Of a stretch of DNA of 64,000 nucleotides, positions 1-64,000 are shown piece after piece. Below the pieces are notes generated by a model. That model was given only the letters and a program-made list of their open reading frames with translations. It searched no databases and was not told the origin of the DNA. Position 1 is the first letter of the stretch. Every line of letters begins with the position of its first letter. The stretch is from Candidatus Latescibacterota bacterium (GTDB taxonomy: Bacteria > Latescibacterota > UBA2968 > UBA8231). Both the position numbers and the translations under genes were made by a program. The stretch covers positions 64,001 to 128,000 of the forward strand of contig CBDETY010000003.1 in assembly GCA_965243025.1 (NCBI GenBank). The letters run 5' to 3'.

Positions 1-1
1 C

Positions 2-2464
2 TTCGGGATAGCGTTCGTCCTGTTCCTGCTTCCCACCACCGCCATGGGGATGACCCTTCCCGTCATGGTGAAGGGTTTGAACGAGTGGAGTCGCAGTTTC
101 TCCATGACGCTGGGAAAGCTGTATGGCTGGAACACGCTGGGTGCCATGAGCGGCGCGGTCCTGATCGAAGAAGCGCTGATCTCGCACCTCGGCATAAACG
201 AAAGCGCCCTGGCTGCCGCATCGCTCAACGCCGCCGCCGCGGTCATCGCCCTCGCAGTAGCGTACCTCGCGGCCGCACCCCGGTCTCCCGCTTCACCCGA
301 GGTCCCGCTCCTGCTGCCGCGTCGTTCCCGCAGGCTGGTCTGGGCCGCCGCCCTGTCGGGAGCGATCCTGCTGGCCCTGGAGGTCGTCTGGTTCCGGTTC
401 CTGCAGTTGTTCATCCTGTCGTCGACCCGCGGCTTCGCCGTGATGCTGGTGGTGGTGCTTCTCGGTATCGGCGCGGGGGGGTTGCTCAGCGCTTTGTGGC
501 TCCGCTTTCAACCGGCGGCCTACCGGTATTTCGGCCACCTCGCCCTGGGAGCCGGGCTTGTCACCGCGTGGTCCTACATCGCTTTCGAGGGGGTGCCGCA
601 GCAGTTCAGCGGCGCGAGGACGGGCGACCTCGCCCACATGCTCGCCCTGTCGCTGCGCCTCATGCTGCCCGTCTGCCTGGTCTCCGGAGTGCTGTTCACT
701 TTCCTGGCGCGCGGAGTCTTCGAGGACTGCCCGGAGGAGACGCGTTCCACGGGCTGGGTGACCTTGTTCAATACCCTGGGGGCCGCGGCCGGGGCGCTCC
801 TGGGCGGCTTCCTCCTTCTGCCCCGCCTGGGGATTGAACTCTCCTTCTTCCTGCTTGCCCTCTGCTATCCGGGAGCGGCCTTGCTCTCACCCCGGGACTG
901 GTACTGGCCGTCCCCCAGGAAAATCAGCCCCGCCTGGGCCGTACTCGCCCTGCTCTCCCTGCTGACGTTTGCGGCCTTCCCGTTCGGTCTGATGCGGGAC
1001 CATTTCATTCCCGCCACGGCGCGCCCTTACCTCGTGGAAGATTCCCGTATCGCCGCGGTGGAGGAAGGGTTGACCGAAACCATCATCTACGTGGAGCACA
1101 ACTACCGGGGCGTTCCCATCTCCTATCAGGTGATGACGAACAGCTACTCCATGACCGCCATCAACCTGGTGGCGGAGCGCTACATGAAACTCTTCGCCTA
1201 CTGGCCCCTGGCCTTTCATCCCCGGGTGGAGAAGGCGCTGCTGATCAGCTTCGGGGTGGGGAGCACGGCGGAGGCGCTCACAAGCGCCCGGGAGATCGAG
1301 CGGATCGACGTGGTGGACATCTCGAGGGACATGGTCGAATTCAGCGAGGTCGTCTTCGGGCCGGAGCGCCGATCGCCGGCAGCCGACCCGCGGGTGCGGG
1401 TTTTCATCGAGGATGGACGTTTCTATCTCCTGACGACCGGAGAGCAGTACGATCTCATCACCGCGGAACCGCCCCCCCTGATGATGGCCGGCGTGGTGAA
1501 TCTCTACACGCAGGAGTACTTCGATCTGCTCAAGCGGCGTCTCCGGGAGGGTGGTTATGTCACATACTGGTTGCCGGTATGGCAGCTCACAGCCGGCGAC
1601 GCACTATCGATCGTGAGGGGTTTCTGCAACGTGTTCGAGGATTGCTCGCTGTGGAACGGAGGAGCGATGAATCTGATGCTCGTCGGTTCGCGGGATGCAT
1701 CCACCGGGCTGAACCGCCGCGAGTTCTCCCGGCAGTGGCGCGACGAAAAAACCGCCGCCGACCTCGGGTTGCTGGGTTTCGAGAACCCCGAGCTCCTCCT
1801 GACCACCTTCGTGGCCGACGCCAACCAGCTGGGTCAGCTGGCCGGGGAGCTGCCGCCGCTGACAGACAATTACCCCCACCGCCTGGGCCGGGAGGTCGGA
1901 CGCGGCAACGGTTTCTTCGCCCGCCTTCTGGCACCCCGGGCCCTGGTCGAGCGCTACCGGGACAGCGACTACCTGGCGGAACTGCTGCCTCCGGAGTTGC
2001 GGGAAAGCGCGGGGGATCATTTCGCTTTCCAAACGCTTGCAGACCGCGCCCTGCTGAAATTCCCCAAGCCGCCCCCTCTCGACCTGCCCGCCCTGGACCG
2101 GGTTCTGACCGGTACGAACCTGCGCACCGTTGCTCTCTGGACCCTGGGAGACCCGCTGGAGACGAGCGGCGCCATCGAGCAGCTGGTGGAGAACGGCTCG
2201 ATTGACGGAAAGGTTCACTACCACCTCGGCCTTCGCCTGATGGCCGACAGGCGCTTTATCGAGGCCGAGGACCACTTCCGTCAATGGCAGCTGCTGGAAG
2301 GGAACAGACCGAACATGTACTACTTCCGCATTCTCTGCTTCGCCTACGCCGGAGATATGGAGAGGGCGCGCGAGCTCGTGGCCGAGCTGTCCCGGGCCGG
2401 CTCTCCGGAAGGGGATGAACAGTACTGGTCCTTCGTCGGCGAGCGCTTCGGGCTGGAGCGATAG
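2..2464 (+). CDS. Fused MFS-like membrane domain / spermidine synthase-like SAM-dependent transferase (5' truncated by window edge)
   Basis: Frame is open from base 2 (FGIAFVLFLLPTTAMGMTLP). Many TM helices precede the spermidine-synthase motifs LLISFGVGSTA, VVDISRDMV, EDGRFYL, YDLITAEPPP and NLYTQEYF. Confidence 0.85.
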   Translation, partial: FGIAFVLFLLPTTAMGMTLPVMVKGLNEWSRSFSMTLGKLYGWNTLGAMSGAVLIEEALISHLGINESALAAASLNAAAAVIALAVAYLAAAPRSPASPEVPLLLPRRSRRLVWAAALSGAILLALEVVWFRFLQLFILSSTRGFAVMLVVVLLGIGAGGLLSALWLRFQPAAYRYFGHLALGAGLVTAWSYIAFEGVPQQFSGARTGDLAHMLALSLRLMLPVCLVSGVLFTFLARGVFEDCPEETRSTGWVTLFNTLGAAAGALLGGFLLLPRLGIELSFFLLALCYPGAALLSPRDWYWPSPRKISPAWAVLALLSLLTFAAFPFGLMRDHFIPATARPYLVEDSRIAAVEEGLTETIIYVEHNYRGVPISYQVMTNSYSMTAINLVAERYMKLFAYWPLAFHPRVEKALLISFGVGSTAEALTSAREIERIDVVDISRDMVEFSEVVFGPERRSPAADPRVRVFIEDGRFYLLTTGEQYDLITAEPPPLMMAGVVNLYTQEYFDLLKRRLREGGYVTYWLPVWQLTAGDALSIVRGFCNVFEDCSLWNGGAMNLMLVGSRDASTGLNRREFSRQWRDEKTAADLGLLGFENPELLLTTFVADANQLGQLAGELPPLTDNYPHRLGREVGRGNGFFARLLAPRALVERYRDSDYLAELLPPELRESAGDHFAFQTLADRALLKFPKPPPLDLPALDRVLTGTNLRTVALWTLGDPLETSGAIEQLVENGSIDGKVHYHLGLRLMADRRFIEAEDHFRQWQLLEGNRPNMYYFRILCFAYAGDMERARELVAELSRAGSPEGDEQYWSFVGERFGLER

Positions 2465-2520
2465 TTTCAGTCCCGGTTGGAGACGGCGGCCGACCGGGCG
2501 GGCGAAGAGCCCCATATCAG

Positions 2521-2588
2521 CGGCTCCCGGCGTTGCCTTCCCCCCGCGGTCCCCGGAACCACTCGCCCAGGGCGCCTTGCGAGCCGGG
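2521..2588 (+). repeat. Degenerate copy of the intergenic MITE core hairpin
   Basis: cggctcccggcgttgccttc...actcgcccagggcgccttgcgagccggg aligns by eye with 43742-43813. It lies between convergent genes. Confidence 0.7.
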
Positions 2589-2625
2589 CGCCCCAGCGCC
2601 GGGGTTTCAAGTTATCCGTGGGACG

Positions 2626-3975
2626 TTACAGCTCGAGCACCGCCGGGGTGTCGCGGCCGCTCGCTCTCAGGCGGGGGCTGTCGTTGATGAGATCGGGGCT
2701 GTTGCGCAGACACAGCGCGTGCATCGGAACCGCTGCTTTTTCCGGCCAGTGGTACTCGACGTTCCGCAGGGACAGGCGCACGACGTTGTCCGCGACAACG
2801 GCGGCGCGCACGGCCCGGGTGTGCGGGTTGAAGTTGGATAGCTGCATGCTCCTGGCGGCCGGCACCGATTCCTCCGGATCCTCGATCTCGGGAACCCTGA
2901 CGATGACGGTGTCGAGGGTGACATCCCGTATGGTCGCCCCGTCCTGGGCCGTCATCACGATACGGCCGCGGCTTTCGCAGATGATGTCGCGGAAGATCAG
3001 GCCGCTCACTTTCCCCAGTTCCGCTCCGGGCCGCTTGAACTGCTGAATGTCGACGTAGATGGGGCGCTCGTTGGCCACCCCTTCATCGGGGAAGGTTTTG
3101 CCGGTGATGCCGCTGAAGAGAGCGCGCTCCACCTGTCCGGGAAACCACATCTCCACCTGAATCATGCGCAGGGACCGGTTGACGACACAGCCGCTGAAGA
3201 CCACGTCCCGTACAACGCCGGCCACGTCGGCGCCCAGGCCGAGAGCGGCGCAGTTGCTCGACAGCACGCAGTTGGCGACCGTCACCCGCTCGCAGACCGA
3301 GTCCTCGTTGGTCGCCTTGACGATGATCGCGTCGTCCCCGGTATCGACGTCGCAGTGGCTGATCCTGACGCCGCGGCAGCCGTTGACGCCGATGCCGTCG
3401 GTGTTCGGCCCGTAGCGGTTGCCGCGGATTCTGACCCCGTGCACCGATACGGTTTCGCAGTCGAACAGGTGCAACGCCCAACCCGGGGCCCGGCGAATGC
3501 CGATGTCGACGATCCTGAGATTGGTGCAGCCGGCCAGCTGCACGAGCGGGCTCGGGCGGCCGTCGGCGCCGCCGTTCACCTTGAACCTGAAAATGCCGTA
3601 AGGCCGGTCCTCTTCCCCCTCGCAGGGGATCCAGAATGCCGTGTCCTGTCCATCGATCACGCCGTCGCCGCTCAAGGTGACATTGTCGCAGCCCCGCGCC
3701 AGCAACAGGTGGAAAGGGGACTGGTCGACGTTGCGGGCGGCCCTCTCCGCCCGCGGGTAGTCATTCAGGTCGTGGTGGGCCTGAAGGACCGCCCCGCGCT
3801 CCAGATGGAGCTCGATGTTCGATCTCAGCGTGACCGTGGTCGTGATCCAGGTTCCGGGCCCGACGGTCACCCTGCCGCCGCCGCTTTCATGGACGGCGTC
3901 TACAGCCGCCTGCAGGCGTTCGGCCTGCTGGCGGCCTGGATTCAGCTTCCCATCGAATTCGATCCGTTCGTTCAT
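2626..3975 (-). CDS. Glycoside hydrolase family 28 / pectin-lyase-fold beta-helix protein
   Basis: LQAAVDAV..GGGRVTVGPG N-terminus and GPNTDGI...DTGDDAIIVK motifs. No signal peptide. Confidence 0.8.
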   Translation of the reverse strand: MNERIEFDGKLNPGRQQAERLQAAVDAVHESGGGRVTVGPGTWITTTVTLRSNIELHLERGAVLQAHHDLNDYPRAERAARNVDQSPFHLLLARGCDNVTLSGDGVIDGQDTAFWIPCEGEEDRPYGIFRFKVNGGADGRPSPLVQLAGCTNLRIVDIGIRRAPGWALHLFDCETVSVHGVRIRGNRYGPNTDGIGVNGCRGVRISHCDVDTGDDAIIVKATNEDSVCERVTVANCVLSSNCAALGLGADVAGVVRDVVFSGCVVNRSLRMIQVEMWFPGQVERALFSGITGKTFPDEGVANERPIYVDIQQFKRPGAELGKVSGLIFRDIICESRGRIVMTAQDGATIRDVTLDTVIVRVPEIEDPEESVPAARSMQLSNFNPHTRAVRAAVVADNVVRLSLRNVEYHWPEKAAVPMHALCLRNSPDLINDSPRLRASGRDTPAVLEL

Positions 3976-5015
3976 CCCGCCCTCTTTACCTCCGCAACAC
4001 CTTGTCCCTTTTCCGCTTCAGCCATGGCTTCGATGATCCTCAGGCCGGAGACGATCGATTCGGGCGTCGCGGTTTCATCGATCGACTCACCCCGGACGGC
4101 GGCTGCGAACTCCTCCCACTGATAGTCCCCGCTCATGCGGCCGACCTGCCCCCTCTCCACCACGGCGCGCCCGGCGTCCTGCGAGCCCATGACGAGCGCC
4201 AGGTCCGCGCCCGGCCTGCTGTTCCGCGCCGGATCGGCGTTTCGATACACCGTTCCCCTCTCGAAGTTGAGCACCATGCGCAGGCGGTGGTGATCGCCGT
4301 CCTCCACGCAGAAGGATGCATAGACGCTGGCCAGGGCGCCGCTCCTGAACAGAATGGACAGCTGGGCGTTGTCCGCGGTGGGTCGCGGGGTGAACACACG
4401 GCTCGAAAAAACGGACAGGCGCTCCGCTTCCCCGAACACCCGGACCAGGTCGTTGATGAGATAGATGCCGATCCTGAAGACGGGTGCCGCCGGGCATTTC
4501 CCGGGGTCGTCGTACCACCGGCCGTCGGGCGCTTCGCGGTAGCGGACCCACACCGACGCGCTGCAGCCCACCGGCTCTCCGAGGCGGTGGGTCTTCTGCC
4601 ACCGGCGGATCAGCTTGAAGTCCGGCGTCTCCACCGGCGATGGAGAGTTTAGATGGATGACGCGGCCGAGCTCCTTCGCTTTCCTCAGAACTGAAAGCCC
4701 GGCGCCGCAGTCCAGCTCCAACGGCTTTGTCGTCATGACGTCCTTGCCCGCCTCTACCGCCCTGTCCAGGAGCTCCGCTCTCCCGCCGGGCCCGGTGAAC
4801 AACCCGATCGCCGGGATGCCGCCATCGGCCAGCAGCCGATCCAGATCGGTGTAAAACGGCACCCGGAATTCATCGGCGCGCTGCCTCGCCTTGTCTTCGT
4901 CGATATCACAGACGGCAGCGAGCTTCACATGCCTTCCCGCTTCGCCACGGGCGATTTCGTGCGCGATATGGCGCCCGAAGTTCAACCCGACGATGGCTAT
5001 CGGGACGGGTTCCAT
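3972..5015 (-). CDS. Gfo/Idh/MocA family oxidoreductase
   Basis: Start re-called at MEPVPIAIVGLNFG. Rossmann N-terminus and AGKDVMTTKP (EKP variant). Its stop overlaps the GH28 start. Confidence 0.85.
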   Translation of the reverse strand: MEPVPIAIVGLNFGRHIAHEIARGEAGRHVKLAAVCDIDEDKARQRADEFRVPFYTDLDRLLADGGIPAIGLFTGPGGRAELLDRAVEAGKDVMTTKPLELDCGAGLSVLRKAKELGRVIHLNSPSPVETPDFKLIRRWQKTHRLGEPVGCSASVWVRYREAPDGRWYDDPGKCPAAPVFRIGIYLINDLVRVFGEAERLSVFSSRVFTPRPTADNAQLSILFRSGALASVYASFCVEDGDHHRLRMVLNFERGTVYRNADPARNSRPGADLALVMGSQDAGRAVVERGQVGRMSGDYQWEEFAAAVRGESIDETATPESIVSGLRIIEAMAEAEKGQGVAEVKRAG

Positions 5016-5177
5016 TGACGATATCCCTCGTTGTTCAATCTTTTTCCGCCGACCGTTTCGGGCCTCAATATAGAGGGCCTTCGGGTGGCATCCAGAAGCG
5101 CCCGGACCTGCCCGGCGGTGGCCAGGGGCGGTGCAGGCCTCGGGCCGAAAAGTGGGGATGAAGCGGGACGATCCGGA

Positions 5178-8100
5178 GCAGAGGAGACGCGGATGCGGGT
5201 GATTGAAAAATGGGACCTGGTCGAATACGTCGACCACGACTGGCCCGCCGAGGTGGTGTGGCGCGGCCTCGAGTCGATGCCCGGCGCGGACCATCTGGAG
5301 GTGGTCGACGAAAGCGGCAGGGCAACGGCGGCTCAGCTGCACCACTCCGAGCCGAAGGTCGCCTGGGTGACCGATCTGCCCGCGGGGGCGCGCAAATCCT
5401 TCGCTTTGCGCGAGGCTGCGGCGCCGCCGGACACTCCGCTTTCGCTGAAGATCTCCCCCGGCATCGCGGAGGTGACCAACGCTTCCTTCGGCCTGCGCCT
5501 GGGCTGGGAGGGAGCCGACCCGCAAGCGGGCCCGATAGTCGCGGTCCGCGGAGTCGACGGCATCTGGTTCGGGGGCTCCTCCTTCGCCGCGGACACGCCG
5601 GAGCCGCAAGGCCTGGGCTGCGAAGTCCTCGCCGGCGGTCCGGTGGTGGCGCGGCTGCGCCAGACCTTTGCGCTGGCCGGCGGCTCCACCCTCCGGCTGA
5701 CCTGGGAGGTCGACGCGGCCACCGCCGCGGTGCGCTGCTGGCAGGAGCAGCAGGGGGACGCCGGCGGAGCCGTGGTCTGGCACCTCGGCCGCGGCTTCGA
5801 GCCGACCCAGGCGTACTGGCGCCCGCACACCTCCTCCCGGGTGCCCATCCATCGCCAGCACGATTACCACCGGCATACCTACCCCATGCGCTATCCGTCG
5901 GAGCCCGAGCGCATGGAGCTGGGGTTGATGTACATGCACGGGTTCGACCGCAGCAACATCTGGGCGGGCTGGTACGCCGGAGGGGAGCGGCGGGACGTGC
6001 TGATGGTGGCGCCGATCCGCCCCTCCCGGACCCGGGTGGCCGCAGGAGAGCTGTGGACGCGGCACCCTTCAGGCGCCGGCTACACCCACGCCAACCGGCT
6101 GCGCTGGACGCAGCACTCGGCGGTTGAAGTCGACGGCGAGAAGCGCATCGACCTGGCGCTGCCCCTGCAGGAGGGGGTCAGGCCGTTCGCGCTGGCCATG
6201 CTCGACCGCGAAGGGGCCGACCTTTCCTGCGAGCCGGGGAGGAATCCCGCCAACGACATCGACCGTCTGTGCGCGCGGCTGATGGCGCTGGGTCTGAACG
6301 ACTACGCCCGGATGGATCTCGACTGGCCCGGCATCGAGGAGGCCCGTTTTCCCGGCATCTTCCTCGGCGCCGGCGAGCTGCCGGAGATCCGCAGGACGCT
6401 GGAGGAATGGGACTGGTTCAGGGAGACCTTCTTCGCCCATGTGGAGGACGAGTTCTTCAACAGTCTCGCCGCGGAGGACATGCTGCTGTCCAAGGGGCTG
6501 CCCCCGATCGGCCGCGATCTGGCGGGCGGATACCTGGCCACCGGCGACGAATCCTACGCCCTCCGCGCCAAGGAAGAGCTGGTTCCGCGCTTTGCCGGCC
6601 TGGTCGAACACATGCTCGGATACAGCATCGGCAACGAGCTGAATTTCGGCATGAGCCTGGGACAGTGGATCCCCCGCGACGCGCTCGCCCTCGATTTCAT
6701 TCTCGGCAGCGGGCAGTTCACCGCTCAGGAGCGCCTGGCCCTGCTGCGCAAGATGCTGTTCCTGGCCGAGACCGTCATCAGCGAGGACGCCTGGCCGCGC
6801 TACGAATCCGGCCTGGCCCTCAGCATGCGGAACTTCAACACCCACGTGATCTTCGGTCGCGCCGTCCTTGCGGGCCGCGCCGAGGGACATCCGAAACAGA
6901 AACAGTGGTTCGCCGCCATCCGCGATCAGATCGACTGGGTGCTGGAGAACGAGGTCGACGACGCCGGGACCGGGAACGAAGCGCTCACCTACCAGATCAT
7001 CGATTTCGGCTACTTCCTGCAATGCGCCCTGATCATGGGCACCGACGAGGCCAGGCCGTTCCTCGAGAAACCCCGGTTTCGAAAGGTCCTCGAGTACTGG
7101 ATCGACACCCTGACGCCGCCGGATCCGCGCAACAGGAACAAGCGCATGTACCCGCCGCTCGGGCATACGTCATCCGGATCGGACGGCTTCGCGCAGTCGG
7201 CCTTCCTCGCCCTGGCGGCAAAGGTGTACCGCCCCATCGACCGCGGCTTCAGCCTGCGCTGCATGCGCGCCTGGCGCGCCTGCGGGTCCTACATCATGAA
7301 CTGGCGCGACGCCGGGGCGCACGGCTGCACGGTCTGGGCCCAGCCCTTGTGTTTCATCGACCGCGAACTGCTCGAGGACGATCTCGAAGTCGAGGTCGCC
7401 GACTCGCGCATGTGCGGCGGGACCGGCGCCATGCTGCGCCACCGCCACGGGGACGGCAAGCGGACCGAAGGCTTCCTGATGTTCAAGACCGGAAGAAACC
7501 GGGGGCACTTCGACGGGGACGAGGGGAGCTTTCTGTGGTATGCGTACGGCACGCCGATGCTGATCGACTACATGACCGGGTACAGCCCGCTGATGTCCCA
7601 GCCCTGGATGAACAACCGCATATCCATCGACCACAGGCAGGACCGCCGCAATCCCGGGCGCTTCCTCGCCCACCGGTTTTCCCCGGAGATCGACTTTCTC
7701 TGCGCCGAACAGACCATCTCCGAGCTGCAGGAGGTCCCGGAATGGCCGCGGCGCTTTAGATACCAGGTGTTCGAATACGACCGCGCCCCGTGGGAGCAGG
7801 TGCCCGAACACCGCTGGCGCCGCCACCTGCTGTACCTGAAGCCCCTGGAGACCTTGGTGCTGCTCGACGACATCGCCGGCACCCTGCCCACCGACTGGAG
7901 CGTTCACGTGCTGGCCGACAACGTGCGGGCGACCGGGACCGGCGCCCGTTTCACAGGCCAGCTCGGGATCGACCTGGCCGTCGCTTTCGCCCGGCCGCAG
8001 GAGCCGGATCTGCTCACCAGCGGCTTTGCCCATCTCGGCAAATACGAACGTGGACAGATGGGGGAGTACAAGCGCACCTGGTACTGGTCCCGCGAAGACA

Positions 8101-11100
8101 TCGGCGAGGGGGACCTGTTTGCGCGCACCGGGGGGGAGCATGCGATGATTCTGCGCGCTCATGCGCAACCGGGCAGTCCCTTCCTCGCCATGCTCACCGC
8201 CCATCGCTCCGGCGGCCCGCCGCCGGAGATCGCGGTCAAACCGGACCACGACGGGTTCGAGCTGCAGACCGGCGCCGGCGAAGCCGACGTCAGCGTCGAC
8301 GGCGATTTCACGTCGTGGAAGGTCAGGCTGCGCACATCCTCCGGGGAGGTCCGACAGGAGCTGAGCATCCGATGACGCGGGGTGAGTCAGAGGCAGAGGA
8401 GACACGGATGCGGGTGATTGACGAATGGGACCTGGTCGAATACGTCGATCACGACTGGCCGGAGGAGGTGGTGTGGCACGACCTCGAGTCGATGCCCGGC
8501 GCGGCCCATCTGGAAGTGGTCGACGAAAGCGGCAGGACAACAGCGGCCCAGCTGCATGAATCCGAGCCGAAGGTCGCCTGGGTCACCGATCTGCCCGCGG
8601 GGGCGCGAAAATCCTTCGCCCTTCGCGAGGCGGCCGCGCCCCCGGACACCCCCCTTTCCCTGAAGATCTCGCCCGGCATCGCGGAGGTGACCAACGCCTC
8701 CTTCGGCCTGCGCCTGAGCTGGGAGGGAGCCGACCCGCAAGCCGGTCCGATCGTCGCCGTCCGCGGGGTCGACGGCATCTGGTTCGGCGGCTCCTCTTTC
8801 GCCGCGGACACGCCGGAGCCGCAAGGCCTGGGCTGCGAAGTCCTCGCCGGCGGTCCGGTGGTGGGGCGGCTGCGCCAGACCTTTGCGCTGGCCGGCGGCT
8901 CCACCCTCCGGCTGACCTGGGAAGTGGACGCCGCCGCCGCCGCGGTGCGCTGCTGGCAGGAGCAGGAAGGGGACGCCGGCGGGGCCGTGGTCTGGCACCT
9001 CGGGCGCGGCTTCGAGCCGACCCAGGCGTACTGGCGCCCGTCCCAGTCCCCGCGGGTGCCGATCTATCGCCAGTTCGACTACCACCGGCATACCTACCCC
9101 ATGCGCTATCCCGCCGAGCCCGAGCGCATGGAGCTGGGGCTCATGTACCAGCACGGGTTTGACCGCAGCAACATCTGGGCGGGCTGGTATGCCGGCGGCG
9201 AGCGGCGGGACGTGCTGATGGTGGCGCCCATCCGCCCCTCACAGACACGGGTGGCCGCGGGAGAGCTGTGGACGCGGCACCCTTCAGGCGCGGGCTACAC
9301 CCACGCCAACCGGCTGCGCTGGGCGCAGCACTCGGCCGCCGAGGTCGACGGCGAAAAGCGCATCGACCTGGCGCTGCCCCTGCAGGAGGGGGTCAGGCCG
9401 TTCGCGCTGGCCATGCTCGACCGCGAAGGGGACCTTTCCTGCGAGCCGGGGAGGAATCCGGCCAACGACATCGACCGCCTGTGCGCGCGGCTGATGGCGC
9501 TGGGTCTGAACGACTACGCCCGGATGGACCTCGACTGGCCCGGCATCGGGGAGGCTCGCTTTCCCGGCATCTTCCTCGGCGCCGGCGAGCTGCCGGAGAT
9601 CCGCAGGACGCTGGAGGAATGGGACTGGTTCAGGGAGGTCTTCTGCGCCCATGTCGAGGACGAGTTCTTCAACAGTCTCGCCGGAAACGACATGCTGCTG
9701 GCCAAGGGGCTGCCCCCGGTCGGCCGCGATCTGGCCGGCGCGTACCTGGCCACCGGGGACGAATCCTACGCGGCCCGCGCCAAAGAAGAGCTGGTTCCGC
9801 TCTTCGAGCCCCTGGTGGAGTGCATGCTGGGATACAGCATCGGCAACGAGCGGAACTTCGGCATCAGTCTGGCCCAGTCGATTCCCCGCGGCGCGCTCGC
9901 CCTCGATTTCATTCTCGGCAGCGGGCAGTTCACCGCCCGGGAGCGCCTGGCCCTGCTGCGCAAGATGCTGTTCCTGGCCGAGACCATCATGAGCGAGGAT
10001 ACCTGGCCGCGCTACGAATCGGGCCTGGCCCTCAGCATGCGGAACTTCAACACCCACGTGATTTTCGGGCGCGCCGTCCTGGCGGGCCGGGCCGAGGGCC
10101 ATCCCAGGCAGAAACAGTGGTTCGCCGCCATCCGCGATCAGATCGACTGGGTCCTGGAGAACGAAATCGACGACGCCGGGGCCGGGAACGAAGCGCTTAC
10201 CTACCAGATCATCGATTTCGGCTATTTCCTGCAGTGCGCCCTGATCATGGGCACCGACCAGGCCCGGCCGTTCCTCGAAAAGCCGCGGTTCCGCAAGGCC
10301 CTCGAGTACTGGATCGATATCCTGACGCCGCCGGATCCGCGCAACAGGAACAAACGCATGTACCCGCCCCTCGGGCATACGGCATCCGGTTCCTCCGGCG
10401 GTTTTTCCCAGTCCGCTTTCCTCGCCCTGGCGGCGAAGGTGTACCGCCCCATCGACCGCGACTTCAGCCTGCGCTGCATGCGCGCCTGGCGCGCCTGCGG
10501 CTCCTGTATCATCAACTGGCGCGACGCCGGGGCGCACGGCTGCACGGTCTGGGCCCAGCCCTTGTGTTTCATCGACCGCGATTTACTGGAGGACGATCGC
10601 GAAGTCGAGGTCGCCGACTCGCGCATGTGCGGCAAGACCGGGGCCATGCTCAGGCACCGCCACGGGGACGGGAAGCGGACGGAAGGGTTCCTGATGTTCA
10701 AGACCGGAAAGAACCGGGGGCACTTCGACGGGGACGAGGGCAGCTTCATCTGGTATGCGTACGGCACCCCGATGCTGATCGACTACATGACCGGGTACAG
10801 CCCGATGATGGACCAGCCCTGGATGAACAACCGCATCTCCATCGACCACAGGCAGGACCGCCGCAATCCCGGGCGCTTCCTCGCCCACCGGTTTTCACCG
10901 GAGATCGACTTTCTCTGCGCCGAACAGACCATCTCCGAGCTGCAGGAGTTCCCCGAATGGCCGCGGCGTTTTCGACACCAGCATTTCGAGTACGTCAGCG
11001 CCCCGTGGGAGCAGGTGCCCGAACACCGCTGGCGCCGCCACCTGCTGTACCTGAAACCCCTGGAGACCCTGGTGCTGCTCGACGACATCGCCGGCACCCT

Positions 11101-11584
11101 GCCCACCGACTGGAGCATCCAGGTTCTGGCCGACAACGTGCGGGCGACCGGGACCGGCGCCCGTTTCACAGGCCAGCTGGGGATCGACCTGGTCGCCGCC
11201 TTCGCCCGGCCGCAGGAGCCGGACCTGCTGACCAGCAGCTACGCGCATCTCGGCTCCTATGAACCGGGACAGATGGGGGAGTACAAGCGCACCTGGTACT
11301 GGTCCCGCGAAGACATCGGCGAGGGCGACCTGTTTGCGCGCACCGGAGGAGAGCACGCGATGATTCTGCGCGCCCATGCGCAACCGGGCAGGCCCTTCCT
11401 CGCCATGCTCGCGGCCCATCGCGCCGACCGCCCGCTGCCGGAGATCGCGGTCGGACCGGACCGCAACGGGTTCGAGCTGCGGACCGAGGCCGGCGAAGCC
11501 GAGGTCGGCGTCGACGGCGGCTACACCCGGTGGAAGGTCAGGCTGCGGACATCTTCAGGCGAGGTCCAACAGGAGCTGAGCATC
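5178..11584 (+). repeat. Direct tandem duplication of a ~3.2-kb gene unit including its RBS
   Basis: Start codons are 3215 bp apart, with colinear high identity throughout. Confidence 0.95.
5193..8375 (+). CDS. Large heparinase II/III-like (polysaccharide lyase-type) protein, copy A
   Basis: RBS gaggag at 5181 and ATG at 5193. GHFDGDEGSFLWYAYGTPMLIDY resembles the Hepar_II_III H-x-D-x-G-S-F motif. MRNFN and NEALTYQ lie in the helical region. No signal peptide. Confidence 0.65.
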   Translation: MRVIEKWDLVEYVDHDWPAEVVWRGLESMPGADHLEVVDESGRATAAQLHHSEPKVAWVTDLPAGARKSFALREAAAPPDTPLSLKISPGIAEVTNASFGLRLGWEGADPQAGPIVAVRGVDGIWFGGSSFAADTPEPQGLGCEVLAGGPVVARLRQTFALAGGSTLRLTWEVDAATAAVRCWQEQQGDAGGAVVWHLGRGFEPTQAYWRPHTSSRVPIHRQHDYHRHTYPMRYPSEPERMELGLMYMHGFDRSNIWAGWYAGGERRDVLMVAPIRPSRTRVAAGELWTRHPSGAGYTHANRLRWTQHSAVEVDGEKRIDLALPLQEGVRPFALAMLDREGADLSCEPGRNPANDIDRLCARLMALGLNDYARMDLDWPGIEEARFPGIFLGAGELPEIRRTLEEWDWFRETFFAHVEDEFFNSLAAEDMLLSKGLPPIGRDLAGGYLATGDESYALRAKEELVPRFAGLVEHMLGYSIGNELNFGMSLGQWIPRDALALDFILGSGQFTAQERLALLRKMLFLAETVISEDAWPRYESGLALSMRNFNTHVIFGRAVLAGRAEGHPKQKQWFAAIRDQIDWVLENEVDDAGTGNEALTYQIIDFGYFLQCALIMGTDEARPFLEKPRFRKVLEYWIDTLTPPDPRNRNKRMYPPLGHTSSGSDGFAQSAFLALAAKVYRPIDRGFSLRCMRAWRACGSYIMNWRDAGAHGCTVWAQPLCFIDRELLEDDLEVEVADSRMCGGTGAMLRHRHGDGKRTEGFLMFKTGRNRGHFDGDEGSFLWYAYGTPMLIDYMTGYSPLMSQPWMNNRISIDHRQDRRNPGRFLAHRFSPEIDFLCAEQTISELQEVPEWPRRFRYQVFEYDRAPWEQVPEHRWRRHLLYLKPLETLVLLDDIAGTLPTDWSVHVLADNVRATGTGARFTGQLGIDLAVAFARPQEPDLLTSGFAHLGKYERGQMGEYKRTWYWSREDIGEGDLFARTGGEHAMILRAHAQPGSPFLAMLTAHRSGGPPPEIAVKPDHDGFELQTGAGEADVSVDGDFTSWKVRLRTSSGEVRQELSIR

Positions 11585-11587
11585 TGA
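8408..11587 (+). CDS. Large heparinase II/III-like protein, copy B (tandem paralog)
   Basis: Same RBS context (gaggagacacggATG). Near-identical to copy A along its length. An alternative start at 8372 overlaps the copy A stop. Confidence 0.65.
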   Translation: MRVIDEWDLVEYVDHDWPEEVVWHDLESMPGAAHLEVVDESGRTTAAQLHESEPKVAWVTDLPAGARKSFALREAAAPPDTPLSLKISPGIAEVTNASFGLRLSWEGADPQAGPIVAVRGVDGIWFGGSSFAADTPEPQGLGCEVLAGGPVVGRLRQTFALAGGSTLRLTWEVDAAAAAVRCWQEQEGDAGGAVVWHLGRGFEPTQAYWRPSQSPRVPIYRQFDYHRHTYPMRYPAEPERMELGLMYQHGFDRSNIWAGWYAGGERRDVLMVAPIRPSQTRVAAGELWTRHPSGAGYTHANRLRWAQHSAAEVDGEKRIDLALPLQEGVRPFALAMLDREGDLSCEPGRNPANDIDRLCARLMALGLNDYARMDLDWPGIGEARFPGIFLGAGELPEIRRTLEEWDWFREVFCAHVEDEFFNSLAGNDMLLAKGLPPVGRDLAGAYLATGDESYAARAKEELVPLFEPLVECMLGYSIGNERNFGISLAQSIPRGALALDFILGSGQFTARERLALLRKMLFLAETIMSEDTWPRYESGLALSMRNFNTHVIFGRAVLAGRAEGHPRQKQWFAAIRDQIDWVLENEIDDAGAGNEALTYQIIDFGYFLQCALIMGTDQARPFLEKPRFRKALEYWIDILTPPDPRNRNKRMYPPLGHTASGSSGGFSQSAFLALAAKVYRPIDRDFSLRCMRAWRACGSCIINWRDAGAHGCTVWAQPLCFIDRDLLEDDREVEVADSRMCGKTGAMLRHRHGDGKRTEGFLMFKTGKNRGHFDGDEGSFIWYAYGTPMLIDYMTGYSPMMDQPWMNNRISIDHRQDRRNPGRFLAHRFSPEIDFLCAEQTISELQEFPEWPRRFRHQHFEYVSAPWEQVPEHRWRRHLLYLKPLETLVLLDDIAGTLPTDWSIQVLADNVRATGTGARFTGQLGIDLVAAFARPQEPDLLTSSYAHLGSYEPGQMGEYKRTWYWSREDIGEGDLFARTGGEHAMILRAHAQPGRPFLAMLAAHRADRPLPEIAVGPDRNGFELRTEAGEAEVGVDGGYTRWKVRLRTSSGEVQQELSI

Positions 11588-11627
11588 CGGCCCCGGCCCG
11601 CCTGGTGCATGCGCCCGCAATTCCGCG

Positions 11628-11703
11628 CATCCCGGCTCGCGGCCTGGCCTTCGCTCGCCCGACACCCCCGGAACGACTCGCTCAGGCGCCATGAAAGCGG
11701 GGG
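11628..11703 (+). repeat. Degenerate copy of the intergenic MITE core hairpin
   Basis: catcccggctcgcggcctggccttcgctcgcccgacacccccggaacgactcgctcaggcgcc closely matches 43738-43801. It lies between convergent genes. Confidence 0.8.
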
Positions 11704-11751
11704 GCATCGGCGCCCTCGTCAGGACGCTTGCCTGGCGTCCAGGCGCCAGTT

Positions 11752-13227
11752 TCATCCGGGTCTACCCGGAAGAGAATCCACAAGCCGCAGGTCCCAGCGC
11801 ACCAGTTCTTCGGTCAGCTCCTGCCGTCTACCGCTGTGGGCCGGGTCGTTCGCCAGGTTCCTCAGCTCGTGCGGATCGGCCTTCAGGTCGTAGAGCTCCC
11901 GGGCGCCGTACGGATCCAGAACCAGCTTCCAGTCCCCCTTGACCACCATCTTCCACTTGCCGGTCTGGGTGACGTCGTTGAGCTCGTTCCAGGTCCCCAC
12001 CGACTTCAGGGTGAAGCTCCCCCCGCGCAGCGGCGGATCGTCCTCCGCTTCGTACGGCCTGCCCTCCACCCCGGCTTCGGCGTACATCGAGTCGAGCTCG
12101 GCCCCGTCGCCGGCGCCGCTCAACAGCGGCCACAGGTCCCTCCCCTGCACCCCCGGGGGCGGCTCCAGCCCGAGCATGCCGCACAGCGTCGGCAGCACGT
12201 CGACCAGGGAAACGTGCGCCATGCCGGGCTGCGGGCGCGGCGCGATCCCAGGCCCGCGCCAGACCATCGGGATCCGCACCAGGTTCTCCGGCAGTCCGAC
12301 CCCTTTGCGGTGCAGGCCGTAGTCGCCGGCGTAGTCCGCGTGATCCGAGGTGAAGAGCACCGCCGTGCTCTCGCTCAGGCCGCTCCGGTCCAGGAAATCC
12401 AGCAGGCGCCCCACCTGGTCGTCGATCAGCCGCAGCATGCCGCAGTAGTTGGCGCGGTAGCGGGGGACCAGCCGCTCCGGATCGGGGAAGTACTCCTCGA
12501 TCAGCCGCCGCGAGAAGCGCCACTGGAAGTTCCGCCCTTCCAGGACCTCCCTCCCAGCGGCCGGGGGCGGGATCTCACCGGGAGGAAACAGGCTGAAATA
12601 CGGCTCCGGAACCTGGTAGGGACTGTGCGGCGGGTCGATGCCGAGGAACAGGTAGAACGGCTCCCGGCGCATCTGTTCGAGCAGCTCGATGGCCGCGTCC
12701 ACCACCCGCACCGGCTGCTGCAACCGCGCGGGAAAAGGAGTCGGCTCTTCCGAGATCCCGTGGGCGAGGCCGCGCATCCAGCGCCAGTACTCCTCCTGCC
12801 GGGCGCGAAGCGCCGGGTCGGGATGGGCCATCTCGTCGACGTACCAGCCGTACATGTGGAAGTGGTAGCCAGTGGCGGGGGGACTGCACGACCCGCGCAG
12901 GGCCCCTTGCCGGTAGGTGTGGTCCTTGCCCACCAGCGCCGTGGTGTAACCGGCGTCGTTGAGGAGATCGACGAGGTCGCGCTCGTACCGGGGTTCCGCC
13001 ATGGTGTGGATCCTGACGCCGTGGGCCCGCGGGAAGCGCCCCGTCAGGTAGCTGCAGCGGGCGGGCAGGCACAGCGGAACCGGAGTGTAGGCCTTGCGGA
13101 AGCGGACGCCTTCGGTCGCCAGCGCGTCGACGCGCGGCATGGTGTCGAGCGGAAAACCCTCTCCGGCCATGAAGTCCGGCCGCTGCTGGTCGGTCATGAC
13201 GACGATGATGTTGCGAGGTGAGCTCAT
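11752..13227 (-). CDS. Cys-type (formylglycine-dependent) sulfatase
   Basis: NIIVVMTDQQR, CLPARCSYLTGR (CxPxR), GKDH, PHSPY, TSDHAD and ELYDLKADPHE motifs. Start re-called at MSSPRN. No signal peptide. Confidence 0.92.
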   Translation of the reverse strand: MSSPRNIIVVMTDQQRPDFMAGEGFPLDTMPRVDALATEGVRFRKAYTPVPLCLPARCSYLTGRFPRAHGVRIHTMAEPRYERDLVDLLNDAGYTTALVGKDHTYRQGALRGSCSPPATGYHFHMYGWYVDEMAHPDPALRARQEEYWRWMRGLAHGISEEPTPFPARLQQPVRVVDAAIELLEQMRREPFYLFLGIDPPHSPYQVPEPYFSLFPPGEIPPPAAGREVLEGRNFQWRFSRRLIEEYFPDPERLVPRYRANYCGMLRLIDDQVGRLLDFLDRSGLSESTAVLFTSDHADYAGDYGLHRKGVGLPENLVRIPMVWRGPGIAPRPQPGMAHVSLVDVLPTLCGMLGLEPPPGVQGRDLWPLLSGAGDGAELDSMYAEAGVEGRPYEAEDDPPLRGGSFTLKSVGTWNELNDVTQTGKWKMVVKGDWKLVLDPYGARELYDLKADPHELRNLANDPAHSGRRQELTEELVRWDLRLVDSLPGRPG

Positions 13228-13234
13228 ATCCCTG

Positions 13235-15268
13235 CTAGCCTCCGGCGGATCCCAAGGACAGCGCCACCACCGCCCAGAACACCTCCATGGCAAGGTGTCC
13301 GAGCGCCAGCCCCAGGAAGGCCGGCAGCGCCTTCTGATACAGCCGCACCCCGCCGTAGCGCAGCATCGTCGACTTGATCGCCCAGGCGATGAGCACCGAG
13401 GACCACAGTTTGTAGCCGAACCCGGTGCCGACCACGAAGCCGATCGGATGCAGCGGCCAGTGCGAGAACACCCGCCGCAGGACGGCGAGGGCGGCGGTTA
13501 CCGCGAAACCGATCCCCTCGAAGGCGTAGTTCAGCCAGGCCGCGGCCTGCGGTTTGTATGCCCAGTGGACGGTGTGATGCACCTCACGGCCGTGGTAAAA
13601 GGAGACTGCCGCGTACTGGTTGCCGCTCCCCATGTCCTGGAGCCCGTGGGTGTAGATCGCCGTCAACGAGGTCCAGAAGGCGATCGCCAGCCCCAGCGCG
13701 AAAGCCAGCACCAGCGCCAGGGTCATGCGGGGGGCCGGTACGGCGGCGGCCTGTCCCAACTTGTACGATTCGAAGAGGATCACCATCAACATGCCGAAAC
13801 CGCCGGCGCAGAGCATGTTGAGGTGAGAGAGGACCTGGTAGTCGGAGGCGGAGTAGATTGCCGGGCCGGTGCCGGTCGCCATGTAGATCAGGAACGGTAC
13901 CGGCAGCAGCTCGTAGGTGAACGGCACTCCAGCCTCGGCGCGCATGCGGGCGAAGGCCAGCGCCAGGAGCAGAAACAGCACGAAAAAGGCCAGTCCCCAG
14001 CCGATACCCAGGCCCGCCATGTGAGCCCAGATCACGCAGATGGCCAGGGCCCCGGCCAGCCCCCCGACCGTGAAACCCGCGGAGAATGGTTCCCCCTCTT
14101 CCCGTCCCGGGCGGGCTTGCCGGAATCTGAACGCTTTGCCGAGGAGTTCCCGCAGATGCGACCGGGCGCTCCAGACCATGAAGATGATCAGCACGTAGAT
14201 GCCGCCCTGGGCCTGGCTGCTGAAGAAGGGAAACTGCCTGGCGCCGGAAAAGAACATGAGCCGGTTCGCAGCGGTCATCTGGGACAGCCCGGTCAGCTCG
14301 GCACCGAGCAGTTGCAGACGGGTGAGCAGGAAAAAGAGCCAGACGCTCAACAGCGTATTCAGCGGGAACAGGTAGGCGATGCCGATCATGAGCGGGGAGA
14401 CCGAAAACAGGAAGGGATCGGAAGGCAGCATGGTTTCCAGGGTCATGGCGCTCCACGGTTTCTCCACCAGGAAGTTGGCGAAGTCCAGCTCCAGGCTCAC
14501 CGGGGTCAACGCCTGCACGTACCTGGTCAGCCCGTTGTAACCCAGAAGCAGCGCCGATACCGCAAAGCCGGTCCACGTCAACCGGTTGCGCAGCAGTCCG
14601 CCCGGGGCGGCCCCCGGGGCCTCGCCGCCGATGAGGGCCAGCGGCAGCTGCGCTATCGGGAAATTGAGGTTCTCTGTCTCCGTCCACTGCCGCCGCAGCA
14701 GGATCACCACGCACAGCATGGCGAAGAACAGACTGCAGATCAGCACCGACCAGGCGGCCAGCGGCAGCAGCCAGGCCCCCCAGGGCACGCCCCCCCCGGT
14801 GGGCGCGAAAAACTCGTCCACGGCCCCGGGGTCGGCGGCGGCGGGACCGAACCAGGCGGGGATGTATTTCAGGAAAGGGTAGTACCACGTCCCCGGTTCG
14901 GCGTACATGAAATGGTTGGTGACCATTCCGGGCAGCAGCCGGTGCACCAGACCGGTTCCCGACAGCAGGGAGCCCACGCAGGCCATGCAGTAGATGACGG
15001 CCAGTTCGCCGCGACTCAGCCGCAGCCACGGCAGCAGTCCCCGCAACCCGGACAGCAGCAGCACGAGCAGGCCCAGCAGGAAGACCGGGCCCGCCGGCGG
15101 GGCCCACTCGTTCAGGTCGGGACCGCCCAGGGCCAGCGTCACCCGCTGCAGGAGCAGGCTGATCAGCGCGATCGCCCCGGCCCCGAGCAGGAACGATTTC
15201 AGCGTCAGCCCGCGGTCGACTGCCCCGCTGCTACTGTCGCGCCGATCGGTGCCGTGCGTCCTGGCCAT
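13235..15268 (-). CDS. Polytopic membrane protein, DUF6785/DUF6784-like (distant OPT-like transporter)
   Basis: Many TM segments, with LSRGELAVIY, RRQWTETENLNFPIAQLP, FARMRAEAG and WPLHPIGF motifs. Confidence 0.75.
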   Translation of the reverse strand: MARTHGTDRRDSSSGAVDRGLTLKSFLLGAGAIALISLLLQRVTLALGGPDLNEWAPPAGPVFLLGLLVLLLSGLRGLLPWLRLSRGELAVIYCMACVGSLLSGTGLVHRLLPGMVTNHFMYAEPGTWYYPFLKYIPAWFGPAAADPGAVDEFFAPTGGGVPWGAWLLPLAAWSVLICSLFFAMLCVVILLRRQWTETENLNFPIAQLPLALIGGEAPGAAPGGLLRNRLTWTGFAVSALLLGYNGLTRYVQALTPVSLELDFANFLVEKPWSAMTLETMLPSDPFLFSVSPLMIGIAYLFPLNTLLSVWLFFLLTRLQLLGAELTGLSQMTAANRLMFFSGARQFPFFSSQAQGGIYVLIIFMVWSARSHLRELLGKAFRFRQARPGREEGEPFSAGFTVGGLAGALAICVIWAHMAGLGIGWGLAFFVLFLLLALAFARMRAEAGVPFTYELLPVPFLIYMATGTGPAIYSASDYQVLSHLNMLCAGGFGMLMVILFESYKLGQAAAVPAPRMTLALVLAFALGLAIAFWTSLTAIYTHGLQDMGSGNQYAAVSFYHGREVHHTVHWAYKPQAAAWLNYAFEGIGFAVTAALAVLRRVFSHWPLHPIGFVVGTGFGYKLWSSVLIAWAIKSTMLRYGGVRLYQKALPAFLGLALGHLAMEVFWAVVALSLGSAGG

Positions 15269-15274
15269 GGCCGC

Positions 15275-18200
15275 TCAGATTCCCAGTACCGCGCGGGGGT
15301 CCCTGCCTGCCAGTCCGGCGGCGCGGCCCTCGTAGCCCTGCCGGGCTTCGTCGCCGATGGCGCGCCAGATCAGGAACTGCTTTCGCAGGTCGTTGAAGAA
15401 GGCATAGTTCTTGCGCAGCCAGCTTTCGCGGTCGCCGGAAACCCGGCTCGCCTGCACCTCGACCTCGTAGACGTCCTCCTGGCCGGGGACGGCCTGCAGC
15501 TCGAGCCGCTGGCTCACATTCAGGTCGAAGGGAGCCAGCCAGACCTGCAGGCCGACCGCGTGCACCGCTCCGCCGGGTGTGTCGAGGCGCTCGTAGCGGG
15601 CATCCCGGGTGTAGAAGGCGGCCCCCACGGTCTGCTCTTCGTGCAGGGCGAAATACTCCGTGAGGTAGGCCATCAGGCCGGCGACGTCCGCCTGCCGCAC
15701 GGTGACCGGGATCGTCATCGACAGCTCGTCTCCCACCGCCGGGGGCAGGATCCACTTGCGCTGCACCGCCGAGGCCGCAACCCGGAAGGCCAGGCTCGCC
15801 GGATACAGGCTGGAGAGCAGCACCATGGCCATCACCAGGGCGATGCTGTAGACGACCGACAGCGAGGAGTAGTTGAGGGTCAGCCCGGAAACCAGGTCGA
15901 AGGAAGAGACCACGGTCGACACCAGCTGGCCCGCCAGGTATCCCAGCACCGCTCCGAAACTCGCATACACCGCGGCTTCGGCGACGAACAGACCGGCCAC
16001 GTGCAGCGGCGACAGCCCCACCGCGGTGTAGGTGTTGATCTCCTCCCGCCGCTCGTACACGGAGCCCAGCATCGTGTTCAGCACGATCAGGGCCCCGATG
16101 ACCAGCGGTACTATGATGTTGCTCAGACCGCCCACCGACTGCAGATCCACCGCGTTCAGCAGGTAGCGCCGGCCATCGATGCCCGCGGTCATGTTGACCG
16201 CCAGCCCCGCCATCCAGTCCTCGATCGCCCTGCCGACGGCTGCGGCGCTGGCAAAGCCGATGGCGACGGAGCGGATGCTTCCCCCCCAGCGGCGCGCCAC
16301 CGCGTAGGGCACGACGACCGCCTGCTCGGCGGCGAGGTGGACGAAGCTGACCTCTTCTCCCGACAGGGCGCGCTCGGCGGCCCCCCCGGTCTTCTCCGGC
16401 GGCTGCGTGGCATCGGGATCCAGCGGCGTCAACGGCGCGTTGCCGAGGTCCAGCAGATTGTCGAACAGCCCTTCGTCCAGCAGCCCGACGACGGTGAAGA
16501 CCTCCCCGGAGATCACCACCCGCGCGATACCCGCGTCGGCCGCCCCGATACGCAGCTGGCGCGCGAGGCGCAGCGGCAGGATGCAGACCTGCTCCTCGCC
16601 CGGCTCGAACCAGCGGCCGGCGTACAGGGCGCGCTGGGGGGCGGTCAGCGCCGCCTCCTGCGCCGTCAGTCCGAGGACCGCCATCGCCGTGCCGGCCCGG
16701 TCGCGCCGGTCCAGCCGTTCGACCCGGACCCTGCTCTGCGGCGCGACGCCCGCCACCCCCTTCGCCGTGCCGTCGAACCAGGCCCGCGGGCTCACGATCT
16801 GCTCCCGGAACTGGTTGGCGATGCCGGCATGGATCCCTTCGTTCACCGGTGCCCAGCCCACCTGCCGCACCAGCAGTCCGTCGTAGAGGGCAGGGCCCTG
16901 TGCCGGCACCTGGTTGAAGCCCAGGAAGGTCTTTACCGAGGTGAAACCCAGCACCGAGAACGTCACCAGGACGATCGTCGACATCGCCAGCAGGGTGCGC
17001 AGCGGCCGGCGCCGCATGTTGTTGATGCCCAGGTCGAAGGCGCTCCAGACGGCCCCCGAGCGGTCCATGTCCGCCCGGTGCACCCCGCCCACGCGGCTCA
17101 TCATCCTCCGGATCTGTCGCTGCATCCTGGTCAGACCGATGCGGATCACCAGTACGCTGAGGGCGAAGATGATGAAGCCGAGCAGGATGATGCCGGGGTT
17201 GAGCGCCAGGTCGAAGGCGGGGTGGACCCACCTCAGGATCCCGAAGGCCGCCAGGAAGAACGCGGCAAGTCCCAGCAGCTGCCGCCTGATGGTCGCCCCG
17301 GCCAGCAGCAGCCGTTCGCCGAACCAGGCGAAGGGGATCAGCAGCGCCATGTAGAAGAGCACTCCCTTGACCACGTCGCCGGTCGTGCCGTGCACGTCGA
17401 GGTAGGCTCGGCTGGCGTAGGTCCAGGAGCGGCGGGCCATCTCGCCGAAGCGGTCGTACTCCTTCTTCTCCAGCGCCTTCCCGGCTTCGTCCAGGTAGTC
17501 CAGCGCCCGGTCGTGCAGGTTCCGCAGGCGCTCGTTGCGCACCCCGTGCCGCCGCAGGTTGTCGATGCGGCTGTCGTTCAGCAGACTGATGTCCCTCGCC
17601 ACCCGGTAGGCGGTATGGGTCAGGCGCGTCTGCCGGGAGACCGGGAAGCCCTCCCCGATCGCCGTTTCAGGAGAGCTGTTGAGGAGCAGAAGGCGGTTGC
17701 CCAGGCCGTAGAATCCCCAGGTCATGGCGATCTTCATCCGCGTCCCGGGCGGGGCGAAGACTGTCACGCAGGGTTCGACCAGCGAATCCAGTTTCTTCTG
17801 CACCCATCTGGCATTGTAATCGAAACGAACCCCCGCCTCGCGGTCGTTATACGGATACAGCGGCAGGGTGTAGCCGAATTCGACCGGCTGCACCTCGCGC
17901 CCCTCCTCCAGCACCGACAGGCTGTTCAGCACATCCAGATAGCGGTGGTCGAGCGCTTCGAAGAGGGTCATCCCGTCGGCCTCGAAGAGCACGACGCTGA
18001 CTTCTTCGCGCTTGCGGTCCAGATCGAGCTCCAGCGGGTAGCGCTCGGCCCCGTTGACCCCCAGGTCCGCGACATGGTCGACCGAACCATCGACGGGATC
18101 GAGGTGATACGCTTCCAGCTTCACCGGCACCATTCCGGAAAAGGAGGCGGCGCGGATTACCCCGGGCATGAGGAAACGGCCGTGGCGGTCGGCCATGGCC

Positions 18201-20284
18201 AGGAACTCGGTGCGCACCCCGACGAGGGTCTTGGCGGGCAGGCGCAGGCGCACCAGGGAATGGGGTACCGGCGCGTCAGGGACGAAGCCGGTGTGCGGAT
18301 CGAAGTAGACGGTCCGGCCTTCGACGTAGCCGAAGAAGTCGGACTCGCCGCGGGCGATCATGGCGATCCGCGGATCGTCGGCGGCTTCGCGCAGGAACGG
18401 CAGGAGGAACTCCGCCTGGCGGCCCAGGCGCGAAAGGTCGAGCCCGGCGGCGCGGTCCAGGGGCGTGTCGAAGGCGGAACGGGTGTCCGCCAGGGTGGCC
18501 AGGGTCGCGGTGAGGAACCCCCAGGCGTTCAGGGGGCCGCCGTTGAACGGGAGGGGCTCGTGGTGGCCCCCCAGGACCAGCCGCCCGCGCTCGAACTGGA
18601 TGCCGTCGAAGAACAGCGGCGGTTGGCCGAAGCCGGCGGCCGCCAGTGTTTCCTCGACCCGTTTGCCGGCCGCCATGACCCGTTCGTAGAACGGGGAATC
18701 GCCATGGGTATTGCGGTTGTGGGCCCAGCCCGGCCCGAAATCATAGAAGCCGCCGCCCCCGAAGATGCCGACCCGGTCTCCCCCCGCCGACAGATCCAGC
18801 CCCAGGCAGGCGTCGAGGCGGTAGCGGTCGAGCACCGCCAGAAACCGGCCCTGCCCATCGACGACACGCAGCTTCTGCCGGAGATCCCTCATCTCCTCCG
18901 CCAGGCGCCGGCGCAGCACTTCCACCAGGGCGGGTGAGCGAAACAGGGACTCCATCTCCGCGGCGGTTTCGATCCAGCGCAGGGGGCGCGCCACCTCGAG
19001 CATGGCTTCCAGGCGAACGCGTTCGGCTTCCTCCAGCTCCCCTTCGAGCCTGTTTTCCTGCCCGGCAACAACGCGGGCGGCGTTGTCGGCGAGCTCTTCG
19101 ACGAGGCGGGGGAGGCTCTCCGTCCCCGGCGGCAGGGAACCGCCATCCTCCAGATAAGCGGTGAACTGCTCCAGCAGGCGCAGCCGCCCGGTGAGGCGGC
19201 TACGGCGCTGCGCCAGCCCTCGCTGCCCTCCGTCCATCAGGGCAACCAGCTGGCGCATGCCGATCAGCGCCTGGAAGTGGCCGCCGCTGGCGACGAAAAC
19301 CACGGTGCGCGCCGGCGGCCGGGCGGCAAACTCCCGGGCGGCCTCCAGCAGCACCGCCACACCCGACGCCGCCCCGGCCCCGGGAGCACGGGCCGGCACC
19401 ACCGAGGCGGCGTCGTAGTAGGCCTCCAGCACGAGGGCGTGGTCCCTGAGCTCGGGGTCGCTCCCCTCCACGACGCCGAGGATGTGGCGGCCAAGGGCGT
19501 TCGCCCAGTCCATGCGGGCGGTGAGATGGACCGGCTGGCCGAGGTGGTTTTTCAGGGTTTCCCCGGCCCGGCGCGGCACCCAGAACCGCGGCAGGTCGGC
19601 CGGCACCGAGAGGAATTTCTGTTCGGCCTCGGTGCGGTTCGGCTTTTCGGGCTCCAGAAACAGGACCGCCGAGGCCCCCAGGTCGAAGGCGTTTATCCAG
19701 TTCATCCCGGAATCGAACTCCATCAGCACCAGCTGCCCGGCGACGTCGAGTCCGTTGAAAGCCGACAGCTCGCCATGGCCGCCGTAGACCAGCCGGCCGC
19801 TGATGCCGCCCGGAGGCAAGGTGGGCGTGCGCACCAGGTTGGGCCACAGGCAGAACAGCTCGACCGCCGGACCGTCCGGCTGCACCACCAGGCGCGCGCC
19901 CCGGTCGAGCGGCACCGGCAGCTCGAACGGCATGGCGGTCACCGACTGCAGGCCGATCCGGCGGAACCGGTCTTCGATCCAGGCGGCGGCGCTGTCAGCG
20001 CCGGGATAGCCGGTTACGCGGGAAGGGTAGCCGGAAAGGGTCGCGATCGCGCGCCGCAGGCGCTCCAGGTCGACGCCGCTCCTGGCGGCGGAGCCGGCGT
20101 CGGCGGAAATGCGCGGCGCAGCGGTATCCGGGAAGGACCGGAAGGAAAACGGGAAATCGGCGAAGTAGAAGTGGAGAAGCGATGCGAGGGCGGCTGCGGA
20201 CGCCAGCGCCGCGGGCCAGGCCCATGGGAAACCCGCCGGCGGGCGCTGCGGATCGTCCCCTTCCCGGGATCCGGAGTTGTGCAC
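15275..20284 (-). CDS. 1669-aa fusion: PA/M28 peptidase-like ectodomain + FtsX/MacB-like permease
   Basis: SRVTGYPG and EAYYD..APGA..ASGVAVLLE (M28-like). NNMRRRPLRTLL and NTMLGSVYERREEI..AVG are FtsX/MacB signatures. Confidence 0.8.
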   Translation of the reverse strand: MHNSGSREGDDPQRPPAGFPWAWPAALASAAALASLLHFYFADFPFSFRSFPDTAAPRISADAGSAARSGVDLERLRRAIATLSGYPSRVTGYPGADSAAAWIEDRFRRIGLQSVTAMPFELPVPLDRGARLVVQPDGPAVELFCLWPNLVRTPTLPPGGISGRLVYGGHGELSAFNGLDVAGQLVLMEFDSGMNWINAFDLGASAVLFLEPEKPNRTEAEQKFLSVPADLPRFWVPRRAGETLKNHLGQPVHLTARMDWANALGRHILGVVEGSDPELRDHALVLEAYYDAASVVPARAPGAGAASGVAVLLEAAREFAARPPARTVVFVASGGHFQALIGMRQLVALMDGGQRGLAQRRSRLTGRLRLLEQFTAYLEDGGSLPPGTESLPRLVEELADNAARVVAGQENRLEGELEEAERVRLEAMLEVARPLRWIETAAEMESLFRSPALVEVLRRRLAEEMRDLRQKLRVVDGQGRFLAVLDRYRLDACLGLDLSAGGDRVGIFGGGGFYDFGPGWAHNRNTHGDSPFYERVMAAGKRVEETLAAAGFGQPPLFFDGIQFERGRLVLGGHHEPLPFNGGPLNAWGFLTATLATLADTRSAFDTPLDRAAGLDLSRLGRQAEFLLPFLREAADDPRIAMIARGESDFFGYVEGRTVYFDPHTGFVPDAPVPHSLVRLRLPAKTLVGVRTEFLAMADRHGRFLMPGVIRAASFSGMVPVKLEAYHLDPVDGSVDHVADLGVNGAERYPLELDLDRKREEVSVVLFEADGMTLFEALDHRYLDVLNSLSVLEEGREVQPVEFGYTLPLYPYNDREAGVRFDYNARWVQKKLDSLVEPCVTVFAPPGTRMKIAMTWGFYGLGNRLLLLNSSPETAIGEGFPVSRQTRLTHTAYRVARDISLLNDSRIDNLRRHGVRNERLRNLHDRALDYLDEAGKALEKKEYDRFGEMARRSWTYASRAYLDVHGTTGDVVKGVLFYMALLIPFAWFGERLLLAGATIRRQLLGLAAFFLAAFGILRWVHPAFDLALNPGIILLGFIIFALSVLVIRIGLTRMQRQIRRMMSRVGGVHRADMDRSGAVWSAFDLGINNMRRRPLRTLLAMSTIVLVTFSVLGFTSVKTFLGFNQVPAQGPALYDGLLVRQVGWAPVNEGIHAGIANQFREQIVSPRAWFDGTAKGVAGVAPQSRVRVERLDRRDRAGTAMAVLGLTAQEAALTAPQRALYAGRWFEPGEEQVCILPLRLARQLRIGAADAGIARVVISGEVFTVVGLLDEGLFDNLLDLGNAPLTPLDPDATQPPEKTGGAAERALSGEEVSFVHLAAEQAVVVPYAVARRWGGSIRSVAIGFASAAAVGRAIEDWMAGLAVNMTAGIDGRRYLLNAVDLQSVGGLSNIIVPLVIGALIVLNTMLGSVYERREEINTYTAVGLSPLHVAGLFVAEAAVYASFGAVLGYLAGQLVSTVVSSFDLVSGLTLNYSSLSVVYSIALVMAMVLLSSLYPASLAFRVAASAVQRKWILPPAVGDELSMTIPVTVRQADVAGLMAYLTEYFALHEEQTVGAAFYTRDARYERLDTPGGAVHAVGLQVWLAPFDLNVSQRLELQAVPGQEDVYEVEVQASRVSGDRESWLRKNYAFFNDLRKQFLIWRAIGDEARQGYEGRAAGLAGRDPRAVLGI

Positions 20285-20296
20285 CTCGACAAAGGC

Positions 20297-20737
20297 TCAG
20301 GGTCCGACTTGCACCGAGTCCGGCTCGGACGGCGGCCCCTGGAAGAGGTTCCGGTCGTAGGCGCGGACGCGGGCCAGCAGCCAGGCGCCGGTCTCTCCCT
20401 CATCGGCGGCGATACCGTCCGTGTCGAGACCGCTCGACGTGAAGCTGCGCACGTCGGCTCCCTCGACGGCGCGCTCGTACACGGGGTTGCCGCGGTGGCT
20501 CAGGGTGACGAGGAACCCGTGCGCGTCGGAAACCGCTTCCATCTCCCACGTCACCCGCACCTCGCCCGTTTCCGTCCACGCCGCCTGCACCCGGACCGGG
20601 GGCTCGAGATTCTGGTGGAACGAGGTGACCGGCTCGTGGTCCTTGTCGCAGCCGGCGAGCAGCGCGATAGCGGCCAGCGCCGCCGGAACGGCTCGCCGCA
20701 GCAGGGCGCCTGCGCGCGCAATTGCGCAACCAGCCAC
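20297..20737 (-). CDS. Small lipoprotein with a fibronectin-III-like domain
   Basis: Lipobox LLAG-C. PPVRVQA..VRVTW ... RVRAYD..GPPSE follows the FN3 pattern. Confidence 0.65.
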   Translation of the reverse strand: MAGCAIARAGALLRRAVPAALAAIALLAGCDKDHEPVTSFHQNLEPPVRVQAAWTETGEVRVTWEMEAVSDAHGFLVTLSHRGNPVYERAVEGADVRSFTSSGLDTDGIAADEGETGAWLLARVRAYDRNLFQGPPSEPDSVQVGP

Positions 20738-22032
20738 TATTCAGCCGCCCGGAAGACGAAGGGATAGACCACCGTGACCTCCTGGGTGGAAGCCCGGCGC
20801 TGGAGGGCCTGAGAGGCAGCGACCGCACTCTGGCGGGAGGGGCCGGCGCCGCCCACCTCGTCGGTCTCTCCTCCCGTTGTGCCCTCGACACCCGGCAGGG
20901 GGGCCTCGGCCATCCCCTCCCCCGCGGTCCGGAAGCGCCAGGCCGACACCCGCTCCGCCACACATGAACCCACCTCGTCGTTGGCCACGCTCGCCTCGAC
21001 GACCTCGGAGCGCCCCACCAGCCCGCTGGGAGCGATGGTGAACTCGATCACCACCTCGCCCGCCACCGCCTCGCCGGCGTCGAACCGCTGGCTGAAACAG
21101 CTGTTCACTTCACCGAGGCGGGACCTCGCCATGGCGTTAACCGCGGCTGCGGTCCGGGTGGGGTCCCCGGGTACGTTGCCGGTAATGCTCCGCGGCCCAT
21201 CCGCCGTCGCCTCGGTCGTCGCCGTCTCGACCTCCTGCCGGTCCCGGGTCCTCTCCGCCACTTCGATACGTCGATGGAAGTCGAAGGGGATGTCCAGCGT
21301 CTCCAGGGGGCGCCCGAAGCTGTCGAACCTGGTGACGAAATCCACGAGCACCAGACGCACCTTCTCCGCCTCCGGGCGCGGAACGTCGAATGCTATCAGT
21401 CCGCCGTAGTCGTCCCCCTTGAAGACCGGTTCGTCGCGGCCGTAGTAGGTGCTGCGCACCACGCCCATGCGGTAGTCGAAACGGTAGTACTCGTTGCCGC
21501 TCTGTCCGCGACGCGACCGGTAGTAGCGCTCGAAGCTGTTGCCATAGGGAGAAGAGAGAGCGGAAACGCCATACGCGTGGAAGAGCTCCCCCATGTCGGT
21601 CTTCAGTACCGCTTCGGTGGGGCTCAGCTCCACCTTGGCGTAGGTGTAGTTGTGCACCGAGATCTCGAAGCAGACGAAGCGGACGGGAGTATGGCCGAGA
21701 CCGGGATCCACCCAGTCGCCGTAGGTGTATGGATTGGTCGAGTGCTCGCCCTGGGACGACTCGTCGGGATAGCGCCGGTTCAGCTCCTCGTCCGCAAGCG
21801 GGCGCACATCTATACGCAACCCTTCCAGACGGAAGGAGACCTGGCCGCTCTCGTCCACCTCGTAAACCCCCAGGCCGGTCTCCAGTTGTTTCCCGGAGAT
21901 CGCCGAAGTCAGGGAGGAGCGGTAGTCGAAGCTCCTGGGGAACAGGGAACAGCCATCCATCAGCACCGACAGGCTCAGGGCGACCGCAGCCGTCGGCCAC
22001 AGCCGCCCGCGCCTCCAGAGTCGCTCAGCCAT
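20737..22032 (-). CDS. Lipoprotein with C-terminal AgmX/PglI-type (TonB-C-like) domain
   Basis: Lipobox-like MDG-C. C-terminal VNSCF...GEVVIEFTIAPSG.V...VGSCV...WRF...VVYPFVF. Confidence 0.7.
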   Translation of the reverse strand: MAERLWRRGRLWPTAAVALSLSVLMDGCSLFPRSFDYRSSLTSAISGKQLETGLGVYEVDESGQVSFRLEGLRIDVRPLADEELNRRYPDESSQGEHSTNPYTYGDWVDPGLGHTPVRFVCFEISVHNYTYAKVELSPTEAVLKTDMGELFHAYGVSALSSPYGNSFERYYRSRRGQSGNEYYRFDYRMGVVRSTYYGRDEPVFKGDDYGGLIAFDVPRPEAEKVRLVLVDFVTRFDSFGRPLETLDIPFDFHRRIEVAERTRDRQEVETATTEATADGPRSITGNVPGDPTRTAAAVNAMARSRLGEVNSCFSQRFDAGEAVAGEVVIEFTIAPSGLVGRSEVVEASVANDEVGSCVAERVSAWRFRTAGEGMAEAPLPGVEGTTGGETDEVGGAGPSRQSAVAASQALQRRASTQEVTVVYPFVFRAAE

Positions 22033-22044
22033 ATCCCCTGCCCT

Positions 22045-23310
22045 TCACCGGCTCGCGGAATGCTCGTAGAAGTCGATGTGCTGCTGCGCTATCGAACCCT
22101 GCTGGGTCAGGGCGAAGACGACCATGTTGACCCCCATCTTCAACTGCGGCTCGTTCTCGTACTCCCGCTCCCAGTACTTGCCGTAGGCCTTGTCGGAGTA
22201 CACGGCCACCAGCCGGTCGCCCAGATAGATCCCCTCGAGGAAGTGAACGGGCTTGGATACGGCGTGCTGGATGCCGCGGGTGTCGCCCGTCAGCACACCC
22301 CTTCTTTCCCCGGACACGAGGGCCTTCCGGCTGACTTCCTCTCCCGGGGGCGGTCCGTCGAAGTCGAAGAAACAGTGGTATATGGGATGATCGTTGGGAA
22401 GGTTCCGGAAACGCGCCTTGTTGCCCAGCACCTGCTTGAACATCTTGCGCAGGGAGGCCTCGCCAGGCCCGTACTCCAGCTCTGCGACCCCGTTGTCGGC
22501 GAGGATGAACCCCCCGCTCTCGAGGTAGCGGCGCAGGCTCTCGATCTCCTTCTCGGTGATCTCGAAGGCGTCGTCGGCGGTGATGTACACGAACGGGGTC
22601 TCGAGCAGTTCGCTGGAGTCGATGAAGAGGTGGTTGTCGACGCGCGCCTCGATGCCGGTGTACCGGTTCATCGCCTCCACCAGCTTCGGAACGGCTCTGG
22701 GCGCATTCGGTTCGAGGTCCGTCCCCCAGGCCAGCGCCAGGTGGACGAATCCCTTGATATCCTGCCTGTTCTGCGGATCCTGGATCACCAGCGCCTTGTA
22801 CTTGCCCGTGTCCAGGGCGCGGACGTCGATGAACTCCTCCTGCATGCTGATCCGCTTCCCCGGTTCCTTGAAGCTGGCGACCTGCGCCGCGCTGTGGGCA
22901 GGCATCACCACCTCGTCACCGAGGGCGGCCCCGTCCTCCACGGAATAGGAAACCGTGGCCACCGTGCCGAAGACGTCGGGCCGGTCGATCCGCTTGCTCA
23001 GGGTGCGCACCTGCTCGGGCCTGGCGGTTGAGACCCTGCGCGTCATCACCCTCTGGGGCACCCGCTTCTTCTTCAACTCGAAGGGTTTCGTCATGCGCGG
23101 CTGGCGCACGAGGAACTCCACGGTCTGCGGCTTGGGCACGGGCTCTTCCCGCTGACTGAGCGTCAGGTAGAGTGCCATCCCCAGGTGGCAACCCAGGGCG
23201 ATCCCCAACCCCAGGTAGAGAAACTTGCGCGATCTGCGCCTGAGCAGGCGCAGATCGAGCCGGTCTGACGGTGTGGAAAAACGCTCTTCGCGCCGGGGAC
23301 GTGAAGTCAT
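22045..23310 (-). CDS. Membrane-anchored DUF4159 domain protein
   Basis: N-terminal TM plus linker, then PFVYIT, LRRYLESGGFILAD, LPNDHPIYHCFFDF, LEGIYLGDRLVAVYS and KMGVNMVVFALT. Confidence 0.8.
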   Translation of the reverse strand: MTSRPRREERFSTPSDRLDLRLLRRRSRKFLYLGLGIALGCHLGMALYLTLSQREEPVPKPQTVEFLVRQPRMTKPFELKKKRVPQRVMTRRVSTARPEQVRTLSKRIDRPDVFGTVATVSYSVEDGAALGDEVVMPAHSAAQVASFKEPGKRISMQEEFIDVRALDTGKYKALVIQDPQNRQDIKGFVHLALAWGTDLEPNAPRAVPKLVEAMNRYTGIEARVDNHLFIDSSELLETPFVYITADDAFEITEKEIESLRRYLESGGFILADNGVAELEYGPGEASLRKMFKQVLGNKARFRNLPNDHPIYHCFFDFDGPPPGEEVSRKALVSGERRGVLTGDTRGIQHAVSKPVHFLEGIYLGDRLVAVYSDKAYGKYWEREYENEPQLKMGVNMVVFALTQQGSIAQQHIDFYEHSASR

Positions 23311-23408
23311 GCGAACTCTGACCGGTGACTGTCTTGGCGCTGGCGCGGGAACAGGTCGGCGGAACAGCCGCTGAAAGCGGTCGCCGCTTTCCGTTCCGGA
23401 GGAAATGG

Positions 23409-23450
23409 GGTCCGGGTGCGCGCCCCGCAGCTGAGACGCGCACCCGGACC
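23409..23450 (-). terminator. Strong 14-bp stem-loop after the first gene of the leftward operon (terminator or mRNA stabiliser)
   Basis: Perfect inverted repeat ggtccgggtgcgcg / cgcgcacccggacc. The U-tract is weak. Confidence 0.6.
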
Positions 23451-23472
23451 TGGAGCCGGAGAGTCTGCCTGC

Positions 23473-25392
23473 TTACTTGAGCAGACTCATCCTCTTGGTA
23501 TCGGTATAGGACCCCGCCCGCATCTGATACAGGTAGACGCCGCTCGAAACAGGACGGCCGCTCGCATCGCGCCCGTCCCAGGTCGCGGTATAGAAGCCGG
23601 CGTTCATGACTTCGCCGTCAGCCAGCCGCACCACTTCCTGTCCGGCGGTGTTGTAGACCGTGAGGACCACTTCGCTGCGCTGGGGAATCTCGAAGCCCAG
23701 GGTGGTCATCGGGTTGAACGGGTTGGGGTAATTGTCGCCCAGCGAGAATTCCCCGGGGAGGCCGTCCCGCTGCTCTTCCACGACCGCCGTCGCCTCGCCG
23801 CCGATCATGCCCCGGCGGATTGCTCCGGGAGTGTGCACGAGCCAGCCCGGCTGCTCCTCGCTGTCCCACTCGTTCCTCGCGATCTGTTGCCTGTCGAAGA
23901 TGTGATCGAACCCCATCGAGTCGTAAAAGCCGTCGTAGTTGTTTCCGAACTCGTGGTACTGGATGCCCCCGTAGGTGAAATTGTTGGCGCCGTCGACTTT
24001 GAGCCGGGCCAGGCCGTTGCCGTCGGGGCCGATCACGAGTCCGATATACTGACTGAAGACACCCTGATCGCCGTTGGGACCGGTAAAGAACATGCCGTAC
24101 GGCCCGGCATTGATATTCTGCGAGGCTCGCCGCATGACGAGCTCGTTCCTGGTCTCCGGATCGTTGTCGTGGTCCCAGTCGATGGTGTCGCTCCAGCCGT
24201 CGCCGTTGTCGTTTATCCAGAGGACCTCGCTGTCGTGGGAGACGAAGGGGATCCAGGGATTGAAGTGGGTCACCGCGGCGACTCCTCTCGGGTTCAGCCC
24301 GGAGTCGACCGGCCCGTTGGACCAGGGAACCTCGTTCCCTTCGGCGTCGATTCTGACACCGGTGAAGACGTCGCCGAGGTCGATTGCGTGGAGGACCTCG
24401 CCGGTGGTCGGATCCAGCTTGATCACCGACGAAGTGAAGTCGGTCCTGTTCCAGCTGTCTACCCAGATGGCATCGTCGTACCAGTGGCAGTTGTAGACTC
24501 TCGACGGCAGCGGGAAATGACCGTTGTCGCCCCATTCGGTCACCGGCTCGACGGTTCCGTCATCCTTCATGAGGAGTTTGTGCACCCCCGTCGAAGGCCC
24601 CGAGAACATGGTTACGTAGACGGTGTTCTCCGCGGTCGGATCGAGCTGGATCCCGTTCGCCTGCAGAATCGCGTCCGGCTCGCCGCCCGCGTCGTTGACC
24701 GCCCTCATGTAGTCCGACGCATCGAATTGCTCGTAGGCGTCCGGGCTGGCCGCGTAGTCGGTGCCGATGAAGCTGCGGATTATCACCCTCTCCTCGAACC
24801 CCCTGCGGCCGTAGGGCGCCCAGACTTCCGGCGGGTCCTTCCTCCAGTCGATCGACCAGTCGCTCCAGGCGTCGTTGGCCACCCGGGCCACGGTGCGGGT
24901 GTTGTCGCCCCGGACGATGAGGTAGAACTGGTACTCCCCGGCCGCCACCGCGTCGCCGTCCATGTTGGTCCCGGGCCAGGTGATCGCATGCGAGCCGGCC
25001 CCGAAGTGAACCCCGTCCTGGGGCGTGCGCCACACCATGACATCGATGTTGGTGTTCTCGCCGCGGGCGATGGCACCCTCGGTGCCGTCCACCCATTCCT
25101 GCGCATCGTTGTCCCAGCGGCCGTCCGGTTTCCAGGCTACTGCCGGGGGATTGTACCCCGAAGTGTAGACGGCGGCGTACACCGTTGCGGGTTGGTCGAT
25201 CTCGAACGGAATGTCCACCGGCGTGCTGCCGTCGAACTCCGCCAACGCCTCCGGCACCGTCACCGAAATCGCTTCGGGCGGACCGCTGACCGTGGGGGTC
25301 CAGTTGGGTTCGTCGACGTCGTCCTGAGCCGATGCCGCGCCGGCCAGAGCGATGCATCCAGCTGCTGCGCAGACCGTTATCCATCTGGCCAT
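23473..25392 (-). CDS. Secreted protein: FlgD-Ig-like N-domain, probable beta-propeller, T9SS type-A/FlgD-like C-terminal sorting domain
   Basis: Signal peptide ending ASA-Q. C-terminal LGDNYPNPFNPMTT...WDGRDASGRPVSSGVYLY..TKRMSLLK. RBS aaggag is present. Confidence 0.8.
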   Translation of the reverse strand: MARWITVCAAAGCIALAGAASAQDDVDEPNWTPTVSGPPEAISVTVPEALAEFDGSTPVDIPFEIDQPATVYAAVYTSGYNPPAVAWKPDGRWDNDAQEWVDGTEGAIARGENTNIDVMVWRTPQDGVHFGAGSHAITWPGTNMDGDAVAAGEYQFYLIVRGDNTRTVARVANDAWSDWSIDWRKDPPEVWAPYGRRGFEERVIIRSFIGTDYAASPDAYEQFDASDYMRAVNDAGGEPDAILQANGIQLDPTAENTVYVTMFSGPSTGVHKLLMKDDGTVEPVTEWGDNGHFPLPSRVYNCHWYDDAIWVDSWNRTDFTSSVIKLDPTTGEVLHAIDLGDVFTGVRIDAEGNEVPWSNGPVDSGLNPRGVAAVTHFNPWIPFVSHDSEVLWINDNGDGWSDTIDWDHDNDPETRNELVMRRASQNINAGPYGMFFTGPNGDQGVFSQYIGLVIGPDGNGLARLKVDGANNFTYGGIQYHEFGNNYDGFYDSMGFDHIFDRQQIARNEWDSEEQPGWLVHTPGAIRRGMIGGEATAVVEEQRDGLPGEFSLGDNYPNPFNPMTTLGFEIPQRSEVVLTVYNTAGQEVVRLADGEVMNAGFYTATWDGRDASGRPVSSGVYLYQMRAGSYTDTKRMSLLK

Positions 25393-25459
25393 GGTACTCT
25401 CCTTTGTCGAAAGGAAGTGGGAGAAACACTCGATAAATGCCGAATGCTCGATGGAGCCC

Positions 25460-25545
25460 GATAATAGCCAATCTACCTGTCAAATCCAATAATAATCGAT
25501 TGCAATAATTGCTTGACACCCCACATGGGCACGTCCATCGTATTC
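25460..25545. promoter_or_regulatory. AT-rich divergent promoter region with LacI-type operator-like palindrome
   Basis: AATCGATT palindrome at 25494-25501 (taatcgattgca), between outward-facing TTGACA hexamers at 25513-25518 (+) and 25483-25478 (-). The -10 elements are not clear. Confidence 0.5.
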
Positions 25546-25649
25546 CGACTTCACCGCTCCGGCCAGCGAGGTCGAAACAGCTCGATGAAGGTCTCTGACA
25601 AGCGGACATCCGGAGCACCTGCTCCAGGCACTGTCGCCAGGAGGTCGCA

Positions 25650-27755
25650 TTGGTAGCGGCATGCGGACTCCGGCCGGCTCTGATCGCCTCCCTCGCGGCG
25701 GCATTCACCGTCGCCGCCAGTGCTGCGGCGGACGGCGAGATGCTTTCGATCGACCGCTGGCCGACAACGACCTGGTACCGCTACGATTTCACAACCGGAT
25801 CCGGGGGAGGGGGCACCATCCGCCTCACCGCCGTGGACCGGTACGTGCTTTTCCTCAACGGCCAGAGGGCCGGCGACGGTGCGGACTGGACCGCGCTCGA
25901 GGAGCATTCCGTCGACCTCGAGGACGGCGACAACCACCTGGGGCTGGTGGTCGACAGCGACGGGGACGGCTCGGGCGCCGGCCTGATGGTCGAAATCGTC
26001 GCCGGGAACGAGCAGTTCGTCAGCACCGTGACAGGGCCCTGGTACTGGAGCGGCCTGGAGCCGGAAGACGATGCCTGGCTGACCGACCGCGACATCGCCA
26101 ACGAACCGTCCTGGCAGCGGGTGCAGACGGCGACGTTCGACCGGTCGCGGATCTCCGGCTTCCAGAGCCTGGAGGTCGAGCCGGTCGCCGGCTTTCCCGG
26201 CGGCGTCGAGACCAGCCCGCATGGGGAAGGCGCCCTGCAGCTGCGCCAGATCGACGGCGAGAACCTCGCCGCTGGGGTGTTTGCCGCCCCGGCCGAGATA
26301 ACCGACGGCGATCTCAAGACGGCGTGGAACCTGTCGACGGGGGCTCTCAACGACTTCGCCCGTGTCGACCTGGGCCGCCGCCGGAGCGTCAACCGGGTGC
26401 GCGTGATCACCGAGGGGGACGACGCCGAAGAGCTCGAAGGCAACTCGCTGAGAGGCTACTCGGTCCAGATCAGCGACGACCGCTTCCGCTGGACGGAGGT
26501 GGGCGCCCTGTTCGGGATCACCGATTACCGCGAGACCGAGGTCGGCTTCCCGGCCGTCACCACGCGCCATGTGAGGATCGTGGTGACCGAAGTAGCCCGC
26601 GGCCTGTCCCCGAGCGTCGCCGAGGTGGAGGTCTTCGGCACCGGTTTCGCCGAAAGCGCCAGCTATCTTTCGCCCCCTCTCGAGTTCGACGCACCGGATT
26701 CCCCGAAGAACTTCGGCCTCGTCACCTGGGAGGCGGAGGTGCCGGAGCGTACCGGTCTCAGCCTGCAGTTTCGCAGCGCCGGAGCGGACATGGAGTGGAG
26801 CGACTGGAGCCGCCCCTATGCGGAGAGCGGCGTCTTCGCCGGTGTTCCCGAACCCCGGACACTGCTGCAGTACCGGGCGGGCTTCTCGACCAGCGACAAC
26901 AGCCGTACTCCGGCTCTGCGCTCGCTGCAGCTGCAGTTCGACGAAGGGCCGCTCGCCGCCGGCGGGGCGTCGGGCTCGATCAGTCCCCGCTCCGTCCCGA
27001 TGGGGCGGGATACCACGTTCGTCTACGAGGTGAACCTGGATTTCTCGGGGGACGAAGCCGGGGTGGAGAAGCTGTCCATCGACGTCCCCTCCCGGGCGGG
27101 GGCGGCCGGCAGCGTCACGGGGCCGGATGGCCAGGCCCTGCCGGTTGACAGCCGTTTCGATGCCGCAAGCCGGCAGTTCGTCGTGACCTTCACTCCTCCG
27201 ATCGCGGCAGAGGACGGGATTACCTCCATGCGTATTCCCTTCACCACGGCCCAGTTTCTGCCGCGGTTCGATTTCCGGGCCCGTCTCTTCGCTCCCGGCA
27301 GCGACAATCCGCTGGAAGCAGCCGAAGACCGCCAGGTGGATGAAGACACGGGGGAAGTTCTCAGATCGTGGGTGGTCTCCGTCTCCGAAGTGGTCGACGA
27401 GCTGCTCGTCCGCGCCGAGGCCAGGCCTCGCGTCATCACTCCCAACGCCGATGGCCGCAACGAATTCACCGTCATCGAACTGGTCATCAGCAAGCTCGCC
27501 GAGCCCCAGGGCGTCGAGATCCGCCTCTTCGATCTCGGCGGCCGGCTGGTGCGCGCCCTTCCGCCCGCCCGCCTGAGCGCCGGCACCTACCTCCATCCCC
27601 GGGACGCGGCGCTGGCCAGGCAGACTCCCGGGTTCTGGGACGGCGCGGATCAGGGCGGCAATCCCGTACCCCCGGGCAACTACATCTATCGAGTCGAGAT
27701 CGATCTCGGCGACCGTACCGAGGTCGGCATCGGCACCGTAGCGGTCGTCTACTAG
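25650..27755 (+). CDS. Secreted discoidin (F5/8 type C)-domain protein with T9SS type-B-like (TPNxDG) / FlgD C-terminal domain
   Basis: Signal peptide, ITDGDLKTAW..VDLG..RVRV..YSVQISDD..RHVRI..AEVEVFG, PRVITPNADGRNE and WDGADQGGNPVPPGNYIY. Confidence 0.75.
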   Translation: MVAACGLRPALIASLAAAFTVAASAAADGEMLSIDRWPTTTWYRYDFTTGSGGGGTIRLTAVDRYVLFLNGQRAGDGADWTALEEHSVDLEDGDNHLGLVVDSDGDGSGAGLMVEIVAGNEQFVSTVTGPWYWSGLEPEDDAWLTDRDIANEPSWQRVQTATFDRSRISGFQSLEVEPVAGFPGGVETSPHGEGALQLRQIDGENLAAGVFAAPAEITDGDLKTAWNLSTGALNDFARVDLGRRRSVNRVRVITEGDDAEELEGNSLRGYSVQISDDRFRWTEVGALFGITDYRETEVGFPAVTTRHVRIVVTEVARGLSPSVAEVEVFGTGFAESASYLSPPLEFDAPDSPKNFGLVTWEAEVPERTGLSLQFRSAGADMEWSDWSRPYAESGVFAGVPEPRTLLQYRAGFSTSDNSRTPALRSLQLQFDEGPLAAGGASGSISPRSVPMGRDTTFVYEVNLDFSGDEAGVEKLSIDVPSRAGAAGSVTGPDGQALPVDSRFDAASRQFVVTFTPPIAAEDGITSMRIPFTTAQFLPRFDFRARLFAPGSDNPLEAAEDRQVDEDTGEVLRSWVVSVSEVVDELLVRAEARPRVITPNADGRNEFTVIELVISKLAEPQGVEIRLFDLGGRLVRALPPARLSAGTYLHPRDAALARQTPGFWDGADQGGNPVPPGNYIYRVEIDLGDRTEVGIGTVAVVY

Positions 27756-27801
27756 ACGGGCAGACTGCAGGGATCGGGCTGGCAGACTGGACGGATTCGC
27801 C

Positions 27802-30474
27802 ATGAAACGGTACCGGGCGGGGATTCTGGCGGCAGGGGGCTGGGCAGTGCTTTTCAGTCTCCTTCACGACAGCGTCCATGCCCAGTTCCTCAACCGGCAG
27901 TTCTATCCGCGCTGGCAGCAGGAGAAGTACGAGAACCTCGCCACCATCGGCTACCGCGGCTACGACATCGACAGCGAGCAGCGCACCTTCGATGCCTTCG
28001 GCATGTACATGCTGGACGGTGTCGAGGTGTTCCGCCTCGAGGAGTTTCGCAGTATCGACCCCTTCGACGGCAGCCTCCTGTTCAAGGATTTCGCACTGAC
28101 CAACCTGTTCCAGAACCTGGTGATATCCAGCGACAGCTACCGCACCTGGTCCAGCAGACTGACGATCGGCAGGGCCGTGGAGTCCACCTTCACACCTCTG
28201 ACCCTCGACGTCGCCCGTCTCAACGGCGTTCGCTGGGACGCGGCGACCCGGCGCAACCGCTTCGCGGTGGTGGCCTCGCGCGTGTCCGACCCCATCCTCT
28301 TCGGAGGGCTGCGCAGCCGGGAGTTCGCCAACTACCTCTACGGGGGCCGCTGGGAGGGGACCCTCGGCGACGTGCTCACCTTCGGAGCCTCCTACGTCAA
28401 TCTCCACTACATCGACAGCCTGGCCGGCAGCAGGAGGAGCTCGCAGAAGGGCAACCTTCCCAACGACCTGCAACCCCCCGAGACCCTGTTCGTCCTGGTC
28501 TGCGACGACTCGCCCGACGACGGGTCCGGCGGCAGGGTGTACGACATGGTGATGCAGGTGGACGGCGTTTCCCGCGCTGACCTGACCCCGGAAATCCGAC
28601 GGGTGGAAGACATCGAGCACGAGCGCGAGCTGACCGTGGAAGAGGTCTCCCACCTGCGGCGGCGGCGGTCGTGGTTGAGCACTCTGCTGCCCTGGACGTC
28701 GATGCGAAACCTCATCGACGATGCCCCGGTCGTTTCGCCGAACGGACAGGAATACCTCGAAGCGAGCGGCACGGATGTTCTCGTCTACCGCTTCGACGTT
28801 CCCCGCGGCGCCTCCGCGGTGGAGTTCGAGGCGCTCGTCTCCCACGACTACAGCATCGACGTCGCGGCCGAGCTGCCCCGGCGAGGCGTTGTCGGCATCA
28901 CCTGGGACGACTGGCACAACGTGCTGCGGGCGCCCGGCAATCCCGGGGCCGGGGATGCCAACCCGCAGAGGAAGAGATTCTCCTACTCCGCCTCAACCGG
29001 GATCGCCACCTACGGAGCCGATATCGATCTGGCGCTGTACGGTTTTGCTCTCGAGGGGGAGTACGCGCGCAATTTCGACTTCTCCCAGTACCCGGCATTC
29101 GACGGCCGCCGGTTCGAAGGACAGCGCGATGCCTGGTACCTGACCCTGGAGCGGCCGTTGGGAAAATGGCGGCTGGGCATGGAACTGTTCGACATGCCGG
29201 CGACTTTCTCGACGGATTTCACCTACTGGCGGCAGGATATCAACCAGTTCGACGTCTACCGCATGGTGGAGGACAACGACGACCGCGACCAGTGGCCGGA
29301 CAACTGGGAGCACTGGGAGCCCCTCGATTCCCGATACACCCTGCAGTCGGTAGGCCGCCCCACCCCGGAAGCCAACCGCAACCTGGTTCCGTCTCCCGAC
29401 GTGGCGATCGGTTTCGGGGTCTTTCCGGGACTGGATGAGGACGGGGACGGCACGCCGGACACCAACGTCAACGACAACGAGCTGCCCGACTACCTGGAGC
29501 CCTTCCTCATGTACCACGTCGAGCCGGAGGACTTCGTGTTCGGAGACGACTTCAACAACAACGGCATCGTCGACGTCCGGGAAAACGACAACCTGCCCGA
29601 CTATCCCTACGAGCTCGACTCGGGAGGGCCGCACACCTTCGCCGCGTACCGTCCCTCGCCGGCGTTGGACATGACCGCCGGCTGGTACGGTATCGCACAG
29701 ACTGCGGGAGGGGGCGAAAACCGGGCGGCCTATCTGCGGCTGCGCCACCACCGGAAGCTGTCTTCGACGAGCCACCTCGAGTTCAACTACCTGGGCAGGA
29801 GGGTGCGCGACGACATCCCTTCGAGCACCTACGAGTTCAAGGTCGATCCACGAGTGCTGGGGAACTTCTCGATCCATGCGCGGCCCGATCCGCTGGAGAT
29901 GCGCAACAGCCTCGTCAACACCCTGTTCGCCAGGGCCCGGTCGCACCCGGTTTCCTCTCTGCGCCTGGAGACCATTTTGCGCTGGGAGCAGAACAACCAG
30001 CTCGAGGAGTCCGGGCAGGCGCGGGCGATCCAGGAAGAGCGCACCCTCCGTGGGTGGAGGGCGGTCGCCAAGGCCGACTACCTGCGGAAATGGCGCTCCT
30101 TCTCGCTCATGCCGATGGTCAAGTTCACCACGGCGCGAAAGACCGCCTCGGATGCCGAAGAGGCACTGGTTCGGGATTACACCCTCTTCCCGATCATCCG
30201 CCTCGACTACCATGCATCGCCGCGAACCGTGGTGCGGACCGGGGTCCAGGGATTTCCGGTCCTGTTCAAGCACCGCTTTCGCAGCGGCACGCCCGAGGTC
30301 GACGACTTCGACGCCGAACACTTCATCTTCACCGTGCAGACGCGGGACAACTACATCGGCTACGACGCGAGCTTCCTGATGGGCTACAAGGCAAGCCGGT
30401 TCGAATTTCCGGGAGACAGCTCGGCCGGGCCGCGAACCACGAGCGAGGTCTTCCTTCACATGCGGGTCGAATGA
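27802..30474 (+). CDS. Putative outer-membrane protein with Asp/Asn-rich Ca-binding-like repeats, paralog 1
   Basis: Signal peptide (VHA-Q), TFTPLTL..LNGVRWD, DNDDRD and GVFPGLDEDGDGTPD...PDYLEPFLM. The C-terminal half has amphipathic beta-strand patterns. Confidence 0.6.
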   Translation: MKRYRAGILAAGGWAVLFSLLHDSVHAQFLNRQFYPRWQQEKYENLATIGYRGYDIDSEQRTFDAFGMYMLDGVEVFRLEEFRSIDPFDGSLLFKDFALTNLFQNLVISSDSYRTWSSRLTIGRAVESTFTPLTLDVARLNGVRWDAATRRNRFAVVASRVSDPILFGGLRSREFANYLYGGRWEGTLGDVLTFGASYVNLHYIDSLAGSRRSSQKGNLPNDLQPPETLFVLVCDDSPDDGSGGRVYDMVMQVDGVSRADLTPEIRRVEDIEHERELTVEEVSHLRRRRSWLSTLLPWTSMRNLIDDAPVVSPNGQEYLEASGTDVLVYRFDVPRGASAVEFEALVSHDYSIDVAAELPRRGVVGITWDDWHNVLRAPGNPGAGDANPQRKRFSYSASTGIATYGADIDLALYGFALEGEYARNFDFSQYPAFDGRRFEGQRDAWYLTLERPLGKWRLGMELFDMPATFSTDFTYWRQDINQFDVYRMVEDNDDRDQWPDNWEHWEPLDSRYTLQSVGRPTPEANRNLVPSPDVAIGFGVFPGLDEDGDGTPDTNVNDNELPDYLEPFLMYHVEPEDFVFGDDFNNNGIVDVRENDNLPDYPYELDSGGPHTFAAYRPSPALDMTAGWYGIAQTAGGGENRAAYLRLRHHRKLSSTSHLEFNYLGRRVRDDIPSSTYEFKVDPRVLGNFSIHARPDPLEMRNSLVNTLFARARSHPVSSLRLETILRWEQNNQLEESGQARAIQEERTLRGWRAVAKADYLRKWRSFSLMPMVKFTTARKTASDAEEALVRDYTLFPIIRLDYHASPRTVVRTGVQGFPVLFKHRFRSGTPEVDDFDAEHFIFTVQTRDNYIGYDASFLMGYKASRFEFPGDSSAGPRTTSEVFLHMRVE

Positions 30475-33128
30475 TGCCCCCCCTGATCCTCCTGATCCTG
30501 TGGCTCGCCGCCCTTCCCGGCTCGAGCGAGGCGACGGACCAGCTCCTCTACAAGGAGTCGCCCCGGTACGAGAACTACGGCGAGCAGGGATACCGCCATT
30601 ACGGCCGCGGTGTCCTGGGGCGGTCGACGAGGCCCCTCTTCGACCGCCTGGGGGATCAGCTGATGAACGGCGTCGAGATCTACTCCCTCGGGGAAAGCCG
30701 GGTCGAGGCGGAACTTGTTCCCCCCGGCAGCCGCCTGAACAAGCACTTCTTCTACTACAGATATCTCAATGGCCTGGCCATAGCCCAGGACAGGTACAAC
30801 GGGTGGACCACCCGCCTGCTGATCGGCGACCGCATCCGCACCCACTTCACGCCTCTCACTCTCGACCTGGCGGCTCTCAACGGCATCCGCTGGGACGTGG
30901 AGGGCAGCGGTCACCGCCTGTCGCTGGTGACCTCGCGCCGCGACTTCCCGCTCTGGACCCTGCCGGACGTGGACCAGAACCAGGAGCTCAGCTTCTCCAC
31001 CTACCTGCTGGGGGGGCACTGGGAAAGAGACTGGGGCCCCTTGAAACTGGGCGCCACGTTCACCAACCAGCTCAGGGTGAACACGCTGCTGGGCACCGAG
31101 GGAAGCAGCATCAAGGGAACCACTCCATTCACCATCACAACGGTCCAGATGCTCGTCGTCAAGGTCGCCAACGCCGACGAACGCATGCACCACAACGCCC
31201 GCGTCTACGGTATCGACCTTGCGCTCAACGGGGAAGCGACGGATATCGAACCGGTGGTGACCCGTCACGACGCCAACTTCGTCAACCCGCGGTTCGAGAA
31301 CTTCGACGAGTTCTTTCCCCTCGGGAGAACGGTCCCTCCCTTCGTCGACTTCATCGAGGGGGACTTCCCTGCGGAAAGTCCCGATTCCCGGGGCGGAATT
31401 CAGGTGAACGACAGCGAATACCTGCTCTACTGGTTCGAGCTGCCGGAAGATGTCGTGGTTCAGCAGGCCAGCTTCGACGCCCTGGTCGCCAACAATTACG
31501 AGATCTCGGTCTCCGAGGTCTTCGTCCGCAACCCCCTTGCGGGCAGGCGCGACCCGGGGCAGCGGAACCGCGCCACCTACTTCGCCCGCATAACCGGAAG
31601 CGACGAACCGGCCCTGGATGGATCGAACCTGCGGCGGGTGCGCTTCGACTACGGCCGGCAGACGGGCAACATGGTCTTCGGGGCCAACGCGCAAACCGCG
31701 TTCAAGGGGTTTCTGTTCCGGGGCGAATTCGACGTCAACCTCAACCACCTCCAGTACCCCGACCTCGAGGGCGCACGGCACCGGCGCGAGGCGCTGGCGT
31801 ACTTCGTCAACCTCGAGAGGGAGCTGGGACCCCGGGTATCGATCGGGGGCGAGTACTTCAACGTCGACCCGGACTACAGCACCAGCATAACCGTACAGAG
31901 CGAAGGCTACGCGGCCTACACCGACCTGCCCGTCCAGCCGTATGTCAACGAGATCCACCACGGGTTTCCCGGGGATTACAACAACACCATCGAGATGGAT
32001 ACGGTGGACGACAACGACGACAGGGATCCGTTCGCCGATTCGTACTTCATCCCCACCCAGGGAGACATCGACGGCGTGTTCCCCGGACTGGACGAGGACC
32101 TGGACGGGAGACCGGATATCAACGAGAACGACAATGCCCTGCCCGACTACGTCGAGCCGTTCATGCTCTACCGCGTCGACCCGGACGAGTTCGAGTACGG
32201 CGACGACCTCAACAACAACGGCGTCATCGACGTCCGCGAGAACGATCTCAAGCCCGACTACCCCTACGACCGGAATCTGCGCGGCTGGCACCTGTTCGGG
32301 GAATGGCGCCCATCGTCCCCGCTGACGCTGACCCTGGGCCGTTACGATACCCGGCAGCTGTGGGGATCGGGAGAGAACGCCGTCTCCTACGCGAAGGCGG
32401 AGTACAGGCGCGACTTCGCCGGTCTGGCCAGGGTCCGCGCCGTCAACTTCCTCAAGCGGGTGCGGGACGACATCCGCAACGACGTCTTCCGCTTCACCTT
32501 CAGCAGCACCGGTTTCGGCACCGTCTTCGCCGAAGACCTCCTGCGCATGCAGAACAGCCTGGCGAACTCGGCGTTCGCCGATATCGAACTGTACCATTTC
32601 CGCCCGTTCCACGTCCGCCTGAAGACCCTGCTGGAATCGAACCGGCAGTGGGCTACGGCGCAAACCGATGTGAACTGGATCCGGCGCTCGGCTGCGGTCC
32701 TGCGCAGCGACTACACCTGGAAGCTGGGTGCGCTGTCGGCGATGCCGCAGATGAAGCTGATGGTGCAGAAAGCCACGGACGAGGCGGGCAGAATCCATCC
32801 CCTCCACGAGCTGCACTACTACCCGATCTTCAAGATCTACTGGCATATGACGCCGGATACGGCGCTGCGGCTGGGGGCCCAGGGGTTCCCCTTTCTCGAG
32901 AGCCGGTTCCGGGATTTCGAACAGGGGGACAACGGCTACGACGCCCGGGACTACATGATCAGTCTCACCAACGTGTCGTCGTACAGCGGCTACCAGTTGG
33001 GGCTGAGCGCGGGCTATCACATCAAGACCAGGCGCATGGTCGACAGGCGGAGGGCTTTTCTCGACCAGGACTACACGCTCTTCTTCCTGCGTCTGATCGC
33101 GGGCCTTAATCCAAGCCAGAATCTCTGA
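30471..33128 (+). CDS. Putative outer-membrane protein with Asp/Asn-rich repeats, paralog 2
   Basis: Start re-called at the ATGA overlap (MMPPLILLILWLAALPGSSEA). Same motif set as paralog 1. Confidence 0.6.
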   Translation: MMPPLILLILWLAALPGSSEATDQLLYKESPRYENYGEQGYRHYGRGVLGRSTRPLFDRLGDQLMNGVEIYSLGESRVEAELVPPGSRLNKHFFYYRYLNGLAIAQDRYNGWTTRLLIGDRIRTHFTPLTLDLAALNGIRWDVEGSGHRLSLVTSRRDFPLWTLPDVDQNQELSFSTYLLGGHWERDWGPLKLGATFTNQLRVNTLLGTEGSSIKGTTPFTITTVQMLVVKVANADERMHHNARVYGIDLALNGEATDIEPVVTRHDANFVNPRFENFDEFFPLGRTVPPFVDFIEGDFPAESPDSRGGIQVNDSEYLLYWFELPEDVVVQQASFDALVANNYEISVSEVFVRNPLAGRRDPGQRNRATYFARITGSDEPALDGSNLRRVRFDYGRQTGNMVFGANAQTAFKGFLFRGEFDVNLNHLQYPDLEGARHRREALAYFVNLERELGPRVSIGGEYFNVDPDYSTSITVQSEGYAAYTDLPVQPYVNEIHHGFPGDYNNTIEMDTVDDNDDRDPFADSYFIPTQGDIDGVFPGLDEDLDGRPDINENDNALPDYVEPFMLYRVDPDEFEYGDDLNNNGVIDVRENDLKPDYPYDRNLRGWHLFGEWRPSSPLTLTLGRYDTRQLWGSGENAVSYAKAEYRRDFAGLARVRAVNFLKRVRDDIRNDVFRFTFSSTGFGTVFAEDLLRMQNSLANSAFADIELYHFRPFHVRLKTLLESNRQWATAQTDVNWIRRSAAVLRSDYTWKLGALSAMPQMKLMVQKATDEAGRIHPLHELHYYPIFKIYWHMTPDTALRLGAQGFPFLESRFRDFEQGDNGYDARDYMISLTNVSSYSGYQLGLSAGYHIKTRRMVDRRRAFLDQDYTLFFLRLIAGLNPSQNL

Positions 33129-33145
33129 CGGTCGAAGAGGGATCG

Positions 33146-36037
33146 ATGTCGGCGGGATACGGCGTAACAGCTCTGGCGTCAACAGCGGCACTGCTCTGTG
33201 CGATTCCGCTCGGCGCCCGGGACGGCTCCGGCGGCCGAAAGGACGAAGCGGGAACCGCGGACGTGGCGCTGCGGCAGGTCTATCCCGCCCACCCGTTTCT
33301 CGGGCGGCGGCTTTCAGGTTTCACGAGCTACGCCATGTCGCCCTGGACCAACTACGAGGACTTCGAGTTCCCCTATACCACTTCGCGCCGCACCTTCTTC
33401 GGCCCCCTGGGGGATCGCCTGCTCAGCGGCTACGACGTCGTCTCGTGGCGGGAGGTGCACTCCCCGGAGGGGCACGACAGCGAGCTCTTCAAGTCCCGGA
33501 GCCGCCTCGAGCACGTTTTCAACCATGTGATGGTAGCCGGCGACTCCTACAGCGGCTGGTCGGCCAGGGCGATATACGGCAGCGAGATCCGCACGATGTT
33601 CACGCCGCTGACGCTCTACTGGGCCGGACTGAACGGATTCCGCGGCGACTGGATGACGGACAGAACGCGGGTCTCGATGGTGGCGTCGCGCCTCTCCACT
33701 CCGATCTACTCGCGGGAATACGAGATGGCATGGGTCCTCAACGGGCTCGCCCGCGACCAGAATCCCGTGCAGCTCTTCGGGGCCCGTGCCGAGCGCAGCA
33801 TCGGCATCCTCGACCTGGGCGCCAGCTACGTCAACGTCCACTCGGAGAACAGCGCCGACGGGGAGCGAAGCATGAAGGGAACGTTCCCGGCCACGCGCGG
33901 CACGCCCCTGTGGCTGGCGGTGCAGATCGCCGACGACTCGCCGGCGGACGGCAAAGGGGGGCCGCAGGTCTTCGACATCGCCGTCTGGGTCAACGGCGAA
34001 CGCCGGCACGACATCCGCCCGGACGCGGTGCTTTACCACACGCGGAACACGGCGGTGGGCCGCACGAACAGGACGCTCGGCCGCTTCATCCCGAACGGCT
34101 ATGCCGTTCCCATCAGCCGCAGCGTTCAGGGGCAGGCCGACATCTTCAAGCTCCTCGAGCAGCCGGCTCAGCTTCCGCTCTTCGCCGACTATCTTTACCT
34201 AAAGGACCACCTGAACGACAAGGATGTGAGCCGCCAGGCCAGTGTGCCGCGGTTGACGGCCAACGTCGAGCTGCTGCCCGGCAAGGTGCACAGGGCGGAC
34301 GGCGAGGACTTCCTGATCTACTACTTCGACCTGCAGGACCTCGAAGATGAAGTCAACGAGGTGGAACTGGGTTTCCTGGTGGGGAACGACTACCACATTT
34401 CGGTCTCCGACGTCCAGGAAAAGGGCCGCAGCAGCAACTACGAAAACCGCTACCGGGCGGAGCTCCTCCGCACTGTCGAACGGGCCCCCGGCAACGTGCA
34501 GAATCTCTCCAACGTGCGCTGGGTTCGCTTCGAGTACGGATGGCCTACCGGTCTGTCGCTGTACAGCGTCGACATGCACGCCGAATTCGGGGGATTGAAG
34601 ATCGCCGGGGAATACGCGCTGAGCAGGGAGTTCAACCGCTACCCGAACGAAGCGCGGGAAGGCGGCCGGCACGAGAGCCATGGACGGGCCTGGTACCTGG
34701 TCGCGACCCGGGATTTCGAGCGCTGGGGACTGGGGGGGGAGCTCTTCTCCATGCAGCCCGACTACACCACCAACCTCATGACCTCGCTGCCCGACCACGA
34801 GAACCACCAGTACACCCGCCGCGGCTTCATCAACGACACGGGTCTGTGGACGCTCGTCCAGGACAACGACGATCACGATCGCTTTCCCGACATCTGGGTC
34901 GGCCAGATCACCGACGACGCCAATGTCACCGAAGACACCGACGGGGTGTTTCCCGGCAAGGACGAGGACCGGGACGGCATTCCGGACACCAACCGCAACT
35001 TCAACAACCTCCCCGACTACGTAGAGCCGTTCCTGATGTTCGACGTCGAGTCCGACGACTACGTCTACGGCGCCGACCTCGACAACAACGACGTTCCCGA
35101 CGAGCGCGAAGACGACATCGACCCGGAATACCCCTACGACCTCGACCTGGAGGGGTTCCACCTCAGCACCTGGGTGGAGCCCTTGCCGGGTCTGCGCCTG
35201 GTACCCGGACTTCTGCGCACCGAACAGATCGCCGGCGGCCGCGGGAACCGCGTCGACTACATGCGCCTCCACTACACGTTGCGCGAACCCGGTCTTGGCG
35301 AGGTCCGCTTCGAGCACGAGATCAAGCGCGTCCGCGACGACATTCCCAACGAGACCGTGAGCGTCTCGGAGGTCCCCAGCGGCGCTTACAATTTCAGCGG
35401 GGTCAAGTACGAAAGTCAGTTCGGCACGCTGCGGGTCGCCGACGAGCTCAACTACCGCAACAGCCTCGCCAACCGCAGCCATGTGACCAGCCGCCTGACG
35501 GCGTTCGGCCGTCTGCAGCTGGTCAACCGGGTGAAAGTGGAGATCAACGAACAGCGGGAGAGGCTTTTCGACGACGGCGTTTTCCAGCCGGAGGATCGCC
35601 TGGGTCTGCTGGCCGGGGTGCACAAGACAAGCTGCTCCTGGCGCCGCGGCAGGTTGACCCTCACGCCGCAGTTCAAACTGCTCTACCTGCGCCGGGAGCG
35701 CCGCACCCTGGGAGTTCCGCTGACCCACGAGCGCGAGATCATGCCGATTCTCAAGGCCGAGTACCGCGTGACTTCGAGAACCGCCGTCAAGGCGGGCATG
35801 CAGGGTCTGCCGTTGTCCGGCCTCGCCTACCAGTTCAAGGACCTGACCGACGACAGCCGCAGCTTCGAGAGCCGGGACTGGGCGCTGTTCGTCACCAACC
35901 TCTCCGAGTACTTCGGCTACGACATGACCGTCAACACGGGACTGGCCTACCGCAGGGTCGAGTTCCTCGACGCGCGCCAGCAGCAGCGCAACAGCAGGAC
36001 CACGTCGATGTTCATGAGCCTGATACTGGGATTCTGA
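33146..36037 (+). CDS. Putative outer-membrane protein with Asp/Asn-rich repeats, paralog 3
   Basis: Same motif set. Ends MFMSLILGF, a terminal Phe resembling the BAM beta-signal. Confidence 0.6.
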   Translation: MSAGYGVTALASTAALLCAIPLGARDGSGGRKDEAGTADVALRQVYPAHPFLGRRLSGFTSYAMSPWTNYEDFEFPYTTSRRTFFGPLGDRLLSGYDVVSWREVHSPEGHDSELFKSRSRLEHVFNHVMVAGDSYSGWSARAIYGSEIRTMFTPLTLYWAGLNGFRGDWMTDRTRVSMVASRLSTPIYSREYEMAWVLNGLARDQNPVQLFGARAERSIGILDLGASYVNVHSENSADGERSMKGTFPATRGTPLWLAVQIADDSPADGKGGPQVFDIAVWVNGERRHDIRPDAVLYHTRNTAVGRTNRTLGRFIPNGYAVPISRSVQGQADIFKLLEQPAQLPLFADYLYLKDHLNDKDVSRQASVPRLTANVELLPGKVHRADGEDFLIYYFDLQDLEDEVNEVELGFLVGNDYHISVSDVQEKGRSSNYENRYRAELLRTVERAPGNVQNLSNVRWVRFEYGWPTGLSLYSVDMHAEFGGLKIAGEYALSREFNRYPNEAREGGRHESHGRAWYLVATRDFERWGLGGELFSMQPDYTTNLMTSLPDHENHQYTRRGFINDTGLWTLVQDNDDHDRFPDIWVGQITDDANVTEDTDGVFPGKDEDRDGIPDTNRNFNNLPDYVEPFLMFDVESDDYVYGADLDNNDVPDEREDDIDPEYPYDLDLEGFHLSTWVEPLPGLRLVPGLLRTEQIAGGRGNRVDYMRLHYTLREPGLGEVRFEHEIKRVRDDIPNETVSVSEVPSGAYNFSGVKYESQFGTLRVADELNYRNSLANRSHVTSRLTAFGRLQLVNRVKVEINEQRERLFDDGVFQPEDRLGLLAGVHKTSCSWRRGRLTLTPQFKLLYLRRERRTLGVPLTHEREIMPILKAEYRVTSRTAVKAGMQGLPLSGLAYQFKDLTDDSRSFESRDWALFVTNLSEYFGYDMTVNTGLAYRRVEFLDARQQQRNSRTTSMFMSLILGF

Positions 36038-36065
36038 TGAAGCGCGCTGAAGGAGGGGAGCTGCC

Positions 36066-39000
36066 GTGAGCGTGGGCTGGGGTATTCTCGTCGGCCTGTC
36101 CCTGTTGATCGCCGCGGCGCGCAACGTCCCCACCGCCAGCGACCTCCAGTGGTGGTTCGAGGAGGGGCAGAAGTTCTACGCCTCGGGGGCGTACGACCAG
36201 GCGGTGGAGAAGTACGGCCTGATCACCGCGGTCGAAAGCCGTTTCCTCGAGACCGACTCGCTCTCCTACGCGGTGGGAGAAATCTCCGCGCCGGTCCGGG
36301 ACGTGGCGCTCTACCAGACCGGGAACTCCTACTTCAAGATGGCCGGGGAGGAGCTGGAGCTCGCCCGCCGGGCGGCCAGCGAACAGCGGCGGGACCGCCA
36401 TCGCGAGAGCGCGCGGGAGCACCGGACGCTGGCCATCCGGTTCTTCGAGAAGACGGAGGGGCAGACGAGGAACGCCGATCTGCAGGAGCTCGCCCGCAAC
36501 CGCATCGTCAAGGTGCTGTACGAAAGCGGCGACTACGAGCGCACGATACGGGAGGCGCGCCGCCTCATCGAGAGGTACCCGGAGAGCCGCTACACGAGGA
36601 GCGCCCTTTACGACATCGGCTGGTCCTACTACGAGTTGGAGGAGTACGGACTGAGCGTGGAGGCATTCGAGGAGCTGGTGGCGCGTTTTCCGTCGGGGTA
36701 CCAGCACGACCGGGCCCTGTTCCAGATCGGCGAGAGCCACTACAGCAAGGGGCAGTACCGGCAGGCCCTGCCCTACTACCAGCGCCTGGTGGAGCTGGCC
36801 CGGATCGACCAACTGACCGACGAGGAGCTGGCGCGAATGCGCCGGGAGAAGATCGCCGGCCTGGTCGACGAGACGGTGCTGGAACTGGCCATGAAATCCC
36901 AGATCAGAGCCGGTTCCTGCTACGCCAGCCTCGGGGAGTACGAGAACGCGGCCGAGGTCTACCGCAGCGCCATCGGGCTGTTCACCAGGGAGCGCTCCCT
37001 GGCCGAAGAGGCCTACCGGCGCCTGGCCGACATGTACCAGCAGGCAGGTCAGTTCGAGCGGGCGGTGGCCATCTACCGCGAGGCGATAGACTCGGTCTCC
37101 GATCCCGCCTTCCGGGCGCGCATGCAGTCGCTCCTGGCCGAGCGCTACTACCAGAGCGGACGCTTCGAAGAGGCCATAGAGGAGTACAGACTCTACATGG
37201 GAGCCTACGCCGACGCGGCCAGGGCGGCCGGGTTCGGTGTCGACGAGGCGCGTTACAAGGTCGGACGGTCCTATTACGAGCTGGCCCGCGGGCAGCGGGA
37301 AAGCCGCGGTTCCCAACAGGCAGTACCGCACCTGCTGAGTGCCGTCGATGAATACCAAGCGGTGCTGGAGGAATTCCCGGACAGCTGGCTGGGACTGGCC
37401 TGCCACTTCAACATCGGGCTCTCCTACCAGACGATGGACACCGCCGAGGGCCGTGCCCGGGCCATGGAGAAGTTCGACTTCATAGCACGGGAGCATCCCC
37501 GGGACGAGTACGCTCCCGGCGCCCTCTTCCAGATCGCCCGCATCCACTTCAACCAGGGTTCGTACGCAAGCGCTGTCGAGACCTACGAACGCATCGTGGC
37601 CGACTACGGCGATTCGCCGCGGCTGGACACCGCCTTTTTCGAGCTGGGAATCGCCCGGAAGAAAGCCGGCCTCGACGAGCCGGCTGTCGCCGACTTCCTC
37701 GGAATCGGAACCGAATCCGCCCTCTACGTGAAGGCGCGCCACGAGGCGGCCCAGCTCCTGATGGACATGGGGAAGTTCGATCGCGCGCTGGAAGAGCTCG
37801 CCGGGGCCCTGGCGCTCGCCGAAGGCCCCGAGCGCGGGCTCAACCACTACCTGCAGGGCAAGGCCCAGGTCGGCAACGAGGCCTACGCGGAGGCCGCCCT
37901 CCAGTTCGGCGAAGCCCTCGAGCTGCTCGAAGATCCCAAACTGGCGGAGAGCGTCCGCTACAGCCGCGGAGTCTGCCTGATGCAACTCGAGCGCTACGCG
38001 GAGGCCGAGGCCCTCCTGGTGGTCCTGACCGACGCCGAAGACCTGAAAGTGCGCCGGGCTGCACAGCGGATGCTGGGCAAGGCGCGCATCGAGCTGCACC
38101 GGGAGGAACAGGCCCTCGAAAACTATCGCATCCTGGCCGCGGAAGCCGCCGACCCGGCTGAGAAGGCGGAGTACCTGCTCCTGCTGGCCGAACTCTACCA
38201 CGGGTTGGAGCGGAACGAAGATGCCGCCCGGCTCGCCCGCCAGGTCATCGGGTTGCCCTTCGAGGACACGCGCGCCGAGCAGGGAGACTATTTCATCAAG
38301 GAGCGCGCCTTCTACCTGCTCGGGGATACGTTCGTGCGGCGCGGCATGCACGAAGCGGCGATTGAAACCTATGCCGAGGCCCTGGGTTCCTATCCGTCGG
38401 GCTTCTACGCCTCGGACATGCGCTTCGCCGTGGCCAGTTCCCGCATGCAGCTGGACGACCTGGACAGGGCCGCCGATTCCTTCGAGGCCTTCATACGGGA
38501 GTTCGGGGAAGATCCGAATCTCCCCTATGCCTATTACTACGCGGCCTACTCCCATTTCAATCTCACCCGCTTCGAACGGGCCGCCTCTCTGTTCGCCGAA
38601 ATGGCGAGCCGTTTCCCCGGGCTGGACGTGACCCCCGATGCCCTGTACCGGGCCGGCGAGAGCTGTTTCAATCTCGGCCGCTTCGAGGAGTCCCTCTCCT
38701 ACTACCAGCGAATCCTCGACGAGCACCCGCAGTCGGACCAGGTGGACGGCGCCCTCTACAACAAGGCGTGGGCGCTGCTTGAAAGGGACCGCGGCGCCGA
38801 AGCTGCCGCCGTCTTTCGGCAACTGGTCGAGCGTTTTCCCGACAGCGAGTTCGGGCCGAGCGCCCAGTTTTCCATAGGCGACTATCACTACAACCAGGAG
38901 AACTACCGGGATGCCCTCGATGCCTACCGGAAGGTCGCCGAGCTCTACCCGCGGAATCCACTGGCCGGGAAGGTCCCGGACCTGATCGCGGGGCTCCGGG

Positions 39001-39311
39001 AGAGCCTGGCGTTTCTCGATTACCAGAAAGCGGTCGAACCGTACAGGGAGGCGATGGCCGACAAGGATCCGGAGAAATTCCGACGGGCCATCGCGCTGTT
39101 TCAGCGGGTGGTCGAACAGTATCCCGGCACGGAGAGCCACACAGGCGCCCTGGTCAACATGGGCATCTGCTACGAGAGCCTGAACCGCTGGAAAGAGGCA
39201 GTCGCCGCCTATGACATGGTCTACCAGGCCTACGAGGACGGGAAGGCGACGGCCGAAGCCTATCAGTTCGCCAGGGCCCACAGGGAATGGATCACCGCCA
39301 ACCGCCTCTGA
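36066..39311 (+). CDS. Large exported tetratricopeptide-repeat protein (BamD/CpoB-like TPRs)
   Basis: N-terminal hydrophobic signal and many ALY/FxIG..Y...A...F..L..R(F/Y)P.S repeats. Confidence 0.88.
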   Translation: MSVGWGILVGLSLLIAAARNVPTASDLQWWFEEGQKFYASGAYDQAVEKYGLITAVESRFLETDSLSYAVGEISAPVRDVALYQTGNSYFKMAGEELELARRAASEQRRDRHRESAREHRTLAIRFFEKTEGQTRNADLQELARNRIVKVLYESGDYERTIREARRLIERYPESRYTRSALYDIGWSYYELEEYGLSVEAFEELVARFPSGYQHDRALFQIGESHYSKGQYRQALPYYQRLVELARIDQLTDEELARMRREKIAGLVDETVLELAMKSQIRAGSCYASLGEYENAAEVYRSAIGLFTRERSLAEEAYRRLADMYQQAGQFERAVAIYREAIDSVSDPAFRARMQSLLAERYYQSGRFEEAIEEYRLYMGAYADAARAAGFGVDEARYKVGRSYYELARGQRESRGSQQAVPHLLSAVDEYQAVLEEFPDSWLGLACHFNIGLSYQTMDTAEGRARAMEKFDFIAREHPRDEYAPGALFQIARIHFNQGSYASAVETYERIVADYGDSPRLDTAFFELGIARKKAGLDEPAVADFLGIGTESALYVKARHEAAQLLMDMGKFDRALEELAGALALAEGPERGLNHYLQGKAQVGNEAYAEAALQFGEALELLEDPKLAESVRYSRGVCLMQLERYAEAEALLVVLTDAEDLKVRRAAQRMLGKARIELHREEQALENYRILAAEAADPAEKAEYLLLLAELYHGLERNEDAARLARQVIGLPFEDTRAEQGDYFIKERAFYLLGDTFVRRGMHEAAIETYAEALGSYPSGFYASDMRFAVASSRMQLDDLDRAADSFEAFIREFGEDPNLPYAYYYAAYSHFNLTRFERAASLFAEMASRFPGLDVTPDALYRAGESCFNLGRFEESLSYYQRILDEHPQSDQVDGALYNKAWALLERDRGAEAAAVFRQLVERFPDSEFGPSAQFSIGDYHYNQENYRDALDAYRKVAELYPRNPLAGKVPDLIAGLRESLAFLDYQKAVEPYREAMADKDPEKFRRAIALFQRVVEQYPGTESHTGALVNMGICYESLNRWKEAVAAYDMVYQAYEDGKATAEAYQFARAHREWITANRL

Positions 39312-39324
39312 TCCGGAAAGAGAA

Positions 39325-39903
39325 ATGCAGGTGCACCGACTTCTGATCTGCCCCCTGGCCCTCTTCCTCGCAGCCGCCGTTTCACTCGATCCGGCCGGCG
39401 CCCAGGTGTTTCCCGAGGAGACTTTCACCCAGCGGCAGCGCGCCGGGAAAAAGCGGGCCATTGCCATATCCGCGGTCCTTCCCGGTCTCGGACAGGTAGC
39501 CCTGGGCTCTCGCTTCAAGGGCCTCGGCATCTTCCTCGGGGAGCTGACCACGCTCGTCGTGGCGGTCAACGCCAACGAGAACTACAAGACGCTCAAGGGG
39601 CGGCACGAGCAGGAAACGGAGCGCTACCTGGCCCTGCGCAACGGGGGACGGTTCGAACAGGCGGAGGAGCGCTGGCAGACGCTCAAGGGTATGGAAGAGG
39701 ACCTGGACAGCTACCACAGCTGGCGCCAGCTCGCCTATCTGTCGGCAGGCATCTACGTGTACAACATGGTCGACATACTGTTCTTCGCGGCACCCGGAAG
39801 CGGCGCCCGGGAGGCGCGCCGGGAAGCGCCGGAGCGGTTGCGGTTGAGCGCGAGGATGATCGACCGGTCGCCGGGAGTGGGCATCACCTGGCACGGCCTC
39901 TGA
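39325..39903 (+). CDS. DUF5683-like exported/membrane protein
   Basis: Signal peptide, KKRAIAISAVLPGLGQ motif and IYVYNMVD. Start re-called at MQVHRLL. Confidence 0.65.
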   Translation: MQVHRLLICPLALFLAAAVSLDPAGAQVFPEETFTQRQRAGKKRAIAISAVLPGLGQVALGSRFKGLGIFLGELTTLVVAVNANENYKTLKGRHEQETERYLALRNGGRFEQAEERWQTLKGMEEDLDSYHSWRQLAYLSAGIYVYNMVDILFFAAPGSGAREARREAPERLRLSARMIDRSPGVGITWHGL

Positions 39904-40616
39904 TGAGCCGGCGCGGACCGGTTCATCCCCCGCTGCTCGCCGCGCTCGCGTTCGCTCTCCTCACTGCTTCCGGTTGTCTGCATGTCCGTCTCAACACGGC
40001 CATCGCCGCCGACGGCGGGACGCTGCGCAGTCTCGACCTTTCCGTGGACGAGGAGTTCCGGCCGCTCCTGATGCAAGCGCACGAGACCGGGGGGCAGCTG
40101 GTTCCCGCCCGGGACCGGTGGAGGGAGAGGAGCCATGTCGAGGAGGGGCGCTTCCACCGGGTCCTCACGAGGGAATCCCACGATGCCGACGGCATTTCGG
40201 ACCGCGAGCTGCGGAGCCTCTTCGGCCAGTGGATCGAGCTGGGCCCCTACGAGGAAGGGGACGCGGTGGAGTTCGACGTCTACCGCACTCTCCCGGCGAC
40301 CACCTACGCCTTTCGGGAGACGTTCAACATACGTCCCGGCGCCGCCGCCCTCGCCAGGGCGCGCGAACAGCCGCTGCCTCCGGTGGAGATCGAGATTGCG
40401 GTCGAGATGCCCGGTGAGTTGCTGGAATCCCCTTCAGCGACGCGGACAAAGGGGGGCACCGCCGCCTGGAACTACACCATGGCCATCGAGGACACGGCCT
40501 CATTTGCCGGGCAGGTGACGGTCAAGTCGGGACGCACGCATTTCTGGCACTTCCTGCTTGCGGGGATTCTCGTCATCCTGTTCCTCGTCTCCCTGCCCGG
40601 TCAGTTCCGCCGTTGA
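39903..40616 (+). CDS. Lipoprotein with C-terminal TM anchor (LppM/DUF3153-like)
   Basis: Lipobox ASG-C, then I..DG, VEMPG and a C-terminal hydrophobic helix. Confidence 0.55.
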   Translation: MSRRGPVHPPLLAALAFALLTASGCLHVRLNTAIAADGGTLRSLDLSVDEEFRPLLMQAHETGGQLVPARDRWRERSHVEEGRFHRVLTRESHDADGISDRELRSLFGQWIELGPYEEGDAVEFDVYRTLPATTYAFRETFNIRPGAAALARAREQPLPPVEIEIAVEMPGELLESPSATRTKGGTAAWNYTMAIEDTASFAGQVTVKSGRTHFWHFLLAGILVILFLVSLPGQFRR

Positions 40617-40645
40617 GAAACGGTCTCCCGCCCTGAGAGAGGAAT

Positions 40646-42643
40646 GTGCTGAAAGAGAGGGATCGCTCCACCCGGGATCTGGAAGAATACCGCGGCCTGA
40701 TGGAGGTGCCGTCCGAGTTCGAGGATGGCTTCAACATGCGCTCGGTCCTCGGCGCCTTCTTCATCGGTTTCGTCATGCTTCCCGGGTCGATCTATCTCGG
40801 TCTCATTGCCGGGCGCGGCATGGGACCGGCGGCGGAGTGGGTCACCATCATCCTGTTCGCCGAGATCGCCCGGCGGTCGTTCACCGTCCTGCGCAAGCAG
40901 GAAGTTTTCATCCTCTTCTACATCGCCGGCGGCCTGACGGAGGTGGTGCTCGGCGGCGGCCTGATGCTGGCCGGCGGTCCCTTCGCCGAGGCGATGTGGC
41001 ATCAGTACCTGGTCCAGTCCACCGCCGCCGAGGGGTTCGGCATCTCCGGGCAGATTCCCGAATGGGTATCCCCGCCGGCCGATTCGCCGGCCATGGTGCA
41101 CCGCACCCTGTTCCACAAGGCGTGGATCCCCGCCGTCGCCCTCATCGCCTTCAAGTACATCGCCACCAGGGTGGCCTGGTTCGGCGCCGGTTACACGCTC
41201 TTCCGCATCACCTCCGACAGGGAGAATCTGCCGTTTCCGATGGCGCCGGTCGGCGCCCAGGGAGCGCTGGCGCTGGCCGAATCGACCGGCGAGAAGGAGA
41301 CGTGGCGCTGGAACGTCTTCATCGTCGGGATGACGACCGGGGTCCTCTTCGGCACCGTCTACGTCGGCGTGCCCGCCCTCACCGGGCTGATCATGAAGGA
41401 GCCGCTCAACCTCATCCCCATTCCCTGGATCGACACGACCTTCCTCACCGAATCCTTCCTCCCGGCCAGCCCCACCGGGTTGATGACCGATCTCGGCGTG
41501 GTGATCACCGGCTTCGTGCTGCCGTTCTGGGTGGTCGTCGGCGGCTTCCTCATGGCCATGGTTTACGTGCTGGTCAATCCCCTGCTCTACAACGCCGGGC
41601 TGCTGACGATCTGGCGCCCGGGCATGGACACGGTGACCACGGAGTTCGCCAACTCCGTGGATCTGTGGATGAGCGTGGCCATTGGAATGGGCTTCGCCGT
41701 CGCCGCGATCGGCCTGGTCACCGTCTTCCTTTCCGCGAGGCGGACGGCGCGCGCGCGGACCGGGAAGCCCGCCTCCTCGGCGCCGCCCCCGGGGCGCGGC
41801 GACATCCCGTTCTGGGTCGGGATCGGGCTGTACGTGCTGGCCACCAGCGGCTACATAGCGGTCTGCATGCTGATTCTCGAAGACGACGAATTCCCCCTCG
41901 GCTTCCTGCTCCTCTTCGGCTTCCTGCTCACGCCCGTGCTCTCCTACATCAATGCGCGCATGGTCGGCATGACGGGACAGACCGTGGGTTTTCCCATGGT
42001 TCGCGAAGGCTCCTTCATCCTCTCGGGCTACAGGGGTGTCGACATCTGGTTCGCGCCGGTCCCCTATGACAACTACGGCGCCAGCGTGCAGCTGTTCAGG
42101 CAGTTCGAGCTGACCGGGACGCGCTTCACCAGCATCATCAAGGCCGAGCTCCTGCTGATTCCGGTGGCCCTCGGCTGCAGCCTGCTCTTCTGGACCCTGA
42201 TCTGGAACAGCACTTCCATCCCTTCGCCGATCTTCCAGTACGCGCAGAAGTTCTGGCACCTCACCGCGCTCCGGCAGTCGATCTGGATCTCGGCGACGAC
42301 CGAGGGCAACCACCTGTTCATGGAGGCGATCAAGTTCGACTGGATCGGGGCGGGCTTTCTGTTCGGAGTATGTTCGTACGTCCTGCTGACCGTGCTGGGA
42401 CTGCCGGTCCTGCTCATCTACGGATTCATCAGGGGGGTGGGGCAGTTGTCCCATCTGCTGATCCCGGAAATGATCGGCGCCATGCTGGGGCGCTACTATT
42501 TCGAGAGGCGGTTCGGCAAACGGAAGTGGCGCCAGTACGCGCCGGTGCTGCTGGCGGGTTACGCGGCGGGAATGGGACTGATCGGCATGAGCACCGTAGC
42601 CATCGCCCTGGTTTCGAAGTCGGTGTCCCAGCTGCCTTATTGA
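40646..42643 (+). CDS. OPT-superfamily (oligopeptide transporter-like) membrane protein
   Basis: FEDGFNMRSVLGAFF, AAEWVTIILF, DRENLPFPMAPVGAQGA and LLAGYAAGMGL. Many TM segments. Confidence 0.78.
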   Translation: MLKERDRSTRDLEEYRGLMEVPSEFEDGFNMRSVLGAFFIGFVMLPGSIYLGLIAGRGMGPAAEWVTIILFAEIARRSFTVLRKQEVFILFYIAGGLTEVVLGGGLMLAGGPFAEAMWHQYLVQSTAAEGFGISGQIPEWVSPPADSPAMVHRTLFHKAWIPAVALIAFKYIATRVAWFGAGYTLFRITSDRENLPFPMAPVGAQGALALAESTGEKETWRWNVFIVGMTTGVLFGTVYVGVPALTGLIMKEPLNLIPIPWIDTTFLTESFLPASPTGLMTDLGVVITGFVLPFWVVVGGFLMAMVYVLVNPLLYNAGLLTIWRPGMDTVTTEFANSVDLWMSVAIGMGFAVAAIGLVTVFLSARRTARARTGKPASSAPPPGRGDIPFWVGIGLYVLATSGYIAVCMLILEDDEFPLGFLLLFGFLLTPVLSYINARMVGMTGQTVGFPMVREGSFILSGYRGVDIWFAPVPYDNYGASVQLFRQFELTGTRFTSIIKAELLLIPVALGCSLLFWTLIWNSTSIPSPIFQYAQKFWHLTALRQSIWISATTEGNHLFMEAIKFDWIGAGFLFGVCSYVLLTVLGLPVLLIYGFIRGVGQLSHLLIPEMIGAMLGRYYFERRFGKRKWRQYAPVLLAGYAAGMGLIGMSTVAIALVSKSVSQLPY

Positions 42644-42687
42644 GTTCGGCATCGTCGCAAAACCAAACGCTCCAAAGAAAGGCTCCC

Positions 42688-43698
42688 ATGCGAACAATCG
42701 GCATCGGCTGCTACGGAACGAACGGCCACCAGATACTCGGTCTGGCGCCTGTGTTGAAGGGCGCCTCCATCGAGGCCGTCGCCGGCGTCTCCGAAGCGGA
42801 GTTCGCCAGGATTGCGGAGGAACATCCGAACCTGGCGGGGAGCATGAAGCACCTCCCCGACCTGGAGGCGCTGCTGGCCGACGAGCGGCTCGCCATGATC
42901 AGCCTCTGCAGCCCGCGGCGGGACCGTCAGGCGGAGGAGACGATCCGCGCTCTCGAGGCGGGCAAGCATGTCCTGGCGGAAAAACCGCTCTGCCTGACGC
43001 TGGAGGAACTGCAGCGCATCCGCGGCGCCGAGGAACGGACCGACAGGGAGCTGCGCGCCATGACCGGGTCGATCTACGAGTCCTCCTGGACGGCAATGAA
43101 GGAGGTGGTCGACAGCGGCGAAATCGGAGAGCCGGTGCAGGTCGCGGCGCAGAAATCCTACCCCTACCACGACAGACGCCCCCAGGACCGGGGCGTCGAC
43201 GGCGGCCTGATCCGCCAGGCGGGAATCCACGCCGTCACCTTCATCCGCTGGGCGACCGGCCGTGAGTTCACAACGGTCTCAGCCTTCGATTCCACCAGCG
43301 GCAATCCGCGCGCCGGCCGGCTGCAGATGACGGCCGGACTTGCCTTCACCCTCGACAACGGAGGCACCGGAGCCGCCAACCTCAACTACCTCAATCCGCG
43401 CCAGACCGGCAGCTGGGGCGACGACCGGCTGCGGGTGTACGGCACCGAAGGCATGGTGGAGAACCTGCGGGGGACAGCCCGCCTCCAGGTCGCGACCAAC
43501 CGCAAGGGGACGCGCGAAATCGAAGCGCCGGCGGAAAGCCCCGGCAGGCTGGAGCAGGCCTTCATCGACCTGATCCTGCACGGAACCCCGATGCGCGCCA
43601 GCGCCGGGGACTGCCTGCTGGAGACCGAGGTGGTGTGCGCCGCCCAGCTCTCCGCGGACCGGGGCGGTGAGCCCGTTCGCATCGGGCAGGGGGTTTAG
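42688..43698 (+). CDS. Gfo/Idh/MocA family oxidoreductase
   Basis: ALEAGKHVLAEKP and GGLIRQAGIH. Start re-called at MRTIGIG. Confidence 0.88.
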   Translation: MRTIGIGCYGTNGHQILGLAPVLKGASIEAVAGVSEAEFARIAEEHPNLAGSMKHLPDLEALLADERLAMISLCSPRRDRQAEETIRALEAGKHVLAEKPLCLTLEELQRIRGAEERTDRELRAMTGSIYESSWTAMKEVVDSGEIGEPVQVAAQKSYPYHDRRPQDRGVDGGLIRQAGIHAVTFIRWATGREFTTVSAFDSTSGNPRAGRLQMTAGLAFTLDNGGTGAANLNYLNPRQTGSWGDDRLRVYGTEGMVENLRGTARLQVATNRKGTREIEAPAESPGRLEQAFIDLILHGTPMRASAGDCLLETEVVCAAQLSADRGGEPVRIGQGV

Positions 43699-43862
43699 TG
43701 TCCCGTCGCAGAAATATGTCGACATCGGGAAGCCGATCCATCCCGGCTCACGGCGTTGCCTTCGCTCGCCGTACACCCTCGGTACGACTCGCTCAGGCGC
43801 CTTGTGAGCCGGGCGCCTCGGCATCCCGATTCTGTCAATCTATCTCTGCGACGGGACACCAG
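43695..43862. mobile_element. ~165-bp non-autonomous MITE with terminal inverted repeats and a Correia/ERIC-like core
   Basis: Ends (ta)gtgtcccgtcgcagaaata / tatctctgcgacgggacac(ca). Nested inverted repeats atcgggaagccga/tcggcatcccgat and cccggctcac/gtgagccggg. Core ggcgttgcc..gccgtac..gtac..cgccttgt. Confidence 0.8.
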
Positions 43863-43928
43863 TGTCCTGGACATTCCCGACGACTCCGCACTTCTTCGCC
43901 CGGCGTACTTCTTTCAGGGAGATCACCC

Positions 43929-44651
43929 ATGCACCTCAAGCACATGCGTCCCTACCAGCTGAAAGCGGCGGCGGCCGCCAACCAGCCGCTGCTGGTGCCG
44001 GCCGGCTGTATCGAGACCCACGGTCCGCACATGGCCATCGGCCACGACACCATCATCGTCGAGGAGATCTGCGCCCGCATCGCCGAGCGCGTCGGCGTCG
44101 TCATCGCCCCTTCCTTCGACTACGGGCCCACGGCGTACGCCCTGGGCGGGCCGGCCGACGGCACCATCGACCCCGACTACGACGGCTTCCACCGCCTCGT
44201 CAAGTCCGTGTTGCGCAATTTCCTCGAAATGGGGTTCAAGCGCGTCGTCGTCATCATCATGCACCAGGGAATGGGGGGCCCCCTGGCCCAGTCGTTTTCG
44301 AAGGCTGCCTCGGAGCTTTCCGGGGAGCGGGTGCTCGAGCAATACCCGCGCGGCTGGTGGGCGGACCCGGCGCTGCGCGACAGGTGGGGCGATTTCGGGA
44401 GCGTCCAGGTCGAGCCGATGATCCTGCCGGAGGCTTCCCCCCCGGCAGGAGGCGACCACGCCGGGTACAACGAGACGTCCTTTCTCATCGCCACCCGTCC
44501 CGAGCTCGTCGAGCAGGACCGTCTCGACGGAGACGCCCCCTGGTACTGCGGCGTCGAGGGGGAGGAGCGCACGAGCTGGAGCGCCAACGCCGGGCACGGA
44601 CAGGCCATGGTCGACGCCGTCGTCGACGCCTGGGTGTCCCGGTTGGGTTAG
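43929..44651 (+). CDS. Creatininase family amidohydrolase
   Basis: PAGCIETHGPHMAIGHD, MHQG and DHAGYNETS motifs. Start re-called at MHLKHMRP. Confidence 0.88.
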   Translation: MHLKHMRPYQLKAAAAANQPLLVPAGCIETHGPHMAIGHDTIIVEEICARIAERVGVVIAPSFDYGPTAYALGGPADGTIDPDYDGFHRLVKSVLRNFLEMGFKRVVVIIMHQGMGGPLAQSFSKAASELSGERVLEQYPRGWWADPALRDRWGDFGSVQVEPMILPEASPPAGGDHAGYNETSFLIATRPELVEQDRLDGDAPWYCGVEGEERTSWSANAGHGQAMVDAVVDAWVSRLG

Positions 44652-44674
44652 AGGGTGCTGAGCGAACTGTCGGG

Positions 44675-44862
44675 TTAATTCTGAGCTATCAGGCCGGCGA
44701 CCTTCTCGGCCAGACGAACGGCCTCCTCGGCCGCATTGAGGTCGGGTTCTACCGGGCTCTCACTCGGATACCGTACTGCCGTTCCATATTCATTCAGAAT
44801 TCAGCCTCCAGATCCTGCTTCGCCTTCTCAAACCAGTCCCGCTCAGGCCGCAGGTCGCTCAT
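44675..44862 (-). pseudogene. HEPN-domain gene with internal deletion and frameshift
   Basis: N-terminus MSDLRPERDWFEKAKQDLEA runs to an early stop. A different frame gives the HEPN C-terminus ILNEYGTAVRYPSE..AEEAVRLAEKV. The middle is missing. Confidence 0.75.
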
Positions 44863-45184
44863 ACAGCACCTCGCCCTCTTCAAATGCCTTGTGGATCAAC
44901 GAATACGGATCGTTGCGCTGCTGGGCTACAGCTTCTGGAGACCTCACAATCACATCGACGGGCAGCACGAATCGCTCGGCGATTGCCCGCCGAATGGGAT
45001 TGCCCCGCCCCCTTTCCCTCTCATCCCGCATCACGACCAACAGGTCCACATCACTGTGCACTCCAGCCTGTCCGCGGGCGTGGCTGCCGAAGAGGATGAC
45101 CTGATCCGGATCAAAGCGTTCAGCGATCAACCGGGCGATGGCCTGGATGGTGGGTTTGTCGATTCGGACTTCAATGGTCTCCAT
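44843..45184 (-). CDS. Minimal nucleotidyltransferase (MNT antitoxin-type)
   Basis: ILFGSHARG...SDVDLLVV (GS..DxD) motif, PVDVIV, and RBS gaggag. Confidence 0.9.
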   Translation of the reverse strand: METIEVRIDKPTIQAIARLIAERFDPDQVILFGSHARGQAGVHSDVDLLVVMRDERERGRGNPIRRAIAERFVLPVDVIVRSPEAVAQQRNDPYSLIHKAFEEGEVLYERPAA

Positions 45185-45447
45185 CAATGACCCTCCTCAT
45201 CAAGGACCCCCTCCTGATCGCAAGAGGATCTACATGTACAAAGAGCCTTGCCTGCTCAGTCGGTGGTCTGTCCGAACAAGAATACGAAGGCCGCATGGTT
45301 TTTGCCCCATGACAACTCTGGAAGCAATTCCAGGATTCTGGTCCTGGGCAAACTCGATAACGGCCGCTGCAAGGGCCGCGCGATGGCCTCTTGGGTGCAA
45401 GGCCATCGTGGCTTCATCAAAAACCAACATGTCTGGCGGTTCTGAGG

Positions 45448-46332
45448 TTACCCCGATTTCACGGACAGTTTTCCGTTTGGATTTATACCCCTTGATAAAT
45501 GATACCTCTCGTAGTTGATGGGAGATCGTTGTCCCAGGGCCGAGTGCCGCCGATGGGGGTTGTACCAGCCTTCCAGGTATTCGAAAACCGTACGCTGGGC
45601 TTGCGACTGGGTAGCAAACCGATGACGATCCAGCAGCTCCCTTTCCAAGGTGGCGAAAAAGCTTTCGCACAGAGCATTGTCGAAGCAGTCACCGACCGAT
45701 CCCATCGACGGACGTACCCCGGCCTGGCGACAGCGCTTCCCGAAGGCCAGGGCCGTATACTGACTGCCGTGGTCGGAGTGGTGAATCACTTTCTTGGGAC
45801 GGCGCCGGTGCAGGGCCATGTCAAGGGCGTCCAGCACCAACTGCGTACGCATATGGTTCGCCATGGCCCAGCCCACCACTCGGCGGCTCCAGGCGTCCAT
45901 GACCACGCTCAGATACAAAAACCCCGACCTCGTGGGAATGTAGGTGAGATCGGCAACCCACAGGCGATTCGGGCCGGAGACCGAAAACACCCGCTTGACC
46001 AGGTCGGAGGCGACCCGGCCCTGCCGGCCGCGACGGGTGGTGGAGAGGCGGCGGCGGGCGCATACCCCGCGCACCCCGAGCTCAAGCATCAATCGGGCGA
46101 TGCGCTTGCGACCGATGGCTTGGCCCTCCTCGGCCAGTTCGGCCCGGATCCTCGGCGCTCCATAAGTGCCCCGGGAGTGTTGGTGGATCTGCTCGACACG
46201 TGCCTTGAGCACGGCATCGGCCCGGGCGCGACCCGAAGGCGGGCGTTTCAACCAGGCGTAGTAGCCGCTGGGGGAGACCTTCAGCACGCGGCACATCGTC
46301 AGCACCGGAAAGTCGGCCTGGTGCGCTCTCAT
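45448..46332 (-). CDS. IS3 transposase OrfB (DDE integrase core)
   Basis: WVADLTYI, HHSDHGSQY, DNALCESFFATLERE and YNPHRRHSALG motifs. Confidence 0.95.
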   Translation of the reverse strand: MRAHQADFPVLTMCRVLKVSPSGYYAWLKRPPSGRARADAVLKARVEQIHQHSRGTYGAPRIRAELAEEGQAIGRKRIARLMLELGVRGVCARRRLSTTRRGRQGRVASDLVKRVFSVSGPNRLWVADLTYIPTRSGFLYLSVVMDAWSRRVVGWAMANHMRTQLVLDALDMALHRRRPKKVIHHSDHGSQYTALAFGKRCRQAGVRPSMGSVGDCFDNALCESFFATLERELLDRHRFATQSQAQRTVFEYLEGWYNPHRRHSALGQRSPINYERYHLSRGINPNGKLSVKSG

Positions 46333-46643
46333 GAACTCGTAGACGGGCCGGACTCCGAGTCGGCCTCGCGAGCGAACCAGGCCGTGGCTTTTGCCAGGAT
46401 CTCCCGTTCGATACGCAGTTGCTTGTTCTCACGGCGAAGGCGCCGCAATTCCTCCTGCTCCGGACGGGAGGGGCCGTCGCGGCGCACCCCCTCATCGCGT
46501 TCGGCCTGGATCACCCAGTTGCGGATCGTCTGCCCGGACGGCTCGAATTCCTTGGCCAGCGACTCCGGACTACGACCCGCCCGTACCAGTTCCACCATCT
46601 GTTGCCGGAATTCGGGCGGATAAGGGGAATGGGATTTCGGCAT
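46329..46643 (-). CDS. IS3 transposase OrfA (HTH)
   Basis: YPPEFRQQMVELV..LAKEF..TIRNW..EELRRLRREN..EREILAKA. ATGA overlap with orfB. Confidence 0.95.
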   Translation of the reverse strand: MPKSHSPYPPEFRQQMVELVRAGRSPESLAKEFEPSGQTIRNWVIQAERDEGVRRDGPSRPEQEELRRLRRENKQLRIEREILAKATAWFAREADSESGPSTSS

Positions 46644-46898
46644 GGTTGGACACCCTCCTTTCTTTCAAGAAATGAAGTGTCCACGAAATCGGGTCAACTC
46701 CAGTTCATCGGATTCGGGGCGGATGTCAAACGATCGACCGAATGACAAGTAGAGGGCGACGAGGTCCTCGATTGCCTGGGAGCCGAACAATCATGTCAAG
46801 CCAGGGGCTTGCTTGAACAGTAGACCCAGAATCCCACTCTGACCTGCCGCATCGCCTATGTGCAAGGTGTGACTCTTGACAACAGTCACGGCCATCTT

Positions 46899-46985
46899 CA
46901 CCGCCACCCTCGTTTCCGCATCCCCCGCCGCCAGGGTGTTCATCCAGGCCAGGATCAGCTCCTCAGTGCGATAGCGGCCGAATTG
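46899..46985 (-). pseudogene. Short remnant resembling the C-terminus of a type IIG (Eco57I-like) restriction-modification enzyme
   Basis: Translates QFGRYRTEELILAWMNTLAAGDAETRVAV. The family match is recalled from memory, not searched. Confidence 0.45.
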
Positions 46986-47136
46986 CCCTGGGCTGCCCGA
47001 AGGTTCTGCGCCGGGGGGCGCGGTAACAGTCGCGGCCTATGGAAGAATGGGAATTTCTCGCGCCCCCGGAACCGCCGAAATCGCTGTCCACTTCATGGGA
47101 CGTCCGGGATTTTCGGGGCCGGCTGCCGGATGCGGG

Positions 47137-48252
47137 TCAGGGCTCGACGACCACCTTCATCGAACCCTCGCTGCCGGTGAGGCGGATACCCTCCTCGGTA
47201 TCGGCGAGCGTCACCCGGTGGGTGATGAAGCGGTCGAGGGGGGCGGCGGAGTTCTTGAGGAAGCTCAGCGCCGTCTTGAACTGCATCCCCGGGTAGGCCC
47301 ACATGCCGCGGATGTCGAGGTCCTTGAAGCAGACGGTGTTGGGGTGGATGTCGACGCCCCCCGGGTCGGTGAAGTGGCCGACCTCGACGACGATGCCGCC
47401 CCGCTTCACCAGGTCGAGGGACTCCTTGAAGACGACGGGGACCCCGGCGGTCTCGATGACGATGTCCGGGCCGATACCCCCGGTCAGATCCTGCACCGTC
47501 TGCTGCCGCTCCTCGAGATTGGCGGCGGCGTCGACTACCTGGTGCGCCCCCATCGCGGCGGCCATCTCCAGCCGCGAGGCGCTGAGGTCGGAAGCGATGA
47601 TCAGGTCGGTGCCGATGTGGGCGAGGACGGCGATGACGAGCTGGCCGATCGGCCCGGCCCCGAGCACGAGCACGGACTTGTCCATGCCCAGTCCTTCCCC
47701 GATGTGGGGGATGCCTGGCCCGAGGGCGCGCTCGACGGCGCGGGTGGCGACCGCGGCCGGCTCGGTGAGCACGGCCCGGTCCGAGCTCAGCTCGTCGGGG
47801 ATCCTGAAGATCCAGGAGCGCGGCCCCAGGTGCATCTGCTCGGCGAAACCGCCGCGCGGGGCCGGCGGCAGGTCGCAGGAGACGAACCCGTGGACGTAGC
47901 GCCCGGTGCAGAGGGTGGGGCGCTGCGGCATGTGCAGGCAGTAGTGGCAGCGGCTGCAGGCGGTCGAGCTCGGGGTGGTGGTGACGCGGTCCCCTTCGGC
48001 GAGGGAGCCCCCGACGACGGCCATCTCTTCGGCTGCTCGCGGCCCGATCTCGGCGATCCTGCCGACCAGCTCGTGCCCGGGAACGAGGGGGAACTGCAGC
48101 GGCATGTGGCCGGCGTAGATGTGCTTGTCGCTGCCGCAGATGCCGGTGCTCTCGATGTCGAGCAGCAGCTCGTCGGCGGCGATGCCGGGGCGCGGGAACT
48201 CCCGCACCTCGACGGCGCCGGGTTGCGTCATCACCGCCGCCTGAATCGCCAT
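47137..48252 (-). CDS. Zinc-binding (MDR) alcohol dehydrogenase
   Basis: GICGSD, GHE, CSRCHYC..C and GAGPIG motifs. Confidence 0.93.
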   Translation of the reverse strand: MAIQAAVMTQPGAVEVREFPRPGIAADELLLDIESTGICGSDKHIYAGHMPLQFPLVPGHELVGRIAEIGPRAAEEMAVVGGSLAEGDRVTTTPSSTACSRCHYCLHMPQRPTLCTGRYVHGFVSCDLPPAPRGGFAEQMHLGPRSWIFRIPDELSSDRAVLTEPAAVATRAVERALGPGIPHIGEGLGMDKSVLVLGAGPIGQLVIAVLAHIGTDLIIASDLSASRLEMAAAMGAHQVVDAAANLEERQQTVQDLTGGIGPDIVIETAGVPVVFKESLDLVKRGGIVVEVGHFTDPGGVDIHPNTVCFKDLDIRGMWAYPGMQFKTALSFLKNSAAPLDRFITHRVTLADTEEGIRLTGSEGSMKVVVEP

Positions 48253-48277
48253 CGCTCGTCCCCCTGACTGAAGCGGG

Positions 48278-49537
48278 TTACTCGAAGGGGAGCAGGTCGT
48301 CGTTGGCGTCGAACTGCATCTCCCGCGGCGGCTCGACGACGCTGAGTTCGTCGCGGCGCGCCACCTCCTTCTCGCAGGCCTCCGAAACGAGGATCTCCTC
48401 GACGTCGAGGGTGTTGCGGATGCGCATCACCCTGGCGTCGGGCGGCTCCACCAGCCCGCAGGTCGACAGCGCCGCTTCGAGCACCTTGCGGTCGCTGTCG
48501 AAGGAGATCGGCACCGCCCCGGCCGACGGGTGGTTGCCGGTCATGGTGTTGATGGCGGTCGCCTCGAGGTCGATCTGGTCGAGGATGCGCGAGTGGATGT
48601 AGTCGGCCATGCCGATGCCGGAGGCGTTGCCGTGGGTCTCCTCGGTAAGGCTGCGCACAGCGATGCGGGTGACCTTGGGGTACTCCTTCTCGGCGGCCTT
48701 GTGGTCGTAGTACTTGCGGCCGATGACGTTGGTGTCCATGCCGGAGCCGCTGATGTTCTTGCCCATCTCCTCGACGACGAGCACGTCGATCTGCTCGAAC
48801 GGCAGCGAGGGCATCCACTTCTTGGCCAGCAGCAGCAGCTCCTTCTCCCCCTCGACGAAGTTCTCCGGCTCCACGGCGCGCACCAGGGCGGTCCTGTCGT
48901 ACTGGTTCTCGACGATGCCGAGGCCGAACAGCACCCCGCACTTGTCGATCACCGTCTGGCCGACCGAGCGCACGATGCGGTCGAAGCTGTAGTGGACGAT
49001 GGCCTGGTGGTAGAGGGCGGCCCCTTTGTGCTTGCCCAGCCCGATCAGCATCATCTTGTGCAGGCCGCTCTCGATCTCCCCGACGAACCCGGTGTGCGGC
49101 TTGACGCGCCCGGCGACGACCACGTGGTCGGCCTCGTACGCGTACTTGTCGAAGAAGACGGGCACCCCGTCCCCGGTCTCGCCGACCTGCACCACCTCCA
49201 TCGACGACCGGATCGGCGCCCCGATGTACTCCTCGGTGACCCCGTAGCTCTCGATGATTTCCCGCTGCCCCTCGGCCCTGCCGCCGCCATGGCTGCCCAT
49301 CGCCGGGACTGCGAACGGCTCGGCACCCAGGGCCTGCAGCTCCTCGATCATCGATCTGGTGATCAGGGCGATGTTGGCGATGCCGCGGCTGCCGACGCTG
49401 ATGGCGACGCTGTCTCCCTTGCCGACCTTGCCGGAAAGGTTCAGCCCGGCGATCTCCTCGCGCACGGCGCCGGGAATGTCCTCGAGCGTAGGTCCGTCGA
49501 AACGCTGTTTTACCCGCATCATCCTGGGAAGTTGCAT
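48278..49537 (-). CDS. Lactate racemase N-terminal domain (LarA/DUF2088-like) protein
   Basis: VGSRGIANI, PAMGSHGG, RVKPHT, ESGLHKMMLIGLGK and GKNISGSGMDTNVIGR. Confidence 0.8.
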   Translation of the reverse strand: MQLPRMMRVKQRFDGPTLEDIPGAVREEIAGLNLSGKVGKGDSVAISVGSRGIANIALITRSMIEELQALGAEPFAVPAMGSHGGGRAEGQREIIESYGVTEEYIGAPIRSSMEVVQVGETGDGVPVFFDKYAYEADHVVVAGRVKPHTGFVGEIESGLHKMMLIGLGKHKGAALYHQAIVHYSFDRIVRSVGQTVIDKCGVLFGLGIVENQYDRTALVRAVEPENFVEGEKELLLLAKKWMPSLPFEQIDVLVVEEMGKNISGSGMDTNVIGRKYYDHKAAEKEYPKVTRIAVRSLTEETHGNASGIGMADYIHSRILDQIDLEATAINTMTGNHPSAGAVPISFDSDRKVLEAALSTCGLVEPPDARVMRIRNTLDVEEILVSEACEKEVARRDELSVVEPPREMQFDANDDLLPFE

Positions 49538-49634
49538 GATCCGCTCCTGCTATGTGAAGGTGTTTTCCAGTTCCGGTACAGCGGGGTCAAATGTAGGCAA
49601 TTCCGGGCGCCGGTCACGGGGCCGGCAAGGGGGT

Positions 49635-50792
49635 CTAAATCGCCTGCCTGAAGATCCCCTCGACGTCCCGGCGCGCGGTCTTGCGGGGGTTGACCTGGAT
49701 GTTTGCGCTCTGCATGGCGGCTTCTGCGAGGTCCTCGATGCCGCTCTCCTCGACCCCGAGCGTTCCCAGCTTCTCCGGAATTCCCAGGTCCTCGTTGAGC
49801 TGGCGCACCAGCTTCACCGCCTGTCGGGCCGCCTCATGGTCGCCGAGCCCATCGGTATCTCCCCCGAGCGCCCCGGCGACGTCGGCGAACCTGCCGGTCC
49901 GCGAGGGGAGGTTGAACTCCATCACGTACGGCAGCAGCACGGCGTTGGCGAGCCCGTGGTGGACGCCGAACTGGGCCCCGACCGGGTGCGACATGGCGTG
50001 CACGTTGCCGAGCCGGGTCTGCGAAAAGGCGATTCCCGCCATGGCGCTGGCCAGCAGCATGTTCTGGGTCGCTTCGGTCTCGTAGTCGTTGGCGCAGGCG
50101 AGCCGCAGGTTCTCCCCGATCAGGCGCATCGCCTCGAGGGCCATGCCGTCGCTCGCCGGGGAGGCCATCAGGTTGGTGTACGACTCGATGGCGTGGGTCA
50201 GGGCGTCCATCCCGGTGGGACCGCCTACCGCCGCGGGCAGGGCGGTGCACAGGGCGGCGTCGAGGACGCCGGCGCGCGGGGCGATCCGCCAGCTGACGAC
50301 GGGGTCCTTGTTGCGGGATGCCGGGTTGGTCAGCACCGCGAACGGGGTGACTTCGCTGCCGGTGCCGTAAGTGGTGGGCACGCAGACCAGGGGGGGGATG
50401 TCCCTGGTGATCTTCCCAGGGGCCATCAGGTACTCCTCGATGCGGCCCCCGTGGGAGGCGAGGACGCCGATCATCTTGGCGACGTCCATCGGGCTTCCGC
50501 CCCCCACGCCGAGCAGGGCGCCGCACTCCTGTTCGCTGAAGATGCGGGCCCCTTCCTCGACGCAGCTCGCCGGGGGGTTGGGGAGCACCCCGGAGAACAG
50601 GGTGCAGTCGACCTCCGCCTCATCGAGGACCGCGGCGACCTTGTCTATCACCCCGGCCTCGCGCAGCCCCTCGTCGGTGACGAGGAGGATCCGGGTGCCG
50701 GAGGGCAGCAGTTCGGGAAGCCGGGAAAGGGCGCCGGGACCGTGCAGCAGCCGCGTCGGGCTGCGGAACTCGAGGATTTCCTGATAGGCCAT
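49635..50792 (-). CDS. Iron-containing alcohol dehydrogenase
   Basis: GGGSPMD, PTTYGTGSEVT, DALTHAIE and HAMSH..HHGLAN motifs. Confidence 0.93.
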   Translation of the reverse strand: MAYQEILEFRSPTRLLHGPGALSRLPELLPSGTRILLVTDEGLREAGVIDKVAAVLDEAEVDCTLFSGVLPNPPASCVEEGARIFSEQECGALLGVGGGSPMDVAKMIGVLASHGGRIEEYLMAPGKITRDIPPLVCVPTTYGTGSEVTPFAVLTNPASRNKDPVVSWRIAPRAGVLDAALCTALPAAVGGPTGMDALTHAIESYTNLMASPASDGMALEAMRLIGENLRLACANDYETEATQNMLLASAMAGIAFSQTRLGNVHAMSHPVGAQFGVHHGLANAVLLPYVMEFNLPSRTGRFADVAGALGGDTDGLGDHEAARQAVKLVRQLNEDLGIPEKLGTLGVEESGIEDLAEAAMQSANIQVNPRKTARRDVEGIFRQAI

Positions 50793-50845
50793 AAGTCCGT
50801 CTGTCTGATAGGGTTAGAACAGTGGTGGGCCCAATGCGGCTGGCC

Positions 50846-51850
50846 CTATTCCATCTCAAGGGAGGCCTTGATCCGCCCCCAGGAGACCGATTCGACCGCG
50901 GAGCCTTCCGGCTCGGTGTTGGCGGGCAGCAGGATGCCGTCGAGGAAAAAATCCGCTTGAACAAATATTATGTCGAAAATTGTGTCTAATTCCCTACCCT
51001 CGCCGGGATCAGTGGGCTCCATGGCTTCGGGGATCCACCAGGTCGGCGCCCTTTCGTTTTCGTCCCAGTCATTCACCATGATCGCAAAGCCGATCACTTG
51101 TCCCGGTGCCAGATCGCTGAATTCCGTCTCTTCTATCTCATCCCACGCTCCCCCCGAATCGTGCGGAGTGACATACAGCTCGATCACGCTGATGGTCGGC
51201 GCTTCCCCGAATGCGCCCCCGCCCGCATCTCCATACGGGGGAAACATTTTCCAGGAGAATCCCCGAGCCCCGTCAGGGGTATCGATCAGCGGCCCGGTGA
51301 CGGTGCGGGCAATCGCCTCATATCTCTGGGTTCGGCCGTATGCCTGCATTTGCTCCTCCTGGGTCGAAAAAAACGAAAATCCTTCCCCCCCACTGTGGTC
51401 TCCGTCGAATGCCAGAGTGATGCTGTCATGCATTTCGATGGAGCTTCGGCCCCCATCAGGAGCATCGTAGTCGTGATCGTTCCGATACAGATCATCGCTG
51501 GCTGCGAAGGCGACGTAGAGACGGTCCGGGTCGTCGTGCCAGGCCAGCCAGATCCGGAAGTCGAGGTTGGAGGGATCCGGAAGCATGTAGTTCGTGGGTG
51601 TCTTAAAATCCAGCAGGGTCATGGCCGGCTCGCCGATCAGCTCGAACCATTCGTCTAACATTCCGTCGTCGAGCTGGATCTGTTCCAGCATCTCGTCGGT
51701 CAGCTCGGCGATCGGGAAGACTCGACCGCCGCTGTGGGCGCCTGCCTGAGCAGGAAAGCAGGCGGACAGGGCCGACCCGACGAGCAGGCCGAGGGCCATG
51801 CGCCGGTGATTCCTGAGACATCCCGCACCATCTGGTTTCCTTCGGCTCAT
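50846..51850 (-). CDS. Secreted CBM9/DOMON-like protein with SWGRIK C-terminal tail, paralog 1
   Basis: Signal peptide ending AGA-H. DG..DEW, FRIWLAWH..RLYVAF..DD, DGDHSGG, IGFAI.V.D and AVESVSWGRIKASLE. Start is uncertain (51850 or 51799). Confidence 0.65.
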   Translation of the reverse strand: MSRRKPDGAGCLRNHRRMALGLLVGSALSACFPAQAGAHSGGRVFPIAELTDEMLEQIQLDDGMLDEWFELIGEPAMTLLDFKTPTNYMLPDPSNLDFRIWLAWHDDPDRLYVAFAASDDLYRNDHDYDAPDGGRSSIEMHDSITLAFDGDHSGGEGFSFFSTQEEQMQAYGRTQRYEAIARTVTGPLIDTPDGARGFSWKMFPPYGDAGGGAFGEAPTISVIELYVTPHDSGGAWDEIEETEFSDLAPGQVIGFAIMVNDWDENERAPTWWIPEAMEPTDPGEGRELDTIFDIIFVQADFFLDGILLPANTEPEGSAVESVSWGRIKASLEME

Positions 51851-51866
51851 GCCCGAGAGGACTGTC

Positions 51867-52751
51867 TTACTCCCGGCTGGAGACGAAACAGAGGCTCTCG
51901 CCGTCAGGCGACCAGGCCGGCTTCCAGTCTCCGTCATGCCCCGACGTCAACCGGGCGATACCGGTTCCATCCGCGGCCATGCGATATATGGAGGTCACCC
52001 CGTCCCGGTTGGAAACGAAGGCGATCTCTTTGCCGTCGCTGGACCACGTCGGCTGCCGGTCCAGGGCAGGGTGATCGGTGAGGTTGACGACCTGGCCGCT
52101 GGCCACCTCGAGGATGCAGATCTCGAAATTGCCGAACCGGTTGCTCTCGAAGACAATCAGGCTGCCGTCCGGGGACCAGGACGAGTGAGCGTCGAACCCC
52201 TCATTCAAAGTCAGGTTCCGCAGGTTCCGGCCGTGGTGGTCGGCGACATACAGCTCGAGATTGCCGTCGCGGTGGGTGGTGAAAGCGAGGTGTTGTCCAT
52301 CAGGCGAGAAGGCCGGCTGGATGGCGTCCGCCAGGATCGGTTCCAAAGCGGAGTCTCCGGCACGGAGCTTCATGACGTAGATGTCGTAGGACTCCGGCTC
52401 CTCTGTTTTTCCGGCGAAGGCGATCCGGGTGCCGTCGGGAAACCAGGAAACCCCTCCCACGCTGGTTATCCGCGGCGGTACCGGCATTCTCAGGAGTACC
52501 TCCCCGGCCCGGGAGGCGAGGTGGAACTCGTTCCCGTTTTCGGTGTGCGCGACGTACAAGAGCCGGCCGTCCGGGCCCCAACTCGGGGTGGACCGGCCCT
52601 CCGTCGGAGACAGGCGCTCGATGGAGGTTCCGTCCCGACCCATGCGAAAAACGCTCTCGACCTGAGTATGTGCGGCTTCTGGATTGGACCACTGCCAGAG
52701 GAGCGAAAAAAAGGACAGGCCAATCGTCAGTTTGCAAGGCATTTCAGTCAT
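51867..52751 (-). CDS. TolB-like PD40 beta-propeller protein
   Basis: Repeated P.WSPDG..I.F.S.R.G..(E/D)IY units and an N-terminal signal. Confidence 0.88.
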   Translation of the reverse strand: MTEMPCKLTIGLSFFSLLWQWSNPEAAHTQVESVFRMGRDGTSIERLSPTEGRSTPSWGPDGRLLYVAHTENGNEFHLASRAGEVLLRMPVPPRITSVGGVSWFPDGTRIAFAGKTEEPESYDIYVMKLRAGDSALEPILADAIQPAFSPDGQHLAFTTHRDGNLELYVADHHGRNLRNLTLNEGFDAHSSWSPDGSLIVFESNRFGNFEICILEVASGQVVNLTDHPALDRQPTWSSDGKEIAFVSNRDGVTSIYRMAADGTGIARLTSGHDGDWKPAWSPDGESLCFVSSRE

Positions 52752-52839
52752 AGGTCAGTCCCCTGAAGTGTGATTACGGAAGGGGGGGCGGTCGAGTTTG
52801 GGTAACCCGTCGAAGGCTCGATGGGGGGCATGACTTTGG

Positions 52840-53805
52840 TTACTCCATCTCCAGGGAGGCCTTGATCCGCCCCCAGGAAACCGACTCGACTGCGCTGTCT
52901 TCTCCCGGTTCGGCCGCGCCGGCCGGCAGCAGCAGCCCATCGAGGAAGTGCTCCGCCCGGTAACGGTACAGGATGTCTATTTCCGGGTCCTCACTCTGGA
53001 CTGCTTCAGGCCCCAAGAACCAACTGCCTTTGTCTTCGCTTTCCCCCACGAGGATCGCAAAGCCTATGACCTTTCCTGCCGTCAGATCGCTGACCACGAC
53101 GTCTTCAGGCCGACTGTCGCGTCCCTGCCAACTATCGTATGGAGTGAAGTACAGCTCGATTACCCTGATGGTCGGGTTTTCCCCGGCGACGCCACCGCCT
53201 GCGTCTGCGTAGGGAGGAAAGAACATCCAGGAATCCTCCGTGGTAACTACTGTGTACCCGCCACTCAAGCCGGACGTATGATAGCCATACAACGCAGTGC
53301 GGCCACTGGCAGTACGGGCAATTGCCCCGTATTGTTGCGATTCCCCCCAAAAATCCCACGTTTCGAAGGATTCCAAACGATTCCCACCGCCGCTGTGATC
53401 TCCGTCGATAGCCAGGATAAGATCATGATTATTATCATCCAGAATGTGCACGTCATCGCTGGCCGAGAAGGCCACATAGAGCCGATCCGGCTCATCGTGC
53501 CAGGCCAGCCAAATGCGGAAGTCCAGGTCAGATGGATCAGGTACCTCACCGAAGGCTCTGAAATCGACCAGGGACATGGTGGGTTCGCCGATCAGATCGA
53601 ACCACTCCTCCACCGAGCCGTCGTGAAGCTGGATCCCGGCCAGCATCTCGTCGGTCAACCCGGCGAACGGGAATAGTCGATTGCCTGCGTGGGCTTCTGC
53701 CCGGGCAGACAGGCCTGCCTGGGCAAACAGGCTCGCGGACACCGCCAGCAGCAGGAGCACGCTCAGAGCAGGGGGCACTTGCTTTTTCATGCGGATGCAG
53801 GTCAT
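52840..53805 (-). CDS. Secreted CBM9/DOMON-like SWGRIK protein, paralog 2
   Basis: Start re-called at MTCIRMKKQ. Leader nearly identical to paralogs 3 and 4, divergent core, same C-tail. Confidence 0.65.
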   Translation of the reverse strand: MTCIRMKKQVPPALSVLLLLAVSASLFAQAGLSARAEAHAGNRLFPFAGLTDEMLAGIQLHDGSVEEWFDLIGEPTMSLVDFRAFGEVPDPSDLDFRIWLAWHDEPDRLYVAFSASDDVHILDDNNHDLILAIDGDHSGGGNRLESFETWDFWGESQQYGAIARTASGRTALYGYHTSGLSGGYTVVTTEDSWMFFPPYADAGGGVAGENPTIRVIELYFTPYDSWQGRDSRPEDVVVSDLTAGKVIGFAILVGESEDKGSWFLGPEAVQSEDPEIDILYRYRAEHFLDGLLLPAGAAEPGEDSAVESVSWGRIKASLEME

Positions 53806-53857
53806 CTGTCTTTCTCCCTGTTCGCAGGTCACCATTGATGAGGAGATGGCGGTACGG

Positions 53858-54856
53858 CTACTCCATCTCCAGGGAGGCCTTGATCCGCCCCCAGGAGACC
53901 GACTCGGCCGCGGTGTCTTCCGGTCCGGCGCCGGCCGGCAGCAGGATGCCGTCGAGGAAAAAATCCGCTCGGGCATTACGTATGTCGACTTCCGTACGGA
54001 AACGAGGATCACTGGGCTGCATGGCTTCGGGGGTCCAGGACCACCCGATTGCCTCTTCTTCCTCGTCCCAGTCCTCCACCATGATCGCAAAGCCGATCAC
54101 CTGTCCCGCAGCCAGATCCGTGAACTCCGTCTCTTCGATCCCATCAAATGTCCCCCACCGGTCGTAGGGGGTGACATACAGCTCGATCACGCTGATGACC
54201 GGCGCTTCCCCGAAGACGCCCCCGCCCGCATCCCCGTACGGGGGAAACAGCTTCCAGGAGAACGCCCCCGTCCGACGTCCAACGTAGTTGTCCATGGTCG
54301 GTCCGCTGGCGGTGCGGGCGATGGCATCATATAGCTGCGCTTGCCCACTGGCTTCCATCAACTCCTCCTCTGTCGAAGTTGAGGTAGTTCCGGCGCCGCC
54401 ACCGTGATCCCCGTCGATGGTCAGAGTGATGCTGTCATGGTTCGGGATGTTCCTTCGTATGCCATACCCATCGTGGTCGTGATCGTTCCGGTACACATCA
54501 TCGCTGGCCACGAAGGCTACGTAGAAACGGTCCGGGTCGTCGTGCCAGGCCAGCCAGATGCGGAAGTCGAGGTCGGAGGGATCGGGTGGCAGGTAGTTGC
54601 TATGGGTCTGGAAATCCAGCAGGGTCATGGCCGGCTCGCCGATCAGCTCGATCCACTCGTCTATGCGGCCGTCGTGGAGCTGGATCTGTTCCAGCATTTC
54701 GTCGGTAAGCTCTGGAATGGGGTACACCCGCCCGCCGCTGTGGGCGTCTGCCCGGGCACACAGGCCTGCCTGGGCAAACAGGCTCGCCGTCACCGCCAGC
54801 AGCAGGAGTACGCTCAGCGCAGGGGGCACTTGCTTTTTCATGCGGATGCAGGTCAT
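53858..54856 (-). CDS. Secreted CBM9/DOMON-like SWGRIK protein, paralog 3
   Basis: 999-bp ORF from MTCIRMKKQ, near-identical to paralog 4. Confidence 0.65.
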   Translation of the reverse strand: MTCIRMKKQVPPALSVLLLLAVTASLFAQAGLCARADAHSGGRVYPIPELTDEMLEQIQLHDGRIDEWIELIGEPAMTLLDFQTHSNYLPPDPSDLDFRIWLAWHDDPDRFYVAFVASDDVYRNDHDHDGYGIRRNIPNHDSITLTIDGDHGGGAGTTSTSTEEELMEASGQAQLYDAIARTASGPTMDNYVGRRTGAFSWKLFPPYGDAGGGVFGEAPVISVIELYVTPYDRWGTFDGIEETEFTDLAAGQVIGFAIMVEDWDEEEEAIGWSWTPEAMQPSDPRFRTEVDIRNARADFFLDGILLPAGAGPEDTAAESVSWGRIKASLEME

Positions 54857-54911
54857 CTGTCTTTTCTCCCTGTTCGCAGGTCGCGGTTTGGATGAGGAGA
54901 TGGCGGTACGG

Positions 54912-55910
54912 CTACTCCATCTCGAGGGAGGCCTTGATCCGGCCCCAGGAGACCGACTCGACCGCGGTGTCTTCCGGTCCGGCGCCGGCCGGCAGCAGGA
55001 TGCCGTCGAGGAAAAAATCCGCTCGGGCATTACGTATGTCGACTTCCGTACCGAAACGAGGATCACTGGGCTGCATGGCTTCGGGGGTCCAGGACCACCC
55101 GATTGCCTCTTCTTCCTCGTCCCAGTCCTCCACCATGATCGCAAAGCCGATCACCTGTCCCGCAGCCAGGTCGGTTAACTCCGTCTCTTCGATCTCATCC
55201 CACGTCCCCCACCGGTCGTAGGGGGTGACATACAGCTCGATCACGCTGATGACCGGCGCTTCCCCGAAGACGCCCCCGCCCGCATCCCCGTACGGGGGAA
55301 ACAGCTTCCAGGAGAACGCCCCCGTCCGACGTCCAACGTAGTTGTCCATGGTCGGTCCGCTGGCGGTGCGGGCGATGGCATCATATCGCTGCGCTTGCCC
55401 ACGGGCTTCCATCAACTCCTCCTCTGTCGAAGTTGAGGTAGTTCCGGCGCCGCCGCCGTGATCCCCGTCGATGGTCAGAGTGATGCTGTCATGGTTCGGG
55501 ATGTTCCTTCGTATGCCATACCCATCGTGGTCGTGATCGTTCCGGTACACATCATCGCTGGCCACGAAGGCTACGTAGAAACGGTCCGGGTCGTCGTGCC
55601 AGGCCAGCCAGATGCGGAAGTCGAGGTCGGAGGGATCGGGTGGCAGGTAGTTGCTATGGGTCTGGAAATCCAGCAGGGTCATGGCCGGCTCGCCGATCAG
55701 CTCGATCCACTCGTCTATGCGGCCGTCGTGGAGCTGGATCTGTTCCAGCATTTCGTCGGTAAGCTCTGGAATGGGGTACACCCGCCCGCCGCTGTGGGCG
55801 TCTGCCCGGGCACACAGGCCTGCCTGGGCAAACAGGCTCGCGGACACCGCCAGCAGCAGGAGTACGCTCAGCGCAGGGGACACCTGCTTTTTCATGCGGA
55901 TGCAGGTCAT
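54912..55910 (-). CDS. Secreted CBM9/DOMON-like SWGRIK protein, paralog 4
   Basis: 999-bp ORF with RBS aaggag. Offset from paralog 3 by 1054 bp. Confidence 0.65.
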   Translation of the reverse strand: MTCIRMKKQVSPALSVLLLLAVSASLFAQAGLCARADAHSGGRVYPIPELTDEMLEQIQLHDGRIDEWIELIGEPAMTLLDFQTHSNYLPPDPSDLDFRIWLAWHDDPDRFYVAFVASDDVYRNDHDHDGYGIRRNIPNHDSITLTIDGDHGGGAGTTSTSTEEELMEARGQAQRYDAIARTASGPTMDNYVGRRTGAFSWKLFPPYGDAGGGVFGEAPVISVIELYVTPYDRWGTWDEIEETELTDLAAGQVIGFAIMVEDWDEEEEAIGWSWTPEAMQPSDPRFGTEVDIRNARADFFLDGILLPAGAGPEDTAVESVSWGRIKASLEME

Positions 55911-55960
55911 CTGTCTTTTCTCCTTTTTGTTTCCCTCCAAACGAAATCGGCGTATGCGCG

Positions 55961-55999
55961 GTGCCCCAACGCCCCCAATGGTCAAGGGCGTTGGGGCAC
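55961..55999 (-). terminator. 14-bp perfect stem-loop downstream of the small peptide gene
   Basis: gtgccccaacgccc / gggcgttggggcac. A second small hairpin gcaggg..ccctgc lies at 56012-56030. No U-tract. Confidence 0.55.
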
Positions 56000-56034
56000 T
56001 CTTCAGCCGGGCGCAGGGTTCGGGGCCCTGCCGG

Positions 56035-56259
56035 TCAGTCGCTGCAGCTGCAGTCGCCGGTGTCGCAGTTCCAGCTGTAACTGTCGTGGTTCACGAGTGC
56101 GCACTCGTATGCGCACATGTTGGCGGTGCTCGTCGTCTGCTCGTGCGACGACTCATACCAGGACAGGGGCGGGGAGTGCGCGTCCGTCAAGGACGCACCG
56201 CCCAGCAGGAGCCCTGCCCCCAGCAGGACGGCGACGATGTACTTCGCAAGATGCGACAT
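56035..56259 (-). CDS. Small secreted Cys-rich peptide with CS-alpha-beta (defensin-like) spacing
   Basis: RBS aaggagg, signal peptide ending TDA-H, and a mature part with C-x3-C-x11-C-x4-C-x-C. Confidence 0.7.
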   Translation of the reverse strand: MSHLAKYIVAVLLGAGLLLGGASLTDAHSPPLSWYESSHEQTTSTANMCAYECALVNHDSYSWNCDTGDCSCSD

Positions 56260-56318
56260 GCTGCCTCCTTTGTGTTCGGGGTTAGCGCCTGTCGCTACCC
56301 CGTTTCATCCAGAAGACA

Positions 56319-56334
56319 TGCAAATGCCGTGCCG
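56319..56334 (-). promoter_or_regulatory. Sigma54 (-24/-12) promoter
   Basis: Minus strand reads CGGCACGGCATTTGCA (GG-N10-GC; consensus TGGCACG-N4-TTGCA), 60 bp upstream of the peptide ATG and next to a sigma54 activator gene. Confidence 0.8.
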
Positions 56335-56467
56335 GTACCGGGCCGGCGGCTCCATCGGTGCTGTCCGTGACGACGTAACCTGTTATTTTCATGGTGGTTA
56401 TTACACCACATTTTTTTATTTTCGGCACAATCAGCTCCCGCGGCGCCGCCATCGGCTTCTCGGTCTC

Positions 56468-56527
56468 GTCGTATTTAATACGATTCGGCCGTATTTAATA
56501 CGACTTGGCCGTATTTAATACGACTTC
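56468..56527. repeat. Three tandem 20-bp units each carrying the palindrome CGTATT-T-AATACG (candidate enhancer/UAS)
   Basis: cgtatttaatacga at 56470, 56490 and 56510. Confidence 0.9.
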
Positions 56528-56635
56528 CCCGATAGCCGCGGCCGACGGCTGGTTGCTCCTGCTTTCGTTCTTCCTTATTGGTACGGTTCTGTGGATAACA
56601 ACCCACCTTGCCCCACAAAGAAAACGGATTCGAAA

Positions 56636-59600
56636 ATGAACGAGGCACGCGAACCCCATTCCCCATCCACCCGGGTCGAGGGTGGGGGGGTGGCTTTCGA
56701 CCATATCCTCGGGCGCCAGTACACGGTCTTCGACGGGCTGGCCGGGATGCACGTGGAAGACATCTACCAAGACCGCCGGGGGCTCCTCTGGATCGCCACC
56801 GCCGACGGCGGGGTCAGCCGCTTCGACGGGGCCCGGTTCGAGACCTTCGGCCCCTCGAACGGGCTTCCCCATCTCAACGCGATGACCATTGCCGAAGACG
56901 AGGGCGGGCGCCTGTTGTTCGGCACTCTCGGGGGCGGGCTGGCCGCTTTCGACGGGCAGGGGTTTCAGGTGTACACCACCGCGGACGGACTGCCCTCCAA
57001 CGACATATTGAGCCTGCACCCCCGGGCGGACGGCTCGGTACAGGTGCTGACCGGGAACGGGATCGCCCGCTTTGTCGAGGGGCGGTGTCTGGAGCCGCTG
57101 ACGGACGTGGCCGGCCAATCCCTCGGAGCGGTGTACGACATGGCTACCGACGCGGCGGGTACGACGTGGCTGGCGTCGCGGGAGCGGGGGATCATCGACC
57201 TGGAAGGTCAGTCCATGAACGGGCATCCGGGCACCGGGGAAACAGCTATGCAATGGCCCTGGAAGTTCGCCCCGGACGCCTCCGGCGGTCTGTGGATCGC
57301 CTTCCGGTACGTGGGCAGCGAAGCCGTTGTCGGCCGTTACGACCCCGAGCGCCGGCAGCTCGACCTGATCGAGGTGGACCACGAGGTCGAGAGCGGCGAA
57401 GTGGTCCAGCACGGCACGCGGCATGTGCGCCAGGACGACAGGGGCTGGCTGTGGATGAGCCGCCGGGGGGTCCTGGTGTACGACGGGCAGGCCTGGCATT
57501 CGTTTTCCGCCCGCTTGCAGGGCACCCATTTCTCGGACACGCGGCTGACCTGCGAGGACCGCGAGGGCAACATCTGGATAGGACTGTGGGGCGGCGGGCT
57601 GCTCTTCTGCGATCCGGTCAGCGTGCAGTTGTACACGGAAGCCGACGGTTTGCCCGACAACGAGGTCCAGTGCCTGGACGAAGACGGGCGGGGTCGGCTG
57701 TGGATCGGGACCATGGGGGGCCTGGCCTGCCGGGAAGAGGACCGCATCCGTACGGTCAATGCCGGGCAAATGGTTTCGGCGCTGGCGGCAGACGGCCCCG
57801 GGCCGGTTTGGAGCGGAAGCCCGGAGGGCAAGGTATTCAAGTGGACGGGAAAAGAATCCCGAGCGATCGAGGTGGCCGAAACCGGCTCCGGGGAAGAGAT
57901 CACGGCCCTGTGCGCGGACGGCCGCGGGCATGTATGGGCCGGCACCTCCCGGGGGCGCCTGGGGCGGGTGGAAGCCGACCGGTTCAACCCGGTGGCTGAG
58001 GAGCTGCCCCATGAGTGCAGCGCCGTGCTGCCGGCCCGGGACGGTGTCTTATGGGTCGGCACCGGGGGGCCCGCCCCGGCGCTTTACCGGTACGAGGATG
58101 GCCGCTTCCAGCCGCCCTCCCTGGCCGGCCTGGAGGCCGTATCCGAAGTGACGGCCTTGTGCGAGCACCAGGGCCACCTCTGGGTGGGCACGGCCAACAG
58201 CGGCCTGTTCGCCCTGGATTTCTCCGCGCAGGAGATTCGCCGGTTTACCGTGGACCGGGGGGACTTGTCGGTAAACGGCATTCTCTGTCTGGTGGCCGAC
58301 CCGGAGCAGGACTGCCTGTGGGTCGGCACGAGCGGCGGCGGGGTGCTGAGGTACGACGGGCATGCGTTCCAGACCATCCGCCTGGGGAACGCCGGCCTGG
58401 AGAACGTGGTCGAGGCCATCCTGATCGACAGCGATGACAGCCTGTGGTTCGGGACCCGGGCGGGTCTCGTCGCGTACCACCCCGGCCAGGTGCCGCCTGC
58501 CCTGGCGATCGGGCGGGTCGAGGCCGGGCGTCTCTTCAAGGCCCCCCGGGCCGTGACCTGCAAGGAAAGCACCCGCGAGGTTCTGATCGAGTTCCAGGGC
58601 ATCAGTTTCAGAACCGGGGCGGAGCAACTGCGTTACAGCCACCGCCTGGCCGGTCATGCCCCGGCGGAAGCCTGGAGCGAATTCACCTCCGCCAATTCTG
58701 TTTCGTTTTCCGGTCTGCCGGCCGGCCGGTTCTGCTTCGAGGTGCGGACCATGGACCGGGACCGCTTGATTTCGGAAGCGGTCAGCCTGGAGGTGCAGGT
58801 GGTTGCGGAGAAGCAAAGCGCGCCCGGTTCGGCCCTGGAGCATATGCCGTGGACCTCTCGGGAGGACATGCTCAGAAACAGTCCGGTCATGTCCCGGGTC
58901 CTGAAACTGGCCGAACAGGTGGCCGGGACCGGGATGACGGTGCTGATTCTGGGGGAGACCGGGGTGGGCAAGGGGGTGCTCGCCGAACACATTCACGCCG
59001 CGAGCTCGCGCCGGGGGCATCCCTTTGTACCGGTCAACTGCGGTGGCCTGCCCCCGGGGTTGGTTGAAAGCGAACTGTTCGGGCACGAAAAGGGCGCCTT
59101 CACCAACGCGGTGGAACGGAAGAAAGGCCGGTTCGAACAGGCGCACGAGGGCACCCTGTTCCTCGATGAAATAGGCGACCTGCCCTTGGAGGCTCAAGGG
59201 GTCCTGCTTCACATCCTGGAGGATCGACACCTATTACGCGTCGGCGGGGAGACGCCCGTCCCGGTGGATTTCAGGGTGGTTGCGGCCACCAACCGGGATT
59301 TGAAAGAGGCCATCACCAAAGGGGATTTCCGGGAAGACCTGTTCCACCGCCTGAACGTGTTCCCGGTGAAAATCCCGCCTCTGCGGGATCGGGGGGAGGA
59401 AATACCGTTCCTCGCCGCCTACTTCGCGAGCCGGTTTGCCGGCGAGTTGGGGCGGCCGGTGCCGTCTCTGAGCTCCGAGGTGTTGAGGCACTTCCAGGAG
59501 TATCCCTGGCCGGGTAACGTGCGCGAGCTGGAGCACGTGATGCAGCGGGCGGTGCTCGTGTGCCGGGATCACGTCGTGCAGCTGGAGGATGGGCTTCCTG

Positions 59601-59851
59601 ATGAAGACCTGTACTGGGATGATGGGTCTGCTTCGTCGCCTGCGTCGGCTCCGCCGGTCGACCCAGGGGAAGGAACCGAAGCCGGCACGGTCTTCAAGTC
59701 CGAAGAGCAACAAATCCTGGAAGCCCTCCAGGCAACCGAAGGGGTCGTATATGGGCCGAAAGGCGCGGCTGTCTTGTTGGGCATGAATCCGGAGCGGTTG
59801 CGTTCCCGCCTGCGGGTGTACGGGTTGGAAAAACCAAAGAAACAGTCTTGA
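56636..59851 (+). CDS. Sigma54-dependent activator with N-terminal two-component-regulator propeller repeats and Y_Y_Y-like domain
   Basis: DGL...V..I..D..G.LWI.T..GG repeats, then [54 protein letters not shown] and a C-terminal HTH. Start could be 56591. Confidence 0.9.
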
Positions 59852-59869
59852 GCGGGGAGAAACCCGCTC
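59850..59869. terminator. Short hairpin between convergent genes
   Basis: gagcggg-gagaaa-cccgctc begins at the activator stop codon. Confidence 0.4.
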
Positions 59870-59951
59870 TCCCTCGGTGCCTCCCGGTTCGGTTCGGGTC
59901 TGCTGTGTATTGGGTAGACGTTCAGCCCACCTTCCTCTTGGCCGCCGTAAG

Positions 59952-60974
59952 TCACACGAACAAACGGGTGATCTCGTCGACCTCGTAGCGGGGCAGCTGC
60001 TCCAGCCTGCCGCGGCGCCGCAACCGCAGGCCGGCGGACCGGTCGACGGCGCGGGCGACGACCTCGGCGCCGATCCCCGCTTCGGCCAGCGCCGCAAGGA
60101 TCGGTTCCGCCGCCTCCTGCGGGCAGCCGATCAGCAGGGCCCCGGAGGAGATCGCCCCGAACGGGTCGAGGCCGTACTCGGCGCACAGGCGCCGCGATTC
60201 GTCGCGGCAGCGCAGGCGGTCGCCGAACACTTCGAGGCCGACCCCGGAGGCTGCGGCGAGCTCCCGCAGCCCGGTGGCGACCCCCCCTTCGGTCGGGTCG
60301 TGCATGGCGTGCACCTCGGCCGCTTCTGTGGCGACCGCGGCGTCCCGCACCACGCTGATTCCGGGGTCGCGCAGGTACCCGGCGCAGCGGTCGAGGAAGG
60401 CGGCCTCGAACCCCCGTTCCTCCAGCTCCCCGCGCTTCTCCCGCGCGATGATGGCGGTGGCCTCGACCGCCATCCCCTTGGTGAGCAGCACCGCGTCTCC
60501 GGGCACCAGGCCTGAGGAGCGCACCACCTTTCCGCAGTCGACGTCCCCGAGCATCTGGCCGACGACGATGGGCCGGTCGATGCCGTGAGTGATCTCGGTG
60601 TGGCCGCCGCAGACGGCGATCCCGAGCTGCCGGGCGGCCTCGTCGATCGAGCGGAACACCGATTCGATCAGGGCCTCGGTCGCCTGCTCTTCGGGGAGGA
60701 TGACGGAGGCGAGGAAGAAGCGGGGGGTAGCTCCCATGGCGGCGACGTCGTTGGCGTTGACGTGGACGGCGTACCAGCCGGCCTCGTCGGTGGCGAAGGT
60801 GATCGGGTCGGTCTTGGCGACCACGCAGCGGTCCCCGAAGCGGATGACGGCGGCGTCCTCGCCGATTCCGGGGGGAACCAGCAGGCGCTCGTTCTCTCCG
60901 GCGGCGTAGCGGGAGAGCATGCGCCCGAGCAGCTCGGGGGGGAGCTTGCCGGCGGGGTAGCGCTCGCCGTTCAC
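59952..60974 (-). CDS. AIR synthase-related (HypE/ThiL/PurM-like) protein
   Basis: GKLP.ELL, PGIGEDAAV, KTDPIT, VNANDVAAMGA, GGHTE and MHDPTEGG. GTG start overlaps the upstream stop (GTGA). Confidence 0.88.
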   Translation of the reverse strand: MNGERYPAGKLPPELLGRMLSRYAAGENERLLVPPGIGEDAAVIRFGDRCVVAKTDPITFATDEAGWYAVHVNANDVAAMGATPRFFLASVILPEEQATEALIESVFRSIDEAARQLGIAVCGGHTEITHGIDRPIVVGQMLGDVDCGKVVRSSGLVPGDAVLLTKGMAVEATAIIAREKRGELEERGFEAAFLDRCAGYLRDPGISVVRDAAVATEAAEVHAMHDPTEGGVATGLRELAAASGVGLEVFGDRLRCRDESRRLCAEYGLDPFGAISSGALLIGCPQEAAEPILAALAEAGIGAEVVARAVDRSAGLRLRRRGRLEQLPRYEVDEITRLFV

Positions 60975-62515
60975 CGGCGCTCCCCGGCGTAATGGGCGCA
61001 GATCGACCGCACGAGGGCGGGGATGCTGCTCTCGGGAGGCTGCAGGGCGGCCTCGAGCCCGAGGTCGCGGACCGCCTGCGCCGTGGTCGGGCCGATGCAG
61101 GCGAGGGCGGCTGCGGCCAGGTGGGCCATCCCCTTTTCCGGGCCGCAGACAGTGAGGAAGTTGCGCACCGACGAAGGGCTGGCGAAGACGATCATGTCGA
61201 GCCGGTTTTCGGTGAGGGCCGAGGGCAGCTCGACGGTTTCGGGGTCGGGGGGGCGGTTCTCGTAGGCGACGACGCGATGGACCTGCGCCCCCCGGCGCGC
61301 CAGCGCGGCGTCGAGACCGGTGCGGCCGATTGAGGATGCCGGTACCAGGAAGCTGGCCCCGGAAACCGCGATCTCCTCGAAGGCTGCGGCGAGCCCTTTC
61401 TGGGACTGCTCCCCCGGGACGAGGTCGGGCGCCAGTCCGCGGCGGCGCAGGTGCTGCGCCGTCGACATGCCGACCGCGGCGATGGAGCAGGGCCCGAGAG
61501 CGCGGGCGTCCTTTCCCAGGGCGGCGAGGCGGTCGAAGAAAAAGCTGACGCTGTTGGGGCTGGTGAACAGGATCCAGGCGAAATCCGGCAGGCGGCGGAG
61601 GGCGTTGTCGAGATCGCTCCAGTCCGGGGGCGGTCCGATCTCCAGCAGGGGCAGCGCCGAGACCTCGGCCCCTTCCGCCTCGAGCATCAGCTGCAGGCGG
61701 CCGGCCTGCTCGCGGCTGCGGGTGACGAGGATGCGGCGGCCGAACAGCGGCTTCCCCTCGAACCAGTTGAGCTGCTCCCGCAGGGAGACCACCTCCCCCA
61801 CGAGGACGAGGGTCGGCGACTCGAGGGACGCGTCTCTGGCCGCCTCGGCGACCCGTCCCAGAGTCGACACCACGGTGCGCTGGTGGGGCCAGGTCCCCCA
61901 CTCGATGGCCGCGGCCGGGGTTTCGGGAGTGCGCCCGTTCCGGGTCAGGGTGGCGGTGATCTCGCCGAGCTTGCGCGACCCCATGAAGACGACGAGGGTG
62001 CTGTCGAGCCGGGCAAGCATCTCCCAGTCGACCCCGGGGGCGCCGCGCGCGGGGTCCTCGTGCCCGGTGACGAGGACCGCGGCCGCCGAGACGTTGCGGT
62101 GGGTCAGGGGAATGCCGGCGTACGCCGGAACCCCGGAGGCCGCGGTCACTCCCGAGACGACCTCGAAAGGCACCCGGGCTTCGGCGAGGGCTACCGCCTC
62201 CTCACCGCCGCGGCCGAAGATGTAGGGATCTCCTCCTTTGAGGCGCACCACCCGGCGCCCCTCCCGCGCCAATTGAACGAGCAGCCCGTTGACCTCCTCC
62301 TGTTTCCGCGCGCCGCCGCCGCCGCGATGGCCGACGTACACCTTTTCGCAGTCCTCCCGGGCGAGCCTGAGAAGGCGCCGGTCGAGCAGGTCGTCGAACA
62401 GGATCACGTCCGCCTCGGAGACCAGGTGGGCCCCTTTCAGGGTCAGCAGGCCCGGGTCTCCAGGGCCGCCCCCGACGATGTAGACGGTTCCCGGCGCCGC
62501 CGGCGCGAAGTTCAT
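60971..62515 (-). CDS. cobA: Uroporphyrinogen-III C-methyltransferase / uroporphyrinogen-III synthase fusion (CobA-HemD)
   Basis: VGGGPGDPGLLT, RLKGGDPYIFGRGGEE, KPLFGRRILVTR, FTSPNSV, FASPSSV and CIGPTT. Confidence 0.93.
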   Translation of the reverse strand: MNFAPAAPGTVYIVGGGPGDPGLLTLKGAHLVSEADVILFDDLLDRRLLRLAREDCEKVYVGHRGGGGARKQEEVNGLLVQLAREGRRVVRLKGGDPYIFGRGGEEAVALAEARVPFEVVSGVTAASGVPAYAGIPLTHRNVSAAAVLVTGHEDPARGAPGVDWEMLARLDSTLVVFMGSRKLGEITATLTRNGRTPETPAAAIEWGTWPHQRTVVSTLGRVAEAARDASLESPTLVLVGEVVSLREQLNWFEGKPLFGRRILVTRSREQAGRLQLMLEAEGAEVSALPLLEIGPPPDWSDLDNALRRLPDFAWILFTSPNSVSFFFDRLAALGKDARALGPCSIAAVGMSTAQHLRRRGLAPDLVPGEQSQKGLAAAFEEIAVSGASFLVPASSIGRTGLDAALARRGAQVHRVVAYENRPPDPETVELPSALTENRLDMIVFASPSSVRNFLTVCGPEKGMAHLAAAALACIGPTTAQAVRDLGLEAALQPPESSIPALVRSICAHYAGERR

Positions 62516-63456
62516 GGTGAGGCCGTGTCCTTGCGGCCCGCCCGCTCCAGCAGCCGGTCCGCTCCGGCTTCGAGCAGCTCGGCGGCCTGGTCGCGGCCGA
62601 GGGCGTCCGCGGCGTCGGGAAGGCCCTCGCCGGTGCGCCGCAGCAGCTCGCTGCCGTCCGCGGAGGCGACCAGGCCGTCGAGGAACAGCTCGCCGCTGAT
62701 CTCGCGCCCCCAGGCGGCGACCGGGGCGCGGCAGCCGGCGCCGAGGGTGTGGAGGAGGCTGCGCTCGGCCGCGGCGCCGGCCCGGGTCGGTCCGTGGTTG
62801 AGCTCGGCAACCAGTCCGCGGCGGGGGTCTCCCCGGCGCATCTGCAGGCCGAGAACTCCCTGTCCGGGGGCGGGCAGCATCTCGTCGGTGTCGAGGTAGG
62901 AGCTGATGCGGTCGAGCAGGCCGAGCCGCTGCAGGCCGGCGGCTGCCAGCACGACGCCGTCGAGGCCGTCCGCGCCGACTTTGCCTATCCGGGTGTCGAC
63001 GTTGCCGCGGATCTCCGCGAACCGCAGGTCGGGCCGGAGCGCCAGCAGTTGGGCGCGGCGGCGGGGGCTGCCGGTACCGAGAAGGGCTCCCCCGGGCAGC
63101 TCCTCGAGGCTGCGGTCCCCGGCGGTGACCAGCACGTCCCGCACGTCGGCCCGGGCAGGGGCGGCGGCCAGCTCGAGATCGGCGGGGACCGCTGTCGGCA
63201 GGTCCTTGAGGCTGTGGACGGCGAGGTCGACCCGACCGTCCCGCAGGGCGGTTTCGAGTTCCGCGGTGAACACCCCCTGCCCGCCGATCTCCGAGAGCGG
63301 ACCGCGGGAACGGTCCCCCTCGGTGCGGACGATCTCCAGCTGCAGATCCAGGGTGTCGCCGACCTCTTCCCGGAGCAGCGCGCAGACGCGCTCCGCCTGG
63401 GCGAGGGCCAGCCTGCTGCCGCGGGTGCCAACGGTGAGGGAATGCCGGGGGGCCAC
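62512..63456 (-). CDS. hemC: Hydroxymethylbilane synthase (porphobilinogen deaminase)
   Basis: GTRGSRLALAQ, AVHSLKDLP, RGNVDTR, LPAPGQG and LGAGCRAPV. GTG start re-called at 63456. Confidence 0.95.
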   Translation of the reverse strand: MAPRHSLTVGTRGSRLALAQAERVCALLREEVGDTLDLQLEIVRTEGDRSRGPLSEIGGQGVFTAELETALRDGRVDLAVHSLKDLPTAVPADLELAAAPARADVRDVLVTAGDRSLEELPGGALLGTGSPRRRAQLLALRPDLRFAEIRGNVDTRIGKVGADGLDGVVLAAAGLQRLGLLDRISSYLDTDEMLPAPGQGVLGLQMRRGDPRRGLVAELNHGPTRAGAAAERSLLHTLGAGCRAPVAAWGREISGELFLDGLVASADGSELLRRTGEGLPDAADALGRDQAAELLEAGADRLLERAGRKDTASP

Positions 63457-63552
63457 GAGTGACGGGAAATTCTGCCGAAGGGAAGGAGGGAAGTGAGTCG
63501 CCCGAATATAGAAGCGGCCCCGGACCATCAACAGCTTTCGGCCCCTGGCCAA

Positions 63553-63611
63553 GGGGGGCTCTCAGGGCGAGGCCGAGTCAATGGCGGGGTGTAAGGCAAC
63601 GACCGTGATCG
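63553..63611 (-). repeat. Highly degenerate possible copy of the MITE core
   Basis: Minus strand gatcacggtcgttgccttacacccc..gactcggcctcgccctgagagccc retains the cgttgcctt / gactcg / cgcc landmarks. Confidence 0.4.
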
Positions 63612-63784
63612 AAGCGAACCGCCGGGGGATTCGGGAGGCCGGCAACCTCAGAGTTCGGAACCCTCCGGAGAGCGCCGGAGAAGGGCCAGGCTCCGGGCAC
63701 GGACGAGCCCATGCTCCGGACACGAGCGGTCAGGTTCGCGGCCCGCAACGGACCGGCCGCAGCACGGACCCGCTATTTCATCGG

Positions 63785-64000
63785 TTACAGAAGAACCCCC
63801 GCGGCCTTCCTGCGGGCCGCCGTCAGGTGAGCGATCACCGTGTCGACGCCGGTGCCGTCGGCGATGCAGGCGAAGACGGTGGGGCCGTCCCCTCTCATCC
63901 TGCGGGCGTCCCGCGCCATCACCCCGAGGTCGGCTCCGACAAGGCGGGCGAGGTCGATCTTGTTGACCACCAGCAGGTCGGACTGGGTGATCCCCGGCCC
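63785..64000 (-). CDS. ureG: Urease accessory GTPase UreG, 3' part (truncated by window edge)
   Basis: [40 protein letters not shown]. Confidence 0.88.

Follow-up and report, generated by a model that had tools for sequence, protein, structure and literature searches.

In Bacteroidota, cargo is paired with PorP/SprF-like proteins; the T9SS motor is GldL/GldM, and examples of synthase-dependent exopolysaccharide secretion include AlgK/AlgE, BcsC, PgaA and PelB. For the Agl-Glt machine, an excerpt of one study describes GltABH as a "porin trio" with the TPR protein GltC beneath and an adhesin on top, and the TonB-CTD-like domains of GltG and GltJ as binding the TPR protein GltD (PMC11761067). 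An excerpt of a second source describes a core gene set with TolQR-like, TPR and TonB-like members that is widespread and has no known function (PMC3169522). Here we examined a window of 64,000 nucleotides (the whole stretch of Candidatus Latescibacterota DNA analysed, to which all positions refer) and found that a single conserved envelope system, characteristic of Latescibacterota and of lineages neighbouring them, is encoded by two divergent operons. No description of the gene set was found in the literature searched, in agreement with its original prediction as undescribed.

Frames were chosen for both operons using GC3 and ORF lists, which support real gene calls in two divergent, tightly packed strings. 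As had been predicted, many genes overlap or abut, with within-operon gaps of -4 to 46 nt, save 162 nt from the T9SS-CTD gene to the DUF4159 gene and 230 nt from the oxidoreductase gene to the creatininase gene. The strings are separated by 257 bp of locally AT-rich sequence (25393-25649), presumed to hold the promoters of both operons; one sigma-70-like site lies at 25465-25493 (+), with a site count across the region not above chance, and no sigma-54-like site was found there. Nearly all of the domain labels first assigned hold at curated Pfam/NCBIfam cut-offs, and the range first proposed (13235-42643) contains the core genes but leaves the sulfatase, oxidoreductase and creatininase genes outside.

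Using the family of ~900-aa proteins of the rightward operon as an anchor, we compared the window with 67 related loci from 41 MAGs, taken from the 80 best-scoring among at least 374 confirmed matches, in which MAG labels and ORF calls are imperfect and many loci stop at contig or flank limits. Searches with tblastn detected the TPR protein in 37 of the 67 loci (full-length, query residues about 3-1081), the discoidin protein in 36, the TonB-C-tailed lipoprotein in 32, the DUF4159 protein in 25 and the CTD protein in 21 (some matching the tail only); the sulfatase was found in eight, DUF5683 in seven, the second permease in five, DUF6785 in four and M28-FtsX in one. This gene-neighbourhood check shows a recurrent cassette. 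Its members are discoidin proteins bearing a CTD, between one and three outer-membrane-type proteins of ~900 aa, a TPR protein of ~1080 aa, a DUF4159 protein anchored in the membrane and a lipoprotein of ~250 aa; relatives often add ExbB/TolQ together with either one or two ExbD/TolR genes, and sometimes a PPIase, DUF5683 or DUF6785-type permeases. The TPR gene immediately follows 30 of the 73 non-edge outer-membrane blocks, DUF4159 mostly comes right after TPR or ExbD genes, and DUF5683 follows either the TPR gene or the outer-membrane genes. Furthermore, the lipoprotein or DUF4159 gene, both from the window's leftward operon, occurred in 35 loci and in 33 of these shared a strand with the TPR and outer-membrane genes, which supports the prediction that the two operons form one machine.

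Likewise, L020 and L057 each carry a single string of TPR, DUF5683, small lipoprotein, DUF4159 and lipoprotein genes, and a protein of L058 combines the N-domain of the lipoprotein (E 3e-48) with a short terminal stretch of 53 aa that resembles DUF4159 (E 8e-7). The small lipoprotein between DUF5683 and DUF4159 in L020 and L057 is a homologue of the window's 146-aa lipoprotein (20297-20737, -; LLAGC), which is of no known family and whose "FN3" label gained no Pfam or NCBIfam match. DUF5683 itself is a small membrane protein (39325-39903, +; Pfam 40.8 bits, with a start codon), and a 237-aa lipoprotein with a C-terminal TM segment (39903-40616, +; translation and TM scan) had relatives in none of the loci by jackhmmer.

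The three paralogues, OM1 (27802-30474, +), OM2 (30471-33128, +, its ATG overlapping the OM1 stop codon by 4 nt) and OM3 (33146-36037, +, with Phe as C-terminal residue), are ~890-960 aa in length, carry signal peptides and define an unnamed family of 1120 representative clusters with no sequence match in Pfam, NCBIfam or PDB. Signal peptides, an amphipathic-strand scan (with such a beta pattern in OM1) and weak SlpA_C matches (5 of 21 members, best E 0.01) point to putative outer-membrane β-barrels, and profile searches of the family returned no Plug domain or TonB-dependent-receptor signal. A tree split the paralogues into three position-specific lineages, with 22 rows in the OM1 clade (SH-like support 99), 21 in the OM2 clade (support 100) and 42-43 in the OM3 clade. 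Nineteen of the last are solitary copies with no TPR gene after them, and the extra OM3-type copies from catabolic loci also fall here; in the two best-sampled genomes the first, second and third clades were represented by 1/1/12 and 1/1/8 copies. The nearest named Atlas cluster to the family is DUF6029 (score 0.89, a lead only), and hhalign against a DUF6029 protein of L036 proved negative (probability 1%).

Directly after OM3 lies the gene for a 1081-aa TPR protein (36066-39311, +), which matches TPR families, has a signal peptide or anchor and is presumed to be a periplasmic scaffold. A giant TPR protein encoded beside barrels would also suit surface-polysaccharide export over such a scaffold, as in synthase-dependent exopolysaccharide secretion, as would the DUF6029 lead, since an excerpt of PMC9603273 suggests DUF6029 to be a polysaccharide-export barrel. 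Nevertheless, the negative hhalign result, the catabolic neighbours and the absence of glycosyltransferase, synthase, Wzx/Wzy and OPX genes from the window and scanned loci make export very improbable.

The lipoprotein at 20737-22032 (-) joins a conserved N-domain of ~250 aa, of no known family, to an AgmX/PglI-type TonB-C-terminal-like tail (NF033768, 65.1 bits, cut-off 40), and its family profile matched nothing in PDB but TonB C-terminal domains (13 of 13, best E 6.2e-5). It is the N-domain that recurs in 32 of the 67 loci, the tail being present in 11 of 30 cluster members. The adjoining DUF4159 protein (22045-23310, -; Pfam 119.1 bits) has a single TM helix at its N-terminus, followed in the N-terminal alignment by a linker that is basic and contains proline, matches PDB 4I66 (E 2.3e-10) and is a candidate transducer or anchor. 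Neither ExbB nor ExbD is encoded in the window; ExbB/TolQ is found in 18 and ExbD/TolR in 15 of the 67 loci, with ExbB in 14 of 35 TPR-holding loci, and this recurrence places the system in the Ton/Tol/Agl-Glt motor-driven envelope class. Tests for membership of TonB-dependent receptors and of canonical TonB both failed, and no canonical TonB was present among 50 unassigned neighbour ORFs scanned.

The same components could form a complex for surface adhesion or gliding, driven by a Tol-type motor and comparable to the focal-adhesion machine Agl-Glt of Myxococcus or to the non-motile "core complex" of that machine. In such a complex the barrels would be the outer-membrane platform, the TPR protein and TonB-C-like lipoprotein would link to the stator, and the discoidin CTD proteins would serve as adhesins. 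The AgmX/PglI family of the lipoprotein tail and the motor genes within relatives' cassettes favour this, together with a weak match of DUF4159 to IFT52 (E 1.8), which carries a GldG-type (GIFT) domain. The porin trio/TPR architecture of Glt (PMC11761067, in excerpt) and the widespread TolQR-TPR-TonB-like core (PMC3169522, in excerpt) also accord with it. However, the GltG equivalog model scored 36.7 against a cut-off of 650, over the tail only, the Glt models miss the TPR protein, and the window's barrels are ~900 aa compared with 209 aa for GltH in a table of the latter source. Multiplication of OM3 in catabolic clusters and its pairing with permeases are likewise unexpected of a motility apparatus, and we consider this explanation unlikely, while granting it a real chance.

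The secreted 639-aa T9SS-CTD protein (23473-25392, -) has a type A sorting domain above cut-off (TIGR04183, 29.9 bits, cut-off 23) and a FlgD-Ig-like tail (FlgD_ig, 59.6 bits), and its full-length cluster was found in 12 loci, where the gene precedes that of the discoidin protein in the same orientation. Across the intergenic region, a secreted protein with a CTD-like tail (25650-27755, +) had been labelled discoidin/T9SS-B; the discoidin part stood (F5_F8_type_C, 47.6 bits) but type B sorting scored 17.2 against a cut-off of 35, and the two secreted proteins have only the FlgD-Ig-like tail motif in common. The discoidin protein is a candidate surface glycan binder, and the discoidin domain and the CBM9-type proteins encoded in relatives' cassettes support carbohydrate binding. 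The discoidin gene is the immediate upstream neighbour of 29 of the 69 non-edge outer-membrane blocks, and it precedes 10 more with a PorV-like gene between. This PorV/PorQ/PorP-like barrel gene sits between CTD and outer-membrane genes in 11 loci, with PorV/PorQ matches in 11/11 members of the intervening family and PorP/SprF matches in 4/11.

Such an arrangement, like the sorting domain, could mark a T9SS-linked accessory for cargo attachment or secretion, the exported CTD protein being held on, or passed through, its ~900-aa outer-membrane neighbour, and a sub-threshold PorW/SprE match of the TPR protein (73.9 against a cut-off of 250, so that PorW membership was rejected) leans the same way. 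Against this, the listed PorV, PorQ and PorP scores all fall short of their cut-offs, the window itself has none of these genes, satellite copies mostly have no upstream CTD gene, the cassette motor genes are of ExbB/ExbD type, unlike the T9SS motor, and the permease and catabolic linkage would be left unexplained; we judge it distinctly improbable.

Two polytopic permeases are encoded. The first, of DUF6785 plus DUF6784 (13235-15268, -; Pfam 351 and 92 bits), is an inner-membrane protein with at least 10 hydrophobic segments in the TM scan. The second, of 665 aa (40646-42643, +), had been called OPT-like, a label that fell because 0 of 18 family members match Pfam OPT; hhalign instead identified it as a distant homologue of DUF6785 proteins, with 505 columns aligned colinearly (probability 81%, E 1.2e-5). 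Only 8 of the 67 loci, many of which end at contig or flank limits, carry a permease of either type. In L023, L035, L037 (twice), L048 and L065 a DUF6785 gene is preceded by DUF4159, by the related permease or by a satellite outer-membrane gene; the second permease gene follows that of the PPIase in L018, L021, L023 and L026 and adjoins that of M28-FtsX in L065.

The 1669-aa M28-FtsX protein (15275-20284, -; Pfam FtsX 54.6 and Peptidase_M28 27.4 bits) comprises an N-terminal M28/PA-like domain, a long periplasmic region, three TM segments, a MacB-type FtsX module and a C-terminal domain of ~170 aa, with PDB matches to MacB, LolC and the aminopeptidase 2EK8. Both domains of the predicted fusion are therefore present, but the M28 metal-ligand positions are replaced in alignment to 2EK8; no ABC ATPase gene is in the window. 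FtsX/MacB-type modules are exporters or mechanotransducers and are not known as importers, which counts against uptake. The 138 homologues of M28-FtsX carry phyla-level labels, Caldiserica, Omnitrophica, Armatimonadota and Poribacteria among them, that are absent from the OM-family loci, where the protein is confined to L065, in a row with DUF6785 and second-permease genes divergent from the outer-membrane gene. The predicted multi-subunit inner-membrane importer is consequently weakly supported.

This distribution could reflect two independent adjoining systems, an OM/TPR/DUF4159/lipoprotein module and a separate one of M28-FtsX and two DUF6785-type permeases, and the second permease also has more than 3757 homologues against 1120 OM representative clusters, from different databases and only roughly comparable. 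Permease genes nonetheless come after core genes in L018, L021, L023, L026, L035 and L048, and in L037 and L065 they adjoin satellite outer-membrane genes; in the window DUF4159 and the lipoprotein share a tight leftward operon with M28-FtsX and DUF6785 (gaps -1 to 12 nt from DUF4159 to DUF6785). We think separate systems unlikely, with a small chance of being correct.

The sulfatase closing the leftward operon (11752-13227, -; Pfam Sulfatase 142.1 bits, C-L-P-A-R motif) is a catabolic accessory gene and, as predicted, has no signal peptide from its ATG at 13227; cytoplasmic catabolic accessories on the other side are a GFO/IDH/MocA oxidoreductase (42688-43698, +; Pfam, start codon) and a creatininase-family amidohydrolase (43929-44651, +; Pfam 119.8 bits, start codon). 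The flanking GH28 gene was also confirmed, but a paralogous "lyase-like pair" (5031-8375 and 7790-11587) had no family or PDB match. As predicted, neither SusC nor SusD is in the window, nor is there a Plug-type receptor, and the PUL-like character extends to relatives. Scanning 13 satellite loci (140/144 ORFs of at least 160 aa) revealed sulfatases, UxuA-like and MR_MLE dehydratases, GFO and SDR oxidoreductases, many PhyH dioxygenases, DUF4838, GH113, BNR, DUF2961 and GDSL esterases, and L037 holds two pairs of an outer-membrane gene adjoining a DUF6785 gene. Core cassettes lie near sulfatases in L005, L006, L010, L019 and the window, and near GH130, sugar kinase and rhamnosidase-like genes in L064.

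Because the extra OM3-type copies have genes for sulfatases, sugar-acid dehydratases and DUF6785 permeases around them, we favour a reading as uptake, and the system most likely imports sugars, although catabolic neighbours indicate association rather than transport direction. A motor-coupled nutrient, probably glycan, uptake system is accordingly a tentative proposal, to which we give slightly less than even credence. T9SS-exported lectin-like proteins would capture substrate at the cell surface. OM1-OM3, possibly assembled into a hetero-oligomer, would provide the passage through the outer membrane, and additional OM3-type copies would act as substrate-specific ports. The TPR protein would scaffold these to the DUF4159 protein and the lipoprotein (with its TonB-C-like tail in this lineage), both of which may relay energy from a Tol/Exb-type stator, necessarily encoded outside the window. 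DUF6785 and its distant homologue would then take the product over the inner membrane and into the cytoplasm, to the sulfatase, oxidoreductase and amidohydrolase there, and M28-FtsX may be a lineage accessory with a dead peptidase-like binding domain.

Compared with known systems, two features fit surface-display or gliding machines just as well (PMC11761067, in excerpt) and speak against the uptake reading: the combination of three barrels, giant TPR protein and TonB-C-like domain, and the PorV/PorP-like gene that comes after CTD cargo in 11 loci. The motor genes, the TonB-C-like tail and that intervening gene together indicate a known motor-coupled class with T9SS-linked surface proteins, which tells in part against the original prediction of a machine that would not map onto a known T9SS/gliding or TonB-dependent system. 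While a member of none of the Tol, Ton or Agl-Glt systems, the system belongs to their motor-coupled class.

The G+C content of the window is 62–73%, and reading frames were therefore chosen by third-position G+C. This gave two divergent gene strings that meet in the region 25393–25649, with gaps between genes of –4 to 46 nt after start-codon checks, apart from 162 nt from the gene for the secreted 639-aa CTD protein to that for DUF4159, and 230 nt from the oxidoreductase to the creatininase-like gene. Simple promoter and terminator scans of the window returned counts not above chance, a scan for sigma-54 –24/–12 sites counted 14 where 21 were expected, with none in the divergent intergenic region, and neither Rfam models nor a tRNA search had a match in the window.

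Gene labels were judged using the curated cut-offs of Pfam and NCBIfam. Matches to DUF6785 with DUF6784, DUF4159, DUF5683, sulfatase, GFO/IDH/MocA and creatininase were all above these, in line with the original prediction, as were the 639-aa protein's match to the type A T9SS sorting domain, an F5/8 type C domain on the discoidin protein (Pfam) and an AgmX/PglI C-terminal domain on the lipoprotein described as AgmX/TonB-C. FtsX and Peptidase_M28 were both located on a single 1669-aa protein (Pfam), as predicted, and TPR repeats span the 1081-aa protein that had been named a giant TPR. On the left flank a family match was found for the expected GH28 gene, with a second GFO gene there too, while the FN3 label of the small lipoprotein had no family match behind it. 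Between the GH28/GFO genes and the sulfatase lie two large genes, 5031–8375 (+, 1114 aa) and 7790–11587 (+, ~1265 aa), which overlap, leaving the start of the second uncertain. These had been called a lyase-like pair, and they are paralogues of each other, but “lyase” is backed by no Pfam, NCBIfam or PDB sequence match.

Directly past the creatininase-like gene is an IS3-family element (45448–46643, –) with rve integrase core and HTH_Tnp_1 ORFs, which may have cut off the original end of the right operon. Further downstream, 56591–59851 (+) encodes a 1086-aa sigma-54 activator with Reg_prop beta-propeller sensor repeats, a domain that occurs in hybrid PUL regulators, and a homologue adjoins the core cassette in one related locus (L015). 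The only near-consensus –24/–12 site in the window (56319–56334, –; one mismatch, in a scan whose total site count was not above chance) is directly upstream of a divergent small ORF (56035–56304), with uncharacterised ORFs behind it.

The three paralogous outer-membrane genes of the right string, OM1 (27802–30474), OM2 (30471–33128) and OM3 (33146–36037), all on the (+) strand, encode proteins of 890, 885 and 963 aa that have signal peptides, no hydrophobic helices beyond these and, in a crude scan, the period-2 amphipathic pattern typical of membrane β-strands. None of the three matched a Pfam or NCBIfam model, and Plug (PF07715) and TonB_dep_Rec (PF00593) matched neither these proteins at E up to 10 nor any of 21 family members at E up to 1. 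The ~900-aa family also matched no T9SS model in NCBIfam, its profile matched no PDB sequence, and SlpA_C gave weak matches to five of the 21 members (best E 0.01). All 30 nearest Atlas neighbours of OM1 were unnamed clusters, with Latescibacterota the commonest taxon, and the nearest named cluster was DUF6029 (0.89), taken as a lead only. As candidate relatives, a DUF6029 protein and the PorV-like family were both negative by hhalign, and a Plug-type receptor from L062 reached a probability of 0.2%. A word-indexed search recovered 43 homologues, and a profile (A1) built from the three window paralogues and 18 of these detected 1120 representative clusters with an E limit of 1e-3 and 374 with a limit of 1e-30. 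Conservation over 120 members was highest in an Asp/Asn-rich block (OM1 residues 481–500 and 541–600), which had no match in the PDB; a calcium-binding reading of this block, made by eye only, was dropped.

Scanning species-representative genomes with A1 matched at least 387 stretches, of which at least 374 could be confirmed, and the 80 best of these gave 67 related loci (L-numbers), taken with 10 kb on either side, in 41 assemblies. By label, 18 of the assemblies belong to Latescibacterota and 12 to Gemmatimonadota, and the other 11 have another label or none; one locus, L050, is labelled Gemmatimonas phototrophica, and the genomes with L007 and L008 are near-complete. We treat the labels with caution because PMC10581226 reports that many genomes labelled Gemmatimonadota are reassigned to Latescibacterota and neighbouring phyla. 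Using tblastn with 21 window proteins against these 67 loci, components of both operons were found to recur together, in agreement with the proposed co-occurrence. The TPR protein was present in 37 loci (full-length matches), discoidin in 36, the lipoprotein that in the window has the TonB-C-like tail in 32, DUF4159 in 25 and the CTD protein in 21, followed by the sulfatase (8), DUF5683 (7), the 665-aa “second permease” (5), DUF6785 (4), the small lipoprotein (2) and M28-FtsX (1). ORF calling and clustering (729 ORFs, window included) gave slightly lower numbers, with TPR at 35, discoidin at 36, the lipoprotein at 29 and DUF4159 at 21.

Gene order was also conserved. Among 81 tandem outer-membrane blocks, 69 had a non-edge upstream side, where the direct neighbour was the discoidin gene 29 times and a gene of the PorV/PorQ/PorP-like cluster c8 another 10 times; on the downstream side, the TPR gene was the neighbour in 30 of 73 non-edge cases. 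A common order, as in L021, L023, L026 and L039, is discoidin, PorV-like, outer-membrane gene, TPR, ExbB, ExbD, ExbD, lipoprotein, PPIase and second permease. In 33 of the 35 loci holding a lipoprotein or DUF4159 gene, this shares its strand with the TPR and outer-membrane genes, and L020 and L057 carry TPR, DUF5683, small lipoprotein, DUF4159 and lipoprotein as a single string, which indicates, as judged from gene order, that both operons of the window are parts of a single conserved unit whose arrangement has changed in the window.

We built a FastTree phylogeny from 120 of the 129 outer-membrane ORFs (nine under 750 aa were left out), in which support values are SH-like only and several branches are long. 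Window-type genes fell into position-specific clades of 22 rows for position 1 (support 99), 21 for position 2 (support 100) and 43 for position 3 (support 100), the last including 19 solitary copies without a TPR gene after them. A second lineage of 32 rows contains single genes preceding TPR together with its own triplication, again with position-specific subclades, and this suggests selection for three distinct subunits. The second triplication was seen in L035, L044, L048, L050 and L063. In the two best-sampled genomes, first, second and third copies numbered at least 1, 1 and 12 (one copy probably being counted twice in overlapping loci) and at least 1, 1 and 8; per-assembly counts are lower bounds because only the best 80 of at least 374 matches were kept.

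For the extra third-type copies, which we term satellites, 140 of the 144 ORFs of ≥160 aa in 13 loci were scanned. Their neighbours comprised five sulfatases, UxuA-like and MR_MLE dehydratases, GFO, SDR and zinc dehydrogenases, many PhyH dioxygenases, DUF4838, GH113, BNR, DUF2961 and GDSL esterases and one MFS transporter, with two DUF6785 genes adjoining two outer-membrane genes in L037 and one canonical Plug-type receptor in L062. Genes of the PhyH family were strikingly frequent beside third-type outer-membrane genes and sulfatases (L024, L029, L036, L037, L052, L060, L061 and L062), with up to five in the 22-kb L036. A ~510-aa family with no Pfam match also lies beside third-type genes (14 ORFs in eight loci, for example L052:19193–20725), of which one member gave an 18-bit match to a beta-1,2-mannobiose phosphorylase model, and an adjoining ~500-aa family gave a 13.6-bit match to a GH32 N-terminal domain.

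When one representative of each recurrent neighbour cluster was scanned for domains, a MotA/ExbB cluster (103 bits; 18 of 67 loci) and an ExbD cluster (103 bits; 15 of 67 loci, often doubled) were detected, for which the best NCBIfam models were TolQ (130 bits) and TolR (60 bits), short of their cut-offs of 221 and 127. In the 64-kb window itself ExbB and ExbD were absent, both by tblastn with the proteins of related loci and by Pfam. The original prediction of a system lacking SusC/SusD holds in that no Plug, TonB_dep_Rec or SusD was found in the window, but is qualified by the ExbB/ExbD-type genes in relatives' cassettes. A parvulin-type PPIase cluster (~555 aa, seven loci) and a weakly CBM9-like gene also recur among relatives. 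No TonB_C domain was present in the 50 unassigned neighbour ORFs scanned out of 59, nine short opposite-strand ORFs having been excluded as probable artefacts.

Other genes were seen occasionally. FGE-sulfatase domain genes lie inside or beside core cassettes at L012:19732–21078 (between two ExbD genes), L021:14559–15113 and L049:1–1131, and these could serve in maturation of Cys-type sulfatases or, alternatively, be parts resembling GldK/PorK, a family that we take to be related to FGE. Near core cassettes there are also a DUF4340 gene, DUF4340 being a companion of GldG-type ABC auxiliary proteins, and, together with a TolC-like gene, a fusion of ABC-2 and ABC_tran (L045:8748–10082, L014:2361–3905).

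The core of the lipoprotein family is a ~250-aa N-domain that matches no named family, and the TonB-C-like tail is carried by 11 of 30 members, all of the window's own lineage. In the window's lipoprotein, NF033768 (AgmX/PglI C-terminal domain) matched residues 295–373 with 65.1 bits (cut-off 40), and a profile from 10 of those 11 members had 13 matches in the PDB, every one a TonB C-terminal domain (best E 6.2e-5), which supports the tail as TonB-like at the predicted fold level. Identity with canonical TonB was rejected, the protein being lipid-anchored and scoring below the TonB_C cut-offs (TIGR01352, 20.9 vs 27.1; PF03544, 14.8 vs 24.6).

DUF4159 proteins have in common a single TM helix at the N terminus and a linker that is basic and contains proline, and resemble the unannotated structure 4I66; a histidine in the TM anchor was discarded as a TonB-like feature, being present in only nine of 18 sequences. 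In L058, a 500-aa protein (19566–21068) combines the N-domain of the lipoprotein (E 3e-48) with a short C-terminal part that is DUF4159-like (53 aa, E 8e-7), and the locus has a separate DUF4159 gene besides. The TPR protein scored 234.6 against CpoB/YbgF, a score that stems from six repeat stretches in 1081 aa, and was rejected as PorW/SprE (73.9 vs 250).

The permease of the left string (13235–15268, –) scored 351 bits for DUF6785 and 92 bits for DUF6784, both above cut-off, and the 665-aa permease (40646–42643, +) is its distant homologue (hhalign probability 81%, E 1.2e-5, 505 colinear columns; pairwise BLAST E 0.02). The OPT-like label given to the latter was not upheld, as OPT (PF03169, Pfam cut-off 25.8) matched none of 18 full-length family members at E up to 1, and a C-terminal fragment from L065 reached 21.7 bits (E 9e-5), below the cut-off. 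Of 8000 candidates, at least 3757 proteins fell in the 665-aa family at E up to 1e-3, and among the homologues listed identity was 56–74%, with four named “peptide transporter” at source. Neither permease matched a PDB sequence. Permeases of either type occur in eight of the 67 loci (L018, L021, L023, L026, L035, L037, L048 and L065), and in L023 a DUF6785 gene is next after the second permease.

The M28-like domain of the 1669-aa protein (Peptidase_M28, 27.4 vs cut-off 21.3) aligns to aminopeptidase 2EK8, PA insert included, with HHD replaced by YYD, NDD by G-gap-A and EE by GH. We take these 2EK8 residues to be metal ligands and catalytic residues, and on the alignment the domain is predicted to be dead as a peptidase and probably has a binding role. 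The FtsX domain (54.6 bits) has MacB-like topology, TM1 and TM2 being separated by a large periplasmic domain, and in this respect resembles MacB/LolCE/FtsX permeases; it differs from them in its fusion to an inactive M28/PA domain and ~600 further periplasmic residues, and in that no ABC_tran or other ATPase domain was found in the window genes scanned. There are 138 homologues, some with MacB_PCD, and the few that are named are labelled, for example, Caldiserica, Omnitrophica, Armatimonadota, Poribacteria or Gemmatimonadetes. Among the 67 loci the gene is seen in L065 only, where it adjoins both permease types and is divergent from an outer-membrane gene.

The 639-aa protein carries a T9SS sorting domain (TIGR04183, 29.9; cut-off 23), whereas the type B domain proposed for the discoidin protein was below threshold (17.2 vs 35), as was FlgD_ig (16.7 vs 27), and a tail motif is the sole part that the two share. 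All 11 c8 members matched PorV_fam (best E 1.4e-18), nine PorVQ2 and four PorP/SprF, with bit scores for two members of 26.8 and 46.3 against a cut-off of 90. The CTD and PorV-like genes point to a T9SS connection, in keeping with CTD-type tails on both secreted proteins (above cut-off in the 639-aa protein only) and with a PorV/PorQ/PorP-like gene between cargo and outer-membrane genes in 11 loci; however, the window has no T9SS core genes, and the two PorV/PorQ/PorP-type bit scores given are sub-threshold.

A conserved multi-gene envelope set thus surrounds a new outer-membrane protein family and is linked in relatives to a Tol/Exb-type stator. As to function, we infer that uptake fits better than the rival readings, and import is preferred because one subunit type is multiplied in catabolic loci and paired with permeases, and because lectin-type surface proteins and cytoplasmic enzymes are encoded alongside. 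We tentatively propose, as a reading less likely than not, that Latescibacterota and relatives use an energised outer-membrane importer of a class not recognised before. Three ~900-aa barrels from the new family would assemble into a hetero-oligomer, in which third-type subunits would be interchangeable and come from catabolic loci specific to a substrate. The importer would be driven, without TonB, by the Tol/Exb-type stator via the giant TPR scaffold, membrane-anchored DUF4159 and the lipoprotein, and T9SS-displayed lectins would deliver substrate to it. The SusC/SusD principle would then in effect have been invented a second time, independently.

Latescibacterota and related uncultured lineages have repeatedly been described as degraders of algal and sulfated polysaccharides. 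Outer-membrane passage in Latescibacteria is assigned to non-specific porins in PMC4454575; a dedicated, conserved machine with a multiplied outer-membrane subunit would, if true, be the counterpart of the Bacteroidota PUL for these phyla, and its genes would serve as markers when glycan use is predicted from metagenomes. The new outer-membrane family and its adaptors (DUF4159 and the lipoprotein N-domain) would likewise join the few systems driven by Tol/Exb-type motors, and DUF4159, DUF5683, DUF6785 and DUF6784 would gain their first functional settings. In the openly searchable literature, DUF4159 appears in the Pfam database paper only, DUF6785 and DUF6784 have no occurrence, and the gene set is undescribed in work on Latescibacterota (TonB, SusC/PUL, sulfatase, type IX secretion); PMC12993501 contains no occurrence of TonB, outer membrane, sulfatase or secretion system.

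Of known systems, Tol-Pal is similar in that TolQ and TolR are the top models for the motor genes and the TPR protein has CpoB/YbgF-type repeats, but the motor scores are below cut-offs, the cassette has no TolB or Pal gene, and the TPR protein is ~4 times the length of the CpoB models (119–263 positions). The architecture of Agl-Glt, a less likely alternative, likewise combines three barrels with a giant TPR protein, a TonB-C-like domain and a Tol-like motor; as described in PMC3169522 and PMC11761067, the Myxococcus machine and a widespread “core complex” share with the cassette a Tol-like stator, TonB-CTD-like domain proteins of AgmX/PglI type, very large TPR proteins with signal peptides, three outer-membrane barrels and an adhesin or lectin at the surface. 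Against this, the GltG equivalog model scored 36.7 vs 650, on the tail only, no Glt model was among the matches of the TPR or other window proteins, the barrels here are ~4 times larger than Glt barrels, and the cassette is set in catabolic surroundings. To our knowledge, nothing in Glt corresponds to DUF4159, DUF5683, the lipoprotein N-domain or the permeases.

The proposed importer is finally comparable with TonB-ExbB-ExbD and SusC/SusD loci. It differs in that the cassette lacks a Plug or TonB_dep_Rec signal and SusD, that TonB is TM-anchored and proline-rich while the TonB-like domain here is on a lipoprotein and missing in 19 of 30 members, that the surface binders are T9SS-type CTD proteins rather than lipoproteins, and that cassette-bearing genomes hold canonical Plug-type receptors as well (L062). 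It resembles them in the ExbB-type and ExbD-type genes of relatives' cassettes, the TonB-C-terminal-like domain, the carbohydrate-binding surface protein gene directly upstream of the outer-membrane gene, and one common core for many extra outer-membrane genes in catabolic clusters.

Follow-up and report, generated by a model that had tools for sequence, protein, structure and literature searches.

Conserved histidine at the predicted mature N-terminus of six exported proteins from a sigma54-type operon of an uncultured Latescibacterota bacterium

An uncultured Latescibacterota bacterium carries, on the minus strand of the stretch of DNA analyzed here (64,000 nucleotides in full, hereafter the window), an operon in which six genes for exported proteins lie behind one sigma54-type promoter. 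The products are a 74-aa Cys/His-rich peptide, four CBM9-like beta-sandwich paralogs and one PD40 beta-propeller. All six are predicted to start with His after removal of the signal peptide, and this residue (His+1, or His1 of the mature protein) is retained in all three families. By analogy with published proteins, the N-terminal His may be a chelating ligand for a transition metal (Cu, Ni, Zn, Co or Fe) in the manner of histidine-brace and CopC-type sites, here on new scaffolds, a reading to which we would give an even chance. The features of the operon and its control region are as follows (positions in the window).

56591..59851, plus strand: gene for a sigma54 enhancer-binding protein of 1086 aa, divergent from the operon, with a Reg_prop/Y_Y_Y propeller sensor, an AAA+ domain and an HTH
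56470..56526, no strand assigned: 20-bp tandem repeat in 2.8 copies, each with the palindrome CGTATTTAATACG (Tandem Repeats Finder score 100, 94% matches)
56319..56334, minus strand: sigma54 -24/-12 promoter-like element, CGGCACGGCATTTGCA, which precedes the ATG of the peptide gene by 60 nt
56035..56259, minus strand: exported peptide, 74 aa (His28 codon 56178-56176)
55961..55999, minus strand: 18-bp perfect RNA hairpin without a U-tract, between the peptide gene and paralog 4
54912..55910, minus strand: CBM9-like paralog 4 (His+1 codon 55796-55794)
53858..54856, minus strand: CBM9-like paralog 3 (His+1 codon 54742-54740), 98% identical in DNA to paralog 4
52840..53805, minus strand: CBM9-like paralog 2 (His+1 codon 53691-53689)
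51867..52751, minus strand: PD40 (TolB-like) beta-propeller, 294 aa (His+1 codon 52670-52668)
50846..51850, minus strand: CBM9-like paralog 1 (His+1 codon 51736-51734; residues numbered from the Met at 51799)

The six open reading frames are all present on the minus strand where a previous sequence-only reading of this DNA had placed them. The promoter-like element CGGCACGGCATTTGCA departs from TGGCACG-N4-TTGCW at one position and is the sole such match within the window. It combines with the adjacent gene for an enhancer-binding protein (Pfam matches Sigma54_activat 3e-65, Reg_prop 3.6e-38 and AAA_lid_14 7e-21) and with upstream repeats to give the arrangement predicted for a sigma54-controlled operon. 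The palindromic 20-bp repeats, from their position about 140–200 bp upstream of the promoter, are candidate binding sites for the activator. A strong Shine-Dalgarno sequence precedes the peptide gene, and the hairpin that follows it (MFE -36.1 kcal/mol, z = -4.2) was equalled by none of 200 shuffles. No Rfam families were found in the window.

The junctions on which the claim of an N-terminal His had been based are found in the sequence, namely LTDA-HSPP, ARADA-HSGG (twice), ARAEA-HAGN, AQAGA-HSGG and PEAA-HTQV, and in each of the six products the best signal-peptidase site directly precedes the His. Across homologues the site was placed by the -3/-1 small-residue rule, which is pattern-based. 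Of the diverse CBM9-like members, 94 of 104 follow this rule at the position directly before His and 52 of 104 at the runner-up site, which lies two residues further upstream; among the close members the counts are 107 and 82 of 108. Use of the runner-up site (x-x-A / G-A-H) would generate a mature X-X-His terminus, that is, an ATCUN-type motif for Cu(II) or Ni(II). Upstream sites were also the choice of a crude predictor that takes the first permissible site, which mis-placed many sites. The site directly before His nevertheless fits far more often, many members (V-H-G/H, T-W-A/H) lack a permissible site at that upstream position, and among the peptides such a site fits only two of seven, which makes an ATCUN terminus highly improbable.

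In the peptide homologues the rule holds at the His site in 7/7, as it also does at sites 4 and 5 residues upstream. It holds before His in 17 of the 25 PD40 orthologues; seven of the eight that break it, including the closest relatives of the window protein, have Glu or Asp at -3, and in the remaining one (P0303) Pro occupies -1 and the His is replaced by Gln. The PD40 junction of the window has Glu at -3, and a possible upstream A-x-A site occurs in five of the six window proteins (e.g., AQA-GL in paralogs 2–4). On these patterns, the operon products are predicted to be cleaved exactly before His.

Conservation of His+1 across homologues, which the sequence-only reading had proposed to check, was borne out in each family. 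In the CBM9-like family it occurs in 121 of 123 close homologues and in 84 of 110 diverse representatives (76%; about 24% of diverse members are without it), as well as in all nine intact copies at Latescibacterota and other genome loci. It is present in 7/7 homologues of the peptide and in 24/25 PD40 orthologues, and is missing from more distant, generic TolB-like matches. In all three families it thus appears as a conserved residue next to a variable signal peptide. His occupies +1 in 2.6% of signal-peptide-cleaved proteins according to the available text of PMC12537917; at this base rate, the chance of finding it in three independent families is about 2e-5. Coincidence as the source of the shared His+1 was rejected on this base rate together with the conservation within each family.

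The same distribution bears on the idea that His+1 is a processing, modification or sorting mark read by envelope machinery after export. The three families have only A-H at the junction in common, no partner residue was found for His+1 of the PD40 protein, and the residue is carried by 6/6 exported operon products against 0/5 of the other window proteins exported by a signal-peptidase-I-type route (inspected by eye). Such a mark fits poorly with the CBM9-like members that are devoid of His+1 (mostly with Gln instead), which keep the signal peptide, and in 22 of 26 cases also the fold and C-terminal tail, so that His+1 is probably not required for folding or export in this family. It fits poorly as well with the covariation of His+1 with buried or internal positions. 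We know of no sorting rule based on His+1, and we consider this explanation improbable; if true, it would likewise be new.

The CBM9-like family is large: the homologue search gave 562 matches, and 689 clusters are formed at 50% identity, with many copies per genome. Neither the search of the four window paralogs against Pfam (0 families at E <= 0.1, with PF06452 below its threshold) nor that against NCBIfam returned a match. When 149 family members were compared with PF06452 at E <= 1, eight gave weak matches, the strongest with E 1.2e-4, and the nearest ESM Atlas clusters bear this Pfam family. The AF2 model of paralog 1 (pLDDT 90, pTM 0.88) has the CBM9 beta-sandwich fold, and its best PDB matches by Foldseek are the CBM9 modules 7nwn (E 1.6e-8) and 1i82_A (E 2.3e-8), with a TM score of 0.73–0.75 on the target. 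Mean pLDDT over residues 1–10 of the mature chain is 85, in agreement with an ordered N-terminus. As these top matches are CBM9 modules, paralog 1 does not show the immunoglobulin/fibronectin-like fold of LPMOs; LPMO, CopC and PmoB are absent from the PDB matches listed for it, and no LPMO Pfam match was found in the window proteins or in the 149 family members (among 25 of 26 families listed).

Weaker fold matches of the same model include the haem-binding NxrC (7b04_C, E 1.4e-3), EbdC (2ivf_C, E 5.6e-3) and cytochrome domains of cellobiose dehydrogenase, and hemC and hemD, for haem synthesis, are located nearby at 60971-63552 in the window. The CBM9-like paralogs could on these grounds be b-type haem proteins with His+1 and an internal His (His135) as axial ligands, like other cytochromes of the DOMON superfamily. 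We give this only the barest chance: sugar-binding CBM9 modules match far better (E about 1e-8 and TM 0.75 on target vs. 0.36–0.51), the peptide and the PD40 protein are left unexplained, and the hemC/hemD linkage is a conserved neighborhood which also occurs at a related locus (L001) without the remaining operon.

Among 110 diverse representatives of the CBM9-like family, His+1 co-varies with the internal residues His135, in the motif D-G-D-H-S-G-G, and Asp287, in the last strand (F-L-D-G), as well as with residues of the C-terminal tail. The His+1/His135 pair ranks 9th of 38,503 column pairs by MI-APC, and the top partners of His135 are Asp287, Gly24 and His+1. Both His residues are present in 83 sequences, His+1 only in 1, His135 only in 11 and neither in 15, so that loss of His135 nearly always comes together with loss of His+1. 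The replacement of His135 is Arg or Lys in 9 of 16 cases, often with Asp287 altered as well, which would suit a cation site exchanged for a charged side chain. The Fisher p of 9e-11 for His+1/His135 ignores relatedness and is no true probability. On a FastTree phylogeny the minimum numbers of changes are 14 for His1, 10 for His135 and 9 for Asp287, and a tree-aware sign test gave p = 1, with just 4 and 1 independent pairs on supported branches, too few to give it power. The pattern may therefore be a subfamily signature; it also fits what is expected of a His/His/Asp metal site, in which the three residues would lie close in space.

A metal-free structural cap would also account for the covariation. 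According to this explanation, the first strand is pinned to the sandwich by H-bonds or salt bridges from His1 to Asp287 and His135, and the His of the peptide and that of the PD40 protein would have structural reasons of their own. The network of such bonds matches both the His1/His135/Asp287 set and the combinations in which Arg135 accompanies Glu287, Gln287 or His287; moreover, the N-terminus is confidently modelled and metal genes are absent nearby. Left unexplained are the presence of a +1 residue as rare as His in three unrelated proteins of one operon and its conservation within each family, and proteins with the His+1 signature bound metal in the work covered by the available text of PMC12537917. 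We judge the cap to be rather unlikely.

The peptide and the PD40 protein would extend the metal-binding reading beyond the CBM9-like fold. The peptide has a signal peptide at residues 1–27 and a predicted mature form of 47 aa from His28. Its homologues form 7 clusters, and the invariant positions (8 sequences only; mature numbering) are His1, Ser2, Ser6, His12 and the segment CAYECAL, which includes C-x3-C. Pfam and NCBIfam searches gave no match for the peptide. Its AF2 model is unreliable (pLDDT 50, pTM 0.23), so that of the three unrelated folds previously proposed to share His+1, two are established and that of the peptide is not. The 294-aa PD40 protein contains PD40 repeats (Pfam PD40 6.9e-43) and scores 169.8 bits against the TolB equivalog TIGR02800, below the cut-off of 343.15.

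The neighborhoods of the paralogs at nine other loci are heterogeneous. Within 8 kb of the paralogs, tblastn searches at nine related genome loci found no peptide, PD40 protein or activator. The related locus with the hemC/hemD linkage has a single-copy paralog, of which paralog 1 is the positional orthologue. At another locus (L009), tandem paralogs adjoin a divergent Nramp metal transporter, a weak hint from context. Neither a gene for metal transport, a chaperone or a redox protein, in or beside the operon, nor copper genes accompanying it, were found in the window.

The sequence-only reading had considered Cu/Ni-binding or oxidative surface proteins. The metal-binding part is consistent with a conserved His+1 in three families. 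This conservation fits a principle set out in PMC12537917 (in the text available): on any fold, a His that signal-peptide cleavage leaves at the N-terminus chelates transition metals. The LPMO-like oxidative role is not supported, because the fold is CBM9-like and redox and copper genes are absent from the company of the operon. The phylum was described from anoxic habitats, as stated in the available part of PMC4454575, and chemistry of copper dependent on O2 or H2O2 is therefore less likely.

From the comparisons above we infer metal binding, metal identity and physiological role of the operon products along the following lines. Like the N-terminal His of histidine-brace and CopC-type sites, His+1 would bind the metal by both its amino group and its imidazole ring. 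The internal His135 and Asp287 would supply the rest of the site in the CBM9-like proteins, and in the peptide the likely co-ligands would be the invariant His12 and the C-x3-C pair. Under the control of the sigma54 activator, the products may capture, hold or pass on metal outside the cytoplasm; metal chemistry on a bound glycan is a less likely role. A more ambitious version, in which the operon would be an extracellular metal-centered system of three new histidine-brace-type classes, is improbable: it would comprise a CBM9-like glycan scaffold turned into a copper/nickel site (for polysaccharide oxidation or surface metal capture), the peptide as a metallochaperone and the PD40 protein as a third His1 partner.

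If the His sites bind metal, they would provide the first functional handle on a very large unannotated family, found in Latescibacterota and in uncultured phyla related to them, and the range of histidine-brace-like folds would be extended by the CBM9/DOMON sandwich and the PD40 propeller. This would also be the first case known to us of several unrelated His1 proteins that are co-encoded and co-regulated, an arrangement that would therefore indicate hand-over of metal between them. No published description of the CBM9-like family or of a histidine brace on a CBM9 fold was found in the open literature; the supplementary data of PMC12537917 may hold further candidate families with an N-terminal His.

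With the family 9 modules (TmCBM9-2, 1i82; CkCBM9.3, 7nwn; PF06452) the paralogs have the beta-sandwich fold in common, but CBM9 domains are modules of enzymes whereas the paralogs are secreted on their own, are about 300 aa long and have, in addition to the CBM9 part, a conserved H-x-G-D-R motif at the N-terminus and a tail at the C-terminus. TmCBM9-2 binds reducing-end sugars in an aromatic clamp formed by Trp71 and Trp175 (PMC8280721); in the sole HMM alignment, a weak one (E 0.53), Trp71 falls opposite a variable acidic stretch of the paralog family. The PD40 protein resembles TolB and other PD40 periplasmic beta-propellers in being an exported propeller with PD40 repeats. With 294 aa and PD40 repeats only, it is too short for the N-terminal domain of TolB and, unlike its TolB-like relatives, it has a conserved His+1 specific to its subfamily.

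The available text of PMC12537917 describes four unrelated bacterial families (DUF4198, DUF6702, Ang-1 and Ang-2), found by "signal strapping", in which an N-terminal His left by signal-peptide cleavage predicted metal binding. Like the proteins described here, they are secreted and bacterial, have non-LPMO folds and a conserved His1 exposed by cleavage (predicted in the present case). In that text, His+1 is conserved at 79% and 65% in two of the families, compared with 76% of the diverse CBM9-like representatives, and Asp sometimes augments the site; a conserved internal His is also reported, with little or no oxidase activity and a suggested function in metal capture or transport. No Pfam match to DUF4198 or DUF6702 was found in the window proteins or, among 25 of 26 families listed, in the 149 family members. 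The present case, in which metal binding is so far a prediction, differs in its CBM9-like and PD40 propeller folds and in the grouping of three families in one operon. The histidine-brace copper proteins (LPMOs AA9–AA17, CopC and the CuB site of PmoB) combine a free N-terminal His with a second His. The site of CopC has a carboxylate ligand besides its His residues, and it is CopC that the candidate His1/His135/Asp287 set would resemble most closely.

All six genes of the operon run in tandem on the minus strand of the 64-kb window (approximately 65% G+C), and the relatives of this region are Latescibacterota metagenome-assembled genomes (MAGs). Every signal-peptide junction quoted in the sequence-only reading, which places a histidine right after the predicted cleavage site (His+1 or His1), was found in the sequence. 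The features of the region are:

56591-59851, divergent from the operon: sigma54 enhancer-binding protein gene; sensor repeats of the Reg_prop/Y_Y_Y type
56470-56526, upstream of the -24/-12 element: 20-bp repeat with a palindrome, 2.8 copies
56334..56319, upstream of the operon: sigma54-type -24/-12 element CGGCACGGCATTTGCA, one mismatch to the consensus
56259..56035, minus strand: 74-codon peptide gene (open reading frame with a strong Shine-Dalgarno sequence)
55961-55999, minus strand: perfect 18-bp GC-rich hairpin without a U-tract (-36 kcal/mol, z = -4.2), in the gap separating paralog 4 from the peptide gene
55910..54912, minus strand: open reading frame of ~330 codons, CBM9-like paralog 4, first of three upstream copies
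54856..53858, minus strand: open reading frame of ~330 codons, paralog 3
53805..52840, minus strand: open reading frame of ~330 codons, paralog 2
52751..51867, minus strand: open reading frame of 294 codons, PD40 protein
51850..50846, minus strand: open reading frame of ~330 codons, paralog 1, the fourth copy
50849-50896, 52843-52890, 53861-53908 and 54915-54962, minus strand: conserved tails of the CBM9-like paralogs, present also in nine related genome loci (L001-L009)
49635-63552: segment syntenic with 4026-10181 of L001

The name "sigma54 operon" used in the sequence-only reading appears fair because the -24/-12 element, the sole match of its kind within the window, is accompanied by the upstream repeat and the divergent activator gene. 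Reg_prop/Y_Y_Y propeller repeats usually occur in periplasmic sensors of hybrid kinases. No membrane segment was seen by eye in the activator (56591-59851), thus its ligand may be cytoplasmic. The hairpin may set the ratio of peptide to protein expression. Genes for a cytoplasmic Fe-ADH, a LarA-like protein and a Zn-ADH begin 54 nt downstream of paralog 1. Third-position G+C is lower in the operon genes and the activator (50846-59851; 0.75–0.82) than in flanking genes (0.88–0.95), and an IS3-family transposase pair occurs at 45448-46643.

The operon is flanked by hemC/hemD and Fe-ADH, and L001, a locus of another Latescibacterota genome, is syntenic with it, comprising hemC, cobA-hemD, an AIR-synthase-like gene, a lone CBM9-like gene and Fe-ADH. 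The activator, the peptide and the PD40 protein have no gene in L001; with these three genes and three further paralogs in addition, the window operon seems to be an L001-type locus that expanded locally. Paralogs 3 and 4 (53858-55910) share 98.2% DNA identity, upstream leaders included, and arose very recently, by tandem duplication or gene conversion. Neighbours are mixed in the other eight loci (PhyH dioxygenases in two), and in none of them does a gene for the peptide, the PD40 protein or the activator occur within 8 kb. In L009 (6548-10150) a gene for an Nramp-family divalent-metal transporter, the sole metal-related neighbour among the nine loci, is transcribed divergently from a tandem array of two or three CBM9-like paralogs. 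Several paralogs of L003, L008 and L009 are split across reading frames (tblastn, long-contig MAGs), being either pseudogenes or assembly indels. Source sequences of identical size, the sole basis for this inference, suggest that the three families are linked elsewhere too: P0023 and P0291 (8,820 bp), P0089 and P0295 (14,534 bp), P0103 and P0288 (17,768 bp), P0006/P0093 and P0280 (18,556 bp), and P0009 and peptide P0276 (3,862 bp).

The shared His+1 is real and not due to chance. Chance is rejected because none of five further exported proteins of the window, also of the signal-peptidase-I type, has by eye a His at +1 (Gln, Asp, Gln, Arg and Ser stand there), the base rate of His at this position is 2.6% (PMC12537917, a 2025 paper on N-terminal-His metalloproteins), and three independent families at this rate would give ~2e-5, conservation being left out of the calculation.

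Conservation of His+1, on which the sequence-only reading had made its proposal depend, is seen in all three families, where the signal peptide varies and the histidine is constant. The paralogs belong to a large family without a name (562 matches in a word-indexed search; 689 representatives at 50% identity in an exhaustive one, 470 of these <1e-10). Of 123 close sequences 121 have His, the remaining two being N-terminally truncated. It also occurs in 84/110 diverse representatives and in all nine intact copies of L001-L009, of which L002 comes from a MAG labelled Aminicenantes and the others from Latescibacterota MAGs. The seven homologue clusters of the peptide all read DA-HS at the junction, with His1, Ser2, Ser6, His12 and C-A-Y-E-C-A-L invariant. 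The PD40 protein belongs to a distinct orthologue group (identity of at least ~47%), in which His lies four residues before the first strand in 24 of the 25 members with an intact N-terminus, the exception having Gln; the residues in between vary (TQVE, SEHG, DFEG, LLEG, DLDG), and the farther TolB-like proteins of the match list have no such His. CBM9-like members without His+1 mostly have Gln at the same position, so that Gln replaces the lost histidine in two unrelated families, CBM9-like and PD40 (P0142, P0148, P0169, P0303 and others). At the N-terminus, Gln would turn into cyclic pyroglutamate and block the amine.

Cleavage was placed by the -3/-1 small-residue rule and, because of the adherence counted across homologues of each family, cleavage before His is the best-supported prediction, not a proven one. 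Among CBM9-like sequences the rule is kept right before His in 94/104 diverse and 107/108 close sequences, and at the second-best site, two residues upstream, in 52/104 and 82/108. For the peptide it is kept in 7/7 at the His site and likewise at sites four and five residues upstream, and paralogs 2–4 have an additional earlier site, AQA-GL. Cleavage two residues upstream, which would leave an X-X-His motif, fits the CBM9-like sequences far less often than cleavage before His and is regarded as very unlikely. PD40 orthologues keep the rule at the His site in 17/25; seven of the eight exceptions, including the closest relatives of the window protein, have Glu or Asp at -3, and in P0303, the last of them, -1 is Pro and Gln replaces His.

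Of the three unrelated folds proposed from the sequence, two stand; the third is reduced to a small Cys/His-rich peptide of no recognisable family because its model is unreliable (pLDDT 50). The PD40 protein differs from TolB in being a stand-alone propeller, scoring well under the TolB cut-off. The paralogs have no Pfam or NCBIfam match. Mature paralog 1, modelled with confidence by AlphaFold2 (149-sequence alignment; pLDDT 90, pTM 0.88), has family 9 carbohydrate-binding modules as best PDB matches (7nwn, E 1.6e-8, TM 0.75 on target; 1i82, E 2.3e-8), followed by a Bacteroides putative carbohydrate-binding protein and, far weaker, the haem-binding DOMON-type subunits NxrC and EbdC. Haem ligation by the histidine would find its precedent in these last matches, with the much stronger CBM9 ones against it, and is most improbable. 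PF06452 (CBM9_1) is present in 37%, 13% and 100% of members of ESM Atlas neighbours (collectively from Latescibacterota, Gemmatimonadota and Poribacteria) and weakly matches 8/149 family members. In the sole profile alignment to TmCBM9-2, a weak one (E 0.53), the family D-G-D-H loop lies opposite the CBM9 I-D-E-N-N loop, and the first clamp tryptophan opposite a variable acidic stretch of the paralog family. As modelled, the paralogs have a CBM9-like fold, yet are no canonical CBM9.

The final ~16 residues (A-V-E-S-V-S-W-G-R-I-K-A-S-L-E) are the best-conserved part of every CBM9-like member, even at 33–38% identity. Within the window and loci a regex search found this motif at protein C-termini of the CBM9-like family only, one further match being a degenerate T-W-A-R-V-K inside an L006 reading frame. 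The tail is of low confidence in the paralog 1 model (pLDDT ~50), is kept both with and without His+1, and looks like a putative docking or anchoring peptide. Most PD40 orthologues have a C-terminal extension, R-P-E-P-F-L-D-x-L-x-R-W-F-x-x-W-L-T-D-W (alignment, P0282-P0300), from which the window protein and its closest relatives are exempt.

In the diverse CBM9-like alignment, APC-corrected mutual information pairs the His+1 column most strongly, among non-local columns, with His135 of D-G-D-H-S-G-G (paralog 1 numbering from Met at 51799), this pair ranking 9 of 38,503, and the leading partners of His135 are Asp287 (last strand), Gly24 and His+1. Both histidines are present in 83 sequences, His+1 alone in 1, His135 alone in 11 and neither in 15, and the complete H-x-G...H...D pattern in 73/110. 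His135 is replaced by Arg (8), Lys (1) or other residues (7), Asp287 often being altered alongside, and 22/26 members without His+1 retain the signal peptide, fold and strongly conserved tail. Because of this covariation, joint replacement and otherwise intact His-less members, the residues look like a candidate separable His/His/Asp site given up by some lineages, and His+1 does not look like a residue required for export or folding. Shared ancestry qualifies the covariation: with the trait columns left out of tree building, His1 changes 14 times, His135 10 and Asp287 9, and a sign test cannot reach significance because only 4 and 1 contrasts fall on supported branches. His+1 covaries with tail positions as well. 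A non-metal structural cap would fit the same covariation but leaves the His+1 shared by three unrelated families unexplained, and is considered unlikely. The signal peptide, fold and tail retained by members without His+1 speak against a sorting or processing mark, which is judged quite unlikely. A metal site is the best available reading, with about an even chance of being right, and is favoured because of conservation, covariation and published precedent.

According to PMC12537917, a conserved His after the signal peptide predicts a transition-metal site well, irrespective of fold. The examples comprise DUF4198 (Ni; His1 + His18; His1 conservation 79%), DUF6702 (Ni, Co, Cu; 65%) and two characterised "anglerases", with CopC and PmoB as variants and aspartate sometimes part of the site; the window proteins lie outside DUF4198, DUF6702 and the anglerases. 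They differ from LPMOs by fold, and an LPMO-like oxidative function is unsupported. A literature search returned no histidine brace on DOMON/CBM9 folds and no account of this family in Latescibacteria, and the occurrence of three His+1 families within one operon appears to be new. If metal is bound, the window proteins would represent new scaffolds for a known principle.

Follow-up and report, generated by a model that had tools for sequence, protein, structure and literature searches.

Several described systems resemble parts of the locus reported here. In the passages of Haft et al. (2006; PMC1569441) used for comparison, the PEP-CTERM/PrsK-PrsR system comprises many dispersed genes for secreted proteins with a short common C-terminal signal, which share an upstream cis-region combining a sigma-54 promoter with an activator site and have a dedicated enhancer-binding protein of the Fis type. 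Bacterial cis-defensins, in the corresponding passages of Cardoso et al. (2024; PMC11561630), have a signal peptide, an unstructured N-terminal stretch, a helix with CX3C, a GXC motif and a CXC in the last strand.

We analysed a stretch of 64,000 nucleotides (the window; 66% G+C). The best explanation as a whole, to which we assign a probability of about 70%, is that an uncultured bacterium carries a sigma-54-dependent control cassette in multiple copies, of which this locus is one. Most likely a repeated switch of a Latescibacterota-like bacterium controls a peptide resembling defensins together with secreted proteins of sugar-binding type, which form a vastly enlarged family with an undescribed tail. 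The regulatory part of this reading is well supported. Within the limits of the passages cited, the cassette loci resemble the PEP-CTERM genes in sharing a short C-terminal tail, the design of the upstream region and a Fis-type activator. The tail differs in having neither a transmembrane stretch nor a basic cluster, and the activator is a propeller protein of the one-component kind instead of a response regulator (TIGR02915 score 281, cut-off 502.6).

All sequence features listed in a first-pass annotation of this DNA were found where it had placed them (Table 1). Relatives of the activator come from metagenome-assembled genomes labelled mostly Latescibacterota or Gemmatimonadota, and the public runs containing DNA of the locus include a sponge metatranscriptome.

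Table 1. Features of the locus in window coordinates; positions of paralogs P1 to P4 are from corrected starts.
Feature	Positions	Strand	Remarks
Activator gene	56636..59851	+	1071 aa from ATG 56636; longest ORF from GTG 56591
Three CGTATTTAATACG palindromes, proposed enhancer (UAS)	56470..56522		20 bp start to start
A-rich tract and conserved block AAAATAACAGGTTACG (AAAACAACAGGTTACG in other cassettes)	56374..56422	-	IHF-like, between enhancer and promoter
-24/-12 box CGGCACGGCATTTGCA	56320..56335	-	
Conserved leader element GGGGTAGCG-ACAG-GCGCTAACCCC	56278..56301	-	directly upstream of Shine-Dalgarno sequence
Secreted-peptide precursor, 74 aa	56035..56259	-	signal peptide ...TDA|HS, His-rich N-terminal stretch, CAYEC...G-D-C-S-C
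GC-rich hairpin 3' of peptide gene	55961..55999	-	14-nt perfect arms; up to 18 pairs on folding
Paralog P1, 332 aa	54912..55910	-	secreted, CBM9/DOMON-like; His right after predicted cleavage site; tail TAVESVSWGRIKASLEME
Paralog P2, 332 aa	53858..54856	-	323/332 residues identical to P1
Paralog P3, 321 aa	52840..53805	-	64-65% identity to P1 and P2
PD40 (TolB-type) beta-propeller, secreted, 294 aa	51867..52751	-	PD40 E 6.9e-43; without tail
Paralog P4, 334 aa	50846..51850	-	modelled copy; fold matches CBM9

Activator and upstream region

The ATG is a likelier start than the upstream GTG, since the product then has the length of its 98%-identical homolog P0121. A Pfam search of the activator found Reg_prop repeats, a weak Y_Y_Y domain, Sigma54_activat (3e-65) and AAA_lid_14. 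Walker A (GETGVGK) is intact, the GAFT-type loop reads GAFTNA as against GAFTGA, and the C-terminus carries a Fis-type helix-turn-helix (HTH), for which Pfam HTH_8 gave no match at E 0.01. The AAA+ domain and lid, Walker A and B, the loop and the HTH are those of enhancer-binding proteins of the NtrC/NifA type, whose systems also combine tandem upstream palindromes with a -24/-12 promoter. In contrast to these proteins, the activator has no receiver, GAF, PAS or V4R domain and has instead a double propeller of about 700 residues with Y_Y_Y. It scores below every NCBIfam equivalog cut-off (the best is NorR, 312.6 against 476).

Reg_prop repeats and Y_Y_Y are shared with the periplasmic sensors of Bacteroides hybrid two-component systems (HTCS), and by sequence the N-terminus matches the structures 3v9f (5.6e-37), 4a2l (3.4e-31) and 3ott (1.3e-19). 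Unlike these sensors, the activator has neither signal peptide nor membrane helix, and its sensor domain should therefore be cytoplasmic; it had been annotated as membrane-less, and the highest 19-residue Kyte-Doolittle mean, a crude measure, is 1.28 and indicates no membrane helix. The output differs as well, being an AAA+ sigma-54 activator where HTCS proteins have kinase, receiver and AraC domains. A literature search found no paper joining an HTCS-like sensor to sigma-54 activators.

The annotated arrangement was borne out: the activator gene runs divergently from a unit with a -24/-12 promoter, whose upstream site consists of three palindromes and is accompanied by an AT-rich tract. Exact copies of CGTATTTAATACG start at 56470, 56490 and 56510, and with up to two mismatches there are six strand-wise matches against 0.18 expected, a number reached in none of 100 shuffles. 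Their centres precede the -24 GG by 143, 163 and 183 bp and, in the other direction, the activator ATG by 120-160 bp. Positions 56381-56422 are 76% A+T; this tract and the AAAATAACAGGTTACG block resemble an IHF site. On the minus strand GGCACGGCATTTGC at 56320-56333 is the window's sole exact match to GGCACG-N4-TTGC. When one mismatch is allowed, the motif is found three times against 6.9 expected, so that the box alone is not enriched and its weight comes from its position and its recurrence in other cassettes. The base at -26 is C and not T, and by the usual 12-nt rule transcription would start near 56308. The leader element can form a hairpin, for which compensatory changes were not found in 11 cassettes.

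We propose that the product of the divergent gene is a soluble enhancer-binding protein. Its double propeller/Y_Y_Y domain would bind the inducing signal, presumably in the cytoplasm, the CGTATT-W-AATACG palindromes, which follow one another at two helical turns, would be recognised by the Fis-type HTH, and the AAA+ domain would remodel the sigma-54 holoenzyme, possibly aided by a bend at the IHF-like site between palindromes and promoter.

Cassette copies within the genome and in relatives

Six loci of the 6.8-Mb genome have the cassette. It is composed of two to four GTATTWAATAC palindromes, then an A-tract and its IHF-like block, then the -24/-12 box and the conserved leader. All 15 occurrences of GTATT[TA]AATAC in the genome fall within the six arrays, and each array is followed by the A-tract, the AAAAYAACAGGTTAYG block, a GG-N10-GC box and the same leader. 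As the cassettes are paralogous duplicates, part of this similarity is shared descent. Activators adjoin only two of the six loci; the second, between loci B and C, is 83% identical to the first and has a near-identical HTH. Between them, the two activators would turn on six or more loci. The genome has one rpoN and two genes of the HU/IHF family. Further loci with peptide and paralogs lie behind NarL-type regulators and different palindrome arrays.

Of 19 related loci, five (L008-L012; 62-89% identity) have three GTATTWAATAC sequences beside the activator gene; in L012 the palindromes are followed by TGGTACGAAATATGC and then by secreted genes. In the sister genome G079 all three close homologs lie beside such palindromes and GGCACG-N4-TTGC, with arrays of three, two and at least seven tailed paralogs. 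Palindromes, sigma-54-type promoter and activator stay together in the sister species and also in other genera that have different cargo. The first-pass annotation had suggested looking for the same neighbours beside related activators, and the outcome is divided. Close homologs of the same genus do keep palindromes, promoter, peptide and tailed paralogs, while distant homologs retain palindromes, promoter and tailed secreted proteins without the peptide or the CBM9/DOMON-like family.

The sequence ERLRSR[LM]RV[YF] is present in all six array-linked activators with a readable C-terminus, and none of nine activators with EKLRYR has the array. The L006 and L026b activators have the same recognition helix, and the exact array is absent nearby.

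Secreted proteins and their C-terminal tail

The predicted cargo consists of a Sec-exported peptide and tandem CBM9/DOMON-like binding proteins, at two loci together with a PD40 propeller; these may be surface or secreted proteins dealing with a host or with competitors. Contigs of one metatranscriptome run span the peptide gene (56028-56244), the paralogs and the PD40 gene, a weak hint of expression from a run in contig form that may include DNA, and which therefore gives no start, strand or level.

The annotated term "defensin-like" suits the peptide, which follows the cis-defensin framework (CX3C...GXCXC, with a predicted helix and two strands). In the model of residues 41-74 (pLDDT 75-85) the helix contains CX3C and the last strand GXCXC; framework and predicted fold are like those of the CS-alpha-beta, cis-defensin-like class; structural matches were not significant (Foldseek E at least 2.4, VIA Z at most 3.6). 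The features given in the passages cited above for bacterial cis-defensins, with a predicted alpha-beta-beta topology, are all present, whereas only four cysteines are invariant in this family, framework cysteines 1 and 4 vary, and the N-terminal stretch is His-rich. Most members have five cysteines instead of six. The phylum is not among the three reported in those passages (PMC11561630). The family is rare, with 12 matches at E <=0.001 among 1.84 billion representatives. The GC-rich hairpin behind the gene has no clear U-tract and may be an attenuator or 3' stabiliser, as hairpins occur in the same position at loci B and E.

The amplified array of secreted proteins was confirmed as four paralogs, all ending in SVSWGRIKASLEME. 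The PD40 protein among them was confirmed as well; it scores under the TolB equivalog cut-off. P1 and P2 are so similar that a recent tandem duplication is indicated. The P4 model, of moderate confidence (pLDDT 59, pTM 0.65), matched CBM9 structures at Foldseek E 5e-7 to 2e-6, and the nearest ESM clusters of the paralogs carry PF06452; Pfam CBM9 was not matched at E 0.01, nor did a profile search of PDB sequences give matches. The predicted beta-sandwich resembles CBM9 (PDB 1i82, 7nwn) and DOMON-like domains. Unlike these, the paralogs stand alone as secreted proteins some 300 residues long; His is invariably their first mature residue, they contain DGDHSGG and they end in the tail. One genome has at least 68 copies, which form a 68-member cluster.

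In 82 ORFs, which fall into 13 clusters, the motif [ST]WG[RQ][IL]K is confined to the C-terminal end, with 82/82 occurrences within 21 residues of the C-terminus; permuted motifs occur once each. This placement suggests a sorting or anchoring signal, and we found no description of the tail. Like type IX secretion C-terminal domains, the tail is terminal, follows a linker and is preceded by [ST][AV]V[EQ]. It is much shorter, about 15-33 residues from [ST]AVE to the stop (a 12-residue motif and 3-21 trailing residues) against about 80, and lacks the xYPNPFN and the closing K-x-x-L-L-K of the 57 ordinary type IX domains of the genome, which also encodes two PorU-like proteins and SprA. The full tail, [ST]AVE-xx-[ST]WG[RQ][IL]K, would be a signal distinct from those domains.

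Alternative readings

The locus had been annotated as self-contained and a complete regulon, with the activator serving the divergent unit only. The divergent orientation, the palindromes between both genes and the usual adjacency of activator and array in relatives agree with this, but an identical core of array, promoter and leader is present at five other loci, two activators share the site, the cargo also occurs in copies connected to NarL-type two-component regulators, and no activator-like ORF of at least 700 aa was found in the 12-kb stretches around loci D, E and F. We consider a single inducible module very unlikely. Slightly less probable again is that the arrays are operators of another DNA-binding protein or relics of segmental duplication, the activator acting elsewhere. 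The cassettes are indeed paralogous copies, and the arrays that serve NarL-type regulators at other cargo loci mean that tandem palindromes in this genome are not specific to sigma-54 activators. However, the array still adjoins the activator gene in other genera despite changed cargo and gene order, paralogous activators carry array variants of their own (CGTGGAGTTCCACG three times in L025, CGTAT-N4-ATACG in L005), and the distance from the -24 element and the 20-bp phasing fit an enhancer.

A multi-copy sigma-54 cassette could also have a cargo that binds copper, zinc or haem in place of a defensin and lectins. N-terminal histidines form the copper "histidine braces" of LPMOs and CopC, and the residue right after the predicted cleavage point is His in 30/30 aligned paralogs and in 12/13 peptides. 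The paralogs further have DGDHSGG, and the peptides WxHxH, four to six cysteines and a commonly odd cysteine count. Below CBM9, the fold neighbours include haem-binding subunits of nitrite oxidoreductase and ethylbenzene dehydrogenase. Metal handling is nevertheless unlikely: the unit contains neither a transporter nor a chaperone or sensor for metals, sugar-binding CBM9 modules rank first among the fold matches, the CX3C/GXCXC spacing and predicted topology of the peptide are those of disulfide-stabilised defensins, and [AS]H after the signal peptide, found in other tailed families too, may belong to export or processing. Somewhat less likely is that the tail simply completes the CBM9-like domain as its final structural element. 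One family holds 68 of the 82 tailed ORFs, so that the count comes mostly from one paralog lineage; the other 14, however, fall into 12 unrelated clusters, and the tail ends PD40 and WD40 proteins in L012 while the PD40 protein of the window lacks it. A linker rich in Pro, Glu and Gly precedes the tail, for which the model has a pLDDT of about 30, and [ST][AV]V[EQ] precedes 10/57 type IX C-terminal domains at a fixed distance, compared with 15/3000 background windows.

Putative enhancer array, promoter and leader of the cargo unit

The source genome comprises 6.8 Mb with 65% G+C, and the window spans positions 64001-128000 of its contig C3. Every sequence feature listed by the first-pass annotation is present in the window, and the features are collected in the table below together with related arrays from elsewhere in the genome. 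The cargo unit, i.e. the gene for a Cys peptide, four secreted paralogs (P1 to P4) and a PD40 propeller gene, is divergent from the activator gene, which encodes a propeller-AAA+ sigma-54 enhancer-binding protein. Genes for an Fe-ADH, a Lar_N protein and a Zn-ADH come next downstream of the cargo unit; they look metabolic and unrelated to it.

Features of the window and related arrays in the source genome (C3 denotes the contig carrying the window)
Feature	Position	Strand	Remark
Activator gene	ATG 56636 (likely start)	plus	1071 aa
Three exact CGTATTTAATACG palindromes	starts 56470, 56490, 56510		observed count reached in 0 of 100 shuffles
GGCACG-N4-TTGC box	56320-56333	minus	sole exact copy within the window
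Conserved leader element GGGGTAGCG-AACA-GGCGCGACCCC	56278-56301	minus	just 5' of the ribosome-binding site; equivalent place in 10 other cassettes
74-aa peptide gene	56259-56035	minus	
GC-rich hairpin 3' of the peptide gene	55961-55999	minus	
Paralog P1	55910-54912	minus	
Paralog P2	54856-53858	minus	
Paralog P3	53805-52840	minus	
PD40 gene	52751-51867	minus	
Paralog P4	51850-50846	minus	
First mature His, window examples	55797 (P1), 56178 (peptide), 52670 (PD40)		
Six palindrome arrays	C3:120470 (window), 494218, 503563, 3001967, 3135106, 3929436		
TCACCYGATCRGGTGA arrays (fetched loci L044-L046)	C3:458105-458215, 460630-460670, 3345853-3345915, 3348098-3348185, 4338307-4338370		

The -24 GG lies 143, 163 and 183 bp from the palindrome centres, and the tract at 56381-56422 has an A+T content of 76%. 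When one mismatch is allowed, the box pattern occurs 3 times in the window against 6.9 expected, i.e. without enrichment, and the -24/-12 box therefore weighs only through its position and its recurrence. The GG-N10-GC box at 56320-56335 stands downstream of the palindromes, and the same arrangement is found in the other cassettes. A sigma-70 scan of the intergenic region gave no promoter-like site, though so simple a scan could have missed one for the activator.

The core GTATT[TA]AATAC occurs 15 times genome-wide, always within the six arrays. All six lead into one set of elements, namely a GGAAGCCGGTGGCG-like block, an A-tract, AAAAYAACAGGTTAYG, a GG-N10-GC box and a leader that reads TGGGTGAAC-GGGGTAGCG-AACA-GGCGCGACCCC-GAAAACAAAGGAGG. 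In most copies AAAAYAACAGGTTAYG fits 8 of the 9 specified positions of the IHF consensus. Two HU/IHF-family genes and one rpoN gene (Sigma54_DBD, 1.1e-59) are found in the genome.

The leader element may be an RNA hairpin or a DNA site. Its hairpin has 8 predicted pairs with 0 compensatory changes across 11 cassettes, and for this reason no RNA structure is claimed here. An Rfam search of 55800-56700 returned no family for the leader or the hairpins, the single row being at chance level (E 0.23). An outer helix, seen in single-sequence folds between the Shine-Dalgarno sequence and the C/T-rich stretch 3' of the -12 box, was dropped, since transcription would be expected to start only downstream of that stretch. 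The palindromes were also considered as ends of mobile elements, a reading that we dropped since the arrays keep one register 5' of the promoter and adjoin regulators.

The regulatory anatomy is real, and it is both repeated and conserved. The module had been described as self-contained, which does not hold, as the same array, promoter and leader occur at six loci of which only two adjoin an activator. Among five full-length propeller-AAA+ paralogs in the genome, only the window's and the one at C3:500237, between the second and third of the six loci (B and C), adjoin GTATTWAATAC arrays; these two are 83% identical (885/1069). No propeller-AAA+ gene was found within the 12 kb fetched at each of the remaining loci D, E and F. 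Judged from sequence, the anatomy is best read as a putative multi-locus sigma-54 regulon with paralogous one-component propeller activators. At locus F what looks like a frameshift splits the peptide gene (L004:8973-9261; C3:3928973-3929261) over two frames; this locus has an intact cassette and an intact paralog downstream.

Other peptide-plus-paralog pairs are wired differently. Those at C3:458208, 3346059, 6066803 and 4338412 follow 3-5 tandem TCACCYGATCRGGTGA palindromes spaced 23-24 bp apart, and these arrays sit just downstream of genes for a NarL-type response regulator (Response_reg and GerE) and a PAS-HisKA_3 kinase. No -24/-12 box was found at the TCACCYGATCRGGTGA-array cargo loci. 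At C3:458000 the NarL-type regulator gene is reduced to a remnant.

Contig pieces from one metatranscriptome run cover the PD40 gene, the paralogs and, at 56028-56244 with 2 differences, the peptide gene. As evidence of expression they are no more than a weak hint, because contigs give no start, strand or level and library DNA may be present. Most of the activator is left uncovered, a contig gap that proves nothing. Contigs of runs X2-X4 have joints at which one or two copies of the paralogs are skipped (window 53409-55552 and 51698-52840), with unreliable sides of fewer than 30 letters; such joints could reflect copy-number variation of the array.

Propeller-sensor activators and their distribution

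The activator carries Reg_prop (PF07494, 3.6e-38), a weak Y_Y_Y match (PF07495, 1.2e-3), Sigma54_activat (PF00158, 3e-65) and an AAA lid. As in other bacterial enhancer-binding proteins, there is an AAA+ sigma-54 interaction domain with Walker A (GETGVGK) and Walker B (LFLDEIGDL). The sigma-54 contact loop reads GAFTNA rather than GAFTGA and retains Phe-Thr. Position 5 of this loop is variable within the family, where GAFTGA is found 55 times, GAFTSA 42, GAFTNA 6, GAFTDA 3, GSFTGA 2 and GSFTSA 1. The C-terminal Fis-type helix-turn-helix PF02954 was unreported at E 0.01; the C-terminus aligns with those of homologs, many of which have a precomputed PF02954 assignment.

By PDB sequence comparison, the centre of the protein matches NifA, FlrA, NtrC1 and others, and the N-terminus matches the periplasmic sensor domains of Bacteroides hybrid two-component systems (HTCS; 3v9f 5.6e-37, 4a2l 3.4e-31, 3ott 1.3e-19). 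The Reg_prop/Y_Y_Y sensor is common to both, whereas the membrane helices, kinase, receiver and AraC domains of the hybrid systems are all lacking in the activator, which has no hydrophobic segment (maximum KD19 1.28). Nor does it belong to a named NCBIfam equivalog: 29 families were matched, and the activator falls below the curated cut-off in all 25 equivalog families listed (NorR 312.6 against 476; PEP_resp_reg 281.4 against 502.6).

In the homolog search, 2263 of 8000 scored matched at E<=0.001; both PF07494 and PF00158 are present in 114 of the 120 best. Names among the homologs listed are restricted to 'sigma 54-interacting transcriptional regulator', 'AAA domain-containing protein' and 'hypothetical protein'. 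Propeller-sensor sigma-54 activators are a common architecture in the lineage, and our literature text searches gave no paper joining a cytoplasmic HTCS-type propeller sensor with sigma-54 activators. Within the literature searched they form a numerous but unstudied class.

Conservation was evaluated on 19 related loci from public metagenome-assembled genomes, labelled mostly Latescibacterota or Gemmatimonadota. Three GTATTWAATAC palindromes stand beside the activator gene in five of them (L008-L012); in L009-L012, at 62-63% identity, they lie downstream of the activator gene with 21-bp spacing. After the palindromes, L012 has an AT-rich stretch, TGGTACGAAATATGC and the gene of a large protein whose match to the CHU_C type IX secretion domain is weak and below threshold (25.7 bits, cut-off 27), as well as PD40 and WD40 genes whose products end in SWGRIK-type tails. 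Other activator paralogs have other arrays, e.g. CGTGGAGTTCCACG three times in L025, with a TGGCAC-type box after each array. The third activator paralog of the source genome has a divergent promoter of like design, but with CGTATGGACATACG and CGTATGCGGATACG.

The helix-turn-helix sequence ERLRSR[LM]RV[YF] is found in 6/6 array-linked activators with a readable C-terminus, and an array in 0/9 activators with EKLRYR; two loci (L006 and L026b) have an ERLRSR-type helix but no exact array. Because the site co-varies with the activator paralogs, activator specificity is directly testable. This makes for tractable regulation in an uncultured lineage, where sequence alone gives a putative DNA site together with promoter, activator and the set of targets.

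The genome of a sister species (G079) has three close homologs (77-90% identity), each beside such palindromes and GGCACG-N4-TTGC, with tailed-paralog arrays of 3, 2 and at least 7. The exact tandem array was found in 3 of the 41 genomes searched within the family (five loci in the source genome, once in the sister species and two overlapping places in genome G101), which argues that its multiplication is recent. The two array-linked activators are almost identical over long runs of their first propeller (56636-57700 and C3:502400-503430) and have diverged more in the C-terminal third, suggesting recent duplication or gene conversion of the sensor.

Divergent from the third activator lies an operon (L005:1186-4387; C3:2825186-2828387) encoding a CxxC protein without Pfam match, a Peptidase_A24-like membrane protein and a 157-aa protein ending in CFCS. 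The operon also holds a CBM9-like gene, cut short beside a transposase-like ORF.

The cysteine peptide and the secreted paralogs

The peptide family is small, with only 12 representatives at E<=0.001 among 1.84 billion. Its alignment shows a signal peptide ending in A|H[SG], a WxHxH stretch, a conserved His and a final G-x-C-x-C. CX3C (CAYEC) and CXC show little or no variation, and only some members have the first and fourth Cys. The source genome has nine ORFs of this family, some degenerate, each directly upstream of a tailed CBM9-like gene; hairpins lie 3' of the peptide gene at loci A (the window), B and E.

As described in PMC5234102, the cis-defensin framework is C...CX3C...C...CXC. PMC11561630 gives this framework with GXC, which is present in all of 74 bacterial cis-defensins from three phyla. 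Measured against this framework the family fits CX3C/GXC/CXC, but has the first and fourth Cys only in some members, and it comes from a phylum outside the three named in PMC11561630.

A PDB search with the peptide profile gave only brazzein- and defensin-like chains, none significant (E 1.4-8), which prompted modelling. AlphaFold2 modelled residues 41-74 at pLDDT 75-85, with a helix at 46-55 and strands at 60-64 and 69-73; in cis-defensins a helix packs on a sheet of two or three strands. Structural matches of the model were mostly CS-alpha-beta toxins and defensins and not significant (Foldseek E>=2.4); nor were the VIA matches to such proteins (Z 2.0-3.4, rmsd about 1.5-3.8 A, the best being 1.5 A over 36/38 residues). 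The label 'defensin-like' proposed in the first-pass annotation is reasonable on account of the Cys framework, the predicted fold of a helix and two strands, and the type of matches, although the latter are not significant. A predicted complex of mature P1 and mature peptide scored 0.02 against a mark of 0.32, which speaks neither for nor against binding.

P1 and P2 are identical at 323 of 332 positions, and the remaining paralog pairs at 61-71%. Homologs number 754 at E<=0.001, and the 120 best have no Pfam domain and no name. At E 0.01 Pfam gave no family, PF06452 included, for any of the four paralogs, and a PDB sequence search with the paralog profile gave a chance row only; the nearest ESM clusters carry PF06452. 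With Foldseek, a paralog model (pLDDT 59, pTM 0.65) matched CBM9 structures (7nwn 5.4e-7, 7nwo 1.3e-6, 1i82 1.8e-6), followed by haem-binding DOMON-like subunits of nitrite oxidoreductase and ethylbenzene dehydrogenase. The predicted fold is accordingly a CBM9 beta-sandwich. A His directly after the predicted cleavage site is invariant and DGDHSGG is conserved. The family profile finds 117 ORFs in the source genome and 0 in the loci of distant relatives.

The PD40 protein scores 169.8 against TolB (TIGR02800, cut-off 343.15), and the match is confined to the propeller part. TolB consists of an N-terminal domain and a propeller, whereas the window protein falls below the cut-off and has the propeller only.

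The C-terminal tail

We searched 84,010 ORFs of at least 40 aa in the source genome for [ST]WG[RQKA][IVLM]K. All 82 occurrences lie within 21 residues of the C-terminus, 74 of them within 12, and three permuted control motifs gave one occurrence each. The tailed ORFs form 13 clusters, with 68 in the CBM9-like cluster and 14 spread over twelve others. Across 81 sampled genomes of the phylum, 68 and 55 copies were counted in the genus, 23, 12, 10 and 7 elsewhere and 0 in most, against 0-1 for the reversed motif in the same genomes. A literature text search for motif strings (e.g. SWGRIK, WGRIK, SWGxIK), which most subscription journals lie outside, returned one unrelated virus paper.

Two known kinds of C-terminal signal have to be weighed. 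The type IX C-terminal domain is Ig-like, of about 80 residues, with PNPFN, whereas the tail is short and has none of the motifs carried by such domains in this genome; the paralogs have no type IX C-terminal domain match in NCBIfam or Pfam. Two PorU-like genes and SprA are encoded in the genome alongside many ordinary type IX C-terminal domains, so that the tail is a separate, much shorter ending. One feature is found before both endings: [ST][AV]V[EQ] stands exactly 6 residues before the tail in 53/82, and 17-20 residues before the ordinary type IX domain in 10/57, with a background of 15/3000 windows. PEP-CTERM signals combine a motif, a transmembrane helix and a basic cluster at the C-terminus, while the tail motif is followed by just 3-21 mostly polar residues. 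In logic, the PEP-CTERM/PrsR system (PMC1569441) is the closest among those described; sensor, tail and cargo all differ here.

His as the first predicted mature residue is shared by the paralogs, members of the peptide family and several unrelated families with the tail. A crude signal-peptide rule places [AS]H after the hydrophobic region in 29/38 tailed ORFs against 43/555 others, counts which are not independent because most tailed ORFs are kin. This His may be a processing or metal-binding feature.

The function of the cargo, the inducing signal and the role of the tail are inferences. The tail, [ST]AVE-xx-[ST]WG[RQ][IL]K and often accompanied by a first mature His, would mark the cargo of an undescribed sorting or surface-anchoring pathway parallel to type IX secretion; the cytoplasmic propeller activators would be a new class of one-component sigma-54 sensors, deploying tailed cargo and the first defensin-like peptides of the phylum on a host or community signal. 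We give this joint reading a probability of roughly three in ten. With defensin-like peptides and a CBM9-like family of at least 68 copies, the cargo bears on how the organism meets a host or competitors. The tail itself is a candidate new sorting signal, patchy across the phylum, and if this is true there should be a secretion or anchoring route still to discover.

A 668-aa ORF in the window (23473-25479, minus strand) has an ordinary type IX C-terminal domain (…NYPNPFNP…KRMSLLK), so the classical signal coexists there with the short tail.
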